Shown here: piece after piece, positions 1-52,123 of the stretch
How positions within the stretch are numbered: position 1 is the first letter of the stretch
Layout: the number at the start of each line of letters is the position of its first letter
DNA from: a virus
Taxonomy: Duplodnaviria > Caudoviricetes
DNA: 52,123 nt
Strand: one strand, 5' to 3'
Virus record (IMG/VR): IMGVR_UViG_3300042673_000631
Span: 1 to 52,123 of that record
Translations under genes and position numbers: made by a program
Notes under the pieces: model-generated
The model's input: only the letters and a program-made list of their open reading frames with translations
Database searches by the model: none
Told to the model about the DNA's origin: nothing

Positions 1-49
1 TGTGGCGACCGTCTGACATGCAAGAAATTGCTGACCGATTTCAAAGAAA

Positions 50-81
50 GACTTGACACGGGTTTAGTTTTCTGGAAGACT
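50..81 (+). promoter_or_regulatory. Repeated phage promoter copy 1 (TTGACA - GGGTTTAG box - AAGACT, 17-nt spacer)
   Basis: GACTTGACACGGGTTTAGTTTTCTGGAAGACT; same motif seen 6 times upstream of SD-led genes. Confidence 0.8.
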
Positions 82-103
82 TCTTTTGTCGGAGGGAGAC
101 AAA

Positions 104-343
104 ATGACACACACAGCATTCACCGCAACCGCACCTGACGGATTCGTCTGGAAACGCAAAACAAAAGGGCATTTCAGCCACGCAGTTCTTGGCTTCAACC
201 CTTACCTCGGAGACTGGCACATCGTAGGTTTCCGTTCAACACTTGCATCAGCACAAAAAGAGGCAATGAAAGCAAGCGGTGGCATCGGATCGTGGAGTCC
301 TTACAGCGAAGTAATCATCGTTGAGACAGTGGAGGTGGAGTGA
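104..343 (+). CDS. Hypothetical early protein
   Basis: GGAGGG RBS at 91-96 before ATG 104; downstream of repeated promoter. Confidence 0.7.
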   Translation: MTHTAFTATAPDGFVWKRKTKGHFSHAVLGFNPYLGDWHIVGFRSTLASAQKEAMKASGGIGSWSPYSEVIIVETVEVE

Positions 344-672
344 TGCTAAACACTGATCCAACAAAACTGGCTCGCCGACAAGATCCGCACACATCTCGTG
401 CAGGTGCCAAAGATGTAGCACCCAGATCTGGATCGCAGAAAGCGAAACTGCTGGAAGCGTATGCGAATCATCCTGACGGGCTGACCGATGAGGAAGCGGG
501 CATTTTTTCAGGTTTGGCTAACAATCACGGATGCGGGTACTGGAAACGGTGTTCGGATCTGGAGCGGGAAGGGCTGATCCAGCGGACATTATTTACCCGC
601 CCAGCGTCTACAGGAAATCAACAGATCGTGAGAGCGATCACCGAAACAGGAAGAAAGGTTGTGGGAAAATGA
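340..672 (+). CDS. Winged-helix DNA-binding protein
   Basis: ARRQDPHTS...GLTDEE...YWKRCSDLEREGLI wHTH-like pattern; GTGA overlap with upstream gene. Confidence 0.6.
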   Translation: MMLNTDPTKLARRQDPHTSRAGAKDVAPRSGSQKAKLLEAYANHPDGLTDEEAGIFSGLANNHGCGYWKRCSDLEREGLIQRTLFTRPASTGNQQIVRAITETGRKVVGK

Positions 673-845
673 ATCTACGATGGCTTTGTGGGTCAATTTT
701 GTTCAATTTGGTGACGATGCTTTTTGTGGCGTTTGCGGAACCGAGCGGGGTGGCTTTTATTACGGTTGTGATGCTTGGTTGTTCGTTGGTCTTGATGGTG
801 TTGGGGATGCGAAAGTTGGATCCCGACAATAAATACTTTGACTAA
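669..845 (+). CDS. Small membrane protein (2 TM)
   Basis: ATGA overlap at 669; MNLRWLCGSILFNLVTMLFVAF...VAFITVVMLGCSLVLMVLG hydrophobic. Confidence 0.6.
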   Translation: MNLRWLCGSILFNLVTMLFVAFAEPSGVAFITVVMLGCSLVLMVLGMRKLDPDNKYFD

Positions 846-846
846 T

Positions 847-878
847 GACTTGACAGGGGTTTAGTTTTCTGTCAGACT
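847..878 (+). promoter_or_regulatory. Repeated phage promoter copy 2
   Basis: GACTTGACAGGGGTTTAGTTTTCTGTCAGACT; TTGACA 850-855, CAGACT 873-878. Confidence 0.8.
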
Positions 879-901
879 TCTTATACAAGGAAAGGAGCCA
901 A

Positions 902-1309
902 ATGACCAGTTACACCCACCAAGAAGCCGAAAGTCTCAAAGCGGAACTTCGGGAACTTGCCTCGCAAGTTTTGGAGTACAAAGCAACCGCTTACATGGTT
1001 GCCAAGGAACAGACCGCTCACCAGCGTCGGACACACCAGCCTGCTGGCGAAAGCAAGAGGTGGTACGCAGGTTCCAAAATTGCTGGCTTAACTTGGACGG
1101 AATTTGCTAAAGAGTTTGGTTTGGAGTACGAGATCCACACAGATGTTGGCGATGACCAAGGCAGGTACTACACCAAAAAAGAAGCGGTTGAAATCCGAAT
1201 GGAATCCTGCGAAGAAGAGTTTGTCCGCTTCATGTTTCACCAGTCCTACGACGATCCTGAAACATTTAAAAAAGTAGTCGCTTTCTTAAAAAAGGAGGAA
1301 ATTAAATGA
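902..1309 (+). CDS. Hypothetical early protein
   Basis: AAGGAG RBS, 135-aa ORF. Confidence 0.7.
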   Translation: MTSYTHQEAESLKAELRELASQVLEYKATAYMVAKEQTAHQRRTHQPAGESKRWYAGSKIAGLTWTEFAKEFGLEYEIHTDVGDDQGRYYTKKEAVEIRMESCEEEFVRFMFHQSYDDPETFKKVVAFLKKEEIK

Positions 1310-1530
1310 CCATGACAGAAAAAAATAAAAACACAATCAAGAAAAATCGGCTTGAGATTGAACAGCAACTGCAAGACCTTGAATCTCAGATCGCTTCACT
1401 TCGCAGTAAGTTTGAACTTGATGAGTTTGAAACTTATATGGGTCATACAGCAAACAACATGATGGTGAGAGTTATGGAACTAGGTTTACTTATTGCCACT
1501 AATCGTGCGCTCATTGTGGGGGCTAAATGA
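1306..1530 (+). CDS. Hypothetical coiled-coil protein
   Basis: GGAGG RBS, ATGA overlap. Confidence 0.65.
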   Translation: MTMTEKNKNTIKKNRLEIEQQLQDLESQIASLRSKFELDEFETYMGHTANNMMVRVMELGLLIATNRALIVGAK

Positions 1531-1712
1531 AAATAGTTGAGGGCACACGAGCGATCTACAAAAACAAGACAGGCACAGTGGTCGCTATCGGTCAACACGG
1601 GATGGGTTACTGGGATCCCGATACCAACCAAAAAGGCAATGACGGCATGCGACTGGTAGCAATCGCCGATCTCACCGTGATCGTTCCAACAACCTATGAG
1701 GAGGGTAAATGA
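1527..1712 (+). CDS. Hypothetical small (SH3-like) protein
   Basis: Coupled ATGA overlaps on both sides. Confidence 0.55.
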   Translation: MKIVEGTRAIYKNKTGTVVAIGQHGMGYWDPDTNQKGNDGMRLVAIADLTVIVPTTYEEGK

Positions 1713-1897
1713 GCAAGATACAGGAAGTCCCCAAGTTCAAAGATGGGGAATGGCATTGGCAGGAAATTATCGGGGGGACATGGGTTTGGGAAAAGTCCCA
1801 TACCCACCCGATCACGGGGGCGTACACGCCTGAGGAGCATGAGGAAATGCAAGAAATGTTTGATGCTGAATTTGACGAAATGGAGGAATTCGTATGA
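1709..1897 (+). CDS. Hypothetical acidic protein
   Basis: GGAGGG RBS, coupled overlaps. Confidence 0.6.
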   Translation: MSKIQEVPKFKDGEWHWQEIIGGTWVWEKSHTHPITGAYTPEEHEEMQEMFDAEFDEMEEFV

Positions 1898-2328
1898 CAA
1901 CAATTATTGAAAACTGGGAAAAGCGAGTCAAAGAAACATTTGGTGGGGATCTTCCTTCAGTTGTTGAGGTTGAACATTTTGAGAAGAATGCCGACTCAAG
2001 TGACTTGATGCGAATGATGGTCAAGACCGTTCATTATGGGGTTCGGGTTCTGTTTCCGATTTCTAAAATTGACCATGTGGTTGTTTCAGCATTTCAGCGT
2101 CAAACTGAGTTGGAGGGTTTGGTTATTCCAGCGGATCATGGTGGAATGTCGGATGTTCACTTTGGAGCCAACATGAAATTGATCTTGCCTAACCGAAGCA
2201 TTTTTGGTGTTACTGCCATCACTTTTGGATGCGACCATGAAATGGATCATCGGCAGAAAGGCAATTGCTACTACGAGTCGCAATGCTCTAAGTGCAGTTA
2301 TTCGTATGTGGTTGACTCTGGCGACTAA
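1894..2328 (+). CDS. Hypothetical protein with C-terminal Cys/His cluster
   Basis: GGAGG RBS; CDHE...CYYESQCSKC. Confidence 0.6.
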   Translation: MTTIIENWEKRVKETFGGDLPSVVEVEHFEKNADSSDLMRMMVKTVHYGVRVLFPISKIDHVVVSAFQRQTELEGLVIPADHGGMSDVHFGANMKLILPNRSIFGVTAITFGCDHEMDHRQKGNCYYESQCSKCSYSYVVDSGD

Positions 2329-2350
2329 AGCAAACTGAAGTAAAAGTCAA

Positions 2351-2380
2351 GTGGGGTGATGCTTCGGCTCACCCCATTTT
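2351..2380 (+). terminator. Probable intrinsic terminator of the early island
   Basis: GGGGTGA-TGC-TTCG-GC-TCACCCC stem-loop followed by ATTTT. Confidence 0.6.
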
Positions 2381-2394
2381 GCTATCCTCGCCAT

Positions 2395-3834
2395 GTGGCT
2401 GACATGCGTGAACTAGGAACATCAGGATTTCAACATTCTGGCGGTTCTGTAACAGACGAATTTTTAGCGAATCTTCAAGGTATTCGTGGTATTCGTACAT
2501 GGCGTGAAATGGCTGATAACGATCCCGTGGTCGGTGCGATGCTGTTTGCTGTTGAACGGCTGATCCTGAATCTGAAATGGAAAGTAGATCCCTTTGTTGA
2601 AGAGGGCAAGACCAAAGCATCCAAGAAAGATGAAAAGGTCGCCGAATTTGTTGAGCAATGCTTGTACGACATGGAAAACTCTTGGGATGGAACGGTCGCC
2701 GAGATCCTGTCGTTTCTGACTTACGGCTGGTCGTACTCCGAGATCGTCTACAAGAAGCGTGGCGGGATGGACACCAAAGACAAGTCCAAGCGATCCAAAT
2801 TTAATGACCAAAAAATTGGTTGGAGAAAGATTTCTAACCGAGCGCAAGAAACATTGTTCCAGTGGGACATTGATGAATCTGGCGATGTGAGAGCAATGCA
2901 ACAATTAGACCCGTCTGGCGGTCGTGGTCTGGTGTCAATTCCCATTGAGAAGGCTCTGCACTTCCGTACAACCTCCGCTAGAAACAATCCTGAAGGACGA
3001 AGCCTTTTACGCAATGCGTACCGCCCGTGGCGATTTAAACGCACCATTGAAGAAATTGAAGCGATCGGCATTGAACGAGATCTGGCTGGTCTGCCAGTCG
3101 CTTATGTCCCGCCGTCCATGCTTTCGTCCACCGCAACAACAGACGAAGTGTCTGCCCGCAATGCGATCCAAAACATGGTGCGTGGAATCAAACGAAACCA
3201 AAACGAAGGCATCCTTTTCCCGCTCGCTTTTGACGAGGGTGGGCGAGAGATGTACAAACTGACTCTTCTGTCCAGTGGTGGCAACCGCCAGTTCAACACT
3301 GATGCCATTGTTGCCCGCTATGACCAGCGAATCACAATGACAATTTTGGCTGACTTCATTTTGTTGGGTCACGAAAAAGTCGGTTCGTTCGCTTTGGGTT
3401 CGTCAAAGATTGACTTGTTTCTGACTGCGATCGCCCAGATGACCGCTCAGATTTCTGATGTGTTCAACAAGGATGCTGTTCCGAGATTGTTGAAGTTGAA
3501 CGGTATGGATCCCCAGCGCGCACCCGTGATGCGAGTGGAAGAGTTGCAGTCCACCGATCTAACTGTTCTTGGTGACTTCATCACCAAAATGGCTGGTGCT
3601 GGAGCGTTGCAAGTTGATTCTGGTCTGGATGAGTTTGTTCGTGATCTTGCTGGCTTGCCACCAAAGGTTGAAGAAGAGGGTGCTTTACAACAAGGTGCCC
3701 AGATGCAACCGAATGCGATGCCCCAACCTCCTGTAGCACCGCAGTCTGCTCCACCCGCTGAAGCGCAACCTGCTCAAGCCCCGCCCGCTCAAGCGTCTGG
3801 TAGTGGTTCGGTTGAAGACTACATCATTCAATAA
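2395..3834 (+). CDS. Portal protein (DUF935/Mu gp29-like)
   Basis: Size; motifs LTYGWSYSEIVYK, NNPEGRSLLRNAYRPW, GIERDLAGLP; first gene of head module; probable GTG start 6 nt after TATCCT. Confidence 0.85.
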   Translation: MADMRELGTSGFQHSGGSVTDEFLANLQGIRGIRTWREMADNDPVVGAMLFAVERLILNLKWKVDPFVEEGKTKASKKDEKVAEFVEQCLYDMENSWDGTVAEILSFLTYGWSYSEIVYKKRGGMDTKDKSKRSKFNDQKIGWRKISNRAQETLFQWDIDESGDVRAMQQLDPSGGRGLVSIPIEKALHFRTTSARNNPEGRSLLRNAYRPWRFKRTIEEIEAIGIERDLAGLPVAYVPPSMLSSTATTDEVSARNAIQNMVRGIKRNQNEGILFPLAFDEGGREMYKLTLLSSGGNRQFNTDAIVARYDQRITMTILADFILLGHEKVGSFALGSSKIDLFLTAIAQMTAQISDVFNKDAVPRLLKLNGMDPQRAPVMRVEELQSTDLTVLGDFITKMAGAGALQVDSGLDEFVRDLAGLPPKVEEEGALQQGAQMQPNAMPQPPVAPQSAPPAEAQPAQAPPAQASGSGSVEDYIIQ

Positions 3835-4702
3835 AGCCTCACCTTTAACGCCAAACGAGATCGGGATGGCTGGTGCTGTCTCTCAAATTTCGTCAAGTTT
3901 GTCTCGGAGTTTGTTGGGTGTTATTGGTGGTTCGTCGGATGGTGTAACTGCTTTGGGTCGGTTGAGTTCGGTTGATATTTTGGATCAACTTCAGGACTTA
4001 ACACCAGCAATTATTGGTCCGTTGATAAACGAACTTAACTTGTCTGCCATTGATGCGATTGCTTCTATCCCGCCACAGTTAAGCATCGGAGTCAGTTTCA
4101 ATACCACTGACCCTCGCGCGCTCGCGTGGGCGACCCAGCGGGCTGGCGAGTTCGTTGTCCAAATCAGTGACGAGGTACGGTCACAGATCAGGGATCTGAT
4201 CTCTCGTGGATACCGTGACCAAATGACTGTAGATGCCATTGCAAGAGAACTACGGAACATTGTCGGGTTGCATTCTCGTTGGGCTACCGCAGTGGAAAAC
4301 ATGTATGTACGAACACTTGACGGGCTTATCAATTCTGGTGTTGCATTAGGTATGGCGACTACGCAGGCAACCAGTCTTGCGGGGGCGTACCGTGACAAGT
4401 TGATCGCTTCACGGGCTAACACGATCGCCAGAACCGAAGTCATTGGGGCTAATAACGCTGGACGCTATTTGGGGTGGCAACAGTTCATGCAACAGTCTGG
4501 TTATCCGCCGAACTTGATGCAGAAAGAATGGGTTGTTGGTCCTGACGGTTGGCAGGGGATTAATGTATGCGATCTGTGTCTTGAGTTAGATGGCACGATT
4601 GTTGGTGTGAATGATGAGTTTCCTAGTGGTCGGTTGATGCCTCCGTTGCATCCGAATTGTCGTTGTACTGCTTTGCTGATTTTTCCTGAGGATGGTTTGT
4701 GA
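3803..4702 (+). CDS. MuF / SPP1 gp7-like head morphogenesis (minor capsid) protein
   Basis: RANTIARTE and C-terminal KEW...CDLC...PPLHPNCRC; follows portal. Confidence 0.85.
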   Translation: MVRLKTTSFNKASPLTPNEIGMAGAVSQISSSLSRSLLGVIGGSSDGVTALGRLSSVDILDQLQDLTPAIIGPLINELNLSAIDAIASIPPQLSIGVSFNTTDPRALAWATQRAGEFVVQISDEVRSQIRDLISRGYRDQMTVDAIARELRNIVGLHSRWATAVENMYVRTLDGLINSGVALGMATTQATSLAGAYRDKLIASRANTIARTEVIGANNAGRYLGWQQFMQQSGYPPNLMQKEWVVGPDGWQGINVCDLCLELDGTIVGVNDEFPSGRLMPPLHPNCRCTALLIFPEDGL

Positions 4703-6408
4703 TGCCGTACAAGATTGAGCAGAGGGCTGACAAGTTTGTTGTTGTTCGTGAAGACGGCGGGAGAGTTGTTGGTACGCATTCGTCTAGGGCTAAGGCGACG
4801 GCTCATGTGCGGGCTTTGTATGCAAATGTTAAGGATGCCATTGAGAAGGCAAAGTTTGCTTCTCGTAGCGAAGCAGGCAAGTACGCCGCTCACATTCGGT
4901 GGATGCGAGAGCGGGGTATGGAACCGTTAACGCCTGATGCTTGGCGTAGCCAGAACGCTCAACCAGTTCAACCGACAAGAAGTTCTTATGAAAGTTCGTT
5001 AGATGCGATCACAAGTTTTGCTAGTGATGAGTTTCAAAGCAGATTGCGTGATGCCGGTGCTTCTATAAGGGGTAGTAGGTATGACGGTGGCAGATTGGTT
5101 CCGTTAGGAGAATATTTAAATATTCAAAACGAAATGTCTGTGGTTAGAGTTCGTAACCCAAATAATCCTGTGAATACAATAATTATTGGTTCTCCTCCTC
5201 TGATGGCGGTTGAACGAGAAGTCAATGAACTGGGCGGGTTAGTGCATAATGCGATACTAGAAAAAATGAAACAAGACGGACATATTTTGCCAAACGGTGA
5301 ATTTAATACTGCCAAACACGAAGCGTTAATGCAAGTTCGTGACGAATCGCAGGCTGTTGTTGATGAGATTAGAGCCAAAGCCAAAGAATTAGGGCTACAA
5401 CAGTTCACTGGTTATGAAAACGGTGCCCAAACTGAAGAAATGAAAATTGGGTGGCGTGGAGATCCTAAAGATATAGATACTGCGGACCTCCCTCCTCGTC
5501 TCAAAAATTTGCACGAAAAATGGGACACACTGCACCAAGAATTTTACGAAATTCCGTGGAGTGAACGAGATGCGAATGTTTCAAAAAGAGAACAGTTAGA
5601 TGCCGCTAAAGACGAATACGAGAAAGCCGCGCTCGCCGATTTTGAAACTTGGTTTAACGCTAACCACAATCCGTCAGGATCTGGAAGTCACAAAGATCAG
5701 TTTTCAAAAATAAGTAATAATCACAACAACAATATGAGAGCGGTCTGGTCTTATCCAAATTATGTGGATCGGTATGCTGAAAGTTTTAGTAAAGTCATGG
5801 AAGATCTAAATATTTCTGCCAAGTCACAAATTGGTAAATCTGACCAAATTGATTTAAGTAGAAGTAGGTTGACCAAAGCAGAAAAAGAAAAGTTTGCTAG
5901 GGACATTCACACATTTTTTCCTGCTAAAGCAATCAAAATTTTTAGTGATAGATATGGCTTACTGAAAGTAACAAAATCCAAAGGTGGTGGGCATTGGAAT
6001 GTTAGTGATGTACAAATTTTGACATCTAATTCGGAAGGTACGAACATACATGAATTTATGCATGCTTTAACTTATGCGGATCGTCGGGCTAACTTTGTGG
6101 AACAAGCATTTCTTATGCGACGGCAAACAGTTGGTGGGCGTAATAATCAGCCTATTAAAGAACGCATTGTTAATGGTTGGGAAAAACCTAAACAAACTTA
6201 TGACGGAGGAAGAGGTAGACGGTTTGACTCTCTATATATTCGTGACGAGTTTGCGGATGAATATACGGGCAGGCATTATTCGTCTGGTCATACCGAAACT
6301 ATGACAACTGGTTTGGATCGCCTGTCTGAAGGTGGCACTCATATTGAAGATCAGGATCACATGAACTCTACTTTAGGTTTGCTTGTAGCGATTGGGTTGG
6401 GACAATGA
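4699..6408 (+). CDS. Tagged head-cargo protein 1: small N-domain, SRSEAG..RW tag, C-terminal zincin metallopeptidase
   Basis: IEKAKFASRSEAGKYAAHIRW at 4843-4902; HEFMH at 6049-6063 with downstream DEYTGRHY...TETMTTG. Confidence 0.7.
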   Translation: MMPYKIEQRADKFVVVREDGGRVVGTHSSRAKATAHVRALYANVKDAIEKAKFASRSEAGKYAAHIRWMRERGMEPLTPDAWRSQNAQPVQPTRSSYESSLDAITSFASDEFQSRLRDAGASIRGSRYDGGRLVPLGEYLNIQNEMSVVRVRNPNNPVNTIIIGSPPLMAVEREVNELGGLVHNAILEKMKQDGHILPNGEFNTAKHEALMQVRDESQAVVDEIRAKAKELGLQQFTGYENGAQTEEMKIGWRGDPKDIDTADLPPRLKNLHEKWDTLHQEFYEIPWSERDANVSKREQLDAAKDEYEKAALADFETWFNANHNPSGSGSHKDQFSKISNNHNNNMRAVWSYPNYVDRYAESFSKVMEDLNISAKSQIGKSDQIDLSRSRLTKAEKEKFARDIHTFFPAKAIKIFSDRYGLLKVTKSKGGGHWNVSDVQILTSNSEGTNIHEFMHALTYADRRANFVEQAFLMRRQTVGGRNNQPIKERIVNGWEKPKQTYDGGRGRRFDSLYIRDEFADEYTGRHYSSGHTETMTTGLDRLSEGGTHIEDQDHMNSTLGLLVAIGLGQ

Positions 6409-9221
6409 TTAGGTTCGGGTATGTCCAGAATGGTGTTCAGCGGTTTGCTGAGTGGACTGAAGAGTCTGGGCTTGTATGCGAAGACGATTTGCTTGATGCC
6501 GTCAATCTTTTGATTGGGGCTAAGGCTCCTGTTAAGTGTTCTTGGGTCGGGTATTTGATGGAAGCGTCTGTTGATACTCCTGTGCAGGCGTGGGGGACTA
6601 TCAATAAGGCATTGAAGTGGTGTAATGGTGTTGAGTTGGTTCGTTGTACGCCACCGTTGATTGAGTATGACGAGTTTTCGGAACCTGAAGAGGATCTGCT
6701 TGAGAAAGCAACTTTTAGTTCACGATCTGAAGCAGGCAGATATGCCGCCCAACAGCGTTGGAAGAACCATGCGAAACAAGAAACGCTGTTAACTCCAACC
6801 GATGATGTTTCTTTGGCACAAAAAACTGGTCAACCAATTACATGGTTGCTTCCTGCTACACGGGATATGCGGTTAAAAGGTTTGTTAAGTAGTTTGGCTC
6901 CTCATTTTATTGCTACTGGTGTGTCAGTCCAAGATTTTGACTCTGTGTTGGGTGATCCAGCAATTAAACCGTTGATTAAATATTTGGAAGATAAAGGTAT
7001 TGTTGATATACCAGATTTTTATAGTTCTGAGGGTGCGACTAATGCTGAGTTGGTTGCTCACGGGTTAATTGTTTCGGCGATGCAAGACCTTGCTTTGAAG
7101 ATGAGGTCTAGCAGTTTGGATGTTGACCGAAGCAAATCGTTCAATCAGGCAATTCAGATCGCTACTGATGGTTTTCCAACAGTCAACATGGGTATTACCG
7201 CTTTTGAGATGATGATGGATGAGGGCGGTCGTTACAAGACACAGTTTGAGGCTGGTGATTCTGGTGGATATTTTAGTCCAGATTTGCGGGCGGCTTTTGA
7301 ATCTAGCGTGTTGGGTTTACATCCTGACATGGATGCGACTAAGCGTCCCGTGTATGGCACTATGCAGACCTCAACAAGTTTAAAAACAAGTGAAGATGCT
7401 CAAATGTACGGTGGCATTGTTTTGCAGTTAAAGAATAATGTTCGGGATCGGACAACTGTTGCTTACAACGATTCGTTGGGTATGGCGACAAGAACTGCTC
7501 CAGCAAACAGTGTTAAAGATGATTCTGGTGGCATGTTTCGTACTGGCATGATTACGGAACCGTTTTTTTATGTTGAGGCTCAGATTCATGGTGGTGTCAA
7601 CATGGATGATGTTGATGCTGTTTGGATTCACAATTTTACGGGTGTAGATGCTGAGGCTCCTCGTCGTGTAAGGGAAGCGTTGGATGCGAATGGGTACACG
7701 GATGTTCCTGTGTTGCGTGTGGGCGTGGACGAACCTGTGGAGAAAGCGAAGTTCAGTTCACGAAGTGAGGCAGGTAGGTATGCGGCTCACATTAGGTGGA
7801 TGAATGAGCGTGGTATGACTCCGATGACCGCCGACCAGTGGAATGCACAGAACTCTGGTGGTTCGGAGCGCATGCGAAAGATTAAAAGCATGCAAGCGGA
7901 TGTTTCTAAGCGACTTAAAAACTTGAATGATGTTTTGGTTAAGTCTGGTTTGGCATCTGAGGGAATGTGGAACCAAGGAAGATTAGATAGTAATGGTGAT
8001 TTAAAGTATGTTGTTGTTGATCCTAAAGATTGGGATAAGACCAGCGTTCCTGAGGTAAGTAAAAGTCCGATGGCGGCATGGCTTGTTGAAGTAGACATAA
8101 AAAACCCAGAGAGTCCTTTTGCAACATATCAAGTTCCTAATGCTGAGGTCATGGCTTTGATGGAGGATGTTAAAACTTTAGGTTCGTTAATTGAAGAAGA
8201 AGTTCAAGAGCGGATCAACGCACAAAATATTCGTTTGGCAACTGGAGCAGAAGCATCCCGTGACTTTACTTTAAAAATTGTTAACGCCCAGAGAGTGATA
8301 ACGCATTACGAAACAATCACTTCCAGATTTTTGAATGATTTCATCACTTTTAAAGCAGATCCGAATGACCCAACACCAAAATTTCAACAATATGTTAAGT
8401 CAGGTCAACCTAAAATGATTGGGAGCCTTGTTGATTATGCCCCAAGTTTGGGAGAATTTATTGAAAGTAATAACAGTGCTGACGAAAAAGTTTTGCTTTC
8501 TGCTTTAATAGAAAAAACGCGATCTTCTGTTCTTGAATTAAACCAATTAGGATTTGAGCAGAACACTTCGGCAAAATATCGGCGTGAAGTTTTGGCTGAA
8601 ATTCGTTCTTTCGGTGCTGACGAAGGTACTCCTTATGAAATTGTTACTGGTTTCAATTTCCCGAATGGGGCACCTGTAGAAGTCCGTATTGCTGATGCGA
8701 TGCAAAATTTACCAACGGCATGGATTGACAATTTAAAAACTTACACGCAAACAAAAACTACGCATAGAGTGTTAAGAGCAAAAACTGTTAACGAAATGCA
8801 ATCAGGGTACATTGAAGCGAATCATATAATTCAAACTTCGGCAAATGCTCAGACTGCTTTTGTTATCCACGAATTGGTTCATGCTGTTGAAGCGTCAAGC
8901 CCAGTCATGCGAGCAATGGTTCATTCTTTTGGTGTCAATAGAAGAGTCGGTAATTTTAGACCTTCAGAAGAAAAGTTTGGTAGCACTTTTGCTCAAAGGT
9001 TACAAACTGGGATTTGGGAAGAATCTGGGCGATCTGGTTTCGTTGAAGATAGTTATTTTGATAAGTATTCTGGGCGTGTGTACGGCGGGTTCGCGTATTC
9101 TGCTCACGAACAGTTGACTACGGGGACAGATTATTCGTTGTTTGTCAATACGATTCGTCCGCATGACCGTATTGACTCGGATCAGTTGACTTTTACATTA
9201 GGAATGTGGGCTTCAGCATGA
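6405..9221 (+). CDS. Tagged head-cargo polyprotein 2: partner domain, tag, DUF3626-like domain, tag, zincin metallopeptidase
   Basis: Tags at 6702-6761 and 7740-7799; YKTQFE/RPVYG/RTT..DS/YVEAQIHGGV motifs; HELVH 8868-8882. Confidence 0.7.
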   Translation: MIRFGYVQNGVQRFAEWTEESGLVCEDDLLDAVNLLIGAKAPVKCSWVGYLMEASVDTPVQAWGTINKALKWCNGVELVRCTPPLIEYDEFSEPEEDLLEKATFSSRSEAGRYAAQQRWKNHAKQETLLTPTDDVSLAQKTGQPITWLLPATRDMRLKGLLSSLAPHFIATGVSVQDFDSVLGDPAIKPLIKYLEDKGIVDIPDFYSSEGATNAELVAHGLIVSAMQDLALKMRSSSLDVDRSKSFNQAIQIATDGFPTVNMGITAFEMMMDEGGRYKTQFEAGDSGGYFSPDLRAAFESSVLGLHPDMDATKRPVYGTMQTSTSLKTSEDAQMYGGIVLQLKNNVRDRTTVAYNDSLGMATRTAPANSVKDDSGGMFRTGMITEPFFYVEAQIHGGVNMDDVDAVWIHNFTGVDAEAPRRVREALDANGYTDVPVLRVGVDEPVEKAKFSSRSEAGRYAAHIRWMNERGMTPMTADQWNAQNSGGSERMRKIKSMQADVSKRLKNLNDVLVKSGLASEGMWNQGRLDSNGDLKYVVVDPKDWDKTSVPEVSKSPMAAWLVEVDIKNPESPFATYQVPNAEVMALMEDVKTLGSLIEEEVQERINAQNIRLATGAEASRDFTLKIVNAQRVITHYETITSRFLNDFITFKADPNDPTPKFQQYVKSGQPKMIGSLVDYAPSLGEFIESNNSADEKVLLSALIEKTRSSVLELNQLGFEQNTSAKYRREVLAEIRSFGADEGTPYEIVTGFNFPNGAPVEVRIADAMQNLPTAWIDNLKTYTQTKTTHRVLRAKTVNEMQSGYIEANHIIQTSANAQTAFVIHELVHAVEASSPVMRAMVHSFGVNRRVGNFRPSEEKFGSTFAQRLQTGIWEESGRSGFVEDSYFDKYSGRVYGGFAYSAHEQLTTGTDYSLFVNTIRPHDRIDSDQLTFTLGMWASA

Positions 9222-10192
9222 AATTAGATTGGTTGACCGTTGACGGTGACAGTATTTCGTGGGATAACGGGGTGGTTGATGCCCCGCAAGAGTTTTTGGA
9301 CAATGTGGACTTTCTGGTTGATGCGAAGGTTCGTGTTCGGTCGCCTCGGTTTTATTTTGCTGAGGAGGTTGCTGGTATGGACACGATGTTGGGGGCTTTG
9401 TTGACGATTGAGTTTTTGTTGGATGTTTTGGGTGTTGGTTTGGTTGAGGCTCCGATGCCGTTTGGGGTGTCGGATGTTTTTGTGACTGATAATCACGATG
9501 TGTTTGATGGTTCGGGTGAGTTTGAGAAGGCTATGTCTCGGAGTGAAGCGGGCAGGTATGCGGCGGAACAGCGTTGGAAGAACCATGCGAAGAAGGTTGA
9601 TCCTGTTCGGGTGCTTGATCCGCAGTATCAGAAAGTTGCTGATCGGATTAACGCTGGTACAAAATCAGTAACTGATGCTGGTTTCCAAATTGAAATAATC
9701 AATTCTCCTGAAGATCGGCAACGCATATTGGAGATGCATACAAAATTTAAAGATTTTGTTGTTGAACAAAGGAATTTGTGGCGAGATACAAAAGGAAAAG
9801 AAGGTAAATATTTTTCTGATAGAACAATTTCTGGTCTTCAGTTAATGACAACTTCTATAAAAAGGGGAGCAACACGAGGGACAACAATTGTTGTTCACGA
9901 TGGATCATTAGTTGCTGGTGCCGCTCTTGCTCATATTCAGACAAACAGTATGGCTGATGGTAAACCTATGTCAATTTGGCTTATGGGGTCGGCTCATATA
10001 GTTGAAGGTGCTGGTTCTGCTATGTATGGCGCGCTTTTGAAATGGGGTCAATCTCAAGGTGTTACATCTATTGAATTAGATCCGTTACCTGATGCTAAAA
10101 CTTTTTGGCAGACAAAAATGAGAATGATTTGGACTGGTGAAGAAATGGTTTATTCTGATAGCAAAATTGGAATGATTGGGGCGTTGAAATGA
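9218..10192 (+). CDS. Tagged head-cargo protein 3: partner domain, tag, GNAT-like acetyltransferase
   Basis: FEKAMSRSEAGRYAAEQRWKNH at 9524-9586; GAGSAMYGALLKWG...AKTFW GNAT motif A/B-like; ATGA overlap start 9218. Confidence 0.65.
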   Translation: MKLDWLTVDGDSISWDNGVVDAPQEFLDNVDFLVDAKVRVRSPRFYFAEEVAGMDTMLGALLTIEFLLDVLGVGLVEAPMPFGVSDVFVTDNHDVFDGSGEFEKAMSRSEAGRYAAEQRWKNHAKKVDPVRVLDPQYQKVADRINAGTKSVTDAGFQIEIINSPEDRQRILEMHTKFKDFVVEQRNLWRDTKGKEGKYFSDRTISGLQLMTTSIKRGATRGTTIVVHDGSLVAGAALAHIQTNSMADGKPMSIWLMGSAHIVEGAGSAMYGALLKWGQSQGVTSIELDPLPDAKTFWQTKMRMIWTGEEMVYSDSKIGMIGALK

Positions 10193-11268
10193 TCGGGTCG
10201 TTGGATGATATGGATGATGCGATGCCTGATCTATTGGATTGGCTTCGTTCTAATGTTGAGTTTGAGAAAGCAAAGTTCAGTTCTCGTAGTGAGGCTGGGA
10301 AGTATGCGGCTCATATTAGGTGGATGAACCAGAGGGGTATGACTCCGTTGTCTGCTGAGGCTTGGACGGCTAGTCAGAGTGCTGATGCGACACCTGTTGT
10401 TACGGCTCCGACTGTACCGTCACGGTTTACTGCTACTGGTATGTGGTGGGATGCACAACCGCCCGCTCTTGCTTCTATGAAAGATGCGATCACATGGTTG
10501 CAGGATAAATGGGGTGGCACAACAAAAGATCAACGGCGTAGATTCAGAGTAAAACTGAATGCTATGGGAAGTAACCCCAAAACGGATCATTTGGCTCAAG
10601 CGTATGCCATTGCAATGGATAACTTGTTTAAATTTGCACCTATCGTGGCGGAAACTATTGAAGAAGTAGTTTGGGATGAAAATCAAATACGGAATTCGTG
10701 GGGTCAGGCTAGTCGTGATGGTCACAGTCTAAATTTCATTGCAAGCACTTTTGTACAAACTTTGATACAGCCAGATGGAACAGTTATCCCTTCGGAGCAA
10801 TATGCGTTGTTTGCAAAAGAACAAGCATTTTCAACGGGGTTCAAATCTTCAAGGTCGCTGAGTAGCACTTTTTATCACGAGTTTGGGCACCACATTGGGT
10901 TTGCCGCTGGTAATAAAGCGTTGTACGGCGATGTTAAAGAAGTTAGACCATCCTTGTATGCGGATTCAGATGATCGTAAAAAGTACAATCGTGAACTTGC
11001 CAAATTGATTAGCCCGATTCTTAAAGAGCATTACGGAGATGAAAGTCGTGCAAGAATTGAACTTGATGATAAAGCGCAATATAAAATACGGGGAAAAATA
11101 GAAGAAGACATATCCAAATATGCTTTGACTAACTACGACGAATTGGTTGCGGAATCAGCGGCACAGTATTTTGCCGCCAAATTTGAACCTGACCAACCGC
11201 CAGCGTCACCGTTAGCAATCAAAATTGTTGAGACATTATTGAATTACATAGAAGGAGAGAACAAATGA
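10189..11268 (+). CDS. Tagged head-cargo protein 4: tag, zincin metallopeptidase
   Basis: FEKAKFSSRSEAGKYAAHIRW at 10264-10323; HEFGH 10876-10890 and ISKYALTNYDELVAE third-ligand motif. Confidence 0.7.
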   Translation: MIGSLDDMDDAMPDLLDWLRSNVEFEKAKFSSRSEAGKYAAHIRWMNQRGMTPLSAEAWTASQSADATPVVTAPTVPSRFTATGMWWDAQPPALASMKDAITWLQDKWGGTTKDQRRRFRVKLNAMGSNPKTDHLAQAYAIAMDNLFKFAPIVAETIEEVVWDENQIRNSWGQASRDGHSLNFIASTFVQTLIQPDGTVIPSEQYALFAKEQAFSTGFKSSRSLSSTFYHEFGHHIGFAAGNKALYGDVKEVRPSLYADSDDRKKYNRELAKLISPILKEHYGDESRARIELDDKAQYKIRGKIEEDISKYALTNYDELVAESAAQYFAAKFEPDQPPASPLAIKIVETLLNYIEGENK

Positions 11269-11501
11269 CTGAGGGTTTAACGATCTGTTGGGCTTGTAAG
11301 CACTTGCGAGCAGATTCAGCCGTTGTTGACGGTTGGATGGTTTCCACATGCGACGCTTTCCCTGACGGTATTCCGATCAAGATCTTTATTGATGGGTTTG
11401 ACCATCGGAAAGAATTTGGTGGCGATAACGGGGTACGCTTTGAACCGATAACGGTTGATATGGGCGTTGAGGCTCTAAAAATAGTTGAGGAGTTGTCGTG
11501 A
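11265..11501 (+). CDS. Small Cys/His protein (CxxCxH...CxAFPxGIP...H), candidate partner of upstream peptidase
   Basis: CWACKH...CDAFPDGIP...FDHRKEFGGDNGVRFEP; translationally coupled. Confidence 0.7.
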   Translation: MTEGLTICWACKHLRADSAVVDGWMVSTCDAFPDGIPIKIFIDGFDHRKEFGGDNGVRFEPITVDMGVEALKIVEELS

Positions 11502-11680
11502 TTTTGATTGCAATGGTTGATAATGCGAAGGTGTTTGACATTGAAGACGATGATCCGATGTTCGGCAAGCGTGTTGTTCTGGAGCGTGGCGGTGTTCAGA
11601 GTGCCCCGATCTTGTTGGAGAATGTGGTTACGAAAATGTCTATGAGCAAGTGGGAATGGATCAACCCCCCTACTAAATAA
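11498..11680 (+). CDS. Small hypothetical protein
   Basis: GAGGAG RBS, GTGA overlap. Confidence 0.6.
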   Translation: MILIAMVDNAKVFDIEDDDPMFGKRVVLERGGVQSAPILLENVVTKMSMSKWEWINPPTK

Positions 11681-11710
11681 TGCTTATCGGGTTTACTGTA
11701 AGGTGACCGC

Positions 11711-13720
11711 ATGCATACACACGAAATAGACCAGTGGATTAACGGCGATCTGGCGTGGGAAGATTTGTCTGTTGAAGCGCAACGAAGTGTTGATGCTGAT
11801 GCGATGAAGGCTGAACCTGTCGCCGAAATGGAACTGGTTCACAAGTCGGTTGCTGAGAAGCGATTCACTTTGGGTCCGTGGTATATCCCTAATCGGTTGG
11901 ATGCTCATAATGAGTGGACGGACGCTGACGAGTTGCAGGCTGGTTTGTGGGATTATGTTCGTAAGGGTGATCGTGGTATCCGTTTACAGCACAATCGTGA
12001 CATTGTGGCTGGTGAATGGGTTGAGGCTATGCAACTGCCTGTACCGATGCGAATGCAGAAAGCGGCTGACGGCGGGGATGTTGAATATCCTGAGGGGACA
12101 GTGTTTTTGGGTGTTGTTTGGAAGCAGTGGGCGTGGGATCTGGTGAAGAACGGCAAAATTAAAGGTTTTTCTATTGGTGGTTCGTCGGCTCGTCTGCCAA
12201 TTGAGCCTGTTTCTAAGGCTGTCGGGTTCAAACCGATGTTTATTCCTGCGTTGATTCGGGTTTCAGGTAAGTCTTTTGCTGTCCGTCCAGATGGTGGAGG
12301 GGTTCGGGTTTCGTCGGGTTCTGATGCTGTTGTGTTTGATCCGTATCGGGCTGATGTGGTTGCTAAGTCTGTTTCTGGAGCGCAGTTTGCTGATGCGAAG
12401 ACGATGGTGGCGATTTCTAAAGCGATCTTGACTGGCAATGTTGATGCTGGAATGTGGGCTGATACTGGGGTTTCGTGGGTTTTTGTTAAGGCTAAGTTCA
12501 GTTCTCGTTCTGAGGCGGCTCGTTACGCCGCTCATATTCGTTGGGCTACTGAACGAGGTGAAACCCCGATGGGTGCGGGCGAGTTTTCGGAACAAATTAA
12601 GTCGTCTGCGGATTATGCGATGATGAATTTGAAGAAAAATCGTGATGCTTTGGCTTCCAAGATGGAGTTTCCGCATAACGATCTTCCTGTTGGTCCGTTG
12701 GGTTTGCCAACTTCTCCTGCTGGTAAGTCTTTGTTTAACACTTCTCCGTCGCTTGGCGGGCATGTTGATTTTGACGCTATGGGCAAGTACATGATGGATC
12801 GTTTAGATCAACCGAACATGGGTTTTGGTAAGGCGGGGTTGCCTACAGAAGCACCGTATGATGTTCTTCGTCGTTTTATGACTCCTGAACGGCGGGCTTT
12901 GCACGATGCGATCGTTGACGCTCATTTGGCTGGCAAAACGGCTAGAGATGATACCCCCGAATACACTTGGCTTGGTGGTGGTGGTGCTTCTGGTAAAACC
13001 AGCATTTTGGAATCTGGTGCCGCTAGTGTTCCGACCCGTGTTTTGAAGAATGGTTCGGCTGTACCAAGTGGTGATATGCACTCTGTTGAGATCAATGCTG
13101 ACGAAATCAAAGATTTGTTACCAGAGTTTTTGGCGTTGACAAAGGGTGGGGAAAAAAGGGTTTATGTCACTGCTGACGGTAGAGAAAAGCCTTATGAATT
13201 GGGTCGTTCAACTGAGCGGGCACGATTTGTTGCGGCTGGTTTTACTCACGAAGAGTCGTCTATCCTTGCGAAGCGTATTAACTCCGAGGCTATGTACAGA
13301 GGTTTGGACATTGTGATGGATGGTACTGCTGACGGCAAACCGGGGGCACAAGCGAAGAAGGTTGCTGTGGCTCAAGCAAACGGCTATAAAACTCGTTTGA
13401 TTATGGTGACTATCCCTACCGAAGTGGCTATTGTTCGTTCTAATGAGCGAGGTATTACTTCGGGGCGTAAGGTTCCTGAGTTCGCTTTGCGTGACGCTCA
13501 TGTTGGGGCTTCGGCAAGATTTTTGGAAACGGCACCGCTGTATGACTCTTTTGAGGCTTATGATAACTCAGGGCGACCGCCACAAAAATTTGTAAGTAAG
13601 AGTACCAAGGGTGGTCGGGTTACTATTCAAAATAAAGCCCTGTATGATGCTTTCTTAGCGAAGGCTGGCGAAAGTTTGGGCGAGTCAACAGCAAGGGATG
13701 AACCGTGGACATTAGCGTAA
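11711..13720 (+). CDS. XkdF-like (S78-type) prohead protease fused via tag to zeta-toxin-like P-loop kinase
   Basis: N-term GPWYIPNRLDAHNE...LQHN...GT..W..VKNGKIKGFSIGG; tag 12485-12544; GGGGASGKT 12974-13000, INADEIK, HEESS, VMDGT, GRKVP, YDNSG. Confidence 0.8.
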   Translation: MHTHEIDQWINGDLAWEDLSVEAQRSVDADAMKAEPVAEMELVHKSVAEKRFTLGPWYIPNRLDAHNEWTDADELQAGLWDYVRKGDRGIRLQHNRDIVAGEWVEAMQLPVPMRMQKAADGGDVEYPEGTVFLGVVWKQWAWDLVKNGKIKGFSIGGSSARLPIEPVSKAVGFKPMFIPALIRVSGKSFAVRPDGGGVRVSSGSDAVVFDPYRADVVAKSVSGAQFADAKTMVAISKAILTGNVDAGMWADTGVSWVFVKAKFSSRSEAARYAAHIRWATERGETPMGAGEFSEQIKSSADYAMMNLKKNRDALASKMEFPHNDLPVGPLGLPTSPAGKSLFNTSPSLGGHVDFDAMGKYMMDRLDQPNMGFGKAGLPTEAPYDVLRRFMTPERRALHDAIVDAHLAGKTARDDTPEYTWLGGGGASGKTSILESGAASVPTRVLKNGSAVPSGDMHSVEINADEIKDLLPEFLALTKGGEKRVYVTADGREKPYELGRSTERARFVAAGFTHEESSILAKRINSEAMYRGLDIVMDGTADGKPGAQAKKVAVAQANGYKTRLIMVTIPTEVAIVRSNERGITSGRKVPEFALRDAHVGASARFLETAPLYDSFEAYDNSGRPPQKFVSKSTKGGRVTIQNKALYDAFLAKAGESLGESTARDEPWTLA

Positions 13721-13986
13721 ACCGTATTAGCCGTTTGATGCAGGCTATTGTTTTGGGCGAGGACGCTGAGGCGTTATGCGAATCGCCTGAGGAGTTGCAG
13801 ATTCTTCCGCAGTTGCGTGAGGAGTGCCAGTTTGAAGATGGAATGATTTTGGATTTCCAGAATGATTCTGTGGATGCGAATGCTTGGGATTGTGCTGGGT
13901 TTGATCGTGATGCTTGGGAAGCGGCGGGGATGCCTGACGATGCTTGGGCGTTTGTGAAGCCGTATGTATCAGAGGCTTGGGCTTGA
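13705..13986 (+). CDS. Highly acidic small protein, candidate antitoxin of the zeta-like domain
   Basis: Overlaps end of kinase gene; very D/E-rich. Confidence 0.55.
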   Translation: MDISVNRISRLMQAIVLGEDAEALCESPEELQILPQLREECQFEDGMILDFQNDSVDANAWDCAGFDRDAWEAAGMPDDAWAFVKPYVSEAWA

Positions 13987-14011
13987 CACGGGTTTAGTGT
14001 TTTGGTACCCT
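13983..14011 (+). promoter_or_regulatory. Repeated phage promoter copy 3
   Basis: TTGACACGGGTTTAGTGTTTTGGTACCCT, 17-nt spacer. Confidence 0.75.
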
Positions 14012-14029
14012 TTGAATGAAGGAGGGTAA

Positions 14030-14413
14030 ATGAAACCAATTGCTGTATACGGAACCCTGATAAAAGGATTCCACAACTCACGGCTGTGGGATGGGCTTGC
14101 TACCTACGAGGAGTGCATCATCCACGATTTCCGTCTTGTCACTCACGGGTGGTACCCGTATGCGATACCAGACGAGGGATCAATAACAGTCGGTCAAATT
14201 ATTACGCCGACAAGTGAAGTTAACGCTTCAACGATCTTGTCTCGGCTTGATTATTTAGAAGGTGTTCCCGATCATTACAGTCGTGAATCTGCAACTGTTG
14301 AACTTGAGAATGGTGCGATTGTTACTGCATGGATTTATGTTCCTGTGAGTGATGAATCAAGTTTGGATCCTGTGCCAGAAAACGACTGGCGACTTTACGC
14401 AAGTCTTGTTTAG
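14030..14413 (+). CDS. Gamma-glutamylcyclotransferase (AIG2/GGCT-like)
   Basis: IAVYGTLIKGFHN, YPYA, LDYLEG..HYSR, AWIYV; GGAGGG RBS. Confidence 0.85.
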   Translation: MKPIAVYGTLIKGFHNSRLWDGLATYEECIIHDFRLVTHGWYPYAIPDEGSITVGQIITPTSEVNASTILSRLDYLEGVPDHYSRESATVELENGAIVTAWIYVPVSDESSLDPVPENDWRLYASLV

Positions 14414-14450
14414 TTGATGTAGTTCAGGGTTATCAGTACCGTTCTCTGCG

Positions 14451-15149
14451 ATGGCTTCGCGGAAAATGGTAAACATGAACATTGAAGAGACTTCTGGTGT
14501 TGACCATCCCGCGCACATGGACGAAGGATGGATCCTTATGAAGAACTCTGGTTTAAACACCGAAGATTTTGAAACGATTGAAAAAATGGTCGCTTTGGAA
14601 TCAGAACTTGCTGACGCTCAGGCTCGCCTTGCCTCTTTAGAAACTGAAGAGACAACCGAAGAGACAACCGAAGACATGGACTACATGGACGACGATGCGA
14701 TGATGAAGTCGGCTCCGCCTGCTGTTCGTGAAGCATTGTTGAAGGCTCGTAACGAGGCTTTTGTTGCTCAGGAAGAACTACGCAAAGAGCGTGAAGTCCG
14801 TCTTGACGCTCACGCAATTGCTAAGAGCATGGACGATTATGGCAATCTTGCTATTGACCACGAAGAATTTGGTCCTGCCCTTCGCCGTTTGGAAGAACTT
14901 GACGCAACAGTCGTTGAGATCATCGCTAAGGCTTTGCAGTCCGCTAACGCTCAGGCTGAATCAGCCAACATTTTTGCCGAAATCGGCTCTTCATACATGC
15001 CAAATACTGCTGGCAGTTTCCAGAAGATTGAATCGCTCGCTAAGTCCGCTGTGACCAAGGGCGAATATAAGACCGTTGAGCAAGCAATCGCTGGCTTGAT
15101 TGAAACCAACCCATCGTTGTACGCAGAGTACATCGCTGAAACCCGCTGA
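14451..15149 (+). CDS. Capsid scaffolding protein
   Basis: IEETSGVDHPA N-terminus, coiled-coil, acidic, C-terminal NPSLYAEY; upstream of capsid genes. Confidence 0.7.
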   Translation: MASRKMVNMNIEETSGVDHPAHMDEGWILMKNSGLNTEDFETIEKMVALESELADAQARLASLETEETTEETTEDMDYMDDDAMMKSAPPAVREALLKARNEAFVAQEELRKEREVRLDAHAIAKSMDDYGNLAIDHEEFGPALRRLEELDATVVEIIAKALQSANAQAESANIFAEIGSSYMPNTAGSFQKIESLAKSAVTKGEYKTVEQAIAGLIETNPSLYAEYIAETR

Positions 15150-15167
15150 CCAGAAGAGGACACACTC

Positions 15168-15563
15168 ATGGCATACGAAATTTCCAATTACAGCGTCAAA
15201 ATCACCCTTGTCGCCGCCGCTGACCTTAGTGCGAAGCAGTATTACTTCGTCAAGATCAACACTTCGGGTCAAGCCGCGCTTTGTGCGGCGGCTACTGACA
15301 AGCCGATTGGCGTTCTTCAGAACAGCCCAACCGCTGGTCAAGAAGCCCAAGTTCTAGTTATTGGTGGAACTAAGGTCGTTTGTTCCGCAAGCCTAGACGA
15401 AGGTGTTGCTATCGGCACGACTTCGGCTGGTAAGGCTGGAGCAAAGGTTGTCGGAACTGACACCACTAACTACATCGTCGGTCAAATCATCCTTGCGGGT
15501 GGAGCCGACTTGGATATTGCAACCGCTGTTATTAACTGTGCATCGCCTGCCCGCGCCGCCTGA
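15168..15563 (+). CDS. Capsid decoration/cement protein (DUF2190-like)
   Basis: AAADLS...IGVLQN.P.AG...GKA pattern; between scaffold and MCP. Confidence 0.7.
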   Translation: MAYEISNYSVKITLVAAADLSAKQYYFVKINTSGQAALCAAATDKPIGVLQNSPTAGQEAQVLVIGGTKVVCSASLDEGVAIGTTSAGKAGAKVVGTDTTNYIVGQIILAGGADLDIATAVINCASPARAA

Positions 15564-15580
15564 GTCAAAAGGAATAAATC

Positions 15581-16531
15581 ATGCCCCAGCCCACACAAAA
15601 TCAGGTACATGTTGATGCGATTCTGACGAACATCAGTGTCGCTTACATGCAAAAAGCCGAAAACTTCATTGCAAACAAGATCTTCCCGATCGTTCCTGTT
15701 GAGAAGCAGTCGGACAAGTTCTTCAAGTACACCAAGAACGACTGGTTCCGTGACGAAGCACAGCGACGCGCTGATGCGACGGAATCTGCTGGTGGCGGTT
15801 ACAACTTGTCAACCGATTCGTACAACGCTGAAGTGTGGGCTTTCCACAAGGATGTTGGCGATCAGACTCGTGCAAATGCTGATGCTCCTATCAATGTGGA
15901 TCGTGAAGCGGTTGAGTTCATTACGAGCCGTTTGTTGCTCAAGATGGAAACTGAATTCGTTTCAAGTTATTTCACGAGTGGCATTTGGGCTACTGACAAC
16001 ACTCCGTCAAACTTGTGGTCGGATTACACCAACAGTGACCCGTTGAACGATGTTGAAGATGCGAAGCGAGCAATCCTTTCCACTACTGGTTTTGAACCGA
16101 ACACGCTTGTGCTTGGTTACGATGTTTTCAAGGAATTGAAGAATCACCCAGATCTCGTTGACCGTATCAAGTACACCTCGTCTTCGGTTATCACGACTGA
16201 CATGATCGCTCGTATGTTTGATGTTGATCGTGTTGTGGTTTCAAAGGCTGTCAAGGCAACCAACAATGAAGGTGCCACTGGTGCTTATGACTTCACTGCT
16301 GGTAAGAATGCGCTCTTGTGCTATTCGGCTCCGTCACCGGGTCTTCTCCAGCCGTCTGCTGGTTACATCATGTCTTGGACTGGTGTTTCTGGTGGTCTTG
16401 GTCAGACGATCGGTTCAAGCCGTTTCCGTATGGAATCAGTGAAGGCTGACCGTATTGAAGCAGAAATGGCTTTTGACATGAAGGTCGTTGCCGCTGACCT
16501 CGGTTACTTCTTCGCCAGCGTGGTTTCGTGA
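15581..16531 (+). CDS. Major capsid protein (HK97 fold)
   Basis: HVDAILTNISVAY...FIANKIFPIVPV...PNTLVLG...GYFFASVV; AAGGA RBS. Confidence 0.85.
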   Translation: MPQPTQNQVHVDAILTNISVAYMQKAENFIANKIFPIVPVEKQSDKFFKYTKNDWFRDEAQRRADATESAGGGYNLSTDSYNAEVWAFHKDVGDQTRANADAPINVDREAVEFITSRLLLKMETEFVSSYFTSGIWATDNTPSNLWSDYTNSDPLNDVEDAKRAILSTTGFEPNTLVLGYDVFKELKNHPDLVDRIKYTSSSVITTDMIARMFDVDRVVVSKAVKATNNEGATGAYDFTAGKNALLCYSAPSPGLLQPSAGYIMSWTGVSGGLGQTIGSSRFRMESVKADRIEAEMAFDMKVVAADLGYFFASVVS

Positions 16532-16764
16532 GCGAATGGCTCGTGCTTAAGCCGATCAAGGTCGGTGGAGGCAATTTCATTCAAACTGGTGAACGAGTTC
16601 TTGCTGACAATTGGCGGAATCGTCGCTCTCTTGAATCTGGACGCTATATCCAGAGGATTGAGGTTACGGTTCCGCCTGTTGACAGTGATGCGATCGTTGA
16701 AGATGTAGTTAAGCCCGTTAAGAAAGTTGGGCGACCGCCAAAGGTTGCTGTAGAGGAAGGTTGA
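16528..16764 (+). CDS. Small virion-associated protein
   Basis: Coupled to MCP; KKVGRPPK tail. Confidence 0.6.
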   Translation: MSEWLVLKPIKVGGGNFIQTGERVLADNWRNRRSLESGRYIQRIEVTVPPVDSDAIVEDVVKPVKKVGRPPKVAVEEG

Positions 16765-16768
16765 TTCA

Positions 16769-17194
16769 ATGACTTGGAGTTATGGCGGTGATCCTGCTAA
16801 CTCCGTTATTGATCGGGTCAGGTTCCTTTCGGGAGATACTGACACTACGAACCAGCAGGTAAGTAACGAAGAGATTTCGTTCTTGTTGTCGGAGAATAAC
16901 TCTGATGCTTATTTGTCGGCGGCTGGTGTGTGTGAGGCGGCGGCTTCTAAGGCTTCTGGTAAGGCTGATTATTCTCGTAGTGTGGGCGATTTGTCTATTT
17001 CTACTCAGTATTCGGCGCATGCGAACTCTTTGTTGAAGTTGGCTGAGGTTTTGCGTATGAAGGCTTCTCGTCGTAATCCGCCGTCTGTGAATTTCTATAC
17101 GGATGACAGTGGGAATGTTTTTGGGGCTATGAAGTTTGCTGTTGATATGGATCATAATTATGGTTCGTATGACACTCGGACTGCTGTGGATTGA
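16769..17194 (+). CDS. Head-tail adaptor
   Basis: MTWSYGGDP...DRVRFLSGDTD...SNEEI...SVGDLSIS pattern. Confidence 0.75.
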   Translation: MTWSYGGDPANSVIDRVRFLSGDTDTTNQQVSNEEISFLLSENNSDAYLSAAGVCEAAASKASGKADYSRSVGDLSISTQYSAHANSLLKLAEVLRMKASRRNPPSVNFYTDDSGNVFGAMKFAVDMDHNYGSYDTRTAVD

Positions 17195-17197
17195 TGT

Positions 17198-17527
17198 ATG
17201 GCGTTGGAGACTGCTTTTTTGGAGTTGATGCCTCAGACGGTGACTGTTTATTCTCAGTCGGCTAAGACGGAGTATGGGGTTCAGTCGTGGTCGGCTTCGG
17301 GGACTTCTGTTAATTGTCGTGTGATGGAAACTGGGACTTTGGCGCATGATGCGAATGGTCGTCAGGTGTATGAGACTGGCAAAATCATTTTTTATGGGAC
17401 TCCTACGGTGAATTTGAGTTCTCGGATTGCTTTGCCTGATGGTTCTTTCCCTGTGTTGTTGACGGTGAATGTTCATAGTGATGAAAATGGGCTTAGTCAT
17501 ACCAGTGTCAGTTTTGGTCGTGCCTGA
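17198..17527 (+). CDS. Head closure / head-tail joining protein
   Basis: Position, size, beta-rich, RIALPDG. Confidence 0.65.
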   Translation: MALETAFLELMPQTVTVYSQSAKTEYGVQSWSASGTSVNCRVMETGTLAHDANGRQVYETGKIIFYGTPTVNLSSRIALPDGSFPVLLTVNVHSDENGLSHTSVSFGRA

Positions 17528-17937
17528 TGGCTCGTGTGGGGAATGCGACGATTCTTTTGGTGGGGGAGAATCGGATGATTGAGGCTTTGAAGTATTTGGG
17601 TAAGTCTGGGACTGTGCCGAAGGTGGGGACTGCGTTGTATATGGTCGCTAATAAGGTGTTTAATGAGTCTCAGAGGCAGGTTCCGTTTCGGACTGGTGCT
17701 TTGCAGTCGTCTGGGTTTGTGTCGCCGTATTCGTATGACGGTCAGACGGTTCATGTTCGTGTTTCGTATGGTAATACGGCTGTTGCTTATGCTGAGAAGC
17801 AACACGACATTAACTTTCCGCATGCACCGGGTCGTAAGTGGCATTATTTGAGTGATCCGCTTAATGACAATCGGGAGAATTTTGAAGCCCAGATGAATAC
17901 GGTGTTGATGCGATTGTTGAAGAAGGTGATGTACTGA
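17527..17937 (+). CDS. HK97 gp10-like neck protein
   Basis: VPFRTGALQSS...YAEKQH...YLSDP motif. Confidence 0.75.
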   Translation: MARVGNATILLVGENRMIEALKYLGKSGTVPKVGTALYMVANKVFNESQRQVPFRTGALQSSGFVSPYSYDGQTVHVRVSYGNTAVAYAEKQHDINFPHAPGRKWHYLSDPLNDNRENFEAQMNTVLMRLLKKVMY

Positions 17938-18332
17938 TGGCTGTTTTGGATGCTTTGGGTGCCCGTTTGGTTTCGTCTGGGGTTGGGACTTTGGGTACGG
18001 ATTTGTGGTTGGCTCAGATGCAAAGCAGTCCTGATGCTTCGGTTGTTTTGATGGAGCAACAGGGTGGGGTAGATCATGTCTTTGGTGCTTCGGTAGCGGG
18101 CACTTATAGGCATACTGTGCTGGTTGTGGCTCGTGCTGGGCGTAATGATTACCCGTCAGCCAGAACTAAGATGCAGGCTGTTCAGGCGAGTCTGGGTGCT
18201 ATTAGAAACCAAACGATTTCGGGGGTTGCTTTCATGTCTGTTTTGGATACTACGGGTCTTTATCCTGCTGGGATGGATGGTGATGAGCGTCCTATGGTTG
18301 CTTGTGAGTTCACTTGTTGGGTGACACCGTGA
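17937..18332 (+). CDS. Tail terminator / minor capsid-like protein
   Basis: Position; DGDERP C-terminal motif. Confidence 0.65.
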   Translation: MAVLDALGARLVSSGVGTLGTDLWLAQMQSSPDASVVLMEQQGGVDHVFGASVAGTYRHTVLVVARAGRNDYPSARTKMQAVQASLGAIRNQTISGVAFMSVLDTTGLYPAGMDGDERPMVACEFTCWVTP

Positions 18333-18541
18333 ACGAGGGCTTGGTTGCGGTTCATAAGGCTCTGTTGGCGGCTCAGGCTTGTTTGGATGCCGCTCAGTCT
18401 GCTTTGGTGGCGGCTTTGGCGATCCAACCTGACTTTGACGATGCGACGGGTTGCCCACATCCAGTAGAGGCTCGGATAAATGTGGCGACTATGGGCGTGG
18501 AAAGTGAAGAGTTCTGCAATGCCTGCGGAAAAAATATCTGA
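18329..18541 (+). CDS. Small protein with C-terminal zinc ribbon
   Basis: GCPHP...FCNACG; GTGA overlap. Confidence 0.55.
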   Translation: MNEGLVAVHKALLAAQACLDAAQSALVAALAIQPDFDDATGCPHPVEARINVATMGVESEEFCNACGKNI

Positions 18542-18686
18542 TCCAGATCCTTACGGTCGCCAGATCCGTCCAGCGGACGAAAACCCCCGCTGTTGGCGGT
18601 GTGCCCGCCTTTTGGCTATCCGTTTGACCCGTCCGTGGCAGGTTATGTGCCCCCGTTGTAAAGCACAGAATAGTCAGGAAGTTTGA
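18519..18686 (+). CDS. Mu Com-like zinc-finger (translational regulator-like) protein
   Basis: RCWRCARLLA...CPRCKAQN matches Com-family CxxC-x~15-CPRC pattern. Confidence 0.7.
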   Translation: MPAEKISDPDPYGRQIRPADENPRCWRCARLLAIRLTRPWQVMCPRCKAQNSQEV

Positions 18687-18719
18687 CCTGAACGGAATAT
18701 GACGGTAGGGTTACGACTC

Positions 18720-19265
18720 ATGTTGAGACGGATTCTTGTTTTGTCGGTTTTGTTGGTTGGTTGTGGCAGTTTGAAGGGGGCTGATTCCCCGCCGACAACT
18801 TCGGTGACGATGCGAACAGATCCCCCTGTGATTGTTCCAGAAACAACTGTGGTGATCCCGACCACCACTACTGTTCCCGTGACTACCACGACTGAGGTTG
18901 ATTGGATTGGTGTTGCTGAGACTTGGGCTTTGCAAACTGATGTGGCTCGTTTTGTTCACGGGCGTTGCGGTGAGTGGCACGATCTGGCGATGACGGTCGG
19001 TTGGCATGAAGAGGAATGGGAAACATTAAGCACCGTTCTGTGGACTGAATCACGATGCGATCCTTCTGCATGGAACGGACATGATGCGGGTTTGAGCCAG
19101 ATAAATCAGATTCATACTGAATGGCTAAACCAAATGGGTTTTTCGCACCCTGATGACATGTTTGATCCTGCGTTGAATCTGGCGTTTGCTTACAAGTTGT
19201 ATTCGTCAAGGGAAGAGAAGGGTCAATGCGGTTGGAAGCCGTGGACTGAACCCTGCAACGACTAA
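18720..19265 (+). CDS. Lipoprotein with SLT/lysozyme-like lytic transglycosylase domain
   Basis: Lipobox LLVGC, Thr/Pro linker, ESRCDPSAWN...GLSQIN...FDPALNL; own promoter TTGACC-17-TAGGGT. Confidence 0.75.
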   Translation: MLRRILVLSVLLVGCGSLKGADSPPTTSVTMRTDPPVIVPETTVVIPTTTTVPVTTTTEVDWIGVAETWALQTDVARFVHGRCGEWHDLAMTVGWHEEEWETLSTVLWTESRCDPSAWNGHDAGLSQINQIHTEWLNQMGFSHPDDMFDPALNLAFAYKLYSSREEKGQCGWKPWTEPCND

Positions 19266-19393
19266 ATAAGAGTTCAGACGATGCGATGATGGTTGTGGCG
19301 TACACTCAAGTTGTCGTGACCATAGTGTCCCCAGCCCATCCGTGACCTTTGTGTCTAGGGCGCGCTGGGAACGCGCGTCTAAAAGGATTCTTT

Positions 19394-19618
19394 GTGGCGA
19401 AGTACAAGGTGTTAATTGGAATTGATACTCCGAGCGGTCGGTATGAGGCTGACGCTCTAGTTGACCACACCTCCATTCCGTCCAAGTCCATTAAATGGTT
19501 GACCGACCAAAAGATCATTGAACTTGTTTCTGGCAAAGCACCTGAAGTGGTTGAAGAAACCGTTGAAGAGGTCGTTGAAGAGGTCGTTGAAGAAGAAGTT
19601 GAAGAAGGCGGTTTCTGA
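19394..19618 (+). CDS. Small acidic-tailed virion protein
   Basis: AAAGGA RBS then GTG; IKWLTDQKIIE, EEVV repeats. Confidence 0.6.
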   Translation: MAKYKVLIGIDTPSGRYEADALVDHTSIPSKSIKWLTDQKIIELVSGKAPEVVEETVEEVVEEVVEEEVEEGGF

Positions 19619-20340
19619 TGGCATTCGTTCACGGTAAATCAACAGTCGTTTTGTTTAATGCGACCAATCTCTCGCCGTATTTGAAGGAAGTTTCAGCCAA
19701 TCAGGGTATTGACATGTCGGATGTGACCGCTTTCGGTACTTCTGGTGCTAAGTCTTACATTCCGGGTTTGAAAGACGGAAAGATTTCGGCTTCTGGAATG
19801 TTTGACGGTGGCTCTGGTGCTAGTGACTCAGTGTTCCAAACGGCTTTGGGTGCCACTGTTGGCGACCTATCAGTTTTCCCTGACACTGATGCGATCGGTA
19901 AGCGTGGCTTCATTGCTGAATGCCACGAAACTTCATACAACTTGTCTAGCCCTGTTGCTGATGTAGTTCAGGCTTCAGCCGAATTTCAGGCAACTGGCGG
20001 AGTTGATTACGCAGTGAGCCTTCAGGCTCTTAGTGCCCAAACCGCTACAGGTAACGGAACTTCTGTGGATAACTCTGCTTCGTCTGCTAACGGTGGTGCA
20101 GGCATGTTGCATGTAACTGCCAACACGCAAGACAGTACGAGCATTGTCAAGATTCAGCATTCGTCTGACAACAGCACTTGGGCTGATCTTGTCACTTTTA
20201 CTACTGTTCCGACCGTCACAACGACTTCGGAAAAGATCGTGGTTGCTTCGGGAACCACTGTTAACCGTTACCTGCGAACCACTCGGACTATCGCTGGAAC
20301 GGGTTCAATCACCTACCAAACCTCATTCGCAAGAAAGTAA
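19618..20340 (+). CDS. Major tail (tube) protein paralog 1 with C-terminal extra beta domain
   Basis: MAFVHGKS...DVTAFGTSGAKSYIPGLKDGKIS; ~100-aa extension. Confidence 0.75.
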   Translation: MAFVHGKSTVVLFNATNLSPYLKEVSANQGIDMSDVTAFGTSGAKSYIPGLKDGKISASGMFDGGSGASDSVFQTALGATVGDLSVFPDTDAIGKRGFIAECHETSYNLSSPVADVVQASAEFQATGGVDYAVSLQALSAQTATGNGTSVDNSASSANGGAGMLHVTANTQDSTSIVKIQHSSDNSTWADLVTFTTVPTVTTTSEKIVVASGTTVNRYLRTTRTIAGTGSITYQTSFARK

Positions 20341-20349
20341 GGAACCGAC

Positions 20350-20766
20350 ATGGCATTCGTACACGGAAAATCAGCAGTATTCAAACTGGACAACTCCAGC
20401 GGAACTTTGACCGACATCAGTTCATACCTCATGGAAGTTTCGTTTCCTGAGAGCATTGACACTGCCGATGTGACGGCGTTTGGTACCACTGGTGCCAAGT
20501 CGTACATCGTCGGTTTGAAAGATGCGAAGATCTCGTTGACTGGCAAGTGGGATGCAACTTTTGATGCACTCGTCGCCGCTGTACTTGGTCAGACCGCTTC
20601 GCTTTCATTTGAGTACGGTCCTGCTGGTTCAACCTCTACTTTTGTTAAGTATTCTGGCGAGGCTTTCGTGACCGCCTACAACATCGGATCGCCAGTTGGC
20701 GATGTCGTTTCCGCTTCGGTGGAATTGCAAGTAACAGGTGCCGTAACCCGCGGTGCTTGGGCATAA
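20350..20766 (+). CDS. Major tail (tube) protein paralog 2
   Basis: MAFVHGKS...DVTAFGTTGAKSYIVGLKDAKIS...LQVTGAVTRG. Confidence 0.8.
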   Translation: MAFVHGKSAVFKLDNSSGTLTDISSYLMEVSFPESIDTADVTAFGTTGAKSYIVGLKDAKISLTGKWDATFDALVAAVLGQTASLSFEYGPAGSTSTFVKYSGEAFVTAYNIGSPVGDVVSASVELQVTGAVTRGAWA

Positions 20767-20789
20767 TTAACAACCTATAAGGAGCAAAA

Positions 20790-21140
20790 GTGTCCCTTCG
20801 TGACCGAATTTTAGCCGCCAATGACATTGAGTCAAAGGTGTTCCATGTAGCCCAATGGGGTATTGACATTGAATTGCGAACGCTCAGTGCTTCTGATCGT
20901 GCCCAGTTGGTCAGTTCCTGTATGAGTGCTGACGGGACGGTTGATATTCAAAAGATGTATCCGTCGCTCATCATTGCGTGTGTTTACGATCCCGAAACTG
21001 GTGGTCGTGTTTTCTCTGTTGAAGACATGGATGCCATTTCAGATAAGTCTGCGTCTGCTGTGGAGTTTGTGGCACAGAAGGCAATGGAAATGTCGGGTAT
21101 GAAGCCTGATGCGATTGATGAAGAGGGAAAAGGCAATTAG
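20790..21140 (+). CDS. Tail assembly chaperone (gpG-like)
   Basis: Between tail tube and tape measure; ends at slippery GGGAAAA. Confidence 0.8.
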   Translation: MSLRDRILAANDIESKVFHVAQWGIDIELRTLSASDRAQLVSSCMSADGTVDIQKMYPSLIIACVYDPETGGRVFSVEDMDAISDKSASAVEFVAQKAMEMSGMKPDAIDEEGKGN

Positions 21141-21322
21141 CCGATCCCGAATATAGGTATTACTTCGTCCTTTCAGAGCGTTTGGGGCGGACAGTTGAAG
21201 AGTTGTTGTGGGGATCACCAAATCATCGTCCGCTGAGTTCAGACGAACTGATTGGGTGGGCGGCACATGACAAATTAACTGCGTGGGAGCGTGAACAAGC
21301 GATGGCGAAGGCGAGAAGATAG
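21125..21322 (+). CDS. Tail assembly chaperone -1 frameshift extension (gpGT-like)
   Basis: G GGA AAA at 21125-21131; -1 frame reads RQLADPEYRYYFVLSERLGRTVEELL...LSSDELIGWAAH...ARR to TAG 21320-21322. Confidence 0.8.
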   Translation, partial: GKRQLADPEYRYYFVLSERLGRTVEELLWGSPNHRPLSSDELIGWAAHDKLTAWEREQAMAKARR

Positions 21323-21325
21323 CAA

Positions 21326-24300
21326 ATGGCTATAACCGTTGACGCTGTACTTGGTGCTGATGTATCTGGCTTTGTCTCAGGGATGGGGCAGGCTCAACAG
21401 GCGTTCTCAAATACTGCTAAGACAATCACTGGTGGCACCAATGCGATGGGGTCTAGCCTTCAGTCCACTACTAACGCCAGTAATGCTTTCCATGACGCGG
21501 CGGTCAAGATGGGTGTGGCTGTTGGTGTTGCTGGGCTGGCGTTAGTTAAGTTCAGTCATAGCGCATTTGGTGTTGCGGCGGATGTTGCCGAAATGAATGT
21601 GGCGATGGAGGCTGTGGGTAAGTCGTCGGGTGTTGGTGGTAAAGCGTTGACGGATGCCGCCGTAGCGGTCCGTAAACAGGGTATTGAAATGAAGGCATCT
21701 CAGGAGATTGCTTTGCTTTTCGTGAAGTCAAACCTTGATTTGGCGGATGCGAGCAAGTTGGCTCGTGTTGCTCAAGACTTTGCTGTGTTGTCGCAAAGAA
21801 ACTCAACCGATGTTGCTAAAACGCTTGCTTACGCTATTCAGACGGGCAACAGTATGTTGCTTAAGGGTGTGGGTATCACTAAGTACGCTGGTGAAGCGTA
21901 TGCGGAGTATGCAACTAAGTTAGGTAAGTCGTCTAACAACTTAACTAACTCGGAACGCCAGCAAGCAATTTTGAACATGGTTATGGATGAGGGTGCGAAG
22001 GTTGCTGGTACTTATGAAGCGGCGATGACTGAATCTGGGAAGGTTCTTCGTTCGTTCCCTCGTATTATCAACGACATTAAGTTGGAGTTTGGAACCCTAT
22101 TTTTGGATGGTTTTGGTCCTGTCATTTTGGCGGCGTATTCAACTTTCAAACAGTTCTCATTGATGATTCGTGAGGGTGGAGCGTTGCACCCGATCATTAC
22201 GGCTTTGACACAATCGTTTACTACTTTGATTTCGCCGTTACAAGGCGTTTTCAAAAATATGAAGCATGCGATGGAGATGTTTCAGTTAGGCAGTTTTGAT
22301 ATTGACGCTGTTTCTGCTCGGATCACTGAGTTGTTACCGCTGATTACTGCGTTGTCTGTCGGTTTGGCGGCGTTCGCTGGTAAAGACATTGTTGGTCAAA
22401 TCCCAGTTTTGGGTCAATGGTTACAGAAATTAACAGCAGGCATTAGTCCGCTGGGGCTTGGTATAGCGACCCTCATTTTGATGTCGCCAGAACTTCGTGC
22501 CGTATTTATGGATTTAGTAAAGAGTTTGGAACCGTTGTTGCCTGTGGTTATGGATCTTGGGGAAACAATCATGGATTCCATGAACCAAGTGTTAAAGGCT
22601 GTTGCCAATGTTGCTCAAGGAATGCAAGGTTCAATAGTTTCTATTCTGACTGGAATGGTCAATGCGATATCGGCGATCAGTGTTGTTGTTTTGCCTGTGA
22701 TTAACGGTTTAGCGTCGCTGTTGACTGTTCTGACTGCCAACAAAGCAGTTATGGCGGCGTTGTTGCCAATCATCATGGCTTTTGTTGTTCAAAAGAAGTT
22801 GATGGGTCTTAACGCTGATGGTTCTGCAAAGGCGTTAACAAAGTTGGTAACAGGCTTTAAAACTTTTGGTGCCAGCATGCGAGATACGATTACATACCAA
22901 AAAACTTTAGCGGCTAATAATTTTAATTTTATTTCTTCGTTTGGGGCTTTACGAGCGGCAGGTGTTGCCTCTTTTAAATCAATTGCTGTGGCGGCTAAAG
23001 GTTTAATGGCTTCTCTCGGACCAATGATTTTGGCAATGGTTGCTATTCAACTTGTGGTTGCGGCGATCGGTGCGTTTGGTGCAAAGCAGAAAGAAAATGC
23101 CGCTCGTACTAAAGAGATGAGTGAGGCTTTGCGTGACAATACGAAAGCGTTGCTAGAAAACAAAGAGGCTCTTCTTGAGGGTGCTGACGGTTCCGACCTT
23201 TTGTCTGACGCTATTTTTAAGACGGGCGAAGACAGTGCCAAACTTGTTGCGGCTTTTGGCAAACTTAATCAGGTTGCTAGTTTGGAAAGTTTCGCTTCTG
23301 CCCACGATAATTTTAGGCAATTTGCTGAAGAAATTTTGGTTGCTGAAGGTGCTACGAGATCAGCCGCTAAATCAATGGCAAAGTTGATTGACGATACTGA
23401 CGGCAACGATTTTGACGCTTATGACGGTGATGCTTTCCAGCCTATGTTGATGGCGTTGGAGGAAATCCAAGACCAGATTGAAAAAACTGACTTTTCAAAA
23501 ATCATTCAAGATCAAGTTGACATGTTGATGGGTAGCGGTCAGTTAACGACTGGGATAATTGCTGAGGCTCAGGCTTTGGCTAATGCTGACGCGGCAAAGT
23601 TCGGTTACGGTGAAGCCGCTACAGACGCGGCGTTTGCAAATTATTTGATGGCTGGAGCAACAGATTACGCTCGGCGAATGCTTGAAGGTGAAAATGAGGC
23701 TGTTGCAGTTGGGATTATGCTTCACGGCGATTTAATGATGAATAAGCGTGAACTAAACAAAATGAACCAAGTAGAGCATGTCGCTGTTAAGTCGTTGACT
23801 GAAACCTATTTGGAACTTCAAATTGCCAACGGCGGTAATGCTGTCGCGTTAGATGACTATGCGAAGAGTGTTCAGGGTGCGTATCGTGACACGATCTCGT
23901 TGTTTAGGGCAAACAGGACTTTGAGTGCAACACTTAAAACTGCCGCCCAAGACATTATTTACGGTGAACAAACTTTTGACGACTTTAAGAACACTGCTTA
24001 CGACATTGGCGATGCGATCTTAACTTTCAACAAGAATTTGATTGACCAGAAGTTGCCGTTGGAAGAGGTTGAAAGCAAAACTGCGGCGTATGTTCAGCAA
24101 TTGATTGGTGCGGGTATTCAGGCTGGGTACAGTAAGGAAGCGATCAAAGAAGTTGTTGACGCTATGAATTTGGTTAACGGCACTACGGCTACTTTGTATT
24201 TTGATTTGTCTTCGGCTCAAGCGGCTTTGGATGCTATAGCGGCTGTTTATAAGGCTGTTTATTTGATTAGCAATGATACGGCGGGCTTGAAGAAGATGAC

Positions 24301-25729
24301 TGATGCTATGCGTGAGGCTCAAATCGCTGTTGACAGTTTTAATACTAAAAAGGCTGGCAAGAGTGGTGGCGGCGGTGGTGGTGGTTCTAAGCCTAAGCAA
24401 GAGGATCCGTTCGCTTGGGTTAAGGGTTGGGTTGACGATCTTGTGTCGTATGCGAACGATCAGATTTCTAGTTCTACGCTCGGTGATCTTCTCGGTTTGA
24501 CGGGTGAAGAGACTACGGGTGACAAGGTTCGTGGTGTGTTTAAGGATTTGAATGCTCAGGCTGAGAAGTTGGGTTTGAAGAACATTCCTGCTGTTGCTTC
24601 TGCTTTGAACAGTTTGAAAACAAAGTATGAGCAGTTGGCGAAGATGGCTGAGTCTCGTGATCTTTTGGGTGGTCGCATTGAAGATGCAAAGATCAAGATC
24701 GGCGAGTTGGAGTCGTTGATTTCTGGTTTGGCTGAAACTTTGAAGAATCTTCAGGAAGAGGCTGGTGGTATCGCTCAGGGTTACGGTCTGAATATTGTTG
24801 GTGCTATTTTGCCGACTGATTCGGCGTTGGATAAGGCTCGTGCGGCGTTAACTGAGTATCAGCGGTTGGTTGACGAGCGTAATGCGATCATCCAGAACGC
24901 TCAGGCGTATGCCGTACAGGTAGCGACAAGCATGATGCCTCCGTTAAGTGAGTCAAATACGGTTGCTCGTGCTTCACGGGTTCTTCGTTTGGCTCAGGAG
25001 TTCCGTGACGGTATTTCGGAGATGCGAGATCGTGGTTTCCCGAAGGACATGATCGCTGAGGTTATTGGTGCGGGTGTGGTTTCGGGTGGCAAGTTGGCTC
25101 GTGGTTTGTTGGCGATGTCCGCTGGTGATCTGTCTGATTTGGTAGATATTCGTTCGCAGATTGCCAGTGTCGCTAATGAAACAGCAATTAGTGCTACGAC
25201 AATCATGTTTGATCCTTCTCAGGTCAGGGATTTGAATGACCAGATTGCGGCTCAAGGCAGGATTGTTGAGGATCTTTGGGGTGGGGTTATTGCTGGGGCA
25301 CAGGCGGCGTTAACGACCGCTCAAACTGAGTTGGCTAATCAAAACATTTTGTTGGCTGATTTGAATACGCAGTTGGCGGATGCGAACACTGCTATCGCCC
25401 AGTTGGTGAGTGCTATTCAGGTTGAGTTCCATGATGCCATGTTTGAATTTTTGGCTGGGTTTAACGGTGCGATTGATCGTTTGGTGACTCCGACCACGGC
25501 TGGCGTAACCCCGTTCGCTAATGGCGGCATCGTGACTATGCCAACAATTGGTCTGGTGGGCGAGGCTGGCGCAGAAGCAATCATTCCTTTGTCCCAGATG
25601 GGTTCTTTGGGGACTACGAATGTGTATGTGACGGTTCAGGGTACGGTTTCTTCGGAGCGGGATCTTGTTGAGGCTGTTCGTGTTGGTTTGGTGAAGGCTC
25701 AGAAATCTGGGCGGGGTCTGTTGATATGA
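21326..25729 (+). CDS. Tape measure protein
   Basis: 1467 aa Ala/Leu-rich helical; C-term FANGGIVT...VGEAGAEAIIPL. Confidence 0.9.
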   Translation: MAITVDAVLGADVSGFVSGMGQAQQAFSNTAKTITGGTNAMGSSLQSTTNASNAFHDAAVKMGVAVGVAGLALVKFSHSAFGVAADVAEMNVAMEAVGKSSGVGGKALTDAAVAVRKQGIEMKASQEIALLFVKSNLDLADASKLARVAQDFAVLSQRNSTDVAKTLAYAIQTGNSMLLKGVGITKYAGEAYAEYATKLGKSSNNLTNSERQQAILNMVMDEGAKVAGTYEAAMTESGKVLRSFPRIINDIKLEFGTLFLDGFGPVILAAYSTFKQFSLMIREGGALHPIITALTQSFTTLISPLQGVFKNMKHAMEMFQLGSFDIDAVSARITELLPLITALSVGLAAFAGKDIVGQIPVLGQWLQKLTAGISPLGLGIATLILMSPELRAVFMDLVKSLEPLLPVVMDLGETIMDSMNQVLKAVANVAQGMQGSIVSILTGMVNAISAISVVVLPVINGLASLLTVLTANKAVMAALLPIIMAFVVQKKLMGLNADGSAKALTKLVTGFKTFGASMRDTITYQKTLAANNFNFISSFGALRAAGVASFKSIAVAAKGLMASLGPMILAMVAIQLVVAAIGAFGAKQKENAARTKEMSEALRDNTKALLENKEALLEGADGSDLLSDAIFKTGEDSAKLVAAFGKLNQVASLESFASAHDNFRQFAEEILVAEGATRSAAKSMAKLIDDTDGNDFDAYDGDAFQPMLMALEEIQDQIEKTDFSKIIQDQVDMLMGSGQLTTGIIAEAQALANADAAKFGYGEAATDAAFANYLMAGATDYARRMLEGENEAVAVGIMLHGDLMMNKRELNKMNQVEHVAVKSLTETYLELQIANGGNAVALDDYAKSVQGAYRDTISLFRANRTLSATLKTAAQDIIYGEQTFDDFKNTAYDIGDAILTFNKNLIDQKLPLEEVESKTAAYVQQLIGAGIQAGYSKEAIKEVVDAMNLVNGTTATLYFDLSSAQAALDAIAAVYKAVYLISNDTAGLKKMTDAMREAQIAVDSFNTKKAGKSGGGGGGGSKPKQEDPFAWVKGWVDDLVSYANDQISSSTLGDLLGLTGEETTGDKVRGVFKDLNAQAEKLGLKNIPAVASALNSLKTKYEQLAKMAESRDLLGGRIEDAKIKIGELESLISGLAETLKNLQEEAGGIAQGYGLNIVGAILPTDSALDKARAALTEYQRLVDERNAIIQNAQAYAVQVATSMMPPLSESNTVARASRVLRLAQEFRDGISEMRDRGFPKDMIAEVIGAGVVSGGKLARGLLAMSAGDLSDLVDIRSQIASVANETAISATTIMFDPSQVRDLNDQIAAQGRIVEDLWGGVIAGAQAALTTAQTELANQNILLADLNTQLADANTAIAQLVSAIQVEFHDAMFEFLAGFNGAIDRLVTPTTAGVTPFANGGIVTMPTIGLVGEAGAEAIIPLSQMGSLGTTNVYVTVQGTVSSERDLVEAVRVGLVKAQKSGRGLLI

Positions 25730-26973
25730 GTTTGCCGAATATTCGTGTGTACATTAAGCCTGACGCGGCGTTTAAGGCTTCGGGTAACGGTATTTTGGGT
25801 ACGAGTTTGTTGGGTGCGGGTTTTCTTTTGGGTCCGCCGTCTGCGGCGTTTGTTGAGTTGACACCGATTACTGCGGTGAGTATTCGTCGTGGTCGGACGC
25901 GTGCGACTGACAGTTTTGATGCTGGTGCGGCGACAGCAACTTTTGTGGACACTACAGGTACTTTTAATCCTGATAACACGAGTTCTATTTTGTATGTTGG
26001 TGGGGTTTCGTATATCAAGCCGTTACGCCAGTTCAAAATTACGACTGTTATTGGTGGTGCAGAGTATTCGCTTTTTAACGGGTATGTGAACGATTACAAG
26101 TACGAATATTCGCAGGGTGTTAACGCTGTTCAGGTCACAATTTCTGCTGTTGACCCGTTTCGTGTGTTGAGTTTAGGAAATGTGGAAACTATTGCTGGTG
26201 CTACATATAACGAGTTGAGTTCTGCTCGGATATCAAAAATTCTTAACCAAGCATCTATCCCTACTGGTGTTCAAAACATTTTGACTGGTGACAGTTATGT
26301 GACAGACGATCCTGCCAATCTTCGGTCAGGTTTAGAAGCGGTTCAGCAGGTTGAACATACGGAGATGGGTGCTTTTTTTGTTGATCGTAACGGAAAATTT
26401 ACTTTTTATGGTCGTAAATATTTGCAACAGTTAGCGGCAGGGTATGCGAAGACTCCGCTTGTTTTTAATGAGACTTCAGGTTTGGCGTTTGAGGCTATAA
26501 CACAAACTTTTGATGACGAAAACATTACGAATGACATAACGATTAACGGTCCTGACATTTTGGAAGTGCAGAAGACTGATGCAACCAGTATTTTGGATTA
26601 TTCGTCTAGGAGTACGGTGCTTTCAGGTTTGTTGTTGGTGACTGATGCTGAGGCAGAAAATTTGGCTAACTATTTGTTGAGTTCTCGTAAGGATCCTCAG
26701 TTGGTTATTAGTGGTATTGAGGTGTCGCCGATGTCTTTGTCGGATGCGAACTTGTTGTCGGTTGTTGTTTGTGATTTGTTGGATCCGATTACTTTGACGA
26801 AAAAGTATTCGGGTTCCGCTATTGATTTGACTCGTACTTTGACGATTCAAGGTATTGACCATGATATTCGTCCGGGTTCGTGGAGTTTGAAGTTTGGTTT
26901 GGCTGAACCTGTTGGTGGGGATGCTCTTGTTTTGGATTATGGCAAACTTGATGTGAATACTTTGGGTTACTGA
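25726..26973 (+). CDS. Minor tail (hub/baseplate) protein
   Basis: SIRRGR...FDAG.A..., follows TMP. Confidence 0.7.
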   Translation: MSLPNIRVYIKPDAAFKASGNGILGTSLLGAGFLLGPPSAAFVELTPITAVSIRRGRTRATDSFDAGAATATFVDTTGTFNPDNTSSILYVGGVSYIKPLRQFKITTVIGGAEYSLFNGYVNDYKYEYSQGVNAVQVTISAVDPFRVLSLGNVETIAGATYNELSSARISKILNQASIPTGVQNILTGDSYVTDDPANLRSGLEAVQQVEHTEMGAFFVDRNGKFTFYGRKYLQQLAAGYAKTPLVFNETSGLAFEAITQTFDDENITNDITINGPDILEVQKTDATSILDYSSRSTVLSGLLLVTDAEAENLANYLLSSRKDPQLVISGIEVSPMSLSDANLLSVVVCDLLDPITLTKKYSGSAIDLTRTLTIQGIDHDIRPGSWSLKFGLAEPVGGDALVLDYGKLDVNTLGY

Positions 26974-26983
26974 AAGGTTAGAT

Positions 26984-27469
26984 ATGACTATTACTCCGCT
27001 TTCTACTTCTTATTTGGACGGGTCTGTTTTTTCGGCTTCTGACATTAATGCTACGAACACGGCGGTGAATGCGAACACTGCTATTCGTTCGTTGATTGCC
27101 GCTAAGGGTGACCTTTTGTCGGGTAGTGCTGATGACACGCTTGTTAAAACGACTGTTGGTGCTAATAACACGGTGCTTTATGCTGATAGTGGTCAGTCTG
27201 GTGGTGTTTTTTGGGGGACTATTACTTCGGCGATGATTACGGATGGCACGATTACTGGTACAGACATTGCTTCTGGGACAATAACTTCAGCGAACATTGT
27301 TGACGGCACAATTACAACCACTGACATCAGTGCTTCGGCGGCTATTTCGTACACAAAATTGGCTGGTGTTTACAATAACGCTGGTTCAACAAACCCTAAA
27401 ATAACTATTTCAACTTCTAGTGGTTCTGGTCAGGCTGGAGCATTAGGTGATGTTTGGTTCCAATACTGA
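26984..27469 (+). CDS. Minor tail / fiber-base protein
   Basis: AKGDLL, repeated ITDGTIT, GDVWFQY. Confidence 0.65.
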   Translation: MTITPLSTSYLDGSVFSASDINATNTAVNANTAIRSLIAAKGDLLSGSADDTLVKTTVGANNTVLYADSGQSGGVFWGTITSAMITDGTITGTDIASGTITSANIVDGTITTTDISASAAISYTKLAGVYNNAGSTNPKITISTSSGSGQAGALGDVWFQY

Positions 27470-28527
27470 TGGCTGGAATATGGGTTCATAACGGTTCTGG
27501 TTTTCAGCCGGTTTCTTCGGCTCAAGCACCGTATGTTCATAATGGCACTGAAATGAAACGCACTAAAACTGTTTGGGTTCATAACGGTACGCAGTTCGTT
27601 CAGGCGTATCAGTACGACACTACTAATCCTGTTATTAACGCCAATAGAACTACGACAGGTTTGTCTAATGCGAACATGAGGTTTGCTTGGTCGGGTGGGG
27701 CGTTAGTTACTGATGCTGATTCTGGTGTTGCTTCAGTAAAGATTCAGGTTCAGTACACTCCGTATGGAGGTTCGGGTGAGGGTTGGTCTGACTTCCAGAC
27801 TTTGACTCAGGCACAGTGGGAGGCGACTTCGGGTTCGTTTGATTTTACTCCTTCAACTGCCAAGCGTCGCCAATGGGTTTTCTTTACGGAAACGGTTAGT
27901 CGTTATTATGTCGGGTTCCGTGTTGTTGCTACCGACAATGTGGGGTTGGTTACAAACTCTAGTGAGGTAGCGGCATTTACTAAGCCTTATGGTGGATTGT
28001 TAATTGCTCCAGCCTCTGGTTCTACTGGTTCGGACTCGTATGGTGTTAGCCCTGCCCAATGGTTTGGTTTGACTCAAGGTGGCGTTCGTTTTGGTAACGG
28101 TACAAGTGCTGGTTTAGGTAACTGGACGAACGGTGCGTACTTCTATGGCACAGAACTTGCAGATGCCTGTCTCGGTTATGCACCTGACTCTGGCTCATTC
28201 ATAGTTCAACGCAAATCGTCACAAGGTACTTCAGGCACTGCGTACTTCAAGTACCACGGCAACACATTTTCCACAGGAGCAACTAACGCAACTTTTGGTG
28301 GCGACTTTGTTTCATTTAACCTCACAGGAACTGATGTTTCGGGAACTCTTTCTATGCCTGCTAACTGGCTGTCTGATATTCCGTCTGGAACGGCTAGAGG
28401 TTTTGGTATGTTAAACGGTGGAAGCAGTACGGTTATCAAAGTTCTTTATACTTGGAATGAACAAATTGTCGGCAGTTCACCTCCCACATATTCAAGTTCT
28501 GGCGTAATTTCACTCAATTTTAGTTAG
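27469..28527 (+). CDS. Minor tail protein / receptor-binding candidate
   Basis: Triple WVHNG N-terminal repeat; G/S/T-rich beta domains. Confidence 0.6.
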   Translation: MAGIWVHNGSGFQPVSSAQAPYVHNGTEMKRTKTVWVHNGTQFVQAYQYDTTNPVINANRTTTGLSNANMRFAWSGGALVTDADSGVASVKIQVQYTPYGGSGEGWSDFQTLTQAQWEATSGSFDFTPSTAKRRQWVFFTETVSRYYVGFRVVATDNVGLVTNSSEVAAFTKPYGGLLIAPASGSTGSDSYGVSPAQWFGLTQGGVRFGNGTSAGLGNWTNGAYFYGTELADACLGYAPDSGSFIVQRKSSQGTSGTAYFKYHGNTFSTGATNATFGGDFVSFNLTGTDVSGTLSMPANWLSDIPSGTARGFGMLNGGSSTVIKVLYTWNEQIVGSSPPTYSSSGVISLNFS

Positions 28528-28572
28528 GTCTTGTAATAGAAAACACAATCAACATTCAACAAAGGACTTATT

Positions 28573-29028
28573 ATGGCGATTTCACCTAACACAACATTCG
28601 GTACCGGGGCTGTTCTTACTTCGGATCAGGCAAATCGTTTCCCTCGTGGAGTGATGGCTTTTACTACTGCAACTGCTTCAGACACAACAATTACAAGCGA
28701 AGAAGTACAGTTGGGATTATCGTTTACTGCTGTCGCTAATCGTTACTACAAGATCACCTACTTTGAGCCTGCTCTTTTCCATAGTTCTCAGGCTACTGCT
28801 ACTGCTCGTATCAGATTAGGCACAACTATTGCTGGTACATTGCAACAATCATCTTTGTCTTTTGCCTATTCCACTTCTGAAGAAACAACTTGCGTTGCGA
28901 TAACAACTCTTACTGCTGGTGCAACAAACTTTGTTGCAACATTGCAAAGCAGTTCTGGCACTATCCAAGCGACTCGTAGTGCCACGCTGTATGCGTTTCT
29001 TTTAGTTGAGGATATCGGTCCTGCCTGA
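28573..29028 (+). CDS. Minor tail protein
   Basis: F.TGAVLTS...LLVEDIGPA pattern; AAGGA RBS. Confidence 0.6.
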   Translation: MAISPNTTFGTGAVLTSDQANRFPRGVMAFTTATASDTTITSEEVQLGLSFTAVANRYYKITYFEPALFHSSQATATARIRLGTTIAGTLQQSSLSFAYSTSEETTCVAITTLTAGATNFVATLQSSSGTIQATRSATLYAFLLVEDIGPA

Positions 29029-30323
29029 TGACAACTTTTGGTACGGGTACTGCGATTACTGCTCAGTCGTTAAACACGGCTTTCGCTAATCTTGAAGCAC
29101 AAATAGTTAGTGGTGCGGCGGCGGCTGGTTCTTTAACTGGCACTACTCTTGCTTCTAATGTGGTGAACTCGTCACTCACCTCGGTTGGCACTCTTGCATC
29201 GGGGTCTATACCAACAACCTTGTTGACAGGAATTGTGCCGACTGCACGCGTCAGCGGAAGTTATACAGGCATCACAGGTGTTGGCACTTTGACTGTTGGT
29301 GCTATTCCAGCATCGTTGCTCACTGGCACAACTTTGCCAGCAACGATTGTTGCTTCATCTCTTACTAGCGTTGGCACTTTGAGTGGTCTTACTTCTTCTT
29401 CACGCATTTGGGCGCAAACAGACCTCAGAGTAGGGAACGCTAACTCAGCAGTTTTATCATCAGACCCATATGCATTGATTGTGACACCACAGGGTTATAC
29501 AGGATTACCTGTTCGTATTGGTGAACATTACAATCTCGCTAGTGTTGGAACGCAAAATAGTCAGTTTACTGTTTGGGCTGGTCCTGCTAGTGGTGGTGAG
29601 GTAATCTTCAAACGAGCCGCAAACATAACAATAGCATCGCTCCAAGAAAACGGTCTATATCTATCCGAAGGCTGGTTAAGAACATACGGTCAGCGCGGTT
29701 GGTATAGCGAAACTTATGCTGGCGGAATCTACATGACTGATACCACTTGGGTTAGGACTTACAATGGTAAAAGGTTTTATTCAGACGGTGGGTATTCGGG
29801 GAATGTTAACTACGGTAATTATGGCTCAATGTCTGTGTACGGAGCATCAGGTGCTTGGGAAGGTATTACATTTCCCGATGTGGCGACAACATGGATGTCT
29901 ACTGCTAACGGGCAATACTTTGGGGTATATCGTAACAACACCACATGGAACTTCTATGTTGTTAACGGAACATTTACTCCATCTGACGAAAGATATAAAC
30001 GAGACATTGAACCCTTGCAATACGGTATGAACTTGATACGGGGAATTGTTCCTATCACCTTTGACCCGTTAACAGAAGATCCTGCCGATGATCCTGAACA
30101 GACAGTTGGCAGAACCCATTATGGGTTTACTACACAAAACATTTTGCAAGCACTCGCTAATGTTGGCGAGACAAGAGATGTTGCCATAGTGGATATTGGT
30201 GGACCAGCGAACGAGTCAAATGAGAGTGACCGCCAATACTTGAACCATTCGGGGCTTATCGCCCCTATGGTTAAGGCAATACAAGAGTTAGATTTACGAC
30301 TACAACAATTGGAGACAGTATGA
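29028..30323 (+). CDS. Tail fiber with C-terminal intramolecular chaperone (peptidase S74-like)
   Basis: SSLTSVGTL repeats; GWLRTYG..GWYSETYAGGIYMTD..WVRTYNGK segment; SDERYKRDI...YGFTTQ...LIAPMVKAIQEL. Confidence 0.8.
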   Translation: MTTFGTGTAITAQSLNTAFANLEAQIVSGAAAAGSLTGTTLASNVVNSSLTSVGTLASGSIPTTLLTGIVPTARVSGSYTGITGVGTLTVGAIPASLLTGTTLPATIVASSLTSVGTLSGLTSSSRIWAQTDLRVGNANSAVLSSDPYALIVTPQGYTGLPVRIGEHYNLASVGTQNSQFTVWAGPASGGEVIFKRAANITIASLQENGLYLSEGWLRTYGQRGWYSETYAGGIYMTDTTWVRTYNGKRFYSDGGYSGNVNYGNYGSMSVYGASGAWEGITFPDVATTWMSTANGQYFGVYRNNTTWNFYVVNGTFTPSDERYKRDIEPLQYGMNLIRGIVPITFDPLTEDPADDPEQTVGRTHYGFTTQNILQALANVGETRDVAIVDIGGPANESNESDRQYLNHSGLIAPMVKAIQELDLRLQQLETV

Positions 30324-30460
30324 ACGAAACGCGGGTAGATGCAAACGAAGTTATTGAAGAGTTGCTTGAGCAATTAAAACAAGCGAACCTACAGATGGCT
30401 ATTTTGCGTGTGATGCTAAAAAAAGCAAACTCAACCCCCGTGGAAGAACCACAAATTTAG
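30320..30460 (+). CDS. Small coiled-coil protein (not in ORF track)
   Basis: GGAG RBS, ATGA overlap; MNETRVDANEVIEELLEQLKQANLQMAILR. Confidence 0.55.
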   Translation: MNETRVDANEVIEELLEQLKQANLQMAILRVMLKKANSTPVEEPQI

Positions 30461-30478
30461 GGTTGATATAGTTGGGTC

Positions 30479-30664
30479 GTGCGACGACCGTTCCAGATAG
30501 CCGATCAAATTGGTAAGGGTTTGGTGCTTGGTCTTGTCGCGTCTTGGCTGAGGGATTTTCCTGAGTTGATGATGTGTGTAGTTCCTCTTTTGGCGGGTCT
30601 ATTTGCGTGGTTGTCAACTCTTGTAGGGGATCGTTCCGTCGCTTCGTTTCTGTCTGACGACTGA
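30479..30664 (+). CDS. Small membrane protein (holin-like)
   Basis: Two hydrophobic segments; TATAGT 6 nt before GTG. Confidence 0.55.
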   Translation: MRRPFQIADQIGKGLVLGLVASWLRDFPELMMCVVPLLAGLFAWLSTLVGDRSVASFLSDD

Positions 30665-31860
30665 TGCGTAAGTTGGTTCGGTCTTTACGGCTGATTATTC
30701 CGATGTGTCCTTTGGTGGCAATGTTTTTTATGTCCCCTGTTCGTGCTGAGGGTCGGATTGTTGTTGACGAGCCAACGGATTTTTGGTTGGAGTTTGGTGA
30801 TGCGACACAGTTTCTGGCTGAGACTTTTCAGTCGGGTGATTTGCCTTCGGATCCGCAGTTGTGGCTCTATGACCAGAACGATGTGTTGATTGTTACTAAT
30901 GATGACTTTTTGGGGTTGCAGTCCAAGATTGATGTGGCGATCCCTGCTGGTTCGTATCGTTTGCGGGCAAGCACTTGTTGCCATGAGCCTGATGTCTGGC
31001 GGGACGGTGTTGTGTGGAACATCCGTTATGAGTTGTCATTCAATGGGTCACAAAGTAATCCCGTAACGACTACAGAGCCAGATGCGACGACTACCACGGA
31101 GGTCACCAATGAAACAACTACAACGGTTGAAGAAACCACTACTACTACTGACAGTCCTACCACTAGCAGTAGCACTAGCACTACCTCTTCTACTGTTCCT
31201 AGCAGTACAACATCCAGCAGTGTTGCCGTACCGACCACTGTTGAAGTAACGACTTCTACTTCTGAACCTGATGCGACTACTACTACGGAGCCTGAAACCA
31301 CTACATCTAGTGTTTTGGTGCCAATTACCGAGGTTGCTACCACTACATCTAGTACCAGTGTTGTCCCGATTGTCCAGACGACTACAACGGAGTTGATATC
31401 GGATTTGGTAACAACTACGGTTCAGCCAGATGCGACAGATGTGGACAACCCTGTGGACAGTTCGCCTCCTGATGAGGTCACGGAGCCTGATAGTCCGCTG
31501 ATTACCGACGATTTCACTGATGTTTCTGTTGAGGAGATCGTGGCTGAGTTGGCTGTGGATAAGTTGGAGGCTTTGACTGATGAAGAGGTCGTGGCGTTGA
31601 TTGACGGTATTGCCGAGGCTGACTTGACGGACGAGCAGGCGGATGCGATTGCTGTGGCGTTGTCGGATGCTCCTGATGATGTTAAGGAAGAGTTTGAGTC
31701 TCAGGTGGATGTGTTTTCAGGTCAGTTTGATTCGTATGTGGCTTTGGATTCTTTGATTTCTGTGGGGAAACGGCGTGTCGTGATTGCGGCGACTGCGACG
31801 GCGTTGGTTTTGCCTGCTTCTGCATCCAGCAGTGGCGGATCTAGGAAAGGAAAGAAATGA
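30664..31860 (+). CDS. Secreted/surface protein: PPC-like domain, Thr/Ser mucin-like stalk, acidic helical domain
   Basis: Signal peptide (..PVRA), DPQLWLYD..NDD..GSYRLRA, long T/S tract, C-terminal hydrophobic segment. Confidence 0.65.
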   Translation: MRKLVRSLRLIIPMCPLVAMFFMSPVRAEGRIVVDEPTDFWLEFGDATQFLAETFQSGDLPSDPQLWLYDQNDVLIVTNDDFLGLQSKIDVAIPAGSYRLRASTCCHEPDVWRDGVVWNIRYELSFNGSQSNPVTTTEPDATTTTEVTNETTTTVEETTTTTDSPTTSSSTSTTSSTVPSSTTSSSVAVPTTVEVTTSTSEPDATTTTEPETTTSSVLVPITEVATTTSSTSVVPIVQTTTTELISDLVTTTVQPDATDVDNPVDSSPPDEVTEPDSPLITDDFTDVSVEEIVAELAVDKLEALTDEEVVALIDGIAEADLTDEQADAIAVALSDAPDDVKEEFESQVDVFSGQFDSYVALDSLISVGKRRVVIAATATALVLPASASSSGGSRKGKK

Positions 31861-32021
31861 AGCGATTTATGAAAGAGATTGTTGCTCTTGGTTGGAGTGT
31901 TGTCGGTGCTGGTTTTGTGTTGATGACGGTTTCTGGTCAGGTGTTTCGGACTGGCATGATCCTGACCTTTATCGGGGTTGGTGTGCAGTTGCTAGGGTTG
32001 TTGATGGAGTCTGACGAATGA
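31857..32021 (+). CDS. Small 2-TM membrane protein (not in ORF track)
   Basis: MKRFMKEIVALGWSVVGAGFVLMTVSG...LLGLLMESDE; ATGA overlaps both ends. Confidence 0.6.
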   Translation: MKRFMKEIVALGWSVVGAGFVLMTVSGQVFRTGMILTFIGVGVQLLGLLMESDE

Positions 32022-32275
32022 ACAAATTTATTAGCATCGCAAACCGTATAGTTGCAACTTTTTTAACCTCGGCGTTAAGTATTGTCGGAGGTTCTTCAGT
32101 GTTGAACGCGTTCACTGAAAACGACATTTCTCTTATTCAGTCGGCTTGTTTGGCTGGTGTTGCGGCTTGTGCCCAAGTGATTGAGCGTTTGGCTAAAGCG
32201 TCTTTGGACGGCAACCTGACTTACACCGAAATTAACGAGGCTTTTTTGCCAACCAAAAAGGATGATGCGAAATGA
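32018..32275 (+). CDS. Holin-like membrane protein
   Basis: RIVATF...two TM segments, directly before endolysin. Confidence 0.6.
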   Translation: MNKFISIANRIVATFLTSALSIVGGSSVLNAFTENDISLIQSACLAGVAACAQVIERLAKASLDGNLTYTEINEAFLPTKKDDAK

Positions 32276-32847
32276 CCGTCTACACAGTTCTGCCAATAAT
32301 TATGCCTTCGGATCTTGCTGGTCAAAAGAACGGCGAACTTAATCCTGCGTTGCTTCGGGATATTAAGGCTCCTAACGGAAAGTTGCATCATCTTGCCGCT
32401 ACGGCTTGGAATTGCATGCAGTTGGCGGCGTATTTTGATGGGATTGAGTTGAAGCATGTTGGTGCTTACCGTCCGTTGGCGGAGCAAGTCAAATTGTTTA
32501 ATAGTCGTTATGAGTCGGCTCCGACTGGTCGTGTCCCTCAAGTGACCCGTACTTATCAGGGCAAGACTTGGTATTTGAAGAAGGGCGTTGCACCGGCTGG
32601 AAGCCCCTCCACCAGTAATCACGGGTGGGGACTCGCGATAGATGTTGCCTCAGCATCTGGTAAGCGTTTGGAGTGGTTGCTTGGAGATGGTTTTTCAACC
32701 AGTAACGCTTTAAAGTTCGGTTTCAGTTGGGAAGTTCGTGACGGAGCCAATGCAGAAGCGTGGCACATCCGCTATGTCTGCGGGGACAAACTGCCCCAAG
32801 CAGTGCTAGATGCATTGGTTGCATTCCCGAACCTGAATGCGAACTGA
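32272..32847 (+). CDS. Endolysin, M15/VanY-like peptidase
   Basis: AYR..EQ, SNHGWGLAID, EAWHI zinc motifs. Confidence 0.85.
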   Translation: MTVYTVLPIIMPSDLAGQKNGELNPALLRDIKAPNGKLHHLAATAWNCMQLAAYFDGIELKHVGAYRPLAEQVKLFNSRYESAPTGRVPQVTRTYQGKTWYLKKGVAPAGSPSTSNHGWGLAIDVASASGKRLEWLLGDGFSTSNALKFGFSWEVRDGANAEAWHIRYVCGDKLPQAVLDALVAFPNLNAN

Positions 32848-32850
32848 GTT

Positions 32851-33048
32851 GTGGAAATTATCTGGGTGCCTGTCGCTGTCGCTTTAATTGGCGGTCCCGT
32901 TATGTGGTTTTTGCAAAGGTTTGATAAGCGAAACACGGAACAACATGGGTCAAACATGAAGGTTTTGGAGCGCATTGAGTCCAAGGTGGATCAGGTTGAC
33001 GAGCGGGTTTCGGGTCATATTGATTGGCATGCTCACAAGGGTAAGTAG
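32851..33048 (+). CDS. Membrane protein with coiled coil (lysis-associated)
   Basis: N-terminal TM, C-terminal HIDWH. Confidence 0.6.
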   Translation: MEIIWVPVAVALIGGPVMWFLQRFDKRNTEQHGSNMKVLERIESKVDQVDERVSGHIDWHAHKGK

Positions 33049-33110
33049 GGTTTTGTTACTGTGGTGATGCGAATACCACTATTGGGGTAGCGTTCACTGC
33101 GGAGGTAACG

Positions 33111-33374
33111 ATGAGCGAACTTTTGAAGAAGTTGAATCAGACTGGGACTACAAAAATTTCTCGGTGTGGCGTTGCTTTGTTAAAGGCAAATCTTGATTCT
33201 GCTGAGTGGGATCAGGTTGCCGTCATTATTGGCGAGATGCGAAACGATCGTCTAAGGGCTACGGCTCAAGGGCATACGGCTGTTTGGTTGTCCGATGTTC
33301 TCAAAGAGCATGGGCATTCAGTGTCTTGCCATACAATCCAACGACATATACGGAAGGCGTGTTCTTGTGAGTGA
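33111..33374 (+). CDS. Small HTH/Cys protein preceding metallophosphoesterase
   Basis: GGAGG RBS; TIQRHIRKACSC. Confidence 0.6.
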   Translation: MSELLKKLNQTGTTKISRCGVALLKANLDSAEWDQVAVIIGEMRNDRLRATAQGHTAVWLSDVLKEHGHSVSCHTIQRHIRKACSCE

Positions 33375-34533
33375 TCTCTCTGAAGCGTTAAACAATCCAC
33401 CAAAGCCGATGCGAGAGCGTCTCGGTGCTTTGGCTGAGTTGCTGGAGCGGTCTGGTATTGATATTGATGAGATTGGCAATGTTCAACGGGTCAATGTGTA
33501 TCAGGGGTTCTATAAGGATGAGAACGGTGAAGCGCATACGGTTGACATGCATGGCATCGTGTTGTCGCCTAAGTGGGGTGACGCTCCTGAATATCCTGTG
33601 GTTCAGCCTGCCGCTCCTACGGTGGTTCGCCCTGTCAAGATTCAGTCCAGTAAGCGGACGAGTAAGTTGACGGTCATTTTGCCTGATCCTCAGATTGGTT
33701 ACCGCCGTCTGGATTCTGGTGAGATGTTGACGATGCATGATGAGGATGCGATAGATGTGGCGTTGCAGATCTGTCGTTCTGTCCGTCCTGATGCCATTGT
33801 GAACTTGGGTGACTTTTTGGATCTTCCTGAGTGGTCGTCTAAGTTTTTGGTTTTGCCAGAGTTTGTGTTGACGACTCAGCCTTCGGTTGATCGTGCCCAC
33901 CTATTTTTGGCTCAACAGAGGGCTATTGCCCCTGATGCGACGATCAGTTTGTTGGCTGGTAACCATGATGATCGGTTGGGTAAGCATGTGGCTAAGAACG
34001 CTATGGCGGCTTTGCGGTTGCGTAGGGCTGGTTTGCCGAATGAGTTGCCTGTGTTGTCGCTTCAGTATTTGTTGCGGTTGGAAGAGTTGGGTGTGTCGTA
34101 TGTGTCTGGGTATCCCGCTGGTCGGATCCAGATCGCTAAAGGCGGATATGGTCAAACCCCCCTATATGCCATTCATGGTGAGAAACTAGACATCTCTAAA
34201 GTTGCCCGTGAGGAACGCCAATCGTTCGTTCAAGGGCACATTCACCGTCAAGCAATGCATGCGATGACCTATGAGGTTCGTGGCGAGCCGGAGACAGTTT
34301 TGGCTTTCTCGCCGGGTTGTCTGTGTCGGATTGATGGTGGTGTTCCCAGTACCAAGTCGGCGGTTGACGAGCGGGGTGTACCTGTGGTCAGATGGGAAGC
34401 ATGGCAACAAGGAATAGCGGTCGTGGAGGAATGCGACGATGGGTTTTATCATGTGGAAATTGTTCCTATCTTTCATGGGCGGGCTGTCTACAGAGGAAAG
34501 CAGTATGAGGCTCGTAAAGATTCTGTGGGATGA
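33367..34533 (+). CDS. Calcineurin-like metallophosphoesterase
   Basis: PDPQIG, LGDFLD, AGNHD, HG, GHIH, PGCLC, WQQG motifs. Confidence 0.85.
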   Translation: MSDLSEALNNPPKPMRERLGALAELLERSGIDIDEIGNVQRVNVYQGFYKDENGEAHTVDMHGIVLSPKWGDAPEYPVVQPAAPTVVRPVKIQSSKRTSKLTVILPDPQIGYRRLDSGEMLTMHDEDAIDVALQICRSVRPDAIVNLGDFLDLPEWSSKFLVLPEFVLTTQPSVDRAHLFLAQQRAIAPDATISLLAGNHDDRLGKHVAKNAMAALRLRRAGLPNELPVLSLQYLLRLEELGVSYVSGYPAGRIQIAKGGYGQTPLYAIHGEKLDISKVAREERQSFVQGHIHRQAMHAMTYEVRGEPETVLAFSPGCLCRIDGGVPSTKSAVDERGVPVVRWEAWQQGIAVVEECDDGFYHVEIVPIFHGRAVYRGKQYEARKDSVG

Positions 34534-34738
34534 CGCTTATTCGTTGCCAGATGATTGGCACGATTTGCCGTTGGCTCCGCCTGAAACTCGTCCTATGACG
34601 ACGATCGGGTTTATTGTTTCGGAGTCTAAGTGGGGTATGGCTGTTGCTCATACGCATGATCCTGATGGTGAGACTTGTGCTGGTGTGATTGTGATTCCTA
34701 AAGGGATGATCCGTAAGATCACTGATTTAGTTGCGTGA
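34505..34738 (+). CDS. Small conserved phage protein (WxDA...IPKGM)
   Basis: MRLVKILWDDAYS...TIGF...IPKGMIRKI. Confidence 0.65.
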   Translation: MRLVKILWDDAYSLPDDWHDLPLAPPETRPMTTIGFIVSESKWGMAVAHTHDPDGETCAGVIVIPKGMIRKITDLVA

Positions 34739-34868
34739 CTATTACTGTTGGGAATGCGATCTTGATTGGCGGGGCGGTAAGCATTGTCCTGTGTGTGGCG
34801 GTTTGGGTGAGGAACAGGATGATTTTCCACTAAATACCGCTCAACATGATGTTGACTAGCATACGGTT

Positions 34869-36488
34869 GTGGATTTTGACCTGACTGAGTTAGAGAAAAA
34901 GATGTCTCCTTCGGAGGCTGGTCGTTACGCCGCTGAGATGCGATGGCGTACTCATTCTGGTGCGCCTCGGATGGCTGGGGATAACACGATTTCGTTGCCT
35001 GATCGGTTGAATCGGGCTACTGACAACATGTTGGCTAAGGGTGGCAGTGTTTCTCATTTGGGTGTTGATGAGAGTGACGCTGTTTTGCGTGGTGCGATGA
35101 TGATGGTGGAGCGCACTTTTAGTGAGGCTCGTATGAATCAGCGGGATTACGAGTTGAATGTGCATGCTCAGAAGTCGTGGAATGAGGCTCGTAAGGATCC
35201 TTCGGCGATGCTTCATGTGGTGCGTGTTGGTCGGAATATTGCGGCGGTTGCGGTTACGGTTCGTCCGAATGATGCGACGGTGGAGATTCGGCATTTGAGT
35301 TCTACTGGGGTGTTGAAGGGTGCTGGTTCGGCTTTGTTGGGGTCAATCATTAAGAAGGGTGTGAAGGGTGGGCGTACTACTTTTCGGGTTACGCCGTCTG
35401 AGGAATCTAAGTCTTTTTGGGATGAGTACGGTTTTAGTGGTGCTGTTTATGACCAGTTGGGTAATCCTGATGGGTCGCAGGATTTGGTTGTGAAGCCTGA
35501 GTGGTTGCGTGTTCTTAAGGCTATGTCAAGGTCTGAGGCGGGGAAGGTAGCGGCTCAGGCACGATGGAAGAACCATGTAAAAACAACTGATGCGACACCT
35601 GTTGCTCCGCCTGTTCAGCCGTCTACCCCTAAAAAAATTGCTACTAAGCAGGGCATCGGTCGTGCGTTGAATGATGCGGGGATTAAGAAAACTGGGTATA
35701 TTTATTCGTCCAGAATTCGTGGTTACGCTACACCGACTTCGGGTTGGGAATCTGTGGAAACTGAGAACGGTTTTAAAGTTACTTTCAAGATGGTTAGTGG
35801 TGGAGTGCGAGCGCATTATTCCCAATCTCAAGAAGTGAAAGATCGTATATCGGCTGTTAATCAAGAATATATTGATGGTCAACTGAAAAGAATGCATGAT
35901 GCTCTTAAGGCAAAAGGGTATGACACTTCGTTTGATGGTGAAACAATTTTCGTTAATAACACGAGTCCAGTTTTGGGAGTTTCTTCAAGATCTTCTAGTC
36001 CCGCCAAAATGAGGCAAATAGAGTCAGTGACAACACGGTTTACCGAAATGTCCAACAGTGTAGCCAAGGCTTTTTCTGAAGAATATATGAAAAAGGCGGG
36101 TCTAAAATTAACCGAACAAGGTTACGGTCAAAAAGAGGCTACAGAGGCTGAGTTAAAACTTGGAAAAGAAAAGAAAGACTTCCTCATAAAAATTTTGGAT
36201 GAGCAAGGCAAGAAGGCTCAAGGTGCGATAGAAAATCTTGCTCAAGGATTTATGCCTTTATCGCAAAAAGATATCTTGCAAGGTGTCCGCTCATTTTTAA
36301 AAAGCAAAGAAAAAGAAACTGTTCGGGAAATGCAAAGCAAAGGTTTAGGGTCTTCTAAAAAAGAAGATACTACCGTTGGTTCTATGGTTTATTCAACTAC
36401 GCGAGCGGTTTTAGAAAATGCACGACTGTTTATTGATTTAGCAATAGAACGAGCCACGCCTCTAGTAGAAAAACAACCGAAAGGGTAG
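34869..36488 (+). CDS. Tagged cargo polyprotein 6: tag, GNAT, tag, unknown domains
   Basis: LEKKMSPSEAGRYAAEMRW 34893-34946; GAGSALLGSII...SKSFWDEYGF; VLKAMSRSEAGKVAAQARWKNH 35514-35576. Confidence 0.65.
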   Translation: MDFDLTELEKKMSPSEAGRYAAEMRWRTHSGAPRMAGDNTISLPDRLNRATDNMLAKGGSVSHLGVDESDAVLRGAMMMVERTFSEARMNQRDYELNVHAQKSWNEARKDPSAMLHVVRVGRNIAAVAVTVRPNDATVEIRHLSSTGVLKGAGSALLGSIIKKGVKGGRTTFRVTPSEESKSFWDEYGFSGAVYDQLGNPDGSQDLVVKPEWLRVLKAMSRSEAGKVAAQARWKNHVKTTDATPVAPPVQPSTPKKIATKQGIGRALNDAGIKKTGYIYSSRIRGYATPTSGWESVETENGFKVTFKMVSGGVRAHYSQSQEVKDRISAVNQEYIDGQLKRMHDALKAKGYDTSFDGETIFVNNTSPVLGVSSRSSSPAKMRQIESVTTRFTEMSNSVAKAFSEEYMKKAGLKLTEQGYGQKEATEAELKLGKEKKDFLIKILDEQGKKAQGAIENLAQGFMPLSQKDILQGVRSFLKSKEKETVREMQSKGLGSSKKEDTTVGSMVYSTTRAVLENARLFIDLAIERATPLVEKQPKG

Positions 36489-36490
36489 TT

Positions 36491-37555
36491 ATGAATAAGT
36501 CATTGGAAACTGTGTTGAAGGCTTTGGAGCAGGACGCTTTGGCGTTTTGTTCGGAGTCGGATTGGGCGATCGTTGTTGCTGAATGCGAGAGGGCTGGGAA
36601 TGTTCGTCGTATTTCTAAGTCGGCTCAGGTGATTTTGCAGAAGGCTATGTCTCGTTCGGAGGCTGGTCGGTTTGCGGCTGAACAACGGTGGAAGAATCAT
36701 CAGAAGCGGACTGCAACATATTCTGGTGTTGAACGAAACACTACTGATGAAAGTCGTAAGTGGAAATTTAGTACCGATAAACCGAGCCATTTGGATGAGG
36801 CTTCAAATAATGCTCGTTTGGAATCGTGGACTTCCGACAGTGAAGTTCCAGATCCTTCTGGTGATGGTTATTGGACTAAAGGTGATTGGAATTCAGATGA
36901 TCCTGATTACGGTCGTCGTTATTCTGATTACGACGAACTTAGTGGTCCTGAATCAAATGATGCTGGGATTGATTATCAACTAAGCGCACAGGCTAGAGAT
37001 GCTGGTATCAGTTTCGGTCCTAGGCGGAACCCTTTTCAAGATATGGAGCCTTTTTCTGATGAAGTTTTTAATGACATTAAAAGTGGTAAAACAACACCAA
37101 TCGCCACAGGTTTTGATGAAGTAAGAAAAGGTATTGACGAGGCTTTTGCAAAAATTCTTGAAGCAGAATCTGATCCGATTAAAGTAAAGAGTGCCATGAA
37201 AGTTAAAAGGAGACTTTTAACAAATATGGCTCAGCAAGGCAAGTTGGCTCAAGAGGCTCTTGAAGAATTGGTTTCAGCAAGTGATCCTAGACAGGCAATG
37301 AAAGAATTGAAAGCCGCAGGAGCGCACCTAAGTATTGAGGCTCGTCAAGCAAGGCTAAAGCAATTTGAGCGATATGAAAAGCCAGAAGCAAGCGTTACCA
37401 TTCGGGCGGCACTTAACCTTGAAAACGCAATAGTGGAAAAACTTTATGGCATTATTAGCGAACAGGCTTATGGTGTTGGCAAAAGGCTTGGAACTTTTAG
37501 GGGCGGTAATGGTCATTTTGATGTGGGCGGTGTCATAAATCCTGACGGGTACTGA
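36491..37555 (+). CDS. Tagged cargo protein 7: N-domain, tag, acidic region, helical domain
   Basis: ILQKAMSRSEAGRFAAEQRWKNH 36638-36700. Confidence 0.65.
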   Translation: MNKSLETVLKALEQDALAFCSESDWAIVVAECERAGNVRRISKSAQVILQKAMSRSEAGRFAAEQRWKNHQKRTATYSGVERNTTDESRKWKFSTDKPSHLDEASNNARLESWTSDSEVPDPSGDGYWTKGDWNSDDPDYGRRYSDYDELSGPESNDAGIDYQLSAQARDAGISFGPRRNPFQDMEPFSDEVFNDIKSGKTTPIATGFDEVRKGIDEAFAKILEAESDPIKVKSAMKVKRRLLTNMAQQGKLAQEALEELVSASDPRQAMKELKAAGAHLSIEARQARLKQFERYEKPEASVTIRAALNLENAIVEKLYGIISEQAYGVGKRLGTFRGGNGHFDVGGVINPDGY

Positions 37556-37646
37556 CGGCTTGGCAGATATTCAATAAATTTTGGCAAGTTGCCAACTTTC
37601 ACACAACCATCATGTAGTATCTCGTCAAGCCTAACGAGGAGGAAAC

Positions 37647-38306
37647 ATGGCAGACATGATGAAAGACTATGTGGAGGTTGCGGAGCGCATCCGTATTTTC
37701 CGTGAGAAGTACCCTGAGGGTTCATTGCAACCAATGAATCTGGAGAAGCCTTACGAGATCGTGACGGTCGGGGAGAAGACTTTCATTGTCTATTTCGCCG
37801 CCGCGTATCGTACTCCCGACGATCAGCGACCCGGCATTGGCAGTGCTTGGGAGCCAGTTCCCGGTGCGACCAGTTTCACCAGACTGTCCGAATTAATGGT
37901 GTGTGAAACTTCGGCTTGGGGACGCGCAATCGTTGCTGTTTTGGCGGCGGATGCGAAGAAGGTCGCCACGATTGACGAGGTTCGGAATCGTTCTGAGGCT
38001 CCTGCTCGTGCAGTTGCACCAAAGCCGACCGCCAAGGTTGTTGCTCCTAAGCCGTCTGGTGATGAACCTCAGACTTGGGTTCCACCTAAGCAGGTGATTG
38101 TTGAACCATCGGAAAAGAATGAGGCAAGCATCCATGCGATTGCTGAGTTGGCAAAACAGGCAGGTATTGCTTCCAAAGAGGAAATGCGGGACTACTGTTC
38201 AATGGTGATTGACCGTGAAATTGCTTCGTCGTTGGATTTGACGGCTGAAGATCGGGTAAAGGTCATTATGGCTCTTCGTGAACTGGCGATGGATCCCAAA
38301 GAGTGA
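37647..38306 (+). CDS. Putative single-strand annealing/recombination protein
   Basis: YVEVAERIRIFREKYPEG...ETSAWGRAI; GAGGAGG RBS; start of replication cluster. Confidence 0.6.
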   Translation: MADMMKDYVEVAERIRIFREKYPEGSLQPMNLEKPYEIVTVGEKTFIVYFAAAYRTPDDQRPGIGSAWEPVPGATSFTRLSELMVCETSAWGRAIVAVLAADAKKVATIDEVRNRSEAPARAVAPKPTAKVVAPKPSGDEPQTWVPPKQVIVEPSEKNEASIHAIAELAKQAGIASKEEMRDYCSMVIDREIASSLDLTAEDRVKVIMALRELAMDPKE

Positions 38307-39046
38307 GTATCAGGGTCATGTCGTCCATTTGGGAACTTGACCTGCCACCATCCGAGAAGTTAGTTCTCTTGGTCATTGCGGATCATGCCGATGATGATGG
38401 TGGTAACGCGTACCCCAGTGTGGCTCGTATTGCTCGTCGGGCTTCTATTTCGGAGCGTCAAACTCAACGGGTGATCCGTCAGTTATGCGAAGACGGGTTT
38501 CTGATTGTGGAGGATCGTTTGGGTGGTGGTGTGGATTGGCGGAGTGATCGTCGCCCGAATCGGTACCAGATTATCGGGGTGACATCAGCGTCATCTCGTG
38601 GTGGTCACGGGGTGACACCTGCGCTCAACGAGGTGACACTGAGGGACTCACGAGGTGACATACAGGGCACTCACGAGGTGACACCCATGTCACCCTATAC
38701 ATCCATAGAAACATCCATAGAACCATCCATAGAAATATCTTGTGCGGAATCGCTTTGTGAACTGTTGGCGGACTCGTGGGCTTCGTTAAGTTCTGGTGTA
38801 AAAAGACCGAAGGTGACAAAGGCTTGGATTGATGAGATGGATCGGATGATGCGACTTGATGGTCGTGATGCTGGTTTGGTTGAGGAGGTTTTGAGGTGGT
38901 TGCCATCTGACAGTTTTTGGTCGGTGAATGTTGGGTCGCCTGTGAAGTTGAGGAAGCATTTTGATCGGTTGATTTTGCAGATGCGAAAGACGGATCGTAG
39001 TAGTCGGTTTTCTGGTATTGAAGAATTTCTTAAGGAGGAATTGTGA
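38303..39046 (+). CDS. Replication initiator with N-terminal HTH (HTH_36-like)
   Basis: EKLVLLVIADHADDDG..AYPSV.RIA...SERQTQR; internal iterons; FWS.NV.SP.KLRKHFD. Confidence 0.8.
   Translation: MSIRVMSSIWELDLPPSEKLVLLVIADHADDDGGNAYPSVARIARRASISERQTQRVIRQLCEDGFLIVEDRLGGGVDWRSDRRPNRYQIIGVTSASSRGGHGVTPALNEVTLRDSRGDIQGTHEVTPMSPYTSIETSIEPSIEISCAESLCELLADSWASLSSGVKRPKVTKAWIDEMDRMMRLDGRDAGLVEEVLRWLPSDSFWSVNVGSPVKLRKHFDRLILQMRKTDRSSRFSGIEEFLKEEL
38576..38735 (+). repeat. Iteron array / probable replication origin
   Basis: GGTGACA at 38578, 38611, 38632, 38654, 38677, inverted copy 38688, then 3x CATCCATAGAA(A/C) at 38700-38735. Confidence 0.75.
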
Positions 39047-39507
39047 TTAGGACTGAGACAGCGAGCATTGTGGGTGTGTTGGTGGCTGGTTTTCCGAGTG
39101 TGAAGATGAGTCGGGAGACGGTTGAGGTTTGGCATCGTGCGTTGCATGATTTGCCGTTTGAGGATGTGAAGGTTGCTGTTGAGAAGTTGTTGATGACTTC
39201 GGAGTGGTTTCCGACGATTGCTTTGATTCGGAAAGCGACTTTGGATGCTATGGGGATGTTGCCTATGTCGGCGGATGAGGCGTGGGTTGAGATTCTGTGT
39301 GCTATCAAGGATCATGGTTTGGCTGGTTACCCTGAATTTTCGCCTCTCGTGCGTCAGGCTGTAGTGCAGGTGGGTTGGCGTGATATTTGCATGTCAACTC
39401 AACCTGAGGCGATTAGGAGGTCTTTCGTGAAGGCTTATGATGCGATCGCTTTGAAGCAGACCCATTTGGTTATGACCGCACCACTGGAGTTGACAATGGG
39501 GGGCTAG
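39043..39507 (+). CDS. Helicase loader/inhibitor (SPP1 G39P-like)
   Basis: VWHRALHDLPFE...FPTIALIR...ADEAW...VGWRDIC; follows initiator. Confidence 0.7.
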   Translation: MIRTETASIVGVLVAGFPSVKMSRETVEVWHRALHDLPFEDVKVAVEKLLMTSEWFPTIALIRKATLDAMGMLPMSADEAWVEILCAIKDHGLAGYPEFSPLVRQAVVQVGWRDICMSTQPEAIRRSFVKAYDAIALKQTHLVMTAPLELTMGG

Positions 39508-39582
39508 AAAATGTTTATCGGTGTTGAGGTGGTGTGCTGATTTTTTTGTGGCAGGATCTTGATCCGCCCAAATGGAGAGATC

Positions 39583-39714
39583 ATGTCACAAGAGCAGGTT
39601 GAAATTTTGTTGAAGTATTTGTCAAGGTTGACTCCACGGGGTCGTGAAGAGGAGAAGGAATTATTGTGGGTAATGCGCTCATTGAGGGTTACGAAAGTGT
39701 CAGCGACACGCTAA
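39583..39714 (+). CDS. Small hypothetical protein (not in ORF track)
   Basis: GGAGAG RBS; MSQEQVEILLKYLSRL... Confidence 0.45.
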   Translation: MSQEQVEILLKYLSRLTPRGREEEKELLWVMRSLRVTKVSATR

Positions 39715-39740
39715 AGTCTGCTCAACGAGAGGAGACTTTA

Positions 39741-39998
39741 GTGGAATTCGGAACTGTGAACATTGGTGTGAAAGCCGAAAATGAAGATGACTTGTTGAGG
39801 CAGTGCGGTTTATTGACTGACCAGATGCGAGATCATCAGTTGGCGATCAGCATGTTGAACGATCAGCGTCGGCGGATTGTTCGGCAATTGCGGTCGTTTC
39901 GTGTGCCGTATCGGAAAATTGCTAATTCGGCTGGAGTGTCGGATCAAGCGTTGTATGCAGATTTGCGTAAGCATCCAGTAGAGGAGACTGCCAAGTGA
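39741..39998 (+). CDS. HTH DNA-binding protein
   Basis: GAGGAG RBS; PYRKIANSAGVSDQALY. Confidence 0.65.
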   Translation: MEFGTVNIGVKAENEDDLLRQCGLLTDQMRDHQLAISMLNDQRRRIVRQLRSFRVPYRKIANSAGVSDQALYADLRKHPVEETAK

Positions 39999-40372
39999 AT
40001 AATTTGACCATTGTAGGGAACATGGTTGCCCAACCTGAAGTGCGATTCACTCCGAGCGGGGTTGCTCAAGCAACTTTTCGTGTGGGTGTCAATCGTCGTT
40101 TCCAGTCCGCTGGTGAGTGGAAATCTGAAGGGACATTCTTTACCTGTGTGGCTTGGGCTGAACTGGCTGAAGCGGTCGCAAATGTGAACAAGGGTGACCG
40201 TGTAATCGTTGTCGGTCGGATGGCTTGCCGTGAGTTTGAGTCCAACGGTGAGAAGCGCAAAGTTTGGGAAATCGCCGTTGAGGATCTTGGGCATAGTTTG
40301 AAGCCTTTGAAGTCGGCTAAGGCTCCAGAACAGGCTCGTGCTGTTGAATCTGAGGCTGAACAGCCGTTCTAA
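39995..40372 (+). CDS. ssb: Single-stranded DNA-binding protein
   Basis: TIVGN...PEVRFTPSG..A.FRVGVN...KGDRVIVVG; acidic C-term EQPF. Confidence 0.9.
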   Translation: MNNLTIVGNMVAQPEVRFTPSGVAQATFRVGVNRRFQSAGEWKSEGTFFTCVAWAELAEAVANVNKGDRVIVVGRMACREFESNGEKRKVWEIAVEDLGHSLKPLKSAKAPEQARAVESEAEQPF

Positions 40373-41121
40373 TGTGGTCGGATCTATCAACGAAAAAGTT
40401 GTTGACCCAAAACAGTGAACTTCGTCGTGTCGGTGTTTGGAATTGGACGCTCCCCGCGCATGTTGTGAAACTGAGCAATGGGGAGCGGTTCAATGTTTGC
40501 CCTAATGCTGGGGCGTGTGGGCGTGTGTGCTATGCGAAGATGGGGACTTACCTTTTTGGCAATGTTCGGGCACGACACATTTTAAATTTGGAGTATGTGT
40601 TGTACGGCGGTGACGCTTGGCAAGAGCATATGGCTGGCGAGATCGCTCATAAGCGAATGCGACCAACGGGGAAGGCTCACGATTTGCCTTTTGATTCTGG
40701 CGATCTTTGGTTATCCGATTGGATACATGGCGGTGGTCGGGCAGTTCGGATCCACGATGCTGGCGATTTCTTTTCGGTTGAATATTTGGGGCGGTGGATT
40801 TCGCTTGCTTGCATGTTTTCCGATGTGTTGTTTTACGCCTACACCAAAGAGGTCACGATGTTAAAAGGCGTGGTTTTGCCTGCCAATTTCCGTGTGGTGT
40901 TTTCGTTTGGCGGGCAAGAAGATGATGCGATTGATCGGTTGGTTGATCGTCACGCTGATGTGTTTCCGTCGCTGGCGGAGTTGGTCGGGGCGGGCTATTT
41001 TGACCAGAGTGACAACGATCTTTTGGCGGTGGTTGCCCCGTCGCACAAGATCGGGATTGTGGCAAATAACCTGCCTGTGGCTATCCGTAGGTTCGGCGGG
41101 AAAAAAATGTCAGAAATATAG
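40372..41121 (+). CDS. Gp88-family protein (Cys-rich, RIHDAGDF)
   Basis: CPNAGACGRVCYA, RIHDAGDFFS, FYAYTK. Confidence 0.7.
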   Translation: MWSDLSTKKLLTQNSELRRVGVWNWTLPAHVVKLSNGERFNVCPNAGACGRVCYAKMGTYLFGNVRARHILNLEYVLYGGDAWQEHMAGEIAHKRMRPTGKAHDLPFDSGDLWLSDWIHGGGRAVRIHDAGDFFSVEYLGRWISLACMFSDVLFYAYTKEVTMLKGVVLPANFRVVFSFGGQEDDAIDRLVDRHADVFPSLAELVGAGYFDQSDNDLLAVVAPSHKIGIVANNLPVAIRRFGGKKMSEI

Positions 41122-41127
41122 CCCAAT

Positions 41128-41160
41128 GACTTGACTTGGGTTTAGTCACAGGGTTAGTCT
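41128..41160 (+). promoter_or_regulatory. Repeated phage promoter copy 4
   Basis: GACTTGACTTGGGTTTAGTCACAGGGTTAGTCT. Confidence 0.75.
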
Positions 41161-41200
41161 TCTATTGACGGATGAGGGATCCGCAAGACAGGAGGGCAAA

Positions 41201-41713
41201 ATGACCGAAGCCACCAAAACCAACCAGCATGGGTTTCCAATTCAAACCTGTACACGATGCCACGGTTCGGGGCATCACTCATACAACCAAATTCACGGCA
41301 CGATGTGCTACGGGTGTGGCGGTGGAGGAGTTCAGATTGTCAAAAAAGCAAAGCCTGCATGGATTGCTTTTGTAGCAAACGCTAAGTCACTCAAAGAAAT
41401 TGTTGCACGAGACTTAAAAGTCGGTCAGGTTGCCTGCAAAAGTGGGGCGAAGATTAAAAAAGAGATTGTAGGCATTGAGGTGCTTCCAACCTATTCCAAG
41501 CCGTGGTCTGAAAGGCATACCGCTCAAGCAATTGCAGATGGCTATAAGCCTGAGCAGTGCTTTCAAATCTTCGCACCGATGATCGTCACCTTTGCTGATG
41601 GCACAACAGAAGAAACAGATGCGACATCAGTTTGGAAACCTGTTGTTACGCTCGCCGATCTAAATGCCGACTTCTACTTGGCTCAGATCCCACAACGAAA
41701 GGTAAAAAAATGA
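41201..41713 (+). CDS. Protein with DnaJ-like CxxCxGxG zinc finger
   Basis: GGAGGG RBS; CTRCHGSG...CYGCGGGG. Confidence 0.65.
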   Translation: MTEATKTNQHGFPIQTCTRCHGSGHHSYNQIHGTMCYGCGGGGVQIVKKAKPAWIAFVANAKSLKEIVARDLKVGQVACKSGAKIKKEIVGIEVLPTYSKPWSERHTAQAIADGYKPEQCFQIFAPMIVTFADGTTEETDATSVWKPVVTLADLNADFYLAQIPQRKVKK

Positions 41714-42159
41714 CCGCTCACCACCTAAAGTTCCGAAACATTCACCAAGATATTCAGCGAGCGTCTAAGCAGATGCGACAGGGTTGGGGATCGTTGACTG
41801 AACTGGAGCAGAAGTATCGGATCATTGAATGGGTTTCTGAAGCATGTCGGATTTATCAAATACCGCAACCCGATGTGATCTTTCAAGCCAACACGGATTT
41901 TTATAGGCATCGCAACTACGGATTGCTGGTTGGCGAGATCCATTTGTCTAAGCCGAGTGCTATCACTGCATGGCACGAGTTCCGCCATCACTGGCAGGCT
42001 TGCAAGCCTGATGCATGGTCTGGGGATGAGGAAATTGATGCTCGTAACTGGTCGCTGAGTTTGTTTCATTCGGTTGCACCACGAACGCTTCGGCGGTTGG
42101 CAACTGATGGGCGGGTCATTCACTTGGATGCGAACATGCAAAACAGGGCTGTTCGGTGA
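41710..42159 (+). CDS. Putative zinc metallopeptidase-like protein
   Basis: HEFRHHWQ...EEIDAR. Confidence 0.55.
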   Translation: MTAHHLKFRNIHQDIQRASKQMRQGWGSLTELEQKYRIIEWVSEACRIYQIPQPDVIFQANTDFYRHRNYGLLVGEIHLSKPSAITAWHEFRHHWQACKPDAWSGDEEIDARNWSLSLFHSVAPRTLRRLATDGRVIHLDANMQNRAVR

Positions 42160-42206
42160 CCGCACATTTTGGGTCGCAACAATCGTTTAAGAATCAGGAG
42201 GGAAAA

Positions 42207-42446
42207 ATGAGACTAAAAGGGTTGCAAGAATGGGAAGCGTTTCTCGCAGAGTTGAATCGCTTGAAAAAGTGTGAGGCTGAAGATCGTGATGGTGAGGTGT
42301 GGGATTTGGTTTGCAGTTATGCGAGCCTGCAAAACATTGAGCCGTATTTAGAACTTGAACAACAAATCAGCGGTGCCCGAAATGGCGTAGCGACTTGTCG
42401 TGCAAGAAAATGGGAAGACAAAAACTGGAGAGGATTGTACATATGA
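42207..42446 (+). CDS. Hypothetical protein
   Basis: GGAGGG RBS before ATG 42207. Confidence 0.55.
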   Translation: MRLKGLQEWEAFLAELNRLKKCEAEDRDGEVWDLVCSYASLQNIEPYLELEQQISGARNGVATCRARKWEDKNWRGLYI

Positions 42447-42793
42447 CAAAGACAAAGAAAGATTTGGTTCGGGAGCATCCCCGATATTTTTCAAAAGCCA
42501 ACAATAAATTCTTTGGCTCCAAAATTGAGTATGTCGGTGTTGCTGATGTAAATGGTGACGACTGGTTTGTCACGAGCGAGTACGACAAGTACGGGGCAAC
42601 GGGATACAAGCGTTTGTTTTCAGTTCGCCGAGCCAACGCCAACAAGCCCAGTGAGGTAGAAACGGTTGGAAAGTTTTGTGGCTACGACAATTTGCACGAT
42701 GCGATCACAGCATTGACAAAAGGTGTGGTTGAAGTCGCTTTATCATTTTTAGACAGAGTTTCAGTTGAAGAAAATTGGAGGGAGCAAGAATGA
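42443..42793 (+). CDS. Hypothetical protein
   Basis: ATGA overlap; YFSKANNKFFGSKI...FVTSE. Confidence 0.6.
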   Translation: MTKTKKDLVREHPRYFSKANNKFFGSKIEYVGVADVNGDDWFVTSEYDKYGATGYKRLFSVRRANANKPSEVETVGKFCGYDNLHDAITALTKGVVEVALSFLDRVSVEENWREQE

Positions 42794-43092
42794 GTGCAAT
42801 GAGAAATTTTGTGAAAGGGATGGGGCACTGCATTGCCCGTGTAAATCATCCCAATGGCGAGAGCCGTGTGTATGGTCCTTTCATTTCTGGCGAGTGGTGC
42901 ATTCGGTGGATGGATCACCAATATGAAACTGGTTTCAGTGGTGGATTCATTGTTGAGCCGTTGCGAACTCCTGATCGGGAGCGTGATGTTTCTGCGTGGT
43001 GGGATCCTGAATCAATTATGACGGACGAACATTTTGAGGCTGAGTTTGTGAACTGGGGGAAAGAATCTTTGGAAGTGTTCCCTCTGACTTGA
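42790..43092 (+). CDS. Hypothetical protein
   Basis: GGAG RBS, ATGA overlap. Confidence 0.55.
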   Translation: MSAMRNFVKGMGHCIARVNHPNGESRVYGPFISGEWCIRWMDHQYETGFSGGFIVEPLRTPDRERDVSAWWDPESIMTDEHFEAEFVNWGKESLEVFPLT

Positions 43093-43117
43093 CTGGGGTT
43101 TAGGATTGTGCAAGACT
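43086..43117 (+). promoter_or_regulatory. Repeated phage promoter copy 5
   Basis: GACTTGACTGGGGTTTAGGATTGTGCAAGACT. Confidence 0.8.
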
Positions 43118-43156
43118 TCTTGTACAGGGGAGAGGCTCCTGAGATTGGAGGTCAGA

Positions 43157-43360
43157 ATGGCTGTTCACAGCGGTTACAAGGCTCTGGAGGGGGTGTCGCT
43201 CGCCAAGTTGCTGGAATCTCACCAGACAGTTCAGGCTCTGCTCGCCAGTGCCATCGCCGAGGGTTCAAGTCTTCAAGCCAAGCGATTGCTTGAAAGTCTG
43301 GACGCGATCCTCGCCGAAGGTGCCGAGCGCAAAGTCTCCTTCTACAGCGAGTACCTGTGA
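43157..43360 (+). CDS. Small hypothetical protein
   Basis: GGAGG RBS before ATG 43157. Confidence 0.55.
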   Translation: MAVHSGYKALEGVSLAKLLESHQTVQALLASAIAEGSSLQAKRLLESLDAILAEGAERKVSFYSEYL

Positions 43361-43387
43361 CAAGAGCCACACTCAAAGTCTTCATAA

Positions 43388-43419
43388 GACTTGATCGGGG
43401 TTTAGTTTTGTGGAAGAAT
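43388..43419 (+). promoter_or_regulatory. Repeated phage promoter copy 6
   Basis: GACTTGATCGGGGTTTAGTTTTGTGGAAGAAT. Confidence 0.7.
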
Positions 43420-43460
43420 ACTTATGGAGGGAGAGAGGCTCCCACCAGAGAGGGGAAAAG

Positions 43461-44363
43461 ATGACACGGACATTCACCGCTGACTTATCCAAGTCGGCTC
43501 GTCGGGCACACCGTTCCCGCCAACAAGCCAAACTGGATGCCAACCGAACGCTCAGTAAGCGGACATTCGGCATTGAGATTGAGTATGTGGGGACTCCGCT
43601 CAAGCGTCAAGTAGCCGAAGCCCTGAGCCTCGCTCTGGGCGAACATGTCCATGTCACGGGCTACCACTCCACCACCTGCTTCACCTGCGGTCGCCACGAT
43701 GTGGGTTACGGTCAGTGGAAAGTCTGCCATGACGGTTCGCTTGGCGGTCGGGGTTCGGGTGCCGATTCCACCACTGGTGAGATTGTCTCCCCTGTCCTGA
43801 TCGGCGAAGAGGGCATTGACAAAGTGAAGATCGTGCTGGCAACACTCCGAGCGGTTGGTGCGAAAGCCTCCGCCAAGTGCGGGATTCACATCCACGCTGG
43901 TGCCAAAGACCTGACAGCCAACGGTCTACAGCGACTGGTCAAGAACTACGGTCAAGTGCAAGACGAGATTTACTCTTGGTTGCCGAGTCGCCGAGCCACT
44001 GGCACCTACTCGCCGAAACTGCGGACTCGGAGCCTTGACAGCCTCTACGCTGGTGTCAAGCACTACAAAGAGCAGGGCTACGATGGCGGTCTTGGCTCCA
44101 AGTACGCTGGCTTGAACATCAGCCCGCTCGCCCGAATCGGAACCGTGGAATTCCGAATGCACCAAGGTTCGGTGGACACCAACATCCTCGCTCCTTGGAT
44201 CCGATTCGTCATCGGCTTCGTGGATAGCCAAGTGGATGATGAGAACTTGGTAGGCACCACGATCCCCACCAACGAATCGGTCTTGACCTACTTGGTGGAT
44301 GGCAAGTACCTCCCCGCCAAGAGTGCCGAAAAAATCGCCCAGCGTGTCGGTCGCTGGAACTAA
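43461..44363 (+). CDS. Putative amidoligase (COOH-NH2 ligase type 2)
   Basis: TFGIEIE, HDGSL, EIVSPVL, CGIHIH, KYAGLN, TVEFRMHQG. Confidence 0.85.
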   Translation: MTRTFTADLSKSARRAHRSRQQAKLDANRTLSKRTFGIEIEYVGTPLKRQVAEALSLALGEHVHVTGYHSTTCFTCGRHDVGYGQWKVCHDGSLGGRGSGADSTTGEIVSPVLIGEEGIDKVKIVLATLRAVGAKASAKCGIHIHAGAKDLTANGLQRLVKNYGQVQDEIYSWLPSRRATGTYSPKLRTRSLDSLYAGVKHYKEQGYDGGLGSKYAGLNISPLARIGTVEFRMHQGSVDTNILAPWIRFVIGFVDSQVDDENLVGTTIPTNESVLTYLVDGKYLPAKSAEKIAQRVGRWN

Positions 44364-44380
44364 CAGGAAGGACACAGAAC

Positions 44381-45142
44381 ATGTGCGGAATCTCAGGATT
44401 CAGTCTCACCAAGTGCGACGCTAAGAAAATTGACAGCAGGATCCTTGCCAGTTGCCTCTTAAAAAACATTGAGCATCGTGGGCGACATGCCACGGGTGCA
44501 TCATGGACAGAGACAATGGATGAGGGTCTGATGTGGTGGTACACCAAGGCTCCGATCCCAGCATCGGAATTTGACGGTCACCTAGAACAGATGCCGAAGC
44601 ACACTCGCCGAGCATTGCTCCATGTACGGTACGCCACCACTGGCGATCCCGAAGATGAGAACAACAACCATCCGATCATCGTGCCCTCGTCATCGGGCGG
44701 ATCGGTCATCGGTGTTCACAACGGCATCATCAACAACTACCAGCAGATCATGGATGACATTGGTGCCGAATGGATTGGTGAGGTTGACTCTCAAGCCCTA
44801 TTCCACCTTGCTGGTACCGAAGACTTCACCAAAGAAATGTTCCGCCAAGTTCAAGGTTCAGCATCGGTTGCCTATGTTGACACTGCCGAACCGACCACGA
44901 TCAAACTGGTTCGCATGTCAATGCGACCCTTATGGATCGCCCAGACCGAAGACGGCTCAACACTTTGGTCATCAGAGAAAGATGCACTGCTGGATGCCAT
45001 GAGTGTGGTAGGACTTACAGCAGATTTTGTTATGGAGGTTCCCGAATGGACAATGGTTACTATCAACGATGCTCGTCTAGATTCCGTAGAGCAGATTGTT
45101 CGCCCTACAGCATTGAGTGGTCAGATGGTCATGTTTCGGTAG
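44381..45142 (+). CDS. Class II glutamine amidotransferase (Ntn)
   Basis: MCGI start, HRGRHATG, HVRYATTG, NNHP, HNGII, VDS. Confidence 0.85.
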   Translation: MCGISGFSLTKCDAKKIDSRILASCLLKNIEHRGRHATGASWTETMDEGLMWWYTKAPIPASEFDGHLEQMPKHTRRALLHVRYATTGDPEDENNNHPIIVPSSSGGSVIGVHNGIINNYQQIMDDIGAEWIGEVDSQALFHLAGTEDFTKEMFRQVQGSASVAYVDTAEPTTIKLVRMSMRPLWIAQTEDGSTLWSSEKDALLDAMSVVGLTADFVMEVPEWTMVTINDARLDSVEQIVRPTALSGQMVMFR

Positions 45143-45195
45143 GGCACACTCCCCGACGATTGCTTAAAGGGCTTGGGGACATTCAGTTCCCGCCC

Positions 45196-45336
45196 ATGTC
45201 GGTCAAAGAGATCAAGATTGAATTGGCAAGACGATGTGAAGCCTTGCTGAGTATTGACTGCCCAATATCGGAAGATGATCTTGAGTTTCTTGAATACTTG
45301 GCGAAGGTTGGGTTCATAGATTTCTATGTTGGATGA
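45196..45336 (+). CDS. Small hypothetical protein
   Basis: MSVKEIKIELARRCE...; fills gap before WhiB. Confidence 0.4.
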   Translation: MSVKEIKIELARRCEALLSIDCPISEDDLEFLEYLAKVGFIDFYVG

Positions 45337-45787
45337 CTTTTGGGACTTAGCCGTTTGCAAAACGGAACAAGTCCCAACAGGAATCTTTTTTGGATCTGAA
45401 GACGAAAGCCCACAAGAGCGGACGATCAGAATCGCAATGGCTAAATCTATTTGCCAACGATGCGATGTGGCTGATGAGTGTTTGCAGATGGCGATCGCAA
45501 ATGATGAGCGTGGAATCTGGGGAGGAAAGACGGAAAACGAGCGGTATCGGGGTTCTACCGTCCTAATTTCGGATCCGCTGGTACCTGTAGTGCCCTCAGA
45601 GCCTGTCGCCAGATCAATTTGGGTGACCATAGCCGACTCTAATGGGGTAGTGCTACAGATGACTAGGAGGTTCACTCCAATGACATGGCAAATCGTCGTA
45701 GACGGCATTGTTCGCTACGAAAAGTATGTAGAAGGCGAAGCGTGGATCGTTTGGAACAGGGCAGTTGAAAGCAGGATGCGATACTGA
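45326..45787 (+). CDS. whiB: WhiB family transcription factor with C-terminal extension
   Basis: AVC...IFF...AKSICQRCDVADECL...GIWGG. Confidence 0.85.
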   Translation: MLDDFWDLAVCKTEQVPTGIFFGSEDESPQERTIRIAMAKSICQRCDVADECLQMAIANDERGIWGGKTENERYRGSTVLISDPLVPVVPSEPVARSIWVTIADSNGVVLQMTRRFTPMTWQIVVDGIVRYEKYVEGEAWIVWNRAVESRMRY

Positions 45788-45866
45788 TTAGAATCAGACG
45801 AGGTTATTGCCGATCCCCCTCACGGCGATGACTTAGGAACTGTGAGTGCCTCCTACTCAAGTTTCC

Positions 45867-45897
45867 AAACGGGCAGTGTCTTTGGCACTGCCCGTTT
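45867..45897 (+). terminator. Strong hairpin, probable terminator
   Basis: AAACGGGCAGTG-TCTTTGG-CACTGCCCGTTT perfect 12-bp stem. Confidence 0.65.
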
Positions 45898-45911
45898 GCT
45901 ATTGTGCCACC

Positions 45912-46568
45912 ATGCAAATAGATGAGGTGGCTATCAATGCGATTACCCGACACCCTAAAAACGCCCGTCAGGGTGAAGTGTCTCGGATCGTGGAATCAAT
46001 TAAAGCGAACGGGTTCTTTGCCCCGTTGGTAGTTCAACGGTCAACAGGGTTCATTCTGGTGGGCAACCATCGGTATCAAGCCGCATGCGATACTGGGATG
46101 ACCACGATTCCCGTTCACTATGTGGACTGTGACGATGCTCAGGCTCGGCGGATCATGCTGGCGGACAACAAAACCAGTGATCGTGCCAGATATGAAAAAG
46201 ACATTCTTGCTGAACTGCTCCAAGAAGCCCTCGGTGACGGCGGACTATTCGGTACAGCGTTTGATCCGTCTGAAGTAGACAAACTGCTACAGGAAGCGTC
46301 CGCTGGTGACGCTCCCACGGTTGAACAGTTTGATCTCATCCCGTATGAGCGCACCTTTTTCTTGGTCGCCGCACCATTAAGCCTGCATGCGACCATTGCC
46401 GATGCATTGGATCGTCTACAAATTGAACACGAGGAAATTGATTATGAGCATGCCCAAGATTCGTCGGAAGACTCGCCCGTTCTTCAGAGCGAGGAAGGAC
46501 AAGAACGAGAACTCGCATCTGGACGAGAAGGCTTGGTTGAGAGCGGAGACAATTCGCTTGATTGGTAA
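45912..46568 (+). CDS. ParB-like N-terminal domain protein
   Basis: HPKNAR...SIKANGF..PLVV...LVGNHR..A...LADNK. Confidence 0.8.
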   Translation: MQIDEVAINAITRHPKNARQGEVSRIVESIKANGFFAPLVVQRSTGFILVGNHRYQAACDTGMTTIPVHYVDCDDAQARRIMLADNKTSDRARYEKDILAELLQEALGDGGLFGTAFDPSEVDKLLQEASAGDAPTVEQFDLIPYERTFFLVAAPLSLHATIADALDRLQIEHEEIDYEHAQDSSEDSPVLQSEEGQERELASGREGLVESGDNSLDW

Positions 46569-47091
46569 ACCTCAGGTGAGCGTCTTGGATGCTTACGCTG
46601 GGGAGGGTCATGTGTGGATGCGAACTCAAGAGTTGATCCCTGATGTGGAGATCTTGAGGATGGCGATTGAGAAACGCAAGAGTGCGGCGGAGCAGAACGC
46701 CATTGTTGGTGACAACATGAAGGTGCTACCAACTTTGGATCTTCAACAGTTTGATTTGATTGATCTGGACGCTTTCGGTTTTCCGACTGAGCAGATTCGG
46801 ATCTGTGCTGAGAAGGCTCCGAATGTTCCCGTGGTGATGACGGCGATCGCTAACCATTACGCACCCACCCCGTACATTGTCACTGATGCAGTTGGGATTC
46901 CTGAGCATTGGCGAAAGGTTGACGGTCCGTATCCGCACATGTTGTTCGCTAAGAAGCGTTGGACATATTGGGAACATTATTTGTGGTCGTTGGGTTATCG
47001 GCATGCGACCAGAATCCACATGCCAGATTTTGGTTACACAAAACGCTATGAAGTGTTGTGGAGTGCTGAAGCATGGGCTAAAGTGCAGTAA
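46444..47091 (+). CDS. Putative SAM-dependent methyltransferase
   Basis: VLDAYAGEG motif I and FDLIDLDAFGFP motif IV-like; GAGGA RBS. Confidence 0.6.
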   Translation: MSMPKIRRKTRPFFRARKDKNENSHLDEKAWLRAETIRLIGKPQVSVLDAYAGEGHVWMRTQELIPDVEILRMAIEKRKSAAEQNAIVGDNMKVLPTLDLQQFDLIDLDAFGFPTEQIRICAEKAPNVPVVMTAIANHYAPTPYIVTDAVGIPEHWRKVDGPYPHMLFAKKRWTYWEHYLWSLGYRHATRIHMPDFGYTKRYEVLWSAEAWAKVQ

Positions 47092-47114
47092 CAATTTTGT
47101 TGAGAGGGGTTTAA

Positions 47115-47297
47115 ATGGAAACGGTAAAGACAGCAGTTGCCGAATTGAATGACCGACAAATTTTGGTCATTCTTTTTGAAGATGGGACTTTGCATATTGC
47201 GGAGCGAGAGAATTCGTGGGACACATGGGGTCGCCCCGTGTACACACAATTTGCAACAATGGGTGAAAGCGCAAGCGGTTCAATTGAACTGGCGTGA
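47115..47297 (+). CDS. Small hypothetical protein
   Basis: GAGGGG RBS; AERENSWDTWGRP. Confidence 0.55.
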   Translation: METVKTAVAELNDRQILVILFEDGTLHIAERENSWDTWGRPVYTQFATMGESASGSIELA

Positions 47298-47355
47298 GGT
47301 CAGATATAAAACAGGTGAGTTAGCAGGGTTAAACATTTACATTGAGGAGGAAATT

Positions 47356-47583
47356 ATGGATTTTGATGATACGGGCGAATGCCCATTGTGCCATGTTGGA
47401 TGTTTGGACGAGTGTGAGTCAGAATGTTTGTCTCGCGATCTTGTGTTTCGCCGCTTTGTCAGAGTGGGCAACGAACTGAAATTAGCGTTGGAGTTGATGA
47501 TGCGAACCTTGCCGTCTCGTGACGATCGGATTCGTATTGAGGAAACCATTGACGAATGGAAATTTATGGCTGGTTCACTGTGA
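47356..47583 (+). CDS. Small Cys-rich protein
   Basis: GAGGAGG RBS; CPLCHVGCLDECESEC. Confidence 0.5.
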   Translation: MDFDDTGECPLCHVGCLDECESECLSRDLVFRRFVRVGNELKLALELMMRTLPSRDDRIRIEETIDEWKFMAGSL

Positions 47584-47798
47584 GCGCATTGATTGGAATT
47601 GCGCTCGCAGTGTTTTTTCTCGTCGTGACAGAAGTTTTTATTCGGAAAATTGACAAAGATGACTGATGGATAGCCACAAGAATTACAAACCAATTCTGTG
47701 CGCCCGATGCGATCAACCGATTAGTTGGGCTTGGGGTTTTACGGACACGGGACAAAAGTTTGGGTATTTGAAATGTCAAGGATGTGAAGGGGATCAGG

Positions 47799-48935
47799 AT
47801 GAGTGAAGGAAAAATTTTTGTGGGCGATGTTCGTGAACGGTTGTCTCTTGTTGCTGATAAGTCGGTGCAGTGTTGCGTGACCTCACCACCTTATTGGGGG
47901 TTGCGTGATTATGGGAACGGTGACCAGATCGGGTTGGAACAGACACCTGAAGCGTATGTCGCAGAGTTGGTTGCCGTGTTTCGTGAAGTGTGGCGGGTAA
48001 TGCGAGACGATGGTGTGTTGTGGTTAAACATCGGCGACTCGTATGCAGGATCTGGTAAAGGTCCAGCAGGTAATCTTGGGGCGACTCATAACGAACGCCA
48101 TTTGGAGCATGTGCATTCAAAGATTGTGCCGTCTGGTTTGAAACCGAAAGATCTTGTGGGGATTCCGTGGCGTGTTGCTTTTGCTTTGCAGGCTGACGGA
48201 TGGTATTTGAGGCAAGATATTATTTGGGCGAAACCTAACCCGATGCCTGAGTCAGTTGCTGATCGTTGCACAAAGTCGCACGAGTATTTGTTTTTGCTCA
48301 CTAAATCTGCCCGATATTTTTTTGACAATATTGCTATTAAGGAACCTTCTAAGCAGGATTGGGGCACTCGGAATCGTGATGACGGCAAGTATCACAATGA
48401 GGGCACTGGCTTGACCCCGCATACTGGCTTAACGAAGTCGTATGACATGGCTAACAAGCGGTCGGTGTGGAGTATCCCTACGAAACCGTACAAGGGTGCC
48501 CACTTTGCTGTCATGCCTGAAGCGTTAGTGGAGCCGTGTGTGCTTTCTTCTACAAGTGAACATGGTGCATGTACCGAATGCGATACCCCGTGGAAAAGAA
48601 AACTGGAACGAGGCGAAACTGCTGAACGAAAAACTCGTGACGGTTATATCGGTGTGATACCGGGGCGTGATTCTGCTACTCGGATGCAAAGCGTTGATAT
48701 GGAGGCAGTGCCGTACACGACTGTGGGTTGGGAGCCGTCTTGTGAGTGTGGTGTGGATACGGTCAAGCCATGTTTGGTGTTGGATCCGTTTACTGGGTCG
48801 GGAACTGTCGGTGTTGTATCAATGCGAATGGGTCGTGACTTTGTGGGTACCGAATTGAATCCTGATTATGCTGATCTGGCGGTCAGACGAATTGAGGATG
48901 ACCAGCCGATGTTTAACCATGTGCAGGTGGTGTGA
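47799..48935 (+). CDS. DNA methyltransferase, N4-cytosine/N6-adenine (beta class)
   Basis: TSPPYW catalytic motif before [13 protein letters not shown] motif; [10 protein letters not shown]; Cys-rich insert. Confidence 0.9.
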
Positions 48936-49120
48936 TGGAGCAGAAAACTTTTTCGCACCGTCTGATCGTTGCTGATATGGCTGATGCTATTCGTCGGGTG
49001 TGTGATGTGTGTGGTTCGGCTCCGAATGTTCAGCAGGTTCGGTTGAGTTGGTTTTCTCCTACTCGGAAGGGTGTGGAGATCAGTTGCCCGAATGGACCGC
49101 ACGAGTTAGTGGATCTGTGA
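48932..49120 (+). CDS. Small zinc-binding protein
   Basis: CDVC...CPNGPH. Confidence 0.45.
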
Positions 49121-49145
49121 TGTTGAAACAAACGAAAGAGAAGCA

Positions 49146-49799
49146 ATGCCTGAATTAAATGCCAACATCCCGCCCATTGAATGTTTTGTACGAGGAAATT
49201 ATTTGCGTGACCAGCAAGATAGTCACGATCTCAAATTTCCTTGCATGATTTTCGGGGTGACTTCAATGCAGGGCAGGAGTCCGCTTTTTCATTTCTTGAT
49301 GGAAGACGGCGGTGTGTGGTGGCGTATGCCGATCTCCGCTTTTTGTTCCCGTGAAGATTCCCCTGAAATTGATATCCACGATCTGGTTTTGTGGAATTCT
49401 TTCTCAGCGCATGTGTCGGTCACAGAATTTCAGGCGATGCGAAACATGAGGATGACTTATGTGGCTCGTTCTGGCGAGTTTGTGAACGGCAAATATTTGT
49501 TTACGCTTGACTGGCATTCGCCTGATGACAATGTTTTGAACGGCGGGTTTTCTACGAATCCGGGTCAGCATAAGTGTGGGCATGTGATTGAACGGGATGA
49601 CGGCAATTACGCTATCCAACCTAATAATCGGGTTCGGTTGTTTGATCCGTCATTCACTACTAAAACTGGGACTTTGATTGAGCGGTTCATCAACACACGG
49701 TTGTGGGATGTTGAAGATGCTCACAAGTGGGTGACTTCTGATGATGATCGTTACGAGTACGGCGTTGAAATGAGGCATCAGGGTGATGATGGTGGATGA
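49146..49799 (+). CDS. Conserved-looking hypothetical phage protein
   Basis: LNANIPP...HKCGHVI..DDGN.A.QPNNR motif-like blocks. Confidence 0.65.
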   Translation: MPELNANIPPIECFVRGNYLRDQQDSHDLKFPCMIFGVTSMQGRSPLFHFLMEDGGVWWRMPISAFCSREDSPEIDIHDLVLWNSFSAHVSVTEFQAMRNMRMTYVARSGEFVNGKYLFTLDWHSPDDNVLNGGFSTNPGQHKCGHVIERDDGNYAIQPNNRVRLFDPSFTTKTGTLIERFINTRLWDVEDAHKWVTSDDDRYEYGVEMRHQGDDGG

Positions 49800-49954
49800 A
49801 GAATGGTTTTGTTGTGATGCGATTAGACCTGACGGGTTTACTTATCACCAGTTTGTGACGGTGTGTGATGTGTGTTTTACGCAGTTCCCGTATTACGACT
49901 GCTTTTGTGAGTTGAAACATGAATGTGTACCAAATAAATGGAGGGATAGAAGAA

Positions 49955-50194
49955 ATGACATTTGATGAATGGTGTGAGTTTGGGATCGTTCAGGGTTGGG
50001 TGTCACCGTTTGTGTGTGAGATCCACGATGGGGTTCCGATGTCTTTAAGTGAAGAGATTGCTATGCAAGACGGTAACGAATCGTGTATTTGGGTGATGCG
50101 AATGTATGCAGACGGCGACGAAAAGGCGGCGGTTGAGGATTTCAGTCCGCATGCTTTGTGGCGTAAGCCGTTTACTTTGAGGGCGGTTGACTGA
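49955..50194 (+). CDS. Hypothetical protein
   Basis: GGAGGG RBS; MTFDEW...VCEIHDG.P. Confidence 0.55.
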   Translation: MTFDEWCEFGIVQGWVSPFVCEIHDGVPMSLSEEIAMQDGNESCIWVMRMYADGDEKAAVEDFSPHALWRKPFTLRAVD

Positions 50195-50400
50195 TGCATT
50201 TTTATGATGTGGACGATGTGAATGGTGATCTGGTTGATCTGATCCCGTTTTGTTCTGATTGGTGTCACCGCAGTTGGTGTATTTCTGGCGGTGGTGTTTA
50301 TGGTGGGTGGAATGGTGCCCACGAGGTTGATTATTCAACGGTGTGTGCGTGGTGTCAAGAAAAAATTGTTGGTTTCGGAGATCTTGAGGAGGATCAGTGA
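50194..50400 (+). CDS. Small Cys-rich protein
   Basis: FCSDWC...CAWC; coupled overlaps. Confidence 0.5.
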   Translation: MHFYDVDDVNGDLVDLIPFCSDWCHRSWCISGGGVYGGWNGAHEVDYSTVCAWCQEKIVGFGDLEEDQ

Positions 50401-50876
50401 GCGATAGTGATGTTGAGATCGTTGAGGAGTTAATTGGGTTGGTTAATGTTGATCGGTCGTGGATGGAGCATGCGGCGTGTCGGGGTATCCACCCAAATTT
50501 GTTTCATTCAGAGTTTGGTGATTATCAAACGCAGAAGCAGGCTCTTGTTGTTTGTAACGGTGTGACAGCGACCCGAAAAACTTGTGGTGTGAATCCTTGC
50601 CCAGTTCGGGAGCAATGTTTGGAGTATGCGATGTCTTTACCTCCCCGTACTGATACTCATGGGGTGTATGGAGGCAAGACGCATAAACAGCGTGTTAGTT
50701 TGCGGAGTGTTCGTGGGGTAACGAAGGGTAAGCCTCGTTCACCTTGTGGTACTCAGGCGGGTTATCGGTCGCATTTGCGGTTTAACGAAAAAACTTGTGA
50801 TGAATGTCGGAAAGCCAATGCTCTTCACAAAATGTTGTTATTAGAATCCAAGAATGCCCGAATTCTTTCAACCTAA
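50397..50876 (+). CDS. whiB: WhiB family transcription factor with C-terminal CGT..H..C..C zinc module
   Basis: WMEHAACRG...VCNG...CPVREQCL...GVYGG; CGTQAGYRSHLRFNEKTCDEC. Confidence 0.85.
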   Translation: MSDSDVEIVEELIGLVNVDRSWMEHAACRGIHPNLFHSEFGDYQTQKQALVVCNGVTATRKTCGVNPCPVREQCLEYAMSLPPRTDTHGVYGGKTHKQRVSLRSVRGVTKGKPRSPCGTQAGYRSHLRFNEKTCDECRKANALHKMLLLESKNARILST

Positions 50877-51096
50877 AAAAGTCCGTTATCCGTCTTCCGT
50901 TCAAGAGATGTTTTGGTTATGTGAACAGATGAAGGAGGCAGAAGCGTCTGGGGAGGAAGCCCCGTTTGATGTCTTAATGTCTTCGGCGTTTGTGCATGAT
51001 GTGGCGTTTCGTATTTTGAGGTTGGAGAATGCCATACTCAACCTTGTTGGTGATGCGAATGATGACACCGACGATGTAGGGTTTCCGTTTAGTTGA
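50854..51096 (+). CDS. Hypothetical protein
   Basis: 80-aa ORF overlapping whiB end. Confidence 0.5.
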   Translation: MPEFFQPKKVRYPSSVQEMFWLCEQMKEAEASGEEAPFDVLMSSAFVHDVAFRILRLENAILNLVGDANDDTDDVGFPFS

Positions 51097-51599
51097 AGAA
51101 ACCCGTTTTGGGTCACGCCGACAGTGTGCATGTCGTTCAGGGTTTGTATCCGTTGGAGGGTATGAGTCGCAAAACACGGTTGCGTGGGTAGATCCCCTTA
51201 TGCGAACCGATTCTAGGTGAAGTGTGTAATTGGGGAGCCACGAATCCGTGAGGACGAATTAGAAGGTTAGGACATGAGCCGTGTCGTTAAAGATTAGGTC
51301 GGGGCTTCCGTAGGGCAACGGAAGGGGTGGTGACAAATGCAAGTCTGAGAAAACACCCGTTTCAGGATGACCCTATATAGCACCCCCTGCTACAGCGGGC
51401 ACCACACGGGCACACAGAGGGCTATATGGGGCACCACAGCGTACCCAGATAGGTCACTCTTTCCCCCTGTGGCACATCCTCGTATTTAGAAACAACACAC
51501 CCGCACACCTAGAAACACCCCTACATACACCCCCCACATACACCCCCCTATACAGCACGCTGACACACACACCACACCACACACAACTACCATACCCAC

Positions 51600-52079
51600 A
51601 TGGGCAGAAACAGCAAACTCACACCAGAAACACACACCAAAATCATCGGAGCCATCAAAGCAGGCAACTACCTAGAAACAGCCGCCGCATACGCAGGCAT
51701 AGACCAAGGCACCCTACACAGATGGCTAAACCGTGGTCAAGACGAAACAGAAACAGACCCACGATACAGCGAGTTCCGCGAGGCAGTACAAAACGCAAGA
51801 GCCGAAGCCGAAGCACGAAATGTCGCCCTCATCCAAAGAGCCGCCAACGAAGGCACATGGCAAGCCGCCGCATGGTACCTAGAACGAACAGCCTCAAACA
51901 GATGGGGACGCAGAGCCGCCCTAGAGGTCACTGGCGAGGGTGGGGGAGCCGTACAGATCGCAGTTGACACCGATGCACTGGAGGCGAAGGTTCGGGCGAT
52001 CCTCGGAGGGAGCGTCAAAGAGGTCGGCGCAAGTGTCAAGGAATTAGCCCAACCTGTGGATAAACCCCTGCATAGTTGA
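51600..52079 (+). CDS. terS: Terminase small subunit-like HTH protein
   Basis: MGRNSKLTPE...GNYLETAAAYAGI...W...WQAAAWYLER...WGR...EVTG. Confidence 0.75.
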   Translation: MGRNSKLTPETHTKIIGAIKAGNYLETAAAYAGIDQGTLHRWLNRGQDETETDPRYSEFREAVQNARAEAEARNVALIQRAANEGTWQAAAWYLERTASNRWGRRAALEVTGEGGGAVQIAVDTDALEAKVRAILGGSVKEVGASVKELAQPVDKPLHS

Positions 52080-52123
52080 TGCATAAACATGCAAAAGCCT
52101 GTGGATAAATAGGGCTGACCAGC

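What the first reader, a model, noticed from the sequence alone, without database searches (positions are those of the whole stretch)
4843..36691. Nine-copy 'xKA-SRSEAGRYAAxxRW' peptide tag heading diverse effector domains: candidate tag-addressed capsid cargo system
Seen: a ~20-aa motif recurs at 4843-4902, 6702-6761, 7740-7799, 9524-9577, 10264-10323, 12485-12544, 34893-34946, 35514-35567 and 36638-36691, in 7 ORFs. Codons differ at synonymous sites, so it is conserved as protein rather than as a DNA repeat. Each copy sits immediately N-terminal to a different cargo: zincin, DUF3626-like, zincin, GNAT, zincin, zeta-like kinase, GNAT, and two unknowns. Five of the ORFs lie between MuF and the scaffold, and one is the prohead protease itself. 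Known: MuF-associated polymorphic toxins and polyvalent proteins carry similar effectors and are thought to be injected with DNA. Inference: here cargo is not fused to MuF but to a short portable address tag (procapsid/scaffold- or DNA-binding basic helix), analogous to the T4 capsid-targeting sequence. This would let the phage load an interchangeable arsenal of effectors into the virion. I do not recognise this tag as a described family.
Basis: partly seen in the sequence, partly recalled or inferred. Interest (0 to 1): 0.95.

Follow-up and report, generated by a model that had tools for sequence, protein, structure and literature searches.

The report
Shared peptide header on phage effector cassettes
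A 25-residue peptide, conserved as protein, sits in front of every enzyme-sized effector domain in the variable head-region genes of a group of uncultured phages, and probably acts as a common handle by which the phage loads or processes its injected arsenal.

Summary
Exactly nine copies of h-E-K-A-x-F-x-S-R-S-E-A-G-R-Y-A-A-x-x-R-W lie at the stated places in seven + strand ORFs (57.7-84.1 bits; next best 5.3). Selection acts on the protein: Ser uses TCN and AGY, Arg uses CGN and AGR. No Pfam model or PDB sequence matches the header alone.

It is widespread: 294 protein clusters, none in 185,579 prokaryote genomes or in isolated phages. Every long locus belongs to one phage lineage with a Mu-type portal, MuF, an XkdF-type protease and a lambda-E-type capsid. 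WhiB suggests an actinobacterial host.

The header precedes domain-sized units: SopF-like ART/DUF3626, VIP2-like ART, GNAT, zeta kinase, zincins, HNH. It marks where conserved N-terminal parts give way to variable effectors. AlphaFold models it as a lone helix in linkers.

Sister lineages carry a different, mutually exclusive header (K-H-L-x-G-Q-H-D-Q-S-S-H-G-N-W-A). A third group has no header and fuses zeta directly to MuF.

The address-tag reading is plausible but unproven. Headers kept inside MuF and protease fusions, one per domain, fit a processing or demarcation role about as well. I call it a new variant of a known kind.

The parts
4825..4947 (+). header copy 1 (long type, KAKFASRSEAGKYAAHIRW...), in ORF 4699-6408
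   Evidence: HMM 78.1 bits; translation
6681..6803 (+). header copy 2 (KATFSSRSEAGRYAAQQRWKNH), in ORF 6405-9221, before the DUF3626/SopF-like domain
   Evidence: 74.5 bits; AF2 helix 107-123 between low-pLDDT linkers
7722..7844 (+). header copy 3 (long type), in ORF 6405-9221, before the helical + HExxH domain
   Evidence: 84.1 bits; AF2 helix 453-468 after low-pLDDT linker 441-449
9521..9619 (+). header copy 4 (short type, KAMSRSEAGRYAAEQRWKNH), in ORF 9206-10192
   Evidence: 62.6 bits
10252..10368 (+). header copy 5 (long type), in ORF 10189-11268
   Evidence: 76.4 bits
12467..12586 (+). header copy 6 (long type), between the protease and zeta domains of ORF 11711-13720
   Evidence: 71.7 bits; AF2 helix 266-282
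34890..34988 (+). header copy 7 (short type), 8 residues from the N-terminus of ORF 34869-36488
   Evidence: 57.7 bits
35493..35609 (+). header copy 8 (short type), in the middle of ORF 34869-36488
   Evidence: 61.4 bits
36617..36733 (+). header copy 9 (short type), in ORF 36491-37555
   Evidence: 65.2 bits
2356..3834 (+). portal protein (Mu type)
   Evidence: Pfam Portal_Mu 1e-30, phrog_113 1e-85
3803..4702 (+). MuF-like head morphogenesis protein, not fused to cargo here
   Evidence: Pfam Phage_Mu_F 8.7e-13
4699..6408 (+). cargo ORF A (569 aa): conserved N-terminal module 1-42 (phrog_3684), header, helical region, HExxH domain
6405..9221 (+). cargo ORF B (938 aa): N-terminal alpha/beta domain, header, DUF3626/SopF-like ART domain, header, helical + HExxH domain
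9206..10192 (+). cargo ORF C (328 aa): N-terminal domain homologous to that of B, header, GNAT-like domain (weak)
10189..11268 (+). cargo ORF D (359 aa): short leader, header, HExxH domain (M34/ATLF-like by leads only)
11711..13720 (+). ORF E (669 aa): XkdF-type prohead protease (residues 40-160), header (253-292), zeta-toxin kinase (508-604)
   Evidence: Pfam Peptidase_S78_2 4.6e-9 and Zeta_toxin 4.2e-16
14451..15149 (+). acidic coiled-coil protein (phrog_13547), probable scaffold, with a nearly invariant N-terminal patch
15581..16531 (+). major capsid protein (lambda E type, PF03864 in relatives)
   Evidence: phrog_1005 4.6e-99
34869..36488 (+). cargo ORF F (539 aa): header, GNAT-like domain (paralogue of C), header, unknown domain
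36491..37555 (+). cargo ORF G (354 aa): N-terminal module, header, unknown domain (paralogue of the second half of F)

Best explanation
The motif is the conserved 'header' of modular effector cassettes. Each cassette is [header - flexible tether - effector domain]. Cassettes occur as single ORFs, strung into polyproteins, or fused behind MuF or the prohead protease.

I think the header most likely works as a docking peptide. It would be recognised by one common phage-encoded partner in the assembling prohead, so that any effector carrying it is recruited into the capsid and later leaves with the DNA. That is an address tag, functionally like the T4 capsid targeting sequence, and probably coupled to proteolytic separation of the cassettes.

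Shown:
- Nine real copies under protein-level selection.
- One header per domain-sized unit.
- The header lies at the boundary between conserved and variable sequence.
- It is modelled as a lone helix in linkers.
- The partner domains are effector-type enzymes.
- Most copies lie in the head module, in ORFs whose stops and starts overlap.
- Header types are lineage-specific and mutually exclusive.
- A header-less relative fuses zeta to MuF.

Inferred: presence in the virion, the docking partner, cleavage, and ejection.
For: Copy number and selection:
- Nine copies score 57.7-84.1 bits against a next best of 5.3.
- Synonymous codons are scrambled.
- Across 403 instances (398 distinct stretches) the core is R97% S95% E75% A99% G88% R87% Y89% A98% A100% x x R99% W99%. 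The conserved residues lie on nearly all faces of the helix and small residues sit in the middle, which suggests a tightly enclosed binding epitope.

Position in proteins:
- In 229 proteins with 403 headers, a median of 51 residues precedes the first header and a median of 285 follows the last. Median spacing is 282. Only 3 of 229 have fewer than 60 residues after the last header, and 17 of 229 start with it.
- The 30 residues behind the header are poor in hydrophobic residues: 18.9%, against 32.3% before it and 27.7% overall.
- AF2 puts both headers of ORF B, and the header of ORF E, as single helices flanked by stretches of pLDDT below 50.

Boundary role: in the gene after MuF, similarity to ORF A stops exactly at the W of R-W in 13 of 18 loci.

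Context:
- Effector content in relatives.
- Head-module position and a hypervariable cargo region. In L001 the portal is 98% and the MCP 100% identical to the window, but the cargo only 47-65%.
- All longer loci found through the header share this head gene set.

Comparative pattern:
- Sister lineages with the same head genes carry another header, K-H-L-x-G-Q-H-D-Q-S-S-H-G-N-W-A, in the same arrangement.
- Of 166 loci, 97 have type 1, 21 have type 2 and 0 have both.
- Header-less L133 and L135 fuse zeta directly to MuF.
- Together these suggest that a header substitutes for a covalent link to a head protein.
Against: - No data show that these proteins are in virions.
- Headers are retained where packaging should already be secured. 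L028 has MuF followed by 7 copies at E<=5. Protease-header-zeta is kept across phages whose protease-zeta ORF is only 38-55% identical to the window's.
- One header per domain is more than an address needs.
- The header decays when zeta is lost (L001/L003, L004/L006). So it is not what targets the protease.
- Two of the seven window ORFs, and similar genes elsewhere, lie outside the head module: between the metallophosphoesterase and replication genes, or next to the terminase small subunit gene. Their timing of expression is unknown.
- The loci are not independent. Several are the same contig in two collections, and header type switches only about 1-3 times on head-protein trees.
Confidence: 0.42

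Rival explanations
1. The header is a processing or demarcation site, a 'pre-toxin' motif. It marks where polyproteins and fusions are cut, either by the XkdF-type prohead protease or by the HExxH peptidases that so often follow it. Each effector domain is thereby released. N-terminal leaders, MuF or the protease provide the packaging. The header also marks the boundary at which cassettes are swapped.
For: - There is one header per domain-sized unit, with regular spacing. Median spacing is 282 residues. In L028 and L030 the spacing is about 290-305 residues.
- Headers persist inside the MuF and protease fusions.
- The header decays once nothing lies downstream.
- Similarity between alleles ends at the header, as at the pre-toxin domains of polymorphic toxins, which were proposed to be sites of proteolytic processing (PMC3482391, passages read).
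- HExxH domains are the commonest neighbours: 3 in the window, 4 in L028 and 2 in L030.
- Iyer et al. proposed autoproteolysis of polyvalent proteins by their metallopeptidase domains (PMC5512222, passages read).
Against: - About 20 nearly invariant residues forming a helix is far more than known prohead-protease sites need, and proteases bind extended strands.
- 17 of 229 proteins begin with the header, where a cut upstream of it would remove nothing.
- No cleavage data exist.
- This rival is not exclusive of the best explanation. In T4 the targeting peptide and the cleavage site are one element (PMC9026906, passages read).
Confidence: 0.28
2. The header is a small nucleic-acid-binding or oligomerising element: a ribbon-helix(-helix)-like unit. 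It would tether each effector to DNA, in the capsid or in the host, or link the cargo proteins to each other.
For: - The peptide is basic. The variant in L028 and L030 is more basic still.
- The K-A-K-F-S-S stretch alternates polar and hydrophobic residues like an RHH strand, and S-R-S-E looks like an RHH helix N-cap. This resemblance is recalled, not tested.
- One data source names three header-bearing proteins 'Arc/MetJ-type ribbon-helix-helix regulator'.
- In the long type a second helix follows a G-x-T turn (AF2 helices 266-282 and 289-317 in ORF E).
Against: - No Pfam RHH family, nor any other, matches header segments even at E<=10.
- AF2 models no strand in the header.
- The short type lacks two strand residues.
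- DNA enters a preformed procapsid, so DNA binding cannot load cargo.
- The alternative header in sister phages is His-rich and not basic. That fits a lineage-specific protein partner better than DNA.
Confidence: 0.1
3. The header acts in the infected cell after delivery. For example, it might bind a common host factor, help the ejected and unfolded effectors to refold, or serve as an export signal for toxins aimed at other organisms (the 'Trojan horse' idea proposed for ADP-ribosyltransferases of freshwater phages).
For: - Near-invariance across phages would suit a very conserved host partner.
- Some header genes lie outside the head module.
- Kavagutti et al. suggested that VIP2-like ARTs of freshwater phages act on eukaryotic predators (PMC6802176, passages read).
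Against: - The effectors have unrelated chemistries, so a shared host target is unlikely.
- Sister phages with near-identical head genes use an unrelated header, and the two never mix in one locus. This points to a phage-side partner.
- Most copies sit in ORFs that overlap head-assembly genes.
Confidence: 0.08
4. The header has no biochemical role. It is a conserved DNA linker kept only because it promotes recombination between cassettes.
For: - Similarity between alleles ends at the header.
- Exact runs of 14-25 nt are shared by some copies.
Against: - Codons are scrambled, and Ser and Arg switch codon families. Conservation is therefore at the amino-acid level.
- The header is lost quickly when the downstream domain is lost.
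Confidence: 0.03

Closest known systems
T4 capsid targeting sequence (CTS) of internal proteins IPI-III and Alt
   Same: A short portable peptide in front of unrelated cargo. It brings the cargo into the prohead core and lets a phage carry varied injected proteins. Cargo includes an ADP-ribosyltransferase (PMC9026906, passages read).
   Different: - The CTS is 10-19 residues, strictly N-terminal, weakly conserved, and removed by gp21. This header has about 20 nearly invariant residues plus flanks, is mostly internal, and repeats before each domain.
- I saw no likeness between the nine copies or the consensus and the 10-19-residue N-terminal propeptides described in the review; no alignment was run.
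- The phage is a lambda-E/Mu-portal type, not T4-like.
- Packaging and cleavage are untested here.
MuF polymorphic toxins and phage polyvalent proteins (Zhang et al. 2012; Jamet et al. 2017; Iyer et al. 2017)
   Same: - The same effector repertoire (ART, zeta-like, GNAT, metallopeptidase, HNH, ParB) next to portal and MuF.
- Predicted packaging into the head.
- Rapid shuffling of C-terminal domains.
- L028 is a true MuF-polyvalent fusion with an ART-PolyVal domain.
   Different: - In the window the cargo is not fused to MuF.
- My term searches in two of these papers found no punctuating header. In PMC5512222 'linker' and 'DUF3626' gave 0 hits. In PMC5576092 'conserved motif', 'linker', 'pre-toxin' and 'cleav' gave 0 hits.
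- I did not read the papers in full, and their supplements were not seen.
Pre-toxin (PT) domains and demarcation motifs of polymorphic toxins (PT-VENN, DUF637 and others)
   Same: A conserved element directly N-terminal to the variable toxin domain. It marks the recombination boundary and was proposed as a processing site (PMC3482391, passages read). The boundary behaviour was seen here.
   Different: - Those belong to secreted T5SS, T6SS and T7SS toxins of bacteria, with one per protein.
- This one is in a phage head module and is repeated.
- No Pfam model of any kind matches it.
Cargo-loading peptides of encapsulins, and the C-terminal targeting tail of the HK97 prohead protease (both recalled, not looked up here)
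   Same: A short peptide on a flexible tether that docks cargo to the inner face of an HK97-fold shell or its scaffold.
   Different: - Those are terminal, single or clustered, and their binding sites are known.
- Here the partner is unknown.
- The protease of this lineage does not depend on the header.
Pfam DUF5872 (PF19197)
   Same: In some relatives (P0024, P0033) the DUF5872 match runs over a header copy. DUF5872, DUF6321 and DUF6496 are further small modules in the same polyproteins.
   Different: - Header segments of the window do not match DUF5872 even at E<=10.
- The DUF5872 N-terminal half (the L-Y-x-x-V-K-x-E-A-K-K-K-F-x-x-Y-P-S-A-Y-A-N part) is absent from the window's proteins.

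Membership tests
MuF polymorphic toxins | N-terminal MuF domain covalently fused to a C-terminal toxin domain | tested here: not met
   The window's MuF ORF (3803-4702) ends before the cargo ORFs and has only the Phage_Mu_F domain. The feature is met in relatives: L028, L133 and L135.
Polyvalent proteins (Iyer et al. 2017) | Two or more effector-type domains in one polypeptide, encoded by a phage next to portal/terminase-type packaging genes | tested here: met
   ORF B has a DUF3626/SopF-like ART domain plus an HExxH domain. ORF E has protease plus zeta. The portal and MuF genes are adjacent. ART-PolyVal is found in 2 of 87 relatives and in L028.
T4-type capsid targeting sequence | Located at the extreme N-terminus of the cargo precursor | tested here: not met
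   Only 17 of 229 proteins have the header within 12 residues of the start. The median is 51 residues before it, and many copies are internal.
T4-type capsid targeting sequence | Sufficient for incorporation into proheads and removed by the prohead protease | not testable with these tools
   Needs virion proteomics or reporter fusions. The complex prediction gave no verdict.
Pre-toxin / demarcation motifs of polymorphic toxins | Conserved element immediately N-terminal to the variable toxin domain, at the boundary of allele similarity | tested here: met
   Similarity of post-MuF genes to ORF A ends exactly at the header's R-W in 13 of 18 loci, and within 19 residues in 4 more.
Pre-toxin / demarcation motifs of polymorphic toxins | Sequence membership in a described PT family | tested here: not met
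   No Pfam family at E<=10 for five header segments.
Ribbon-helix-helix (Arc/MetJ/CopG) superfamily | Strand-helix-helix fold recognised by RHH profiles | tested here: not met
   No Pfam hit at E<=10. AF2 models a helix without a strand. Only three source-given names point to RHH. Dimer formation was not tested.
Pfam DUF5872 | Match to the PF19197 profile | tested here: not met
   No match for the window's header segments or its whole proteins. There is overlap in relatives only.

The most novel reading that the evidence does not exclude
These abundant uncultured phages run a plug-and-play cargo system. A peptide of about 25 residues would be necessary and sufficient to load any protein into the procapsid, and to have it delivered with the DNA, by docking to a conserved patch of a head-assembly protein. 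The invariant N-terminal patch of the acidic scaffold is my lead. Sister lineages would have evolved orthogonal header-receptor pairs (S-R-S-E-A-G-R-Y-A-A-x-x-R-W versus K-H-L-x-G-Q-H-D-Q-S-S-H-G-N-W-A), so that cargo sets are private to a lineage.
Probability: 0.3. Interest if true: 0.85.

Novelty: new variant of a known kind. Interest (0 to 1): 0.68.

Why it matters
How tailed phages other than T4 choose which proteins to pack into the head and inject is largely unknown. For MuF-associated toxins and polyvalent proteins, packaging is still only a prediction.

A short, sharply defined header gives a direct experimental handle. It is present in about 300 protein clusters, has an orthogonal counterpart in sister phages, and has a header-less, MuF-fused relative as a natural control. 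Tag swaps, reporter loading and pull-downs could all use it.

If it is an address or processing tag, it would explain how these phages keep a rapidly exchangeable arsenal next to almost invariant head genes. It could also serve as a tool for loading proteins into capsids.

It also offers a simple sequence marker for finding candidate injected effectors in metagenomes. Many of the domains behind it have no known family.

Tried and rejected
- Nucleotide and protein searches of isolated phages with the cargo region, ORF D and a header segment found nothing real. The only hits, in Pseudomonas Bruynogheviruses at E 0.2, fall in a non-coding frame with a stop and were rejected.
- A profile search of PDB sequences gave only a 10-residue chance match in a mandelate racemase-like protein (E 0.19).
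- The protein atlas gave no usable hit for the header. For ORF D it gave only a sub-threshold lead, 'Pro-Pro endopeptidase family' at 0.88.
- The top hit of the representative search, P0123 (43 stretches), is an unrelated tandem-repeat protein and was dropped from all counts.
- Promoter and terminator scans gave counts at or below the shuffles and were not used.
- Complex prediction with MCP alignment + scaffold alignment + header alignment, header as partner, returned 'no answer' (score 0.00, mark 0.32). It counts neither for nor against binding. The job used three chains, unlike the tool's calibration.
- The AF2 model of ORF E was poor for the protease domain (pLDDT below 50 over residues 31-271). 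I therefore did not test header against protease.
- Co-variation of header type with head proteins. Only the scaffold has columns with disjoint residue sets between header types: 9 columns, against 0 in MCP, decoration protein and protease. One is D/E versus H/N inside an otherwise conserved patch. With only about 2 independent switches, and a scaffold that diverges faster than the others, about that many columns could arise by descent alone. This is my rough estimate, not a computed one. I keep it as a lead, not as evidence.
- A regex for relaxed type-1 headers found none in 20 sister loci.
- String searches for both header sequences in papers found none. The searches for DUF5872, DUF6321 and DUF6496 found one unrelated paper.
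- The 628-aa ORF after the terminase-small-subunit-like gene in L018 has no counterpart in the window but also no Pfam hit. I therefore cannot say that it is the large terminase.
- Paper supplements were not requested. Those of PMC5512222 and PMC5576092 may list domains or motifs that I could not see.

Full report
**1. Observation**

I aligned them (A1). K, S, S-E-A, A-A and R-W are invariant.

Two sub-types are visible:
- A long one, K-A-K-F-S-S-R-S-E-A-G-R-Y-A-A-H-I-R-W-M-N-E-R-G-M-T-P, at 4843, 7740, 10264 and 12485.
- A short one, K-A-M-S-R-S-E-A-G-R-Y-A-A-E-Q-R-W-K-N-H, at 9524, 34893, 35514 and 36638. The copy at 6702 is intermediate.

An HMM of the nine copies, run over all six frames of the window, returns nine hits of 57.7-84.1 bits and then nothing above 5.3 bits. 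The genome search on the record finds the same nine.

The 14-codon core is 67% identical in nucleotides. Only 37% of identical residues share a codon. Serine is written with TCN and AGY, and arginine with CGN and AGR.

**2. The genome**

The window is a whole IMG/VR virus record of 52,123 bases. It is linear, with a CheckV estimate of 98%. All genes I used lie on the + strand.

Head module:
- Mu-type portal, 2356-3834
- MuF, 3803-4702
- Four cargo ORFs: A 4699-6408, B 6405-9221, C 9206-10192, D 10189-11268. Their stops and starts overlap.
- ORF E, 11711-13720, holding an XkdF-type prohead protease, a header and a zeta-toxin kinase
- Gamma-glutamyl cyclotransferase
- An acidic coiled-coil protein, 14451-15149 (phrog_13547), which I take to be the scaffold
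- A 131-aa protein that PHROGs calls scaffold. By my reading of its sequence alone it looks like a decoration protein; I ran no test of this.
- Major capsid protein, 15581-16531

These calls rest.

Tail and lysis genes follow, then a metallophosphoesterase (33295-34533). Next come the second pair of header ORFs (F 34869-36488, G 36491-37555), and then the replication genes.

A WhiB gene at 50397-50876 points to an actinobacterial host. So do the nearest isolates by capsid protein, which are Arthrobacter and Microbacterium phages at about 50% identity. The host assignment is an inference.

**3. How widespread the header is**

- A word-indexed search with the profile found 166 proteins at E<=0.01 among 8000 candidates.
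- The exhaustive search of 1.84 billion representatives found 294 clusters at E<=0.001. Its top hit, P0123, is an unrelated tandem repeat and was dropped.
- Pattern scans found 32 loci in viral contigs and 54 in metagenome contigs.
- They found none in one genome for each of 185,579 prokaryote species.
- No isolated phage in the held collection has it. The weak Pseudomonas phage hits are spurious.
- No Pfam model matches header segments even at E<=10, and no PDB sequence does.
- Text searches for the header string returned no paper.

Every locus long enough to judge has the same head genes as the window: portal 54-99% and MCP 76-100% identical. Of the 54 metagenome loci, 15 had no lineage marker. 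Thirteen of these are under 5 kb, and two are about 8 kb.

**4. Anatomy**

In 229 proteins I counted 403 headers: 101 proteins with one, 93 with two, 25 with three, 9 with four and 1 with five.
- The median stretch before the first header is 51 residues.
- The median stretch after the last is 285 residues.
- The median spacing is 282 residues.
- Only 3 of 229 have fewer than 60 residues after the last header.
- 17 of 229 begin with the header.

The header is therefore tied to what lies downstream of it.

The 30 residues behind it are poor in hydrophobic residues: 18.9%, against 32.3% before it and 27.7% overall.

AlphaFold2 models:
- ORF B (mean pLDDT 79) has three confident domains. Both headers are single helices (107-123 and 453-468) next to stretches of pLDDT below 50 (86-104, 117-128, 441-449).
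- In ORF E the header is helix 266-282.

The consensus over 403 instances (398 distinct stretches) is h-E-K-A-x-F-x-S-R-S-E-A-G-R-Y-A-A-x-x-R-W-K-G/N-H-x-K. Six positions are at 97% or more. Conserved residues cover most faces of the helix, and small residues lie in the middle. To me that suggests a peptide gripped closely by a partner.

**5. What follows the header**

In the window:
- DUF3626 (Pfam), whose model resembles the Salmonella ADP-ribosyltransferase SopF (Foldseek E 1e-4).
- Zeta toxin.
- Three HExxH domains with no Pfam hit.
- A weak GNAT (E 0.11).
- Two paralogous unknown domains.

In 148 representative relatives, the Pfam tally was:

| Family | Proteins |
|---|---|
| DUF3626 | 21 |
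| ADPrib_exo_Tox | 13 |
| GNAT families | about 10 |
| Zeta | 5 |
| Peptidase_S78_2 | 5 |
| M90 | 4 |
| ATLF | 3 |
| HNH | 2 |
| DRAT | 2 |
| ART-PolyVal | 2 |
| ART | 2 |
| Topoisomerase IB | 1 |
| MuF | 1 |

The enrichment for effector-type enzymes is real.

**6. Polymorphism**

Cargo genes vary far more than their neighbours. In L001 the portal is 98% and the MCP 100% identical to the window, but the cargo ORFs only 47-65%.

The gene after MuF begins in most loci with the same small module (M-P-Y/W-K/H-..., phrog_3684), followed by the header. In 13 of 18 such genes the similarity to ORF A stops exactly at the W of R-W. In 4 more it stops within 19 residues. One is full-length.

This is the architecture of polymorphic toxins, with the header at the swap point.

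**7. Fusions**

- L028 encodes MuF fused to a 2275-residue polyprotein. It holds four divergent ATLF/M90-like HExxH domains, two further domains (one hitting ART-PolyVal) and a last domain. Each is preceded by a more basic header variant, every 290-305 residues.
- The protease occurs as protease-header-zeta in the window, L007, L009, L014, L016 and L026, with the header intact.
- It also occurs as a protease that ends just after a degenerate header, without zeta (L001/L003 and L004/L006).

So the header serves the downstream domain and not the protease. It is also kept in fusions where packaging should need no extra tag.

**8. Sister lineages**

This is the most informative result. I fetched 80 loci through the capsid protein.

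Many have the same head gene set (MCP 68-80% identical) but no type-1 header within 10 kb upstream, even with a relaxed pattern. Their cargo ORFs instead carry another recurrent peptide, h-x-K-H-L-x-G-Q-H-D-Q-S-S-H-G-N/S-W-A. It occurs 1-4 times per ORF, one per domain-sized unit, and also in front of zeta. It too has no Pfam model, no isolate match and no string hit in papers.

Over 166 loci, 97 have type 1, 21 have type 2 and none has both. The loci are not independent, since several contigs occur in two collections.

A third group (L133, L135) has no header and fuses zeta directly to MuF.

The same cargo is thus attached in three ways: covalently to MuF, behind header 2, or behind header 1. 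That pattern fits a header that replaces a covalent link to a head protein. It also fits a partner encoded by the phage rather than DNA or a host factor.

**9. The partner**

The partner is unknown.
- The single complex prediction (MCP + scaffold + header) gave no verdict.
- Header type changes 1-3 times on head-protein trees.
- Only the scaffold has columns that separate the two types. There are 9, one of them D/E versus H/N in its otherwise conserved N-terminal patch.
- With about two independent switches this number could arise by descent alone. I keep it as a lead.

**10. Weighing**

| Reading | Weight |
|---|---|
| Address tag, possibly coupled to cleavage as in T4 (PMC9026906, passages) | 0.42 |
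| Pure processing or demarcation role | 0.28 |
| RHH-like nucleic-acid binding or oligomerisation | 0.10 |
| Host-side role | 0.08 |
| DNA-only recombination linker | 0.03 |

The first two are not exclusive. I put about 0.7 on the broader statement that the header is a recognition peptide by which phage machinery handles head-module effectors.

**11. Novelty**

Packaged effectors, MuF toxins, polyvalent proteins, pre-toxin motifs and capsid targeting peptides are all known kinds (PMC3482391, PMC5512222, PMC5576092 and PMC9026906; passages or term searches only).

In my searches I found no description of the following:
- This header.
- Its orthogonal counterpart in sister phages.
- The one-header-per-domain punctuation.

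I did not read the papers in full, and their supplements were closed. I call it a new variant of a known kind.

Noticed in passing
L123, L125, L128, L143, L164, L150, L173, L137, L107 (cargo ORFs upstream of the MCP at about 10001): Sister phages carry a second recurrent header, h-x-K-H-L-x-G-Q-H-D-Q-S-S-H-G-N/S-W-A (variants K-H-G-E-H-D-Q-S-S-H-G-S-W-A and K-H-P-G-H-A-D-Q-S-V-H-G-G). It occurs 1-4 times per ORF and never together with the window's header in one locus. Its three His plus Asp might bind a metal. No Pfam, isolate or paper match.
   Followed up: partly
L133:2196-3938 and L135:637-2373: A header-less relative fuses the zeta toxin directly to MuF (MuF about residues 80-298, zeta about 316-577). 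In this group the protease sits at the C-terminus of a 549-702-aa ORF.
   Followed up: partly
L028:2399-9226 and L030:10797-15635: Giant polyproteins (2275 and 1612 aa) hold a more basic header variant (K-A-Y-K-R-K-Y-A-T-R-E-E-A-A-R-A-A-A-N-A-R-W-G-N-R) every 290-305 residues. It heads four and two diverged ATLF/M90-like HExxH paralogues. L028 starts with MuF and includes an ART-PolyVal domain.
   Followed up: partly
window 4699-4824 (residues 1-42 of ORF A) and the gene after MuF in 15 of 18 loci: A conserved small N-terminal module (M-P-Y/W-K/H-...-V-V-V-R-...-G-K-V-V-G-x-H-...-A-Q-L-x-A-L-Y, phrog_3684, function unknown) always opens the first gene after MuF, directly before the header.
   Followed up: partly
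window 14451-15149: An acidic coiled-coil protein (phrog_13547), probably the true scaffold. Its first 30 or so residues (R-K-M-V ... E-T-S-G-V-D-H-P-A-H-x-x-E-G-W-I-x-M-K) are nearly invariant across the lineage while the rest diverges. One patch residue is D/E in header-1 phages and H/N in header-2 phages.
   Followed up: partly
window 15168-15563: PHROGs calls this 131-aa protein a head scaffolding protein (phrog_673). By my reading of its sequence alone it looks more like a small decoration or cement protein next to the MCP. I ran no test of this.
   Followed up: no
window 14030-14413: A gamma-glutamyl cyclotransferase-like gene (phrog_2520, 1.2e-16) sits inside the head module between the protease and the scaffold, and is conserved there in relatives.
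   Followed up: no
window 51600-52079 and the ends of the record: A terminase-small-subunit-like HTH gene (by my reading of its sequence) lies at the very end of the linear record, and I saw no large-terminase-sized ORF in the window. In L018 a 628-aa ORF follows the homologous gene. It has no counterpart in the window and no Pfam hit. The record may lack several kb, which in relatives also hold header genes.
   Followed up: partly
window 43410-45142: An amidoligase-like gene (phrog_2443) is directly followed by a class-II glutamine amidotransferase gene (Pfam GATase_6, 5e-17).
   Followed up: no
window 50397-50876; 45846-46568; 47784-48935: WhiB-like transcription factor (Pfam 7.4e-13), ParB N-terminal domain protein, and a DNA methyltransferase.
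   Followed up: no
relatives P0033, P0037, P0024, P0084; L018:11435-12067: Further small modules of unknown function (DUF5872, DUF6321, DUF6496) are interspersed with headers in the same polyproteins. In L018 they also occur as a free 210-aa protein without a header.
   Followed up: no
one of the 87 proteins of alignment A3: One header-bearing protein matches the eukaryotic-type topoisomerase I catalytic core (Pfam Topoisom_I, 5.8e-19). This is an unusual cargo.
   Followed up: no

Follow-up and report, generated by a model that had tools for sequence, protein, structure and literature searches.

A hydrophobic-x-lysine motif before repeated cargo tags as a probable prohead-protease site in an actinobacterial phage

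The IMG/VR record IMGVR_UViG_3300042673_000631 (52,123 bases, analysed over its whole length and called the window below) is an actinobacterial phage in which a conserved peptide, the tag, is repeated along a series of cargo proteins, each copy following a hydrophobic-x-Lys tetrapeptide. This locus raises the question of whether the tetrapeptide is the beginning of the tag or a site of its own, and in the latter case for which enzyme. The analysis points to an enzyme site: hydrophobic-x-K-small is probably the recognition site of a Lys-specific prohead protease, which would dismantle the scaffold, free the protease itself and split the cargo polyproteins.

The portal and MuF genes adjoin the cargo genes, which are thus in a head-module context. 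From portal (2356) and MuF (3803) the genes continue with cargo, protease (11711), scaffold-like protein (14451) and capsid (15581), which places the XkdF-type protease gene within the head module, after portal/MuF and before scaffold/capsid; head-module genes occur in identical order in relatives. Five of the seven tagged proteins are encoded between MuF and the scaffold-like gene and two (34869-37555) after the lysis genes. The features are the following:

2356..4702, plus strand: portal (Portal_Mu, E 1e-30) and MuF-like head protein (E 8.7e-13), directly 5' of the cargo genes
4840..4851, plus strand: junction site I-E-K-A of tag 1, cargo protein 4699-6408 (pattern search and translation)
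6699..6710, plus strand: junction site L-E-K-A, first tag of the 938-aa two-tag protein 6405-9221, DUF3626 module next (E 2.8e-9)
7737..7748, plus strand: internal junction site V-E-K-A, second tag of 6405-9221, between DUF3626 and the C-terminal H-E-x-x-H module
9521..9532, plus strand: junction site F-E-K-A, short-type tag of 9206-10192 (N-domain, tag, GNAT-like module)
10261..10272, plus strand: junction site F-E-K-A, tag of 10189-11268 (27-residue leader; H-E-x-x-H module)
11711..13720, plus strand: protease-zeta fusion (Peptidase_S78_2, 36.8 bits, cut-off 24; Zeta_toxin, E 4.2e-16)
11837, 12053, 12209, 12359 and 12413, plus strand: motif sites VHKS, MQKA, VSKA, VAKS and ISKA of 11711-13720
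12482, 12824, 13592 and 13655, plus strand: remaining motif sites of 11711-13720, FVKA (tag junction), FGKA, VSKS and LAKA
14451..15149, plus strand: scaffold-like protein, 232 aa, with five sites (MMKS 14700, LLKA 14736, IAKS 14817, IAKA 14922, LAKS 15036)
15168..16531, plus strand: 131-aa small head protein and lambda-E-like major capsid protein, motif at or near background
34890..34901, plus strand: site L-E-K-K, first tag of 34869-36488 (11-residue leader), outside the head module
35511..35522, plus strand: internal junction site V-L-K-A, second tag of 34869-36488 (pattern search)
36635..36646, plus strand: site L-Q-K-A, tag of 36491-37555 (51-residue leader)

A six-frame search with the core pattern S-x-S-E-A-[AG]-[RK]-x-A-A-x-x-R-W located nine tag cores, all on the plus strand (nt 4861, 6720, 7758, 9536, 10282, 12503, 34905, 35526 and 36650), and a profile search of all 52,123 bases led to the same nine places. 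Hydrophobic-x-K precedes all nine, with A after the lysine in eight and K in one; in order, the residues are IEKA, LEKA, VEKA, FEKA, FEKA, FVKA, LEKK, VLKA and LQKA, and all nine tetrapeptides are as the first-pass annotation of this DNA had written them. The span 4840-15149 given there for the feature holds six of the nine tags, whereas three (34890-36646) lie outside it. These three, at 34.9-36.7 kb, are 3' of the lysis genes, and packaging of the proteins that carry them is not evident; a promoter and terminator scan of 29-39 kb gave fewer matches than shuffled sequence.

The motif lies at domain junctions of the cargo. Indeed, (i) protein 4699-6408 consists of a 47-residue leader, the tag and a C-terminal part with an H-E-x-x-H string seen in the translation, (ii) two window proteins are of the polyvalent type, namely 6405-9221 (DUF3626 and an H-E-x-x-H part) and 11711-13720 (protease and Zeta_toxin), and (iii) effector modules flank the internal tags both in the window and in multi-tag relatives, in line with the earlier proposal that internal tags mark polyprotein junctions. 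In the AF2 model of 9206-10192 the site falls in a low-confidence coil (residues 76-111) followed by the tag helix (112-128), a position which suggests that the F-E-K-A site is accessible. H-E-x-x-H strings occur in three window cargo proteins; no peptidase family of Pfam or NCBIfam matched these parts, and an NCBIfam search of eight proteins returned no family. Composition-preserving shuffles with the motif [ILVFM]-x-K-[AS] were used for the window proteins, and the six tagged cargo proteins contain 19 matches against 8.37 expected (1 of 1000 shuffles reached 19).

The same placement is found beyond the window. In related loci the strict motif is present at 22 of 25 tags outside the window, the lysine being followed by K or G at the other three. 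When the library was searched with a core-only profile, the motif columns being left out, 293 clusters were obtained, 152 of which were fetched and yielded 249 unique tags. The strict motif occurs at 181 of them (73%), against 2.0% of 4980 control windows from the same proteins, and [ILVFMA]-x-K-[ASGVKT] occurs within 11 residues upstream of 237 (95%), against 7.4% of the 4980 control windows; several of the 12 tags that miss the relaxed motif still have hydrophobic-x-K. An independent set of 102 further tags comprised 82 with the strict motif, 15 with the relaxed one and 5 with none. The residue after the lysine (P1') in the 237 tags is mainly A (181), then G (41) and V (10), and Ser, which makes up 29% of P1' in scaffolds, is found in 1 of 237. 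The lysine is separated from the tag core by 2 to 7 residues, with a semi-conserved x-F-[SAG] directly after the lysine, and the leaders upstream of the motif are unrelated in sequence and variable in length (median 49 residues before the core), which fits discarded propeptides. Of 25 multi-tag relatives, 10 matched DUF3626, 3 ADPrib_exo_Tox, 1 DRAT and 3 GNAT-type acetyltransferase families, and 7 matched no family; one relative has a Peptidase_M90 match. Fifteen of 31 tag-bearing loci (L083-L113) include head genes, all of the same XkdF, scaffold and capsid families, and the remaining 16 have no XkdF, scaffold or capsid genes within the stretch fetched. In addition, a tblastn search of 50,697 GenBank phage records with a 50-aa tag stretch gave no match at E <= 1, and a word-indexed protein search with the tag region found only four proteins.

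The motif is also independent of this particular tag. A sister clade has a second, unrelated junction tag, K-H-L-x-G-K-H-D-Q... and K-H-P-G-H..., with hydrophobic-x-K directly before it in 18 of 19 unique cases and H at P1'; it was looked for in 152 proteins carrying the first tag and was present in none. The [A/S] given for the position after K by the first-pass annotation therefore describes most tags, mainly through A, but P1' is broader, with G and V in tags of the first type and H in the second. The GNAT-like cargo of the window has weak homology with second-tag cargo of the sister clade (36% identity over 53 residues, E 5e-6); that the same cargo may carry different tags in the two groups is only suggested by this alignment.

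The motif is most enriched in the scaffold-like protein (14451-15149), which would be a scaffold judging by gene position and composition: it is encoded just upstream of the capsid gene and is rich in Ala, Glu, Lys and Leu, which fits a charged helical scaffold. Its PHROG family (13547) carries no function, PHROGs calls the neighbouring 131-aa protein 'head scaffolding protein', and an ESM Atlas search with the scaffold-like protein yielded no named cluster at a value of 0.9 or more. All five sites attributed to it earlier are present, i.e. 5 matches against 0.64 expected (1 of 1000 shuffles reached 5), and in 18 non-redundant sequences of the family 123 matches were counted against 16.9 expected, an about 7-fold excess. 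The enrichment is thus family-wide, and it is specific for lysine and for orientation: in the same sequences the reversed motif gave 23 matches (17.4 expected), Arg in place of Lys gave 0 (10.8 expected) and Glu in place of Lys gave 19 (32.7 expected). These same-sequence controls are the real argument, since all compared sequences are related and z-scores are inflated. At 154 K-[AS] sites of the family, P3 is L, V, I or M in 78%, and the site columns are aligned and conserved across the family with some turnover. The scaffolds of the Arthrobacter phages Kovu and Laroye, in whose first 22 kb the tag was looked for and not found, contain 7 matches (0.99 expected) and 8 matches (1.2 expected), respectively. 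The same enrichment is seen in distant relatives with 43-52% capsid identity (e.g. 14 against 1.73 expected), with Lys ranking first among P1 residues by enrichment in 12 of the 13.

The second motif-rich protein is the protease-zeta fusion (11711-13720), composed of an XkdF-type protease domain (about nt 11828-12190), a linker region of roughly 90 aa, the tag and a Zeta-toxin-like kinase. Besides the five sites previously listed for it, all present, it contains the tag site and three more, i.e. 9 matches to [ILVFM]-x-K-[AS] against 2.02 expected (0 of 1000 shuffles reached 9), and protease proteins of related phages contain 60 against 14.8 expected. In 21 of 22 unique fusion proteins, whatever is fused upstream, a motif copy occurs between residues -9 and +6 relative to the mapped XkdF domain start. 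Residues 40-160 match Pfam PF14550 (Peptidase_S78_2) above the curated cut-off, relatives reaching up to 67 bits. Among 48,161 chains compared by VIA-align, the best match of the domain model was T4 gp21 (5jbl_A; Z 7.2, rmsd 3.0, 108 of 142 residues), followed by the varicella-zoster virus protease (Z 5.0), unrelated rows being at 4.2 or less. The XkdF domain is accordingly predicted to have the phage/herpesvirus assembly-protease fold, from a model with a pLDDT of 62 and a Z below 8. Foldseek of the model against PDB gave nothing at E <= 0.001, and PDB searches by sequence and by profile gave nothing relevant for this domain. H36, H64 and S124 (numbers of the aligned stretch; S124 is part of G-[FY]-S-I-G-G) do not vary among the 13 XkdF domains aligned and are the putative catalytic residues, assigned by invariance only.

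Other proteins set the background. The first-pass annotation had expected the motif to be enriched in head over non-head proteins; this holds for the scaffold-like protein and the protease, with tail and non-structural proteins at background, but not for the portal and the small head protein, which are also at background. Portal, MuF, small head protein and capsid of the window together contain 4 matches (2.60 expected), 17 connector and tail proteins 11 (9.96 expected) and 46 other proteins 11 (12.09 expected); in related phages, portals contain 15 (16.8 expected) and small head proteins 1 (2.0 expected). A conserved V-[SA]-K-[AS] is present within the capsid fold, and many relatives also have M-Q-K-A near the N-terminus. 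Capsid processing at M-Q-K-A was considered and rejected, since many relatives have K-Q, R-Q, D-x and others in place of this site and conservation of the N-terminus starts at the first residues. The capsid copies are probably not cut, and the motif alone would hence be insufficient for cleavage.

According to the favoured explanation, hydrophobic-x-Lys-small (mostly Ala, also Ser or Gly) would be the recognition motif of the XkdF-type (Pfam Peptidase_S78_2) prohead protease of this group, the cut probably falling after the lysine. Within procapsids, the protease would cleave the scaffold-like protein at 5 to 13 positions, giving fragments of about 30 residues able to leave the shell, would detach itself from the passenger domains fused to both its ends, and would cut the cargo polyproteins at every module junction. 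Each released effector (ADP-ribosyltransferase-like, GNAT-like, zincin-like or zeta-kinase) would then carry a helical tag of roughly 20-35 residues at its new N-terminus, the variable leader or preceding module being removed; the tag might then serve in retention in the head, loading or ejection. The earlier proposal that an XkdF-like protease cuts the polyproteins so that effectors begin with the tag is supported by the enrichment, the variable gap, the tagless scaffolds and the second tag. It is from these sequence patterns that we infer cleavage, its assignment to the XkdF protease and to the K-A bond, and the packaging of the cargo. A literature search returned no mapped specificity for XkdF (Peptidase_S78_2) head proteases and no biochemical or proteomic report of cleavage for this phage group; the parts of the Arthrobacter phage paper dealing with Laroye, the capsid maturation protease and the scaffold mention no virion proteomics (PMC5513430).

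Three other explanations were weighed. Hydrophobic-x-K-A could form the cap or opening turn of the tag, or could be a short motif that docks on some partner such as the capsid interior, conserved for binding and left uncut, and multivalent in the scaffold-like and protease proteins. If the tags alone are considered, the motif always adjoins one and so fits its first residues, x-F-[SAG] continues the tag after the lysine, multivalent short motifs are a plausible means for scaffolds to hold the shell, and no cleavage product has been seen. However, the variable distance between lysine and core, the motif-rich scaffolds of tagless relatives and the occurrence of one motif before two unrelated tags indicate a discrete junction site rather than the first residues of the tag; moreover, the motif stands at the domain junctions of tagless protease fusions, the leaders have the character of propeptides, and the strict Lys-not-Arg rule with its P3-x-P1 layout matches the way in which relatives of this protease fold read their substrates. 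The tag-cap or docking explanation is consequently unlikely. That the enrichment is a functionless by-product of helical or coiled-coil sequence (hydrophobic at a, Ala at d) in Lys/Ala/Leu-rich proteins would agree with the composition of the scaffold-like protein and with a mild i+/-3/4 periodicity of hydrophobic residues around the sites; but neither the reversed nor the Arg motif is enriched, no heptad signal exists at +7 (0.21 against a background of 0.24), Ser takes the would-be core position in 29%, and the sites before tags and before the protease domain are in non-helical linkers. The reversed-motif, Arg and heptad controls led to rejection of such an artefact, which is the least credible of the readings and has almost no probability left.

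The junctions could instead be cut by another enzyme, either the zincin-like (H-E-x-x-H) domains of the cargo itself or a host protease. Metallopeptidase domains have been predicted to process polyvalent proteins into units, as described in the relevant sections of Iyer et al. 2017 (PMC5512222), and H-E-x-x-H strings are carried by three of the window cargo proteins. Yet four of the seven tagged proteins have the same site without any H-E-x-x-H module, none of the window parts with these strings matched a Pfam or NCBIfam peptidase family, the enrichment is strongest in the scaffold-like protein, a classical type of prohead-protease substrate, and the motif also edges the XkdF domain in relatives without a detected tag. 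Cutting by such an enzyme appears quite improbable, and the prohead protease remains the preferred agent.

This proposed XkdF specificity can be set beside known systems. Some phage head proteases cleave after Lys in K-S or K-A contexts, and the HK97 maturation cut follows a lysine, with Ser after it; a literature search found no confirmation that known head proteases cut after Lys, none for the HK97 Lys-Ser detail, and no precedent for a Lys-specific head protease. HK97 gp4 (Pfam Peptidase_S78) is from a related protease family, XkdF being a different Pfam family; it removes the scaffold-like delta domain from the capsid protein and also degrades itself, but HK97 has no separate scaffold and no cargo, unlike the phage described here. 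The T4 targeting sequence (capsid targeting sequence of IPI-III) lies before the cut, whereas the conserved peptide here is after the predicted cut and would stay on the mature protein. In T4, gp21 is described as cutting after Glu in I/L-x-E motifs (PMC12991175), as degrading the scaffold core and as trimming packaged anti-host proteins, which a short peptide directs into the head (PMC9024508). It is of the same fold class as the XkdF domain, being the best structural match of its model, and both have a hydrophobic P3, but its P1 is Glu and not Lys; furthermore, unlike in T4, the cargo here consists of multi-module polyproteins with repeated tags, and the protease itself is fused to passenger domains.

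In the giant phage SPN3US, gp245 is reported to cut at A-x-E and to prefer Ser at P1'; cleavage at 13 of the 14 mapped sites takes off an N-terminal propeptide, 20-254 residues long, giant-phage propeptides hold several motif copies, and abundant ejected proteins are substrates (PMC10052503). As far as these accounts go, the T4 and SPN3US motifs have the P3-x-P1 layout of the motif found here. The giant-phage proteases (gp245 and the PhiKZ and 201phi2-1 homologues) differ in P1 chemistry, and the accounts of them that were covered describe no repeated tag after the site; their sites were mapped by mass spectrometry, while those in this study come from sequence statistics. Tagged cargo has its motif in common with the scaffold-like family, just as proteins of the T4 IP or giant-phage E-protein type have the motif of their own protease in common with scaffold or core proteins. 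A peptide of 30 residues at the N-terminus of P1 DarB is described as sufficient for head loading of this large anti-restriction protein and of a reporter (PMC9024508); in the portions covered, no consensus peptide is common to the Dar proteins, whereas here one peptide occurs on hundreds of modules and is coupled to a protease motif.

Polyvalent proteins are described as multi-effector proteins whose genes adjoin those for portal and MuF and which are delivered together with the DNA, carrying ADP-ribosyltransferases, zincin peptidases and a zeta-toxin-like kinase (Iyer, Burroughs, Anand, de Souza, Aravind 2017, PMC5512222). The cargo studied here has the same kinds of domain, with at least two effector domains in some of its polypeptides, in a head-gene context. 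In the text of that paper that was covered, processing is given to the proteins' own metallopeptidase domains, neither a head-protease site nor a junction tag is described, and the term 'head protease' occurs 0 times; what is proposed here is a shared motif for a trans-acting protease together with interchangeable junction tags.

The scaffold-like protein could also bear on the protease directly. The first 31 residues of this protein (14451-14543) are conserved, with I-L-M-K at their end, and in predicted docking on the protease domain they reached an ipSAE of 0.80, against 0.01 for the best of three controls, a mark attained in 116 of 157 solved complexes and in 2 of 215 mismatched pairs. Agreement between runs covers at least 91% of contacts, the partner has a pLDDT of at least 63, and the predicted interface touches the invariant His and Ser stretches of the protease and ends at the invariant Lys31. 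This docking result may reflect completion of the fold, or resemblance to solved prohead proteases. A wider scenario is conceivable, although as a whole rather doubtful: uncultured, probably freshwater, actinobacterial phages would encode polyproteins of anti-host enzymes, cut at hydrophobic-x-K by a Lys-specific XkdF protease in the procapsid; at least two interchangeable neo-N-terminal tags (the S-R-S-E-A-G-R-Y-A-A-x-x-R-W helix, or the His/Gly-rich peptide K-H-L-x-G-K-H-D-Q / K-H-P-G-H) would govern retention in the head or ejection; and residues 1-31 of the scaffold-like protein would recruit or complete the protease, which would be split between two genes.

For XkdF proteases, the analysis predicts a hydrophobic P3, Lys at P1 and a small P1', which can be tested in cultured Arthrobacter phages. 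As a cut after lysine looks tryptic, such maturation would be invisible to ordinary tryptic proteomics and standard virion proteomics would miss it entirely. If the prediction is true, the splitting of phage polyvalent cargo would be explained by a shared head-protease site instead of self-processing. If the tags control loading or delivery, they could become handles for packing chosen proteins into heads, like the T4 and P1 targeting peptides, these short peptides recurring on hundreds of different effector modules.

The virus record is estimated to be 98% complete at 52,123 bases, with all plausible genes on the + strand. The window encodes two WhiB proteins, and the nearest cultured relatives of the phage are the cluster AL Arthrobacter phages Laroye, Salgado and Kovu (PMC5513430) and one Microbacterium phage; the host is therefore an actinobacterium. 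The following features are referred to below:

2356..3834, + strand, portal protein (Portal_Mu), head module
3803..4702, + strand, MuF-like protein, head module
4699..11268, + strand, four putative cargo genes, head module
between 11268 and 11711, + strand, two small genes, head module
11711..13720, + strand, protease fusion: Peptidase_S78_2/XkdF domain, then a tag, then a Zeta-toxin-like kinase
between the protease fusion and the GGACT enzyme, + strand, small gene, head module
14030..14413, + strand, gamma-glutamyl cyclotransferase (GGACT) enzyme, inside the head module
14451..15149, + strand, scaffold-like acidic protein of 232 aa, directly before the small head protein
between the scaffold-like and capsid genes, + strand, small head protein of 131 aa
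15581..16531, + strand, capsid protein, lambda-E-like
51600..52079, + strand, small terminase, last gene of the record

We infer the role of scaffold for 14451..15149: its family, PHROG 13547, has no function assigned, and PHROGs places the label 'head scaffolding protein' on the 131-aa neighbour. No large terminase gene was recognised in the record; since only small ORFs precede the portal gene (1-2356) and the small terminase gene is the last before the record end (52123), the large subunit is probably located at the break of the linear record. An amidoligase adjoining a class-II glutamine amidotransferase is encoded in the early region (43410-45142), metabolic-looking like the GGACT gene of the head module.

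Nine cores of the tag, a repeated peptide of the form S-x-S-E-A-[AG]-[RK]-x-A-A-x-x-R-W, are spread over seven proteins of the window, two of which carry two tags each. The first-pass annotation had proposed that a hydrophobic-x-K-[A/S] site before each tag is cut by the prohead protease. The tetrapeptides that it listed are indeed seen before all nine cores, with two spacings, namely K-A plus three residues plus core, and K-A-M plus core; the span that it gave (4840-15149) holds six of the nine sites, and the remaining three lie at 34.9-36.7 kb, two tagged proteins being encoded at 34.9-37.6 kb, away from the head module. The 9206-10192 protein was modelled with AF2 (12 sequences, pLDDT 64): its F-E-K-A site is part of a coil of low confidence (residues 76-111) and is immediately followed by the tag helix (112-128), after which comes a confident GNAT-like domain. 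The first cargo protein has a 47-residue leader (4699-4839) that matches PHROG 3684 (E 2e-5), and a similar short stretch seems, by eye, to be present in N-terminal extensions of the protease proteins of three related virus loci (L026, L028, L031); some 'leaders' may thus be small domains rather than spacers.

The expectation that the motif is enriched in head proteins held for the scaffold-like protein, the protease fusion and the tagged cargo, and failed for the portal, MuF-like, small head and capsid proteins, which resemble tail and other proteins in this respect.

Occurrences of [ILVFM]-x-K-[AS] in window proteins, observed and expected
Scaffold-like protein: 5 observed, 0.64 expected
Protease fusion: 9 observed, 2.02 expected
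Six tagged cargo proteins: 19 observed, 8.37 expected
Portal, MuF-like, small head and capsid proteins: 4 observed, 2.60 expected
Connector and tail proteins: 11 observed, 9.96 expected
Other 46 window proteins: 11 observed, 12.09 expected

With the capsid protein as query, 80 IMG/VR loci (41-100% identity) were retrieved. The tag profile was built on the core alone, so that the motif was scored independently. In the related loci it detected 25 tags outside the window (L003, L004, L006-L009 and L025), 22 of them preceded by the strict motif and 3 in which the lysine is followed by K or G. A profile of this core-only kind, run on 1.84 billion representative proteins, retrieved 293 clusters with a tag (E <= 0.001), and many of their proteins carry 2-4 tags. 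Among 249 unique tags with enough upstream sequence, from 152 proteins fetched from these clusters, the 11 residues upstream of the core contain the strict motif in 181 cases and a relaxed form ([ILVFMA]-x-K-[ASGVKT]) in 237, versus 2.0% and 7.4% of control windows from the same proteins (n=4980). P3 is mostly hydrophobic (L 83, V 48, M 47, I 32, F 24), P1' is small (A 181, G 41, V 10), and two to seven residues separate the lysine from the core. A second scan added 102 unique tags, of which 82 have the strict motif, 15 the relaxed form and 5 neither. Sixteen tag-bearing loci showed no recognised head genes in the stretch fetched. In the 152 proteins, the tag is never C-terminal: a median of 49 residues precedes the first tag, and a median of 271 residues runs from tag core to protein end. 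Among the modules are DUF3626, ADP-ribosyltransferases, DRAT, GNAT, HNH and a zincin; given such modules and the many proteins with 2-4 tags, the tagged cargo belongs to the polyvalent proteins, as defined in the part of Iyer et al. (PMC5512222) considered here. No tag-bearing isolate was found in the GenBank phage collection. Two related loci (L003, L004) have a capsid protein 100% identical to that of the window, yet their tagged cargo set and arrangement differ from those of 4699-13720; turnover of the cargo is therefore much faster than that of the shell.

A sister clade with a capsid protein about 80% identical (L012-L020, L048) lacks the first tag. Its junctions of the same kind carry a peptide rich in His and Gly, which comes as K-H-L-x-G-K-H-D-Q-x-x-H-G-x-G-G and as K-H-P-G-H-x-[DN]-Q-x-x-H-G-G (for example in L019:2020-5189 and L048:3-5785). 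Hydrophobic-x-K stands directly before 18 of the 19 unique copies of this second tag, and the two tags never occur together in the 152 first-tag proteins. Two peptides with no relation to each other therefore follow one and the same motif in phages with a common protease family, which speaks for the motif as an independent element.

The key point in the case for a candidate cleavage site is the occurrence of the motif apart from the tag. The 18 non-redundant members of the scaffold-like family contain 123 motifs versus 16.9 expected, and seven newly fetched scaffolds contain 56 versus 7.4. The scaffold-like proteins of Kovu (7 versus 0.99 expected) and Laroye (8 versus 1.2), cultured Arthrobacter phages in which no tag was found over the 22 kb examined, are enriched too. 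Of 154 K-[AS] dipeptides of the family, 78% have L, V, I or M at P3, and no other position comes close. The site columns are conserved in the alignment, with some gain and loss; if every site were cut, the median fragment would be 30 residues long. In distant relatives (capsid 43-52% identity), the scaffold-like ORF that lies before the capsid gene has up to 14 motifs versus 1.73 expected, and Lys is the most enriched P1 residue in 12 of 13; the ORF before the scaffold-like one matches Peptidase_S78_2 in the six loci scanned, strongly in three and weakly in three. The relatives' portal (15 observed, 16.8 expected) and small head proteins (1 versus 2.0) are at background.

The protease proteins are enriched as well (60 motifs versus 14.8 expected), and 21 of 22 unique ones have a site near the mapped XkdF domain start (-9 to +6 residues), whether the domain is preceded by nothing, by a domain of about 225 aa, by the 'RNA ligase'-annotated domain of Kovu and Laroye or by extensions of 400-550 aa. 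The protease gene is a fusion hot spot (window 11711-13720; L003:7499-8395; L001/L002). A Zeta-toxin-like kinase follows the tag in the window, L008 and L025; nothing is fused downstream in L003, L004 and L005, the first two of which retain a decayed tag remnant (11.4 bits); and other relatives carry large N-terminal passengers, including the 'RNA ligase'-annotated domain.

No solved relative of the XkdF domain was found by sequence, and Foldseek gave no significant match with its AF2 model (13 sequences, pLDDT 62). The nearest structure to this model is the T4 prohead protease gp21 (Z 7.2, rmsd 3.0, 108 residues), followed by the Varicella-zoster virus protease (Z 5.0); unrelated chains reach at most 4.2. 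According to the portions of the sources used, gp21 recognises I/L-x-E and cuts after Glu (PMC12991175), and SPN3US gp245 recognises A-x-E with Ser at P1' and strips N-terminal propeptides off ejected proteins, cutting several motif copies per propeptide (PMC10052503). The motif of the window, known here from sequence statistics, has the same P3-x-P1 layout, with a hydrophobic P3 and a small P1', but Lys at P1 in place of the oppositely charged Glu. The HK97 protease cuts after Lys.

Co-folding of the XkdF domain (window 11801-12226) with residues 1-105 of the scaffold-like protein gave an ipSAE of 0.80 (three runs: 0.81, 0.80 and 0.75) versus 0.01 for the best of three controls; in the benchmark, 116 of 157 solved complexes attain that mark, as do 2 of 215 mismatched pairs. 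The runs share at least 91% of contacts, with a partner pLDDT of at least 63. Predicted contact is limited to residues 1-31 (window 14451-14543), the most conserved part of the family, which ends at the invariant Lys31 and touches the XkdF stretches holding the invariant His36, His64 and Ser124, the last in a G-F-S-I-G-G motif. Across 28 unique relatives, the scaffold-like gene invariably opens with this segment, which the protease ORF always lacks. The co-fold supports a physical link between the two proteins, not cleavage. Because short XkdF proteins end about 12 residues past the invariant Ser and the domain model becomes uncertain beyond this point, the result may reflect the scaffold N-terminus completing the protease fold, together with likeness to solved prohead proteases. 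The protease fold may thus be split over two genes, or residues 1-31 may serve as a recruitment handle.

On the simplest account of these results, hydrophobic-x-K-small is probably what the XkdF prohead protease recognises in its substrates. The protease would dismantle the scaffold-like protein at these sites, would be released from its fused passengers at its edge site, and would cut cargo polyproteins at their junctions, so that each module starts with a tag. A cut after Lys would go unseen in a tryptic digest. A motif that belongs to a binding element and is never cut seems unlikely. That the junctions are cut by zincin domains of the cargo itself, or by an enzyme of the host, is still less probable. 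An artefact of helical composition is very improbable. In the same 18 scaffold-like sequences, the reversed motif is found 23 times versus 17.4 expected, the motif with Arg replacing Lys 0 times versus 10.8, and that with Glu 19 times versus 32.7; no heptad signal surrounds the sites.

Prohead-protease processing of internal and ejected proteins, and polyvalent proteins themselves, are already known from the literature consulted. The portions of the literature searched contained no mention of Lys specificity, as predicted here, in the uncharacterised XkdF family, of polyprotein junctions read by a head protease instead of by self-processing, of two interchangeable junction tags reused over at least 293 protein clusters, or of an apparent split between protease and scaffold N-terminus.

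Elsewhere in the window, a 398-aa protein without family match (30664-31860) is encoded between the tail fibre gene and a VanY-type endolysin gene; it has a hydrophobic N-terminus, a long low-complexity middle rich in Thr, Ser and Glu, and a basic C-terminal end.

What the first reader, a model, noticed from the sequence alone, without database searches (positions are those of the whole stretch)
6405..9530. Daisy-chain architecture: paralogous partner domains at the N-terminus of the gene following each paralogous metallopeptidase
Seen: the pre-tag N-domains of 6405 and 9218 are clearly related (LLDAVNLLIGAKAPVK / FLDNVDFLVDAKVRVR; EASVDTPVQAWGTINKAL / EVAGMDTMLGALLTIEFLL; GVELV / GVGLV). Each directly follows, via ATGA overlap, a related zincin domain (HEFMH..DEYTGRHY..ETMTTG..TLG versus HELVH..DKYSGRVY..EQLTTG..TLG). 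Inference: the real module is [tag-peptidase][partner], and the partner (immunity, inhibitor or chaperone) has fused to the next tag-effector unit. This gives a chain in which the immunity protein of effector n is the leader of effector n+1 and can be removed at the K-A site.
Basis: partly seen in the sequence, partly recalled or inferred. Interest (0 to 1): 0.85.

Follow-up and report, generated by a model that had tools for sequence, protein, structure and literature searches.

The report
Phage metallopeptidases with fused partner domains
In this uncultured phage each of two packaged-type zinc peptidases is followed by a small conserved partner protein that, instead of standing alone as in related phages, is joined through a conserved linker tag to the next effector protein, a new twist on toxin-plus-immunity gene pairs.

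Summary
The pre-tag N-domains of the genes at 6405 and 9218 are homologous: hhalign of the two subtypes without tags gives probability 95.9%, E 5.5e-9. Each starts in an ATGA overlap with the stop of a paralogous HExxH zincin.

In tag-bearing IMG/VR loci I found 25 distinct zincin domains that end an ORF. Twenty-three are directly followed by an ORF beginning with this N-domain (14 of 15 clusters at 50% identity). Of 22 distinct N-domains, 21 sit directly behind a zincin. Eight are stand-alone ORFs of about 100 aa with an acidic tail, and 14 are fused through the tag to a further effector. The N-domain is never internal and never fused to the zincin.

The two families co-diversify. A complex prediction supports binding beside the active-site helix: score 0.63, best control 0.00.

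So [tag-zincin][partner] is a real two-gene module, and in this lineage the partner has fused to the next tagged effector. The inhibitor or immunity role and cleavage at the tag are inferred, not shown. I rate it a new variant of phage effector-immunity and polyvalent-protein systems.

The parts
3803..4702 (+). MuF-like minor head protein. It sits just downstream of the portal gene (2356-3834) and just upstream of the cargo array.
   Evidence: Pfam PF04233 E 8.7e-13. The order PORTAL-MuF-tag genes-PROT recurs in the related loci.
4699..6408 (+). g4699: 48-aa leader, tag (aa 49-73), helical region, and C-terminal zincin A (HEFMH at aa 451).
   Evidence: Translation; tag positions; 5 full-length homologues that all end at the same C-terminus.
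4843..4917 (+). Tag copy 1 (long 'HIRWM' subtype).
   Evidence: Regex and logo.
5842..6399 (+). Zincin A catalytic domain (aa 382-567).
   Evidence: Zincin HMM E 2.1e-79. H451, E452, H455 and E533 are invariant in 13 sequences. AF2 secondary structure shows three strands, the HExxH helix, and a later helix just after E533.
6405..6701 (+). N-domain 1: partner of zincin A. Fold aa 1-82 plus an acidic tail to aa 99. Its start is in an ATGA overlap with the g4699 stop.
6702..6776 (+). Tag copy 2 (short 'QRWKNHAK' subtype) joining N-domain 1 to the next effector.
7215..7481 (+). Matched core of the DUF3626 domain, the middle effector of g6405. The domain probably spans about aa 130-440.
   Evidence: Pfam PF12294 E 2.8e-9.
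7740..7814 (+). Tag copy 3 (long subtype), in front of zincin module B.
8670..9218 (+). Zincin B catalytic domain (g6405 aa 756-938, HELVH at aa 822).
   Evidence: Zincin HMM E 4.7e-52; paralogy to zincin A.
9218..9517 (+). N-domain 2: partner of zincin B. Its start is in an ATGA overlap with the g6405 stop.
9518..9592 (+). Tag copy 4 (short subtype) joining N-domain 2 to the GNAT effector.
9593..10192 (+). GNAT-type acetyltransferase effector.
   Evidence: Family profile against PDB sequences: 4h89_A GNAT, E 1.3e-6. 6 of 12 family members hit PF00583. The window protein alone hits nothing.
10189..11268 (+). g10189: 25-aa acidic leader, tag, and a second type of HExxH protein (HEFGH). In L009 and L010 it is fused to the preceding gene.
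11265..11501 (+). g11265: a 78-aa CxxC protein that directly follows the HEFGH domain in 4 of 4 distinct loci that have it (4-nt overlap by the ORF coordinates); a second, unrelated peptidase-partner pair.
11711..13720 (+). XkdF-type prohead protease, then a tag (aa 259-283), then a Zeta-toxin-type kinase domain.
   Evidence: Pfam PF14550 E 4.6e-9 and PF06414 E 4.2e-16. 18 of the 166 distinct tag ORFs also match the protease, the window's included.

Best explanation
The window is the head module of a nearly complete uncultured phage. Between the MuF gene and the prohead protease gene lies an array of cargo or effector genes. In these genes every effector domain is preceded by a conserved tag of about 25 aa, with consensus K-A-S-F-G-G-[DS]-R-S-[EA]-A-G-R-Y-A-A-x-x-R-W-K-G-H-x-K.

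One recurrent effector is a zincin-type metallopeptidase that always ends its polypeptide. A translationally coupled gene follows it and encodes a small alpha/beta protein of about 82 aa plus an acidic tail (the N-domain).

My reading is that the N-domain is the cognate binding partner of the zincin. Most likely it is an inhibitor or immunity-like cap that sits beside the active-site helix and keeps the peptidase quiet in the producing cell.

In this phage lineage both partners have lost their own stop codon and continue, through a tag, into the next effector: DUF3626 plus zincin B after the first, and a GNAT after the second. Processing at the tag, probably by the XkdF-type prohead protease, would regenerate the free partner.

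What is shown:
- homology of the two N-domains;
- coupling of the N-domain to the zincin;
- the existence of stand-alone forms;
- co-diversification of the two families;
- a predicted interface that passes its controls.

What is inferred: actual binding, inhibition, cleavage at the tag, and packaging into the capsid.
For: 1. Homology of the two N-domains and of the two zincin modules.

2. Census of L009-L080 plus the window. L012-L080 were picked by the tag, not by the zincin; L009-L011, close relatives of the window, were retrieved with the zincin gene family A2.
- 26 distinct zincin domain sequences fall in 16 clusters at 50% identity.
- 25 of them end an ORF. 23 of those 25 (14 of 15 clusters) are followed, within -64 to +30 nt of the stop, by an ORF that begins with the N-domain.
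- Conversely, 21 of 22 distinct N-domains directly follow a zincin.

3. 8 of the 22 are stand-alone ORFs of 98-111 aa that end in a Pro- and acid-rich tail, exactly where the 14 fused forms enter the tag.

4. The N-domain starts at residue 1-3 in all 16 database proteins examined (318-1127 aa). In the locus ORFs the match starts at residue 1-21, the offsets coming from upstream GTG/TTG starts. Downstream effectors include zincin, an HExGH peptidase, ART (PF03496), GNAT and DUF3626. It is never internal and never fused to a zincin C-terminus.

5. Co-diversification:
- Zincin and N-domain distance matrices over 18 pairs correlate (Spearman 0.656; 0 of 5000 permutations reach it).
- Zincin B and its N-domain group with the L015:946 and L031:6911 pairs, not with pair A of the same genome.

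6. The AF2 model of the N-domain is confident: pLDDT 88.6, pTM 0.79, from 20 sequences.

7. Complex prediction of g4699 aa 90-568 with g6405 aa 1-100:
- Score 0.63 (runs 0.31, 0.63, 0.68); best of 3 controls 0.00.
- In the tool's calibration this mark was reached by 58 of 80 solved complexes and 2 of 110 mismatched pairs.
- Contact agreement between runs at least 54%; partner pLDDT at least 74.
- The zincin-side interface is residues 343-356, 428-432, 443-448, 517-522 and 544-550. It flanks the HExxH helix (446-460) and lies next to invariant D516, Y522 and D551.

8. The tag behaves as a module boundary:
- Homologues of the GNAT effector carry the leaders that other genes of this window have (P0002, P0003, P0005).
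- g9206 and g10189 are one gene in L009 and L010.
- The protease is fused upstream of a tag in 18 of the 166 distinct tag ORFs, the window's included.

9. Arrays with tags but no zincin exist. The L045 stretch from MuF to the protease has 3 tag genes and no HExxH. So the tag does not depend on this zincin.

10. [quoted passage not shown]
Against: - No expression, binding, toxicity or cleavage data exist for any member.
- One of the 15 clusters whose zincin ends an ORF (L019/L020/L054 and L030/L059) is followed by a different 100-aa acidic ORF. It shows no detectable homology to the N-domain (hhalign probability 0.9%).
- Zincins inside longer polyproteins have no adjacent N-domain (L079 aa 709-925 of 1738; the first zincin of P0038). 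In L079 the only N-domain lies two genes further on. An obligatory inhibitor would be expected beside every copy.
- Between the window and L009-L011 the N-domain is more conserved (82-93% identity) than the zincin A catalytic domain (66%). That is not what fast-evolving immunity proteins usually show.
- The complex runs vary from 0.31 to 0.68. They used my own alignments, so the calibration holds only roughly. The catalytic residues themselves are not in the confident contact list.
- The N-domain model has no PDB match at E <= 0.001 (best E 0.24, TM <= 0.31), so no known inhibitor fold supports the role.
- The zincin assignment rests on motifs, secondary structure and Atlas leads. No Pfam, PHROG or PDB sequence profile matches.
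- The loci share descent, and adjacency alone makes neighbouring genes co-diversify.
Confidence: 0.6

Rival explanations
1. The N-domain binds the zincin but is not an inhibitor. It is instead a folding or packaging chaperone, an adaptor, or a stoichiometric subunit supplied in trans, possibly packaged together with the zincin.
For: It draws on the same coupling, co-diversification and predicted interface as the best explanation. In addition, the N-domain is more conserved than the catalytic domain, which suits a structural role. The confident contacts also include the helical region 343-356, outside the catalytic core.
Against: The interface flanks the HExxH helix and conserved motif residues. 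Zincins inside polyproteins do without an adjacent N-domain. Neither the stand-alone form nor the form predicted after cleavage carries a tag, so nothing marks the N-domain itself for packaging.
Confidence: 0.25
2. The zincin is the enzyme that cuts the tags. The N-domain, sitting right before a tag, docks the zincin so that it cleaves the neighbouring tag, acting as a substrate-presenting or regulatory domain.
For: Iyer et al. 2017 propose that zincin-like peptidases process polyvalent proteins (passages of PMC5512222). In the fused forms the N-domain lies immediately upstream of a tag.
Against: 8 of 22 distinct N-domains are stand-alone with no tag after them. Complete arrays from MuF to the protease exist with tags but without any HExxH (L045). 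The prohead protease itself is fused to tags in 18 of the 166 distinct tag ORFs, the window's included, which makes it the more general candidate.
Confidence: 0.08
3. The N-domain is merely a leader or pro-peptide of the downstream effector, and its position behind a zincin is incidental synteny.
For: Other genes of the array also carry pre-tag leaders of 25-50 aa. The closest relatives are syntenic by descent.
Against: Stand-alone N-domain ORFs have no downstream effector at all. The N-domain follows a zincin in 21 of 22 distinct cases while the effector after it varies. Homologues of the GNAT effector carry other leaders.
Confidence: 0.03
4. The similarity of the two N-domains is chance, or a by-product of the shared tag.
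For: BLASTP without the tag reported no colinear alignment.
Against: Profile-profile comparison without tags gives E 5.5e-9. Only 1 of 2000 shuffles reached the observed score. The family has 22 distinct members and a confident common fold.
Confidence: 0.01

Closest known systems
MuF polymorphic toxins of temperate phages with downstream immunity ORFs (Jamet et al. 2017, PMC5576092; passages read)
   Same: Both lie in the head-module context next to portal and MuF. The toxic-type domain, often a metallopeptidase, sits at the C-terminal end of the protein. A small ORF follows immediately. The Atlas structure lead places the zincin domain closest to C-terminal parts of MuF-annotated proteins (TM 0.78 by query; a lead only).
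   Different: MuF is a separate gene here, not the N-terminus of the effector. Effectors are preceded by a conserved tag that I did not find in print. The putative immunity protein is fused to the next effector. There were no matches in species-representative bacterial genomes, so there is no sign of prophage residence.
Polyvalent proteins of phages and conjugative elements, with the zincin-like MPTase as hub domain (Iyer et al. 2017, PMC5512222; abstract and passages read)
   Same: Both are multi-domain, presumably virion-packaged proteins that combine zincin, ART, GNAT and similar domains. The zincin has the core described there (three strands, an HExxH helix, a later Glu). In the window, g6405 has three modules.
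   Different: The passages I read describe no partner gene behind the MPTase and no repeated inter-domain tag. I could not read the supplements that list the paper's 40 novel domains. Here the domains are spread over several overlapping genes rather than one giant polypeptide.
T4 internal proteins with an N-terminal capsid-targeting sequence removed by the prohead protease (recalled; only search listings seen)
   Same: A short sequence precedes the cargo proteins, and head genes encode the protease. The idea is the same: the pro-piece is cut off during maturation.
   Different: The tag here is about 25 aa, can be internal and repeated, is preceded by leaders of very different size (including a folded domain and the protease itself), and neither its cleavage nor a targeting role has been tested.

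Membership tests
Zincin-like metallopeptidase (MPTase of polyvalent proteins) | HExxH motif on a helix | tested here: met
   H451, E452 and H455 are invariant in 13 sequences. They lie in helix 446-460 of the AF2 model.
Zincin-like metallopeptidase (MPTase of polyvalent proteins) | Third ligand: a Glu on a later helix | tested here: inconclusive
   E533 is invariant and sits at the start of helix 534-543. Its role as a metal ligand is not testable here.
Zincin-like metallopeptidase (MPTase of polyvalent proteins) | Three-stranded sheet preceding the active-site helix | tested here: met
   Strands 423-426, 431-434 and 439-442 come directly before helix 446-460. This matches the description read in PMC5512222.
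Zincin-like metallopeptidase (MPTase of polyvalent proteins) | Significant sequence-profile or fold match to a curated zincin family | tested here: not met
   No Pfam family at E <= 0.1-1. No PDB sequence match from the A6 profile. Foldseek of the whole 569-aa model gave only helical noise. The Atlas gives leads only: ATLF-annotated clusters at TM 0.57-0.58, all 'under the bar'.
Polymorphic-toxin-type effector/immunity pair (MuF toxin kind) | Toxin domain at the C-terminal end of the protein | tested here: met
   25 of 26 distinct zincin domains end their ORF.
Polymorphic-toxin-type effector/immunity pair (MuF toxin kind) | Small ORF (under 150 aa) immediately downstream | tested here: inconclusive
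   Met in 8 distinct stand-alone cases in relatives. In the window itself the homologous unit is the N-terminus of proteins of 938 and 324 aa.
Polymorphic-toxin-type effector/immunity pair (MuF toxin kind) | MuF trafficking domain in the same polypeptide | tested here: not met
   MuF is the separate gene 3803-4702. None of the 166 distinct tag ORFs matched the MuF profile.
Polymorphic-toxin-type effector/immunity pair (MuF toxin kind) | Toxicity of the effector and neutralisation by the cognate partner | not testable with these tools
   There is only a complex prediction that supports binding: score 0.63 against a best control of 0.00.
Polyvalent protein | Two or more unrelated effector-type domains in one polypeptide, in a head or portal neighbourhood | tested here: met
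   g6405 carries the N-domain, DUF3626 and a zincin. Its neighbourhood is portal, MuF and protease.
Prohead-protease-processed capsid cargo (T4 CTS kind) | Cleavage of the pro-piece by the prohead protease and presence in the capsid | not testable with these tools
   Only indirect signs: tags behave as module boundaries and proteases are fused to tags.

The most novel reading that the evidence does not exclude
The fusions build a non-covalent chain. N-domain 1, at the head of the g6405 polyprotein, clamps zincin A. N-domain 2, at the head of the GNAT protein, clamps zincin B at the tail of g6405. The products of three genes would thus assemble into one complex of fixed stoichiometry and be loaded into the procapsid together through their tags. 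The prohead protease then cuts at every tag. This frees the effectors and leaves each zincin capped by its own inhibitor until the proteins unfold for ejection. The tag would be a general cargo-loading and cleavage signal for a large clade of uncultured phages.
Probability: 0.2. Interest if true: 0.8.

Novelty: new variant of a known kind. Interest (0 to 1): 0.6.

Why it matters
Phage proteins injected with the DNA decide the first minutes of infection, yet outside a few model phages little is known about how they are chosen, kept harmless in the producing cell, and loaded.

This finding defines three unannotated elements with no Pfam or PHROG family:
- a zincin effector family;
- its dedicated small partner;
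- a 25-aa tag that marks every effector. I counted 166 distinct tag-bearing ORFs in 69 IMG/VR loci plus the 3 loci and the window.

If the partner is an inhibitor, the fused form shows that an immunity-type protein can be carried as the removable leader of the next effector. That links the dosage, and possibly the assembly, of successive cargo proteins. The module boundaries are sharp enough to design expression, pull-down and cleavage tests directly.

Tried and rejected
Searches that found nothing:
- GenBank phage records gave no match: megablast of 4699-11268, tblastn of g4699, and tblastn of g6405 aa 1-135 at E <= 0.1.
- Single-protein scans of IMG/VR with g4699 and g9206 confirmed nothing. 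Alignment-based scans worked.
- The GTDB genome contigs gave 164 pattern matches, none confirmed. So there is no host or prophage information.

Structure and family searches that led nowhere:
- Foldseek of the N-domain model against the PDB: no match at E <= 0.001.
- Foldseek of the whole g4699 model: only long-helix noise.
- A6 profile against PDB sequences: nothing relevant.
- Atlas for the N-domain: no usable hit.
- Pfam and PHROGs for the N-domain family and Pfam for the zincin family: nothing.

Other points:
- The representative search used a profile that kept all 318 positions of P0001, not the N-domain alone. Most of its 45 hits are therefore tag or GNAT matches. Only the 8 proteins whose best stretch covers the N-domain region (profile start at or before position 31, extending to at least 121) were used.
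- The 100-aa ORF after the L019 and L030 zincins was tested as a remote N-domain and rejected (hhalign probability 0.9%).
- Recoding (frameshift or read-through fusion of zincin and N-domain) was considered and rejected. The offset between the zincin stop and the listed start of the next ORF differs between loci (-64 to +30 nt; -4, -1 and 0 among them), so the frame relation is not constant.
- Literature string searches for the tag (SRSEAG, DRSAAGRYAA, RSEAGRYAA, SRSEAARYAA, GGDRSAAG) found 0 papers. This covers only the held library. Supplements, which I could not read, may list the tag or the N-domain among the novel domains of Iyer et al. 2017.
- A non-cognate complex control (zincin A with N-domain 2) could not be run because the cap is 1 job.
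- The metagenome-contig scan was not used.
- The look-up of encoding contigs was stated closed and was not called.
Full report
**Setting.**
- The window is a whole IMG/VR virus record of 52,123 bases, 98% complete by CheckV.
- Gene order on the + strand is:
  - portal (2356-3834)
  - MuF (3803-4702, PF04233)
  - g4699
  - g6405
  - g9206 (true start most likely ATG 9218)
  - g10189
  - g11265
  - a short ORF (11498-11680)
  - an XkdF-type prohead protease fused to a Zeta-toxin-type domain (11711-13720)
  - then further ORFs (13705-13986, 14030-14413)
  - a probable scaffold gene (14451-15149, named from position only)
  - an ORF at 15168-15563 (function not tested)
  - a probable major capsid gene (15581-16531, named from position only)
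- A conserved motif, (F)EKA(K)FSSRSEAGRYAAxxRW, occurs six times in this array and three more times at 34.8-36.7 kb.

**Observation.**
  - Alone they give a Smith-Waterman score of 50 against 25.1 +/- 4.4 for shuffles; 1 of 2000 shuffles reached it.
  - BLASTP without the tag did not report the colinear alignment.
  - With the tag, BLASTP gives 42% identity over 105 columns, E 6e-17.
- The decisive test used relatives. A profile of the g9206 subtype (4 sequences) against a profile of the g6405 subtype (14 sequences), both cut before the tag, gives hhalign probability 95.9%, E 5.5e-9 over 79 columns.
- The two domains are also followed by the same short tag subtype (QRWKNHAK). The other four head-array tags are of the long HIRWM subtype.
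- The zincin modules are paralogous along their whole length: E 7e-20 and 6e-4 for two segments.
- Both junctions are ATGA overlaps.

**Relatives.**
- GenBank phages hold nothing similar.
- The large protein collections hold a few close homologues.
  - g4699 has five, and all end at the same C-terminus (...LVAIGLGQ or ...GFK).
  - Homologues of g9206 show that the part before the tag is exchangeable:
    - P0001 has the same N-domain.
    - P0002 and P0003 carry the short acidic leader that g10189 has in this window.
    - P0005 carries the MPYKIEQ leader of g4699.
- In three closely related IMG/VR contigs (L009-L011) the order is the same: zincin A, then N-domain 1 ... zincin B, then N-domain 2. 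The effectors between differ, and g9206 and g10189 are one gene there.

**Census.**
- A tag-based scan of IMG/VR returned 69 loci.
- I called ORFs of at least 50 aa in these loci, in L009-L011 and in the window (4558 ORFs). I searched them with HMMs of the N-domain and of the zincin catalytic domain, each iterated once.
- N-domain matches begin at ORF residue 1-21, never later. The offsets come from upstream GTG or TTG starts.
- There are 22 distinct N-domain sequences:
  - 14 are fused to a tag and a further effector.
  - 8 are stand-alone ORFs of 98-111 aa. These end in a proline- and acid-rich tail exactly where the fused forms run into the tag.
- There are 26 distinct zincin domains in 16 clusters at 50% identity, and 25 of them end their ORF.
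  - 23 of those 25 (14 of 15 clusters) are followed by an N-domain ORF whose listed start lies -64 to +30 nt from the stop.
  - The two exceptions, which form one cluster (L019/L020/L054 and L030/L059), are followed by another 100-aa acidic ORF that is not detectably related.
  - The one internal zincin (L079) runs straight into a tag. The only N-domain of that locus lies two genes further on.
  - P0038 likewise has a first zincin followed in frame by a tag.
- In the reverse direction, 21 of 22 distinct N-domains directly follow a zincin.
- L012-L080 were retrieved through the tag, and most matched only the tag part of the query. That sample was not selected for zincins. L009-L011, close relatives of the window, were retrieved with the zincin gene family A2.
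- In the protein databases, all 16 proteins examined with an N-domain have it at residues 1-3 onward. Behind the tag they carry a zincin, an HExGH peptidase, ART (PF03496), GNAT or DUF3626.

**Co-diversification.**
- Over 18 distinct pairs, the zincin and N-domain distance matrices correlate (Spearman 0.656; 0 of 5000 permutations reach it).
- Pair B of the window groups with the L015:946 and L031:6911 pairs in both families. The two pairs within one genome share only 21-27% identity.
- The duplication is therefore old and the pair travels as a unit. Linkage alone could produce this, so it is supporting evidence, not proof.

**Structure and binding.**
- AF2 on 20 N-domain sequences gives a confident model (pLDDT 88.6, pTM 0.79): three strands, a helix, two strands, a helix, a strand, then a disordered acidic tail.
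- Foldseek finds no PDB relative (best E 0.24).
- The g4699 model (pLDDT 77) shows three strands (423-442), the HExxH helix (446-460), and a later helix that begins at invariant E533. This is the core described for zincin-like peptidases of polyvalent proteins (passages of PMC5512222).
- No curated family matches.
- The Atlas gives leads to C-terminal parts of MuF-annotated proteins (TM 0.78) and to ATLF-annotated clusters (TM 0.57).
- The complex prediction of g4699 aa 90-568 with N-domain 1 supports binding:
  - Score 0.63; best of 3 controls 0.00.
  - In the tool's calibration this mark was reached by 58 of 80 solved complexes and 2 of 110 mismatched pairs.
  - The runs agree in at least 54% of contacts, and the partner pLDDT is at least 74.
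  - The counts hold only roughly because I used my own alignments.
- The confident zincin contacts are 343-356, 428-432, 443-448, 517-522 and 544-550. They flank the active-site helix and border invariant D516, Y522 and D551.
- The N-domain contacts are 35-42, 46-51 and 68-80. These are variable positions, whereas the near-invariant A54, A62 and T65 lie outside the list.

**The tag.**
- From 184 distinct copies, conservation runs from position -6 to +18: K-A-S-F-G-G-[DS]-R-S-[EA]-A-G-R-Y-A-A-x-x-R-W-K-G-H-x-K.
- It occurs in 166 distinct ORFs: one copy in 125, two in 32 and three in 9. 18 of these ORFs also match the XkdF-type protease (the window's own included), and there the first tag lies at about residue 205-350, most often near 210.
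- The usual locus order is PORTAL, MuF, tag genes, PROT(+tags), MCP.
- The L045 stretch from MuF to the protease has three tag genes and no HExxH. The tag system therefore does not need this zincin.
- Cleavage at the tag and a capsid-loading role are inferences from these boundary properties.

**Interpretation.**
- [tag-zincin][partner] is a conserved two-gene module.
- The partner most likely binds the catalytic domain. I favour an inhibitor or immunity-like role. [quoted passage not shown]
- A chaperone or subunit role is the main rival.
- Against an obligatory inhibitor: internal zincins lack an adjacent partner, one cluster has a different small ORF, and the partner is better conserved than the enzyme.

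**Novelty.**
- Effector-immunity pairs, MuF toxins and polyvalent proteins are known.
- I did not find the following in the passages read or by string search:
  - this zincin family;
  - its partner family;
  - fusion of a partner to the next effector;
  - the tag.
- I rate it a new variant of a known kind.

Noticed in passing
window 34869-37555 (+): Two more tag-bearing genes lie far from the head module, next to replication-type genes. g34869 has tag-like copies near the N-terminus and at aa 220. g36491 has a 50-aa leader before a short-subtype tag. L010 has two comparable tag genes upstream of its portal gene (1907-4251).
   Followed up: partly
window 10189-11501 (+): A second, unrelated peptidase-partner pair. 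The HEFGH domain of g10189 is directly followed (4-nt overlap by the ORF coordinates) by a 78-aa CxxC protein (phrog_33375) in all 4 distinct loci that have it: the window, L009, L010 and L015/L016.
   Followed up: partly
window 11711-13720 (+): The XkdF-type prohead protease is fused through a tag to a Zeta-toxin-type kinase domain (PF06414, E 4.2e-16). In L009 and L010 the protease gene is only 296 aa and has no tag or toxin. In other loci the protease carries one to three tags and other domains.
   Followed up: partly
proteins P0002, P0003, P0005, P0010, P0012; locus L011:5403-7948: Leaders and effectors are shuffled at the tag. The GNAT-type effector occurs behind three different leaders. 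In P0010 and P0012 an extra tagged domain of about 180 aa sits between the MPYKIEQ leader and the zincin module.
   Followed up: partly
L019:11813-12115 and L030:3953-4255: The most divergent zincin cluster is followed, 1 nt after its stop, by a 100-aa acidic-tailed ORF that is not detectably related to the N-domain (hhalign probability 0.9%). It may be an analogous partner.
   Followed up: partly
window 4699-4842 (+): The 48-aa leader of g4699 (MPYKIEQRADKFVVVRE...) matches phrog_3684 (E 2e-5). It is modelled as a three-stranded sheet plus a helix, and it is kept as the first leader after MuF even when the effector behind it differs.
   Followed up: no
whole window and loci L012-L080: The tag system was found only in uncultured viral contigs. 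There was no match in 50,697 GenBank phage records and no confirmed match in species-representative bacterial and archaeal genomes.
   Followed up: partly

Follow-up and report, generated by a model that had tools for sequence, protein, structure and literature searches.

We analysed a window of 52,123 nucleotides, which is a nearly complete siphophage genome; the phage is uncultured. In its head module, a gene joining a prohead protease to a kinase lies between the portal and MuF genes and the scaffold and capsid genes, and a small acidic ORF overlaps its end. The features of this region are as follows.

2356-3834, + strand: portal (PHROG)
3803-4702, + strand: MuF-like head morphogenesis protein (PHROG; Pfam Phage_Mu_F)
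11711..13720, + strand: fusion gene for a 669-aa protein with protease, middle domain, tag and predicted Zeta/AvrRxo1-family kinase (ORF list, Pfam, PHROG)
11828..12190, + strand: XkdF protease domain, residues 40-160 (Pfam PF14550, Peptidase_S78_2/XkdF)
12191..12475, + strand: variable middle region, residues 161-255, strands and helices (gappy alignment columns; full-length model)
12476..12550, + strand: tag of the fusion gene, residues 256-280, short strand then helix, SRSEAARYAAHIRW (TAG HMM)
12668..13717, + strand: kinase domain as modelled, residues 320-669 (AF2, Foldseek and VIA matches, motifs)
13705..13986, + strand: 93-aa acidic protein, candidate cognate kinase inhibitor (ORF list, homologues, co-occurrence, complex prediction)
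14451-15149, + strand: acidic scaffold-like protein (Pfam/PHROG searches)
15168-15563, + strand: phrog_673 protein (Pfam/PHROG searches)
15581-16531, + strand: major capsid protein (Pfam/PHROG searches)

The first-pass annotation had placed an XkdF-like protease domain at about 11840-12190, and PF14550 matched the 669-aa protein there with 36.8 bits (E 4.6e-9; cut-off 24 bits). Alignments A1 and A4 contain near-invariant protease blocks, including DAH (64-66), LQHN (92-95) and GFSIGG (152-157), and residues H66, H94 and S154 are invariant in both. In the full-length model the protease domain folded poorly (pLDDT 37-54), and the middle region, which varies among relatives, had a pLDDT of about 28-81. 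The MuF-like gene also matched two PHROGs labelled head maturation protease; these matches aside, comparison of 44 ORFs with PHROGs found no further protease family in the window. MuF is encoded separately, and the kinase polypeptide contains no MuF domain, its carrier being the protease. No prophage or host relative was found among 185,579 species genomes.

A search with the 669-aa protein returned 333 metagenomic relatives at E<=1e-3. Because both Pfam domains are kept in 116 of the 120 best of these relatives, we ruled out that the fusion is an assembly artefact; judged by these alignments, the protease-kinase fusion is real and common.

The kinase part carries the following motifs, all on the + strand.

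Residues 422-430, nt 12974-13000: Walker A, GGGGASGKT
Residues 461-467, nt 13091-13111: INADEIK (D464/K467)
Residues 513-517, nt 13247-13261: HEESS
Residues 535-539, DGT nt 13313-13327: VMDGT
Residues 585-589, nt 13463-13477: lid, GRKVP
Residues 617-620: YDNS

These motifs and the tag had all been read off the sequence in the first-pass annotation, and each was recovered in place. Zeta_toxin (PF06414) matched residues 508-604 with 59.4 bits (E 4.2e-16; cut-off 22.3 bits). The AF2 model of residues 320-669 reached a pLDDT of 90.2 and a pTM of 0.87, and Foldseek and VIA matches agree with the Zeta/PezT fold. The closest solved fold is AvrRxo1, including its N-terminal extension. Against PDB sequences, a single-sequence phmmer search with the kinase gave nothing at E<=1, and only profile and fold searches succeeded. 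The profile matched zeta (1gvn_B, E 5.4e-4) as well as Pnkp1 and PezT; AvrRxo1 was absent from the phmmer and profile matches at E<=1.

The Arg in the GTGRTT segment of zeta has a role in UNAG binding. In the profile alignment, zeta VIEGTGRTT pairs with VMDGTADGK of the phage kinase, where an invariant Asp (D541) replaces this Arg, and the phage kinase lacks the UDP-GlcNAc-binding segment of authentic UNAG kinases. The earlier call of a zeta-toxin-like kinase stands for the family, as judged by Pfam, fold and catalytic residues, and is refined in that AvrRxo1, not UDP-GlcNAc-specific zeta, is the closest solved relative. Five catalytic residues are named in zeta and AvrRxo1, those of zeta being K46, T47, D67, K70 and R158 (PMC4938570, consulted in part). 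INADEIK pairs with zeta IDNDTFK, and K429, T430, D464 and K467 align with their zeta equivalents; R576, R580 and R586 are candidate counterparts of R158. Across 16 sequences of 34-89% identity, G428/K429, D464, K467, HEES 513-516, D537/G538 and all three Arg residues are invariant. An inactive, purely structural kinase was rejected because the catalytic residues are invariant. By motif and model, the domain is a Zeta/AvrRxo1-family kinase with intact catalytic residues, probably acting on small molecules.

The acidic ORF had been described as very acidic and overlapping the kinase gene; the overlap is 16 nt, and the predicted product has a pI of 4.05, with 21 D+E against 5 K+R. It starts with GTG, and a Shine-Dalgarno-like AAGGGA (13693-13698) lies 6 nt upstream of the start. 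Only 3 close relatives (72-92% identity) came up in a database search, and a protein atlas search gave no usable match. Neither the ORF nor its family matched Pfam; among PDB sequences the best hit of the family was MbtH-like with E 0.48, which we judged to be chance. The family also had no sequence match to Arc1, epsilon or PezA. By inspection of 20 aligned acidic ORFs, we did not see the Arc1 motif KExFD(x25-27)(Y/L)ExxYY (PMC4938570, consulted in part). Modelled alone, the protein is poorly structured (Atlas model pLDDT 0.55). By sequence comparison, it is a member of a new family of small acidic proteins.

A screen by position and pI recovered ORFs of 69-111 aa with a pI of 4.1-4.7, located -49 to +19 nt from the stops of protease-kinase genes. 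An HMM built from them matched 25 ORFs, each directly behind a kinase gene; these are mostly training members or near-duplicates, with only about 18 distinct sequences. E values of 1e-10 to 1e-30 were obtained across phages whose kinases are just 30-50% identical. The family was found at 24/26 protease-kinase fusion loci and at 0/44 loci without the kinase, and also behind the free-standing kinase of locus L062, outside the training set. Locus L021 carries the acidic domain as an N-terminal fusion to the tag-bearing protein that follows. The fusions of L047 and L050 gave no match to the family HMM, and where the kinase sits at the end of another head protein, 10/11 loci have no acidic ORF and the protease gene follows directly. 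Because of these loci, the sequence data indicate that the inhibitor is not universal.

The two nearest relatives, L005 and L006, have a protease 75% identical to that of the window and lack exactly the following segment, an absence that counts as one event.

12593..13975, + strand: cassette of kinase (starting near residue 295) and acidic ORF without its last 11 nt (blastn, junction sequences)

By blastn, window 10254-12592 corresponds to L005 5994-8329 (82%), and window 13976-19988 to L005 8339-14357 (94.7%).

Structure prediction of the kinase with the acidic protein gave a median of 0.71 (runs 0.71, 0.16 and 0.77), while the best of 3 controls scored 0.00. The mark used here is reached by 116/157 solved complexes and 2/215 mismatched pairs; the runs agree in >=5% of contacts, and the partner pLDDT is >=55. 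The predicted interface (fragment residues 101-106, 142-145, 183-210, 217-224 and 262-274) corresponds in the full-length protein to the P-loop, D464, HEESS, DGT and the Arg lid. The model may also remember the epsilon-zeta or AvrRxo1-Arc1 complexes, and the pass may reflect this. The data support a specific pairing of kinase and acidic ORF: the two co-occur, both are missing from the nearest relatives, and they are predicted to meet over the active site. The acidic protein looks like the kinase's own inhibitor. For the proposal that the ORF neutralises the kinase, this pairing is favourable, and the 10/11 loci speak against a universal need for an inhibitor.

In the 669-aa protein, the tag FSSRSEAARYAAHIRW occupies residues 263-278 (nt 12497-12544). 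F263, R266, S267, A269, Y272, A273, A274, R277 and W278 are invariant in A1, and the full-length model places a strand at 256-259 and a helix at 266-281. A regular expression for the tag found 8 matches in seven ORFs of the window, compared with none in either 200 mononucleotide shuffles or 500 shuffles of the residues of these seven ORFs. The copies outside the fusion gene, each found by the regular expression and the TAG HMM, are as follows.

4864..4902, + strand: tag copy, 569-aa ORF 4699-6408
6723..6761, + strand: tag copy 1, 938-aa ORF 6405-9221
7761..7799, + strand: tag copy 2, 938-aa ORF 6405-9221
9539..9577, + strand: tag copy, 328-aa ORF 9206-10192
10285..10323, + strand: tag copy, 359-aa ORF 10189-11268
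35529..35567, + strand: tag copy, 539-aa ORF 34869-36488, outside the head module
36653..36691, + strand: tag copy, 354-aa ORF 36491-37555, outside the head module

No Pfam family covers the tag, its best PDB match (E 0.16) was a 10-residue chance match, and no paper on it was found in the literature on capsid targeting sequences, prohead protease and internal proteins. Co-occurrence singled out no tag receptor among the scaffold-like, 131-aa and capsid proteins, which are common to tag-bearing (16-20/29) and tagless (36-42/52) loci. The tag likely marks an array of capsid cargo proteins.

Since the acidic gene looks like a kinase inhibitor, a guarded enzyme weapon is probably packed into the phage head, by analogy with known head-borne effectors. 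The only recognisable prohead protease, of the XkdF type, would be made as one polypeptide with the kinase, joined by the tag. The acidic protein would bind over the ATP and substrate site and silence the kinase in the producing cell, as Arc1 does on AvrRxo1 and epsilon on zeta, and the two genes would form a cassette gained or lost as a unit. The protease may then carry the kinase into the procapsid, a maturation cleavage near the tag may free it, and the kinase may enter the next host with the DNA; we infer these steps from the architecture and the analogy with MuF and portal fusions. In the new host, it would weaken the cell by phosphorylating a metabolite of the nucleotide type, perhaps an NAD-like compound or a UDP-sugar. 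We hold the whole proposal, from the protease-carried kinase and the inhibitor guarding the producer to delivery into the next host, with moderate confidence.

An unlikely alternative is that the acidic protein acts as a chaperone in the assembly or packaging of the kinase module, aiding solubility or hand-over to the procapsid, instead of inhibiting it. The co-occurrence with the kinase, the L021 fusion to a tag-bearing protein and the poor structure of the protein on its own would fit such a role, and Arc1 was itself first described as a required chaperone (PMC4938570, consulted in part). However, the acidic protein is predicted to sit over the P-loop, the catalytic Asp and the Arg lid, which is the inhibition mode of epsilon and Arc1. 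The chaperone and inhibitor roles are mutually compatible.

The kinase might also act late in the producing cell, for host shutdown or a superinfection block, and never be delivered, the fusion serving to couple expression or timing. A guarded toxin could be freed upon protease activation, and free-standing kinase genes exist (L062). Against this, relatives of the kinase (2429 cluster representatives, of which the 150 listed span 239-4861 aa) lie overwhelmingly inside long multidomain proteins and are also fused to head proteins. A search for proteins of 192-613 aa yielded only 2, and one of them is a fragment of the same 669-aa protein. The position between portal/MuF and scaffold/capsid genes also fits predicted packaged effectors (PMC5512222, consulted in part), and we consider undelivered action improbable.

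It is very unlikely that the domain is a polynucleotide (5'-OH) kinase for the repair or modification of nucleic-acid ends, as in countering tRNA-cleaving defences. Structural matches to such enzymes cover just the P-loop core of 140-160 residues and fall 5-8 Z units under AvrRxo1 and zeta; these two have the extensions in common with the phage domain as well. Moreover, the D-x-x-K catalytic motif and a small cognate inhibitor are characteristic of the Zeta family. Finally, it is scarcely credible that the 93-aa ORF is no real gene and that its association arises from an acidic spacer or out-of-frame region: it is short, with a GTG start and no Pfam or PDB relatives, but it has protein-level homologues, HMM matches across divergent phages, a correctly spaced Shine-Dalgarno-like sequence and a confident predicted complex with the kinase.

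Returning to the guarded, packaged kinase, a more far-reaching version is possible but doubtful. Here, the tag would serve as a portable label for address and processing, functionally analogous to the T4 capsid-targeting sequence or encapsulin cargo-loading peptides, and also as a recombination joint. The kinase, in this view an AvrRxo1-like NAD 3'-kinase, would be injected before genes are expressed. If so, the tag would let this clade load, cut apart and swap capsid enzymes, among them the kinase, a DUF3626 protein and two HExxH proteins. By spoiling the NAD+ pool, the kinase would hit defences that consume NAD or use NAD-derived signals, and the private inhibitor would protect the producing cell.

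Phage-injected proteins act ahead of any phage gene expression and, to our knowledge, few are understood outside T4, P1 and N4. The locus offers a widespread and well-delimited example, in which a toxin-type kinase with intact catalytic residues rides on an essential head protease and forms a cassette with a new candidate inhibitor family. It links the zeta/PezT toxin-antitoxin systems, the plant-pathogen effector AvrRxo1 and phage polyvalent effectors. If the tag is an encapsidation signal, it could be put to use for filling capsids with chosen proteins.

In T4 internal proteins, with their capsid-targeting sequence, and in the encapsidation tail of the HK97 protease, cargo reaches the procapsid by means of a short peptide, and peptides of this kind are processed by the prohead protease. 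By analogy, these are likely counterparts of the tag, which differs in being unrelated in sequence and in lying inside proteins, with up to 3 per protein. Epsilon/zeta and PezAT are UDP-GlcNAc 3'-kinase systems with the antitoxin gene upstream; unlike the phage kinase, they are not phage structural fusions, and the GTGRTT segment of zeta aligns with DGTADGK, an invariant Asp standing at the zeta Arg. AvrRxo1-Arc1 (AvrRxo1-ORF1:ORF2) of Xanthomonas is a Zeta-family NAD/NAAD 3'-kinase with a downstream antitoxin, and a small partner gene lies directly downstream in both systems (24/26 fusion loci). AvrRxo1 is closest in fold, yet there is no sequence-level match, and the phage acidic protein has neither the double-tyrosine motif nor detectable similarity to Arc1. 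The phage kinase is carried by a head protease, whereas AvrRxo1 carries a type III secretion signal.

Among isolated phages, the sole kinase match was cyanophage PSS2 (35.6% identity over residues 391-651), whose minor head protein belongs to phrog_16619; this long profile (1440 positions, annotated minor head protein) matched the kinase part with E 2.2e-25. Literature pairing zeta toxin with prohead protease held only incidental mentions. Phages with a MuF fusion to a zeta-toxin-like kinase have been described, injection being the predicted fate (Iyer 2017, PMC5512222, consulted in part), and small ORFs lie behind 89.4% of 191 MuF toxin genes (Jamet 2017, PMC5576092, consulted in part). In MuF toxins and polyvalent proteins, as at our locus, effector domains are joined to proteins of head assembly, with packaging and injection predicted. 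MuF toxins also share the small immunity-like ORF downstream, and polyvalent proteins the zincin HExxH domains, which occur in tagged genes neighbouring the phage kinase. In contrast, the carrier here is an N-terminal XkdF protease; PMC5512222 nowhere mentions XkdF and places assemblin-like peptidases at C termini only. The effectors of this phage are also distributed among many genes that each carry a tag of their own. Taken together, the locus is a variant on the known MuF-toxin and polyvalent-protein theme, and its inhibitor family is new.

The virus record (52,123 bases; estimated completeness 98%) carries essentially all of its long ORFs on the + strand, and the protease-kinase gene sits within a siphophage head module, as annotated from the Pfam and PHROG matches of its neighbours. 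The genes of this region are:

2356-3834, portal, first in the gene order
3803-4702, MuF-like protein
4699-11268, four overlapping genes of unassigned function, then two small ORFs
11711-13720, + strand, protease-kinase gene, 669 aa
13705-13986, acidic ORF
14030-14413, gamma-glutamyl cyclotransferase
14451-15149, acidic scaffold-like protein
15168-15563, phrog_673 protein
15581-16531, major capsid protein, with connector and tail genes coming next

No second protease family was matched among the 44 window ORFs scanned against PHROGs, and the MuF-like gene matches two PHROGs labelled 'head maturation protease'. About 29 kb from the cyclotransferase come genes for an amidoligase and a glutamine amidotransferase (43410-44363 and 44381-45142), and the three suggest a peptide or amide modification pathway. 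The adjacent genes 19618-20340 and 20350-20766 have matches to major tail protein families (phrog_9522 and phrog_10528), each also to the other's family, and look like a tandem paralogue pair.

The first-pass annotation placed a prohead protease and a zeta-toxin-like kinase in one gene. This was borne out by Pfam, where Peptidase_S78_2 (XkdF; PF14550) at residues 40-160 (E 4.6e-9, 36.8 bits, cut-off 24) and Zeta_toxin (PF06414) at residues 508-604 (E 4.2e-16, 59.4 bits, cut-off 22.3) were both above cut-off, and the sequence motifs it reported were each found in their places. In PHROGs, the protein matches the head maturation protease phrog_3017 (E 2.4e-10), and residues 390-652 match the 'minor head protein' phrog_16619 (E 2.2e-25). 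From 7,997 candidates in the clustered protein collection, we obtained 333 relatives at E<=1e-3, and PF14550 and PF06414 occur together in 116 of the 120 listed (all except P0003, P0013, P0116, and P0117). The protease-kinase fusion is real, common, and conserved. Eighteen records of the isolated-phage collection match the 669-aa protein; three Cyanophage PSS2 entries match the kinase part (35.6% identity), and the remaining 15 match the protease part only. A search of 185,579 bacterial and archaeal species genomes turned up no relative and hence no clue to host or prophage.

The protease domain (11828-12190) is almost invariant among relatives, yet the full-length model gives it a poorly supported fold (pLDDT 37-54). 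Longer fusions of 915-1205 aa, ordered protease-tag-(DUF)-tag-kinase, occur in the viral loci L013, L018, and L021 and the metagenomic protein P0030, with DUF5872 and/or DUF6321 between the extra tags. In the tagless relative L034 (2807-5827), a Ferritin-like domain (PF00210, E 6.7e-15) precedes the Zeta kinase within a single protein. The 165-aa ORFs that follow the protease gene in tagless L038 (7450-7947), L044 (7540-8037), L046, L049, L054, and L073 look Dps-like by eye.

The kinase was modelled over residues 320-669 with an alignment of 46 rows (mean pLDDT 90.2, pTM 0.87). The zeta-type fold expected in the first-pass annotation was recovered in this model, for which Foldseek returned AvrRxo1-ORF1 (E 6e-10), zeta (1.7e-9), and PezT (1.2e-8). 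Structure comparison gave Z scores of 19.9 for AvrRxo1-ORF1 (rmsd 3.6 over 271 residues, model 3-348 on chain 88-420), 16.4 for zeta (220 residues), 15.3 for PezT, and 11.8 for gonococcal zeta1. The sequence-profile search found three chains only, zeta (E 5.4e-4), Pnkp1 (0.012), and PezT (0.11), and AvrRxo1 was absent from its matches. In the profile alignment, GGGGASGKT is the counterpart of the zeta Walker A, INADEIK (D464, K467) of zeta IDNDTFK (D67, K70), and DGT (537-539) of zeta EGT; DGTADGK corresponds to the zeta GTGRTT segment. We read conservation from 16 sequences (34-89% identity) and found K429, D464, K467, H513, E514, E515, S516, D537, G538, D541, R576, R580, and R586 invariant in all 16. 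Five catalytic residues, K/T/D/K/R, are described as common to zeta and AvrRxo1 (PMC4938570); the phage kinase matches the first four, and lid arginines are also there. We read the domain as a probably catalytically competent Zeta-family small-molecule kinase of AvrRxo1-like structural type. At E<=1e-3 the kinase family counts 2429 cluster representatives, of which 1528 also pass E<=1e-10. The 150 matches listed span 239-4861 aa, and therefore the kinase is mostly a module in long proteins; a search for proteins of 192-613 aa turned up only 2, one of them a fragment of the same 669-aa protein.

The very acidic 93-aa ORF reported to overlap the kinase gene was confirmed: its first 16 nt lie within the end of that gene, and it has AAGGGA 6 nt upstream of its GTG, and has a pI of 4.05 (D+E = 21, K+R = 5). 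Its close sequence relatives are three only (72-92% identity). We mapped protease, tag, and kinase by HMM on the 80 best viral loci, drawn from 303 confirmed among 333 matched stretches, and screened for ORFs of pI <6 with a start between -160 and +120 nt relative to the stop. After protease-kinase fusion genes, an ORF of 69-111 aa with pI 4.1-4.7 starts at -49 to +19 nt; the L007 entry starts further upstream (147 aa, pI 5.5, -157 nt). These ORFs align weakly and have in common an N-terminal helix with a glycine at its end. In L021 (6174-7286), the acidic domain (residues 1-75) is N-terminal in the tag-bearing protein that comes next (tag at residues 91-115), and such an inhibitor-like domain may therefore at times go where tagged cargo goes.

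An HMM trained on 20 acidic ORFs and run on 81 sources matched 25 ORFs, mostly training members or near-duplicates (about 18 distinct sequences), each directly 3' of a kinase gene. Matches occurred at 24/26 protease-kinase fusion loci (all but L047 and L050), 0/44 kinase-less loci, and 1/11 loci with the kinase on another protein. The last is L062, where a free-standing 313-aa kinase is followed by a 64-aa ORF (E 7.9e-10) from outside the training set; at the other 10, the kinase ends another head protein, the protease gene begins at its stop, and the acidic ORF is absent. No relatives of the family were found in Pfam, PDB sequences, or the atlas.

The sharpest evidence for the kinase-acidic ORF link is an indel in L005 and L006, the closest relatives of differing architecture (protease 75% identical to the window's). 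Their kinase-less gene (L005 7448-8338, L006 7520-8410) encodes 296 aa with protease and tag only. L005 5994-8329 is collinear with window 10254-12592 (82%), and 8339-14357 with 13976-19988 (94.7%), so that exactly 12593-13975 is missing from both relatives, namely the kinase and the acidic ORF except its last 11 nt. Kinase and candidate inhibitor form one cassette.

With custom alignments for both chains, the complex prediction scored a median of 0.71 (runs 0.71, 0.16, and 0.77) versus 0.00 for the best of 3 controls, past a mark reached by 116/157 solved complexes and 2/215 mismatched pairs; contact agreement between runs was at least 5% and partner pLDDT at least 55. The confident part of the predicted interface lies on the P-loop, D464, HEESS, DGT, and the Arg lid. 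This supports binding of the acidic protein to the kinase with predicted occlusion of the active site, and the pass may be partly due to likeness to the solved complexes of epsilon-zeta or AvrRxo1-ORF2. The proposed antitoxin role thus stands in part: the family's tie to the kinase, the joint indel, and the predicted active-site cover favour it, whereas the absence from 10/11 loci with the kinase on another protein speaks against a universal need for such an inhibitor.

Seven window ORFs contain a total of 8 copies of the motif [RK]SEA[GAS][RKQ]x[AG][AG]xx[RK]W (4864-4902, 6723-6761, 7761-7799, 9539-9577, 10285-10323, 12506-12544, 35529-35567, and 36653-36691), and 0/200 and 0/500 shuffled controls contain it. 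It marks the tag, a segment of about 25 residues with two subtypes in the window, KAKFSSRSEAGRYAAHIRWMNERGMTP and KAMSRSEAGRYAAEQRWKNH. Two of the tagged proteins (34869-36488 and 36491-37555) are encoded well away from the head module, beyond the tail genes. The tag HMM found 189 sites, in head-region genes of 28 tag-bearing loci and the window's seven ORFs, with 1-3 copies per protein, usually within the N-terminal half. The tag has the consensus K-(K/A)-S-F-G-G-(D/S)-R-S-(A/E)-A-G-R-Y-A-A-x-x-R-W and is modelled as a short strand and a helix (pLDDT about 61-69 in the full-length model), and the tag between protease and kinase has nine invariant positions. The tag appears tied to the domain after it, because the cargo-less L005/L006 tags at the protease C-terminus are altered at three otherwise invariant residues (S267V, A274E, W278R) and because the indel begins 16 codons downstream of the tag. 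Between genes, tag-coding stretches share 70-85% identity across 52-206 nt (window tags compared with L005 742-845, 2590-2668, 3177-3390, and 4979-5054), and tags could therefore be joints for shuffling cargo modules by homologous recombination. They may also serve encapsidation, cleavage, or both; co-occurrence singled out no tag receptor. The 938-aa tagged protein 6405-9221 (DUF3626 at residues 271-359, E 2.8e-9; C-terminal HELVH) and the 359-aa one at 10189-11268 (HEFGHH), judged by eye, may be zincin-like peptidases, a kind common in polyvalent proteins.

We propose that the protease would carry the kinase into the procapsid, that maturation cleavage near the tag would part the two, that the inhibitor would be excluded or degraded, and that the next host would receive the kinase along with the DNA. 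The acidic protein might instead be a chaperone, a role compatible with binding the kinase; the predicted interface lies over the active site. Alternatively, the kinase might act solely in the producing cell; delivery fits its fusion to a head protease. A polynucleotide kinase is less likely, as known ones scored 9.9-11.6 in structure comparison, restricted to the P-loop core. That the acidic ORF is a non-gene is hard to square with its family's tie to the kinase.

AvrRxo1, like the phage kinase, is described as being without UNAG-binding residues; its substrates are NAD and NAAD, which receive the phosphate on the adenosine 3'-OH, and its purification required co-expression with its partner (PMC5087710). 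Iyer et al. 2017 had already listed a phage fusion of MuF with a zeta-toxin-like kinase and proposed that the kinase weakens the wall as injection takes place (PMC5512222), and Jamet et al. 2017 reported that 89.4% of 191 MuF toxin genes are followed by small ORFs of putative immunity function (PMC5576092). Our literature searches, supplements aside, turned up no description of a protease joined to a zeta kinase. The available text of Iyer et al. places assemblin-like peptidases only at polyvalent-protein C termini and leaves XkdF unmentioned (PMC5512222), whereas the window's XkdF protease is the N-terminal carrier. This carrier role is new, as are the probable AvrRxo1-like structural type of the kinase, the candidate inhibitor family co-varying with it, and a cassette organisation delimited by tags.
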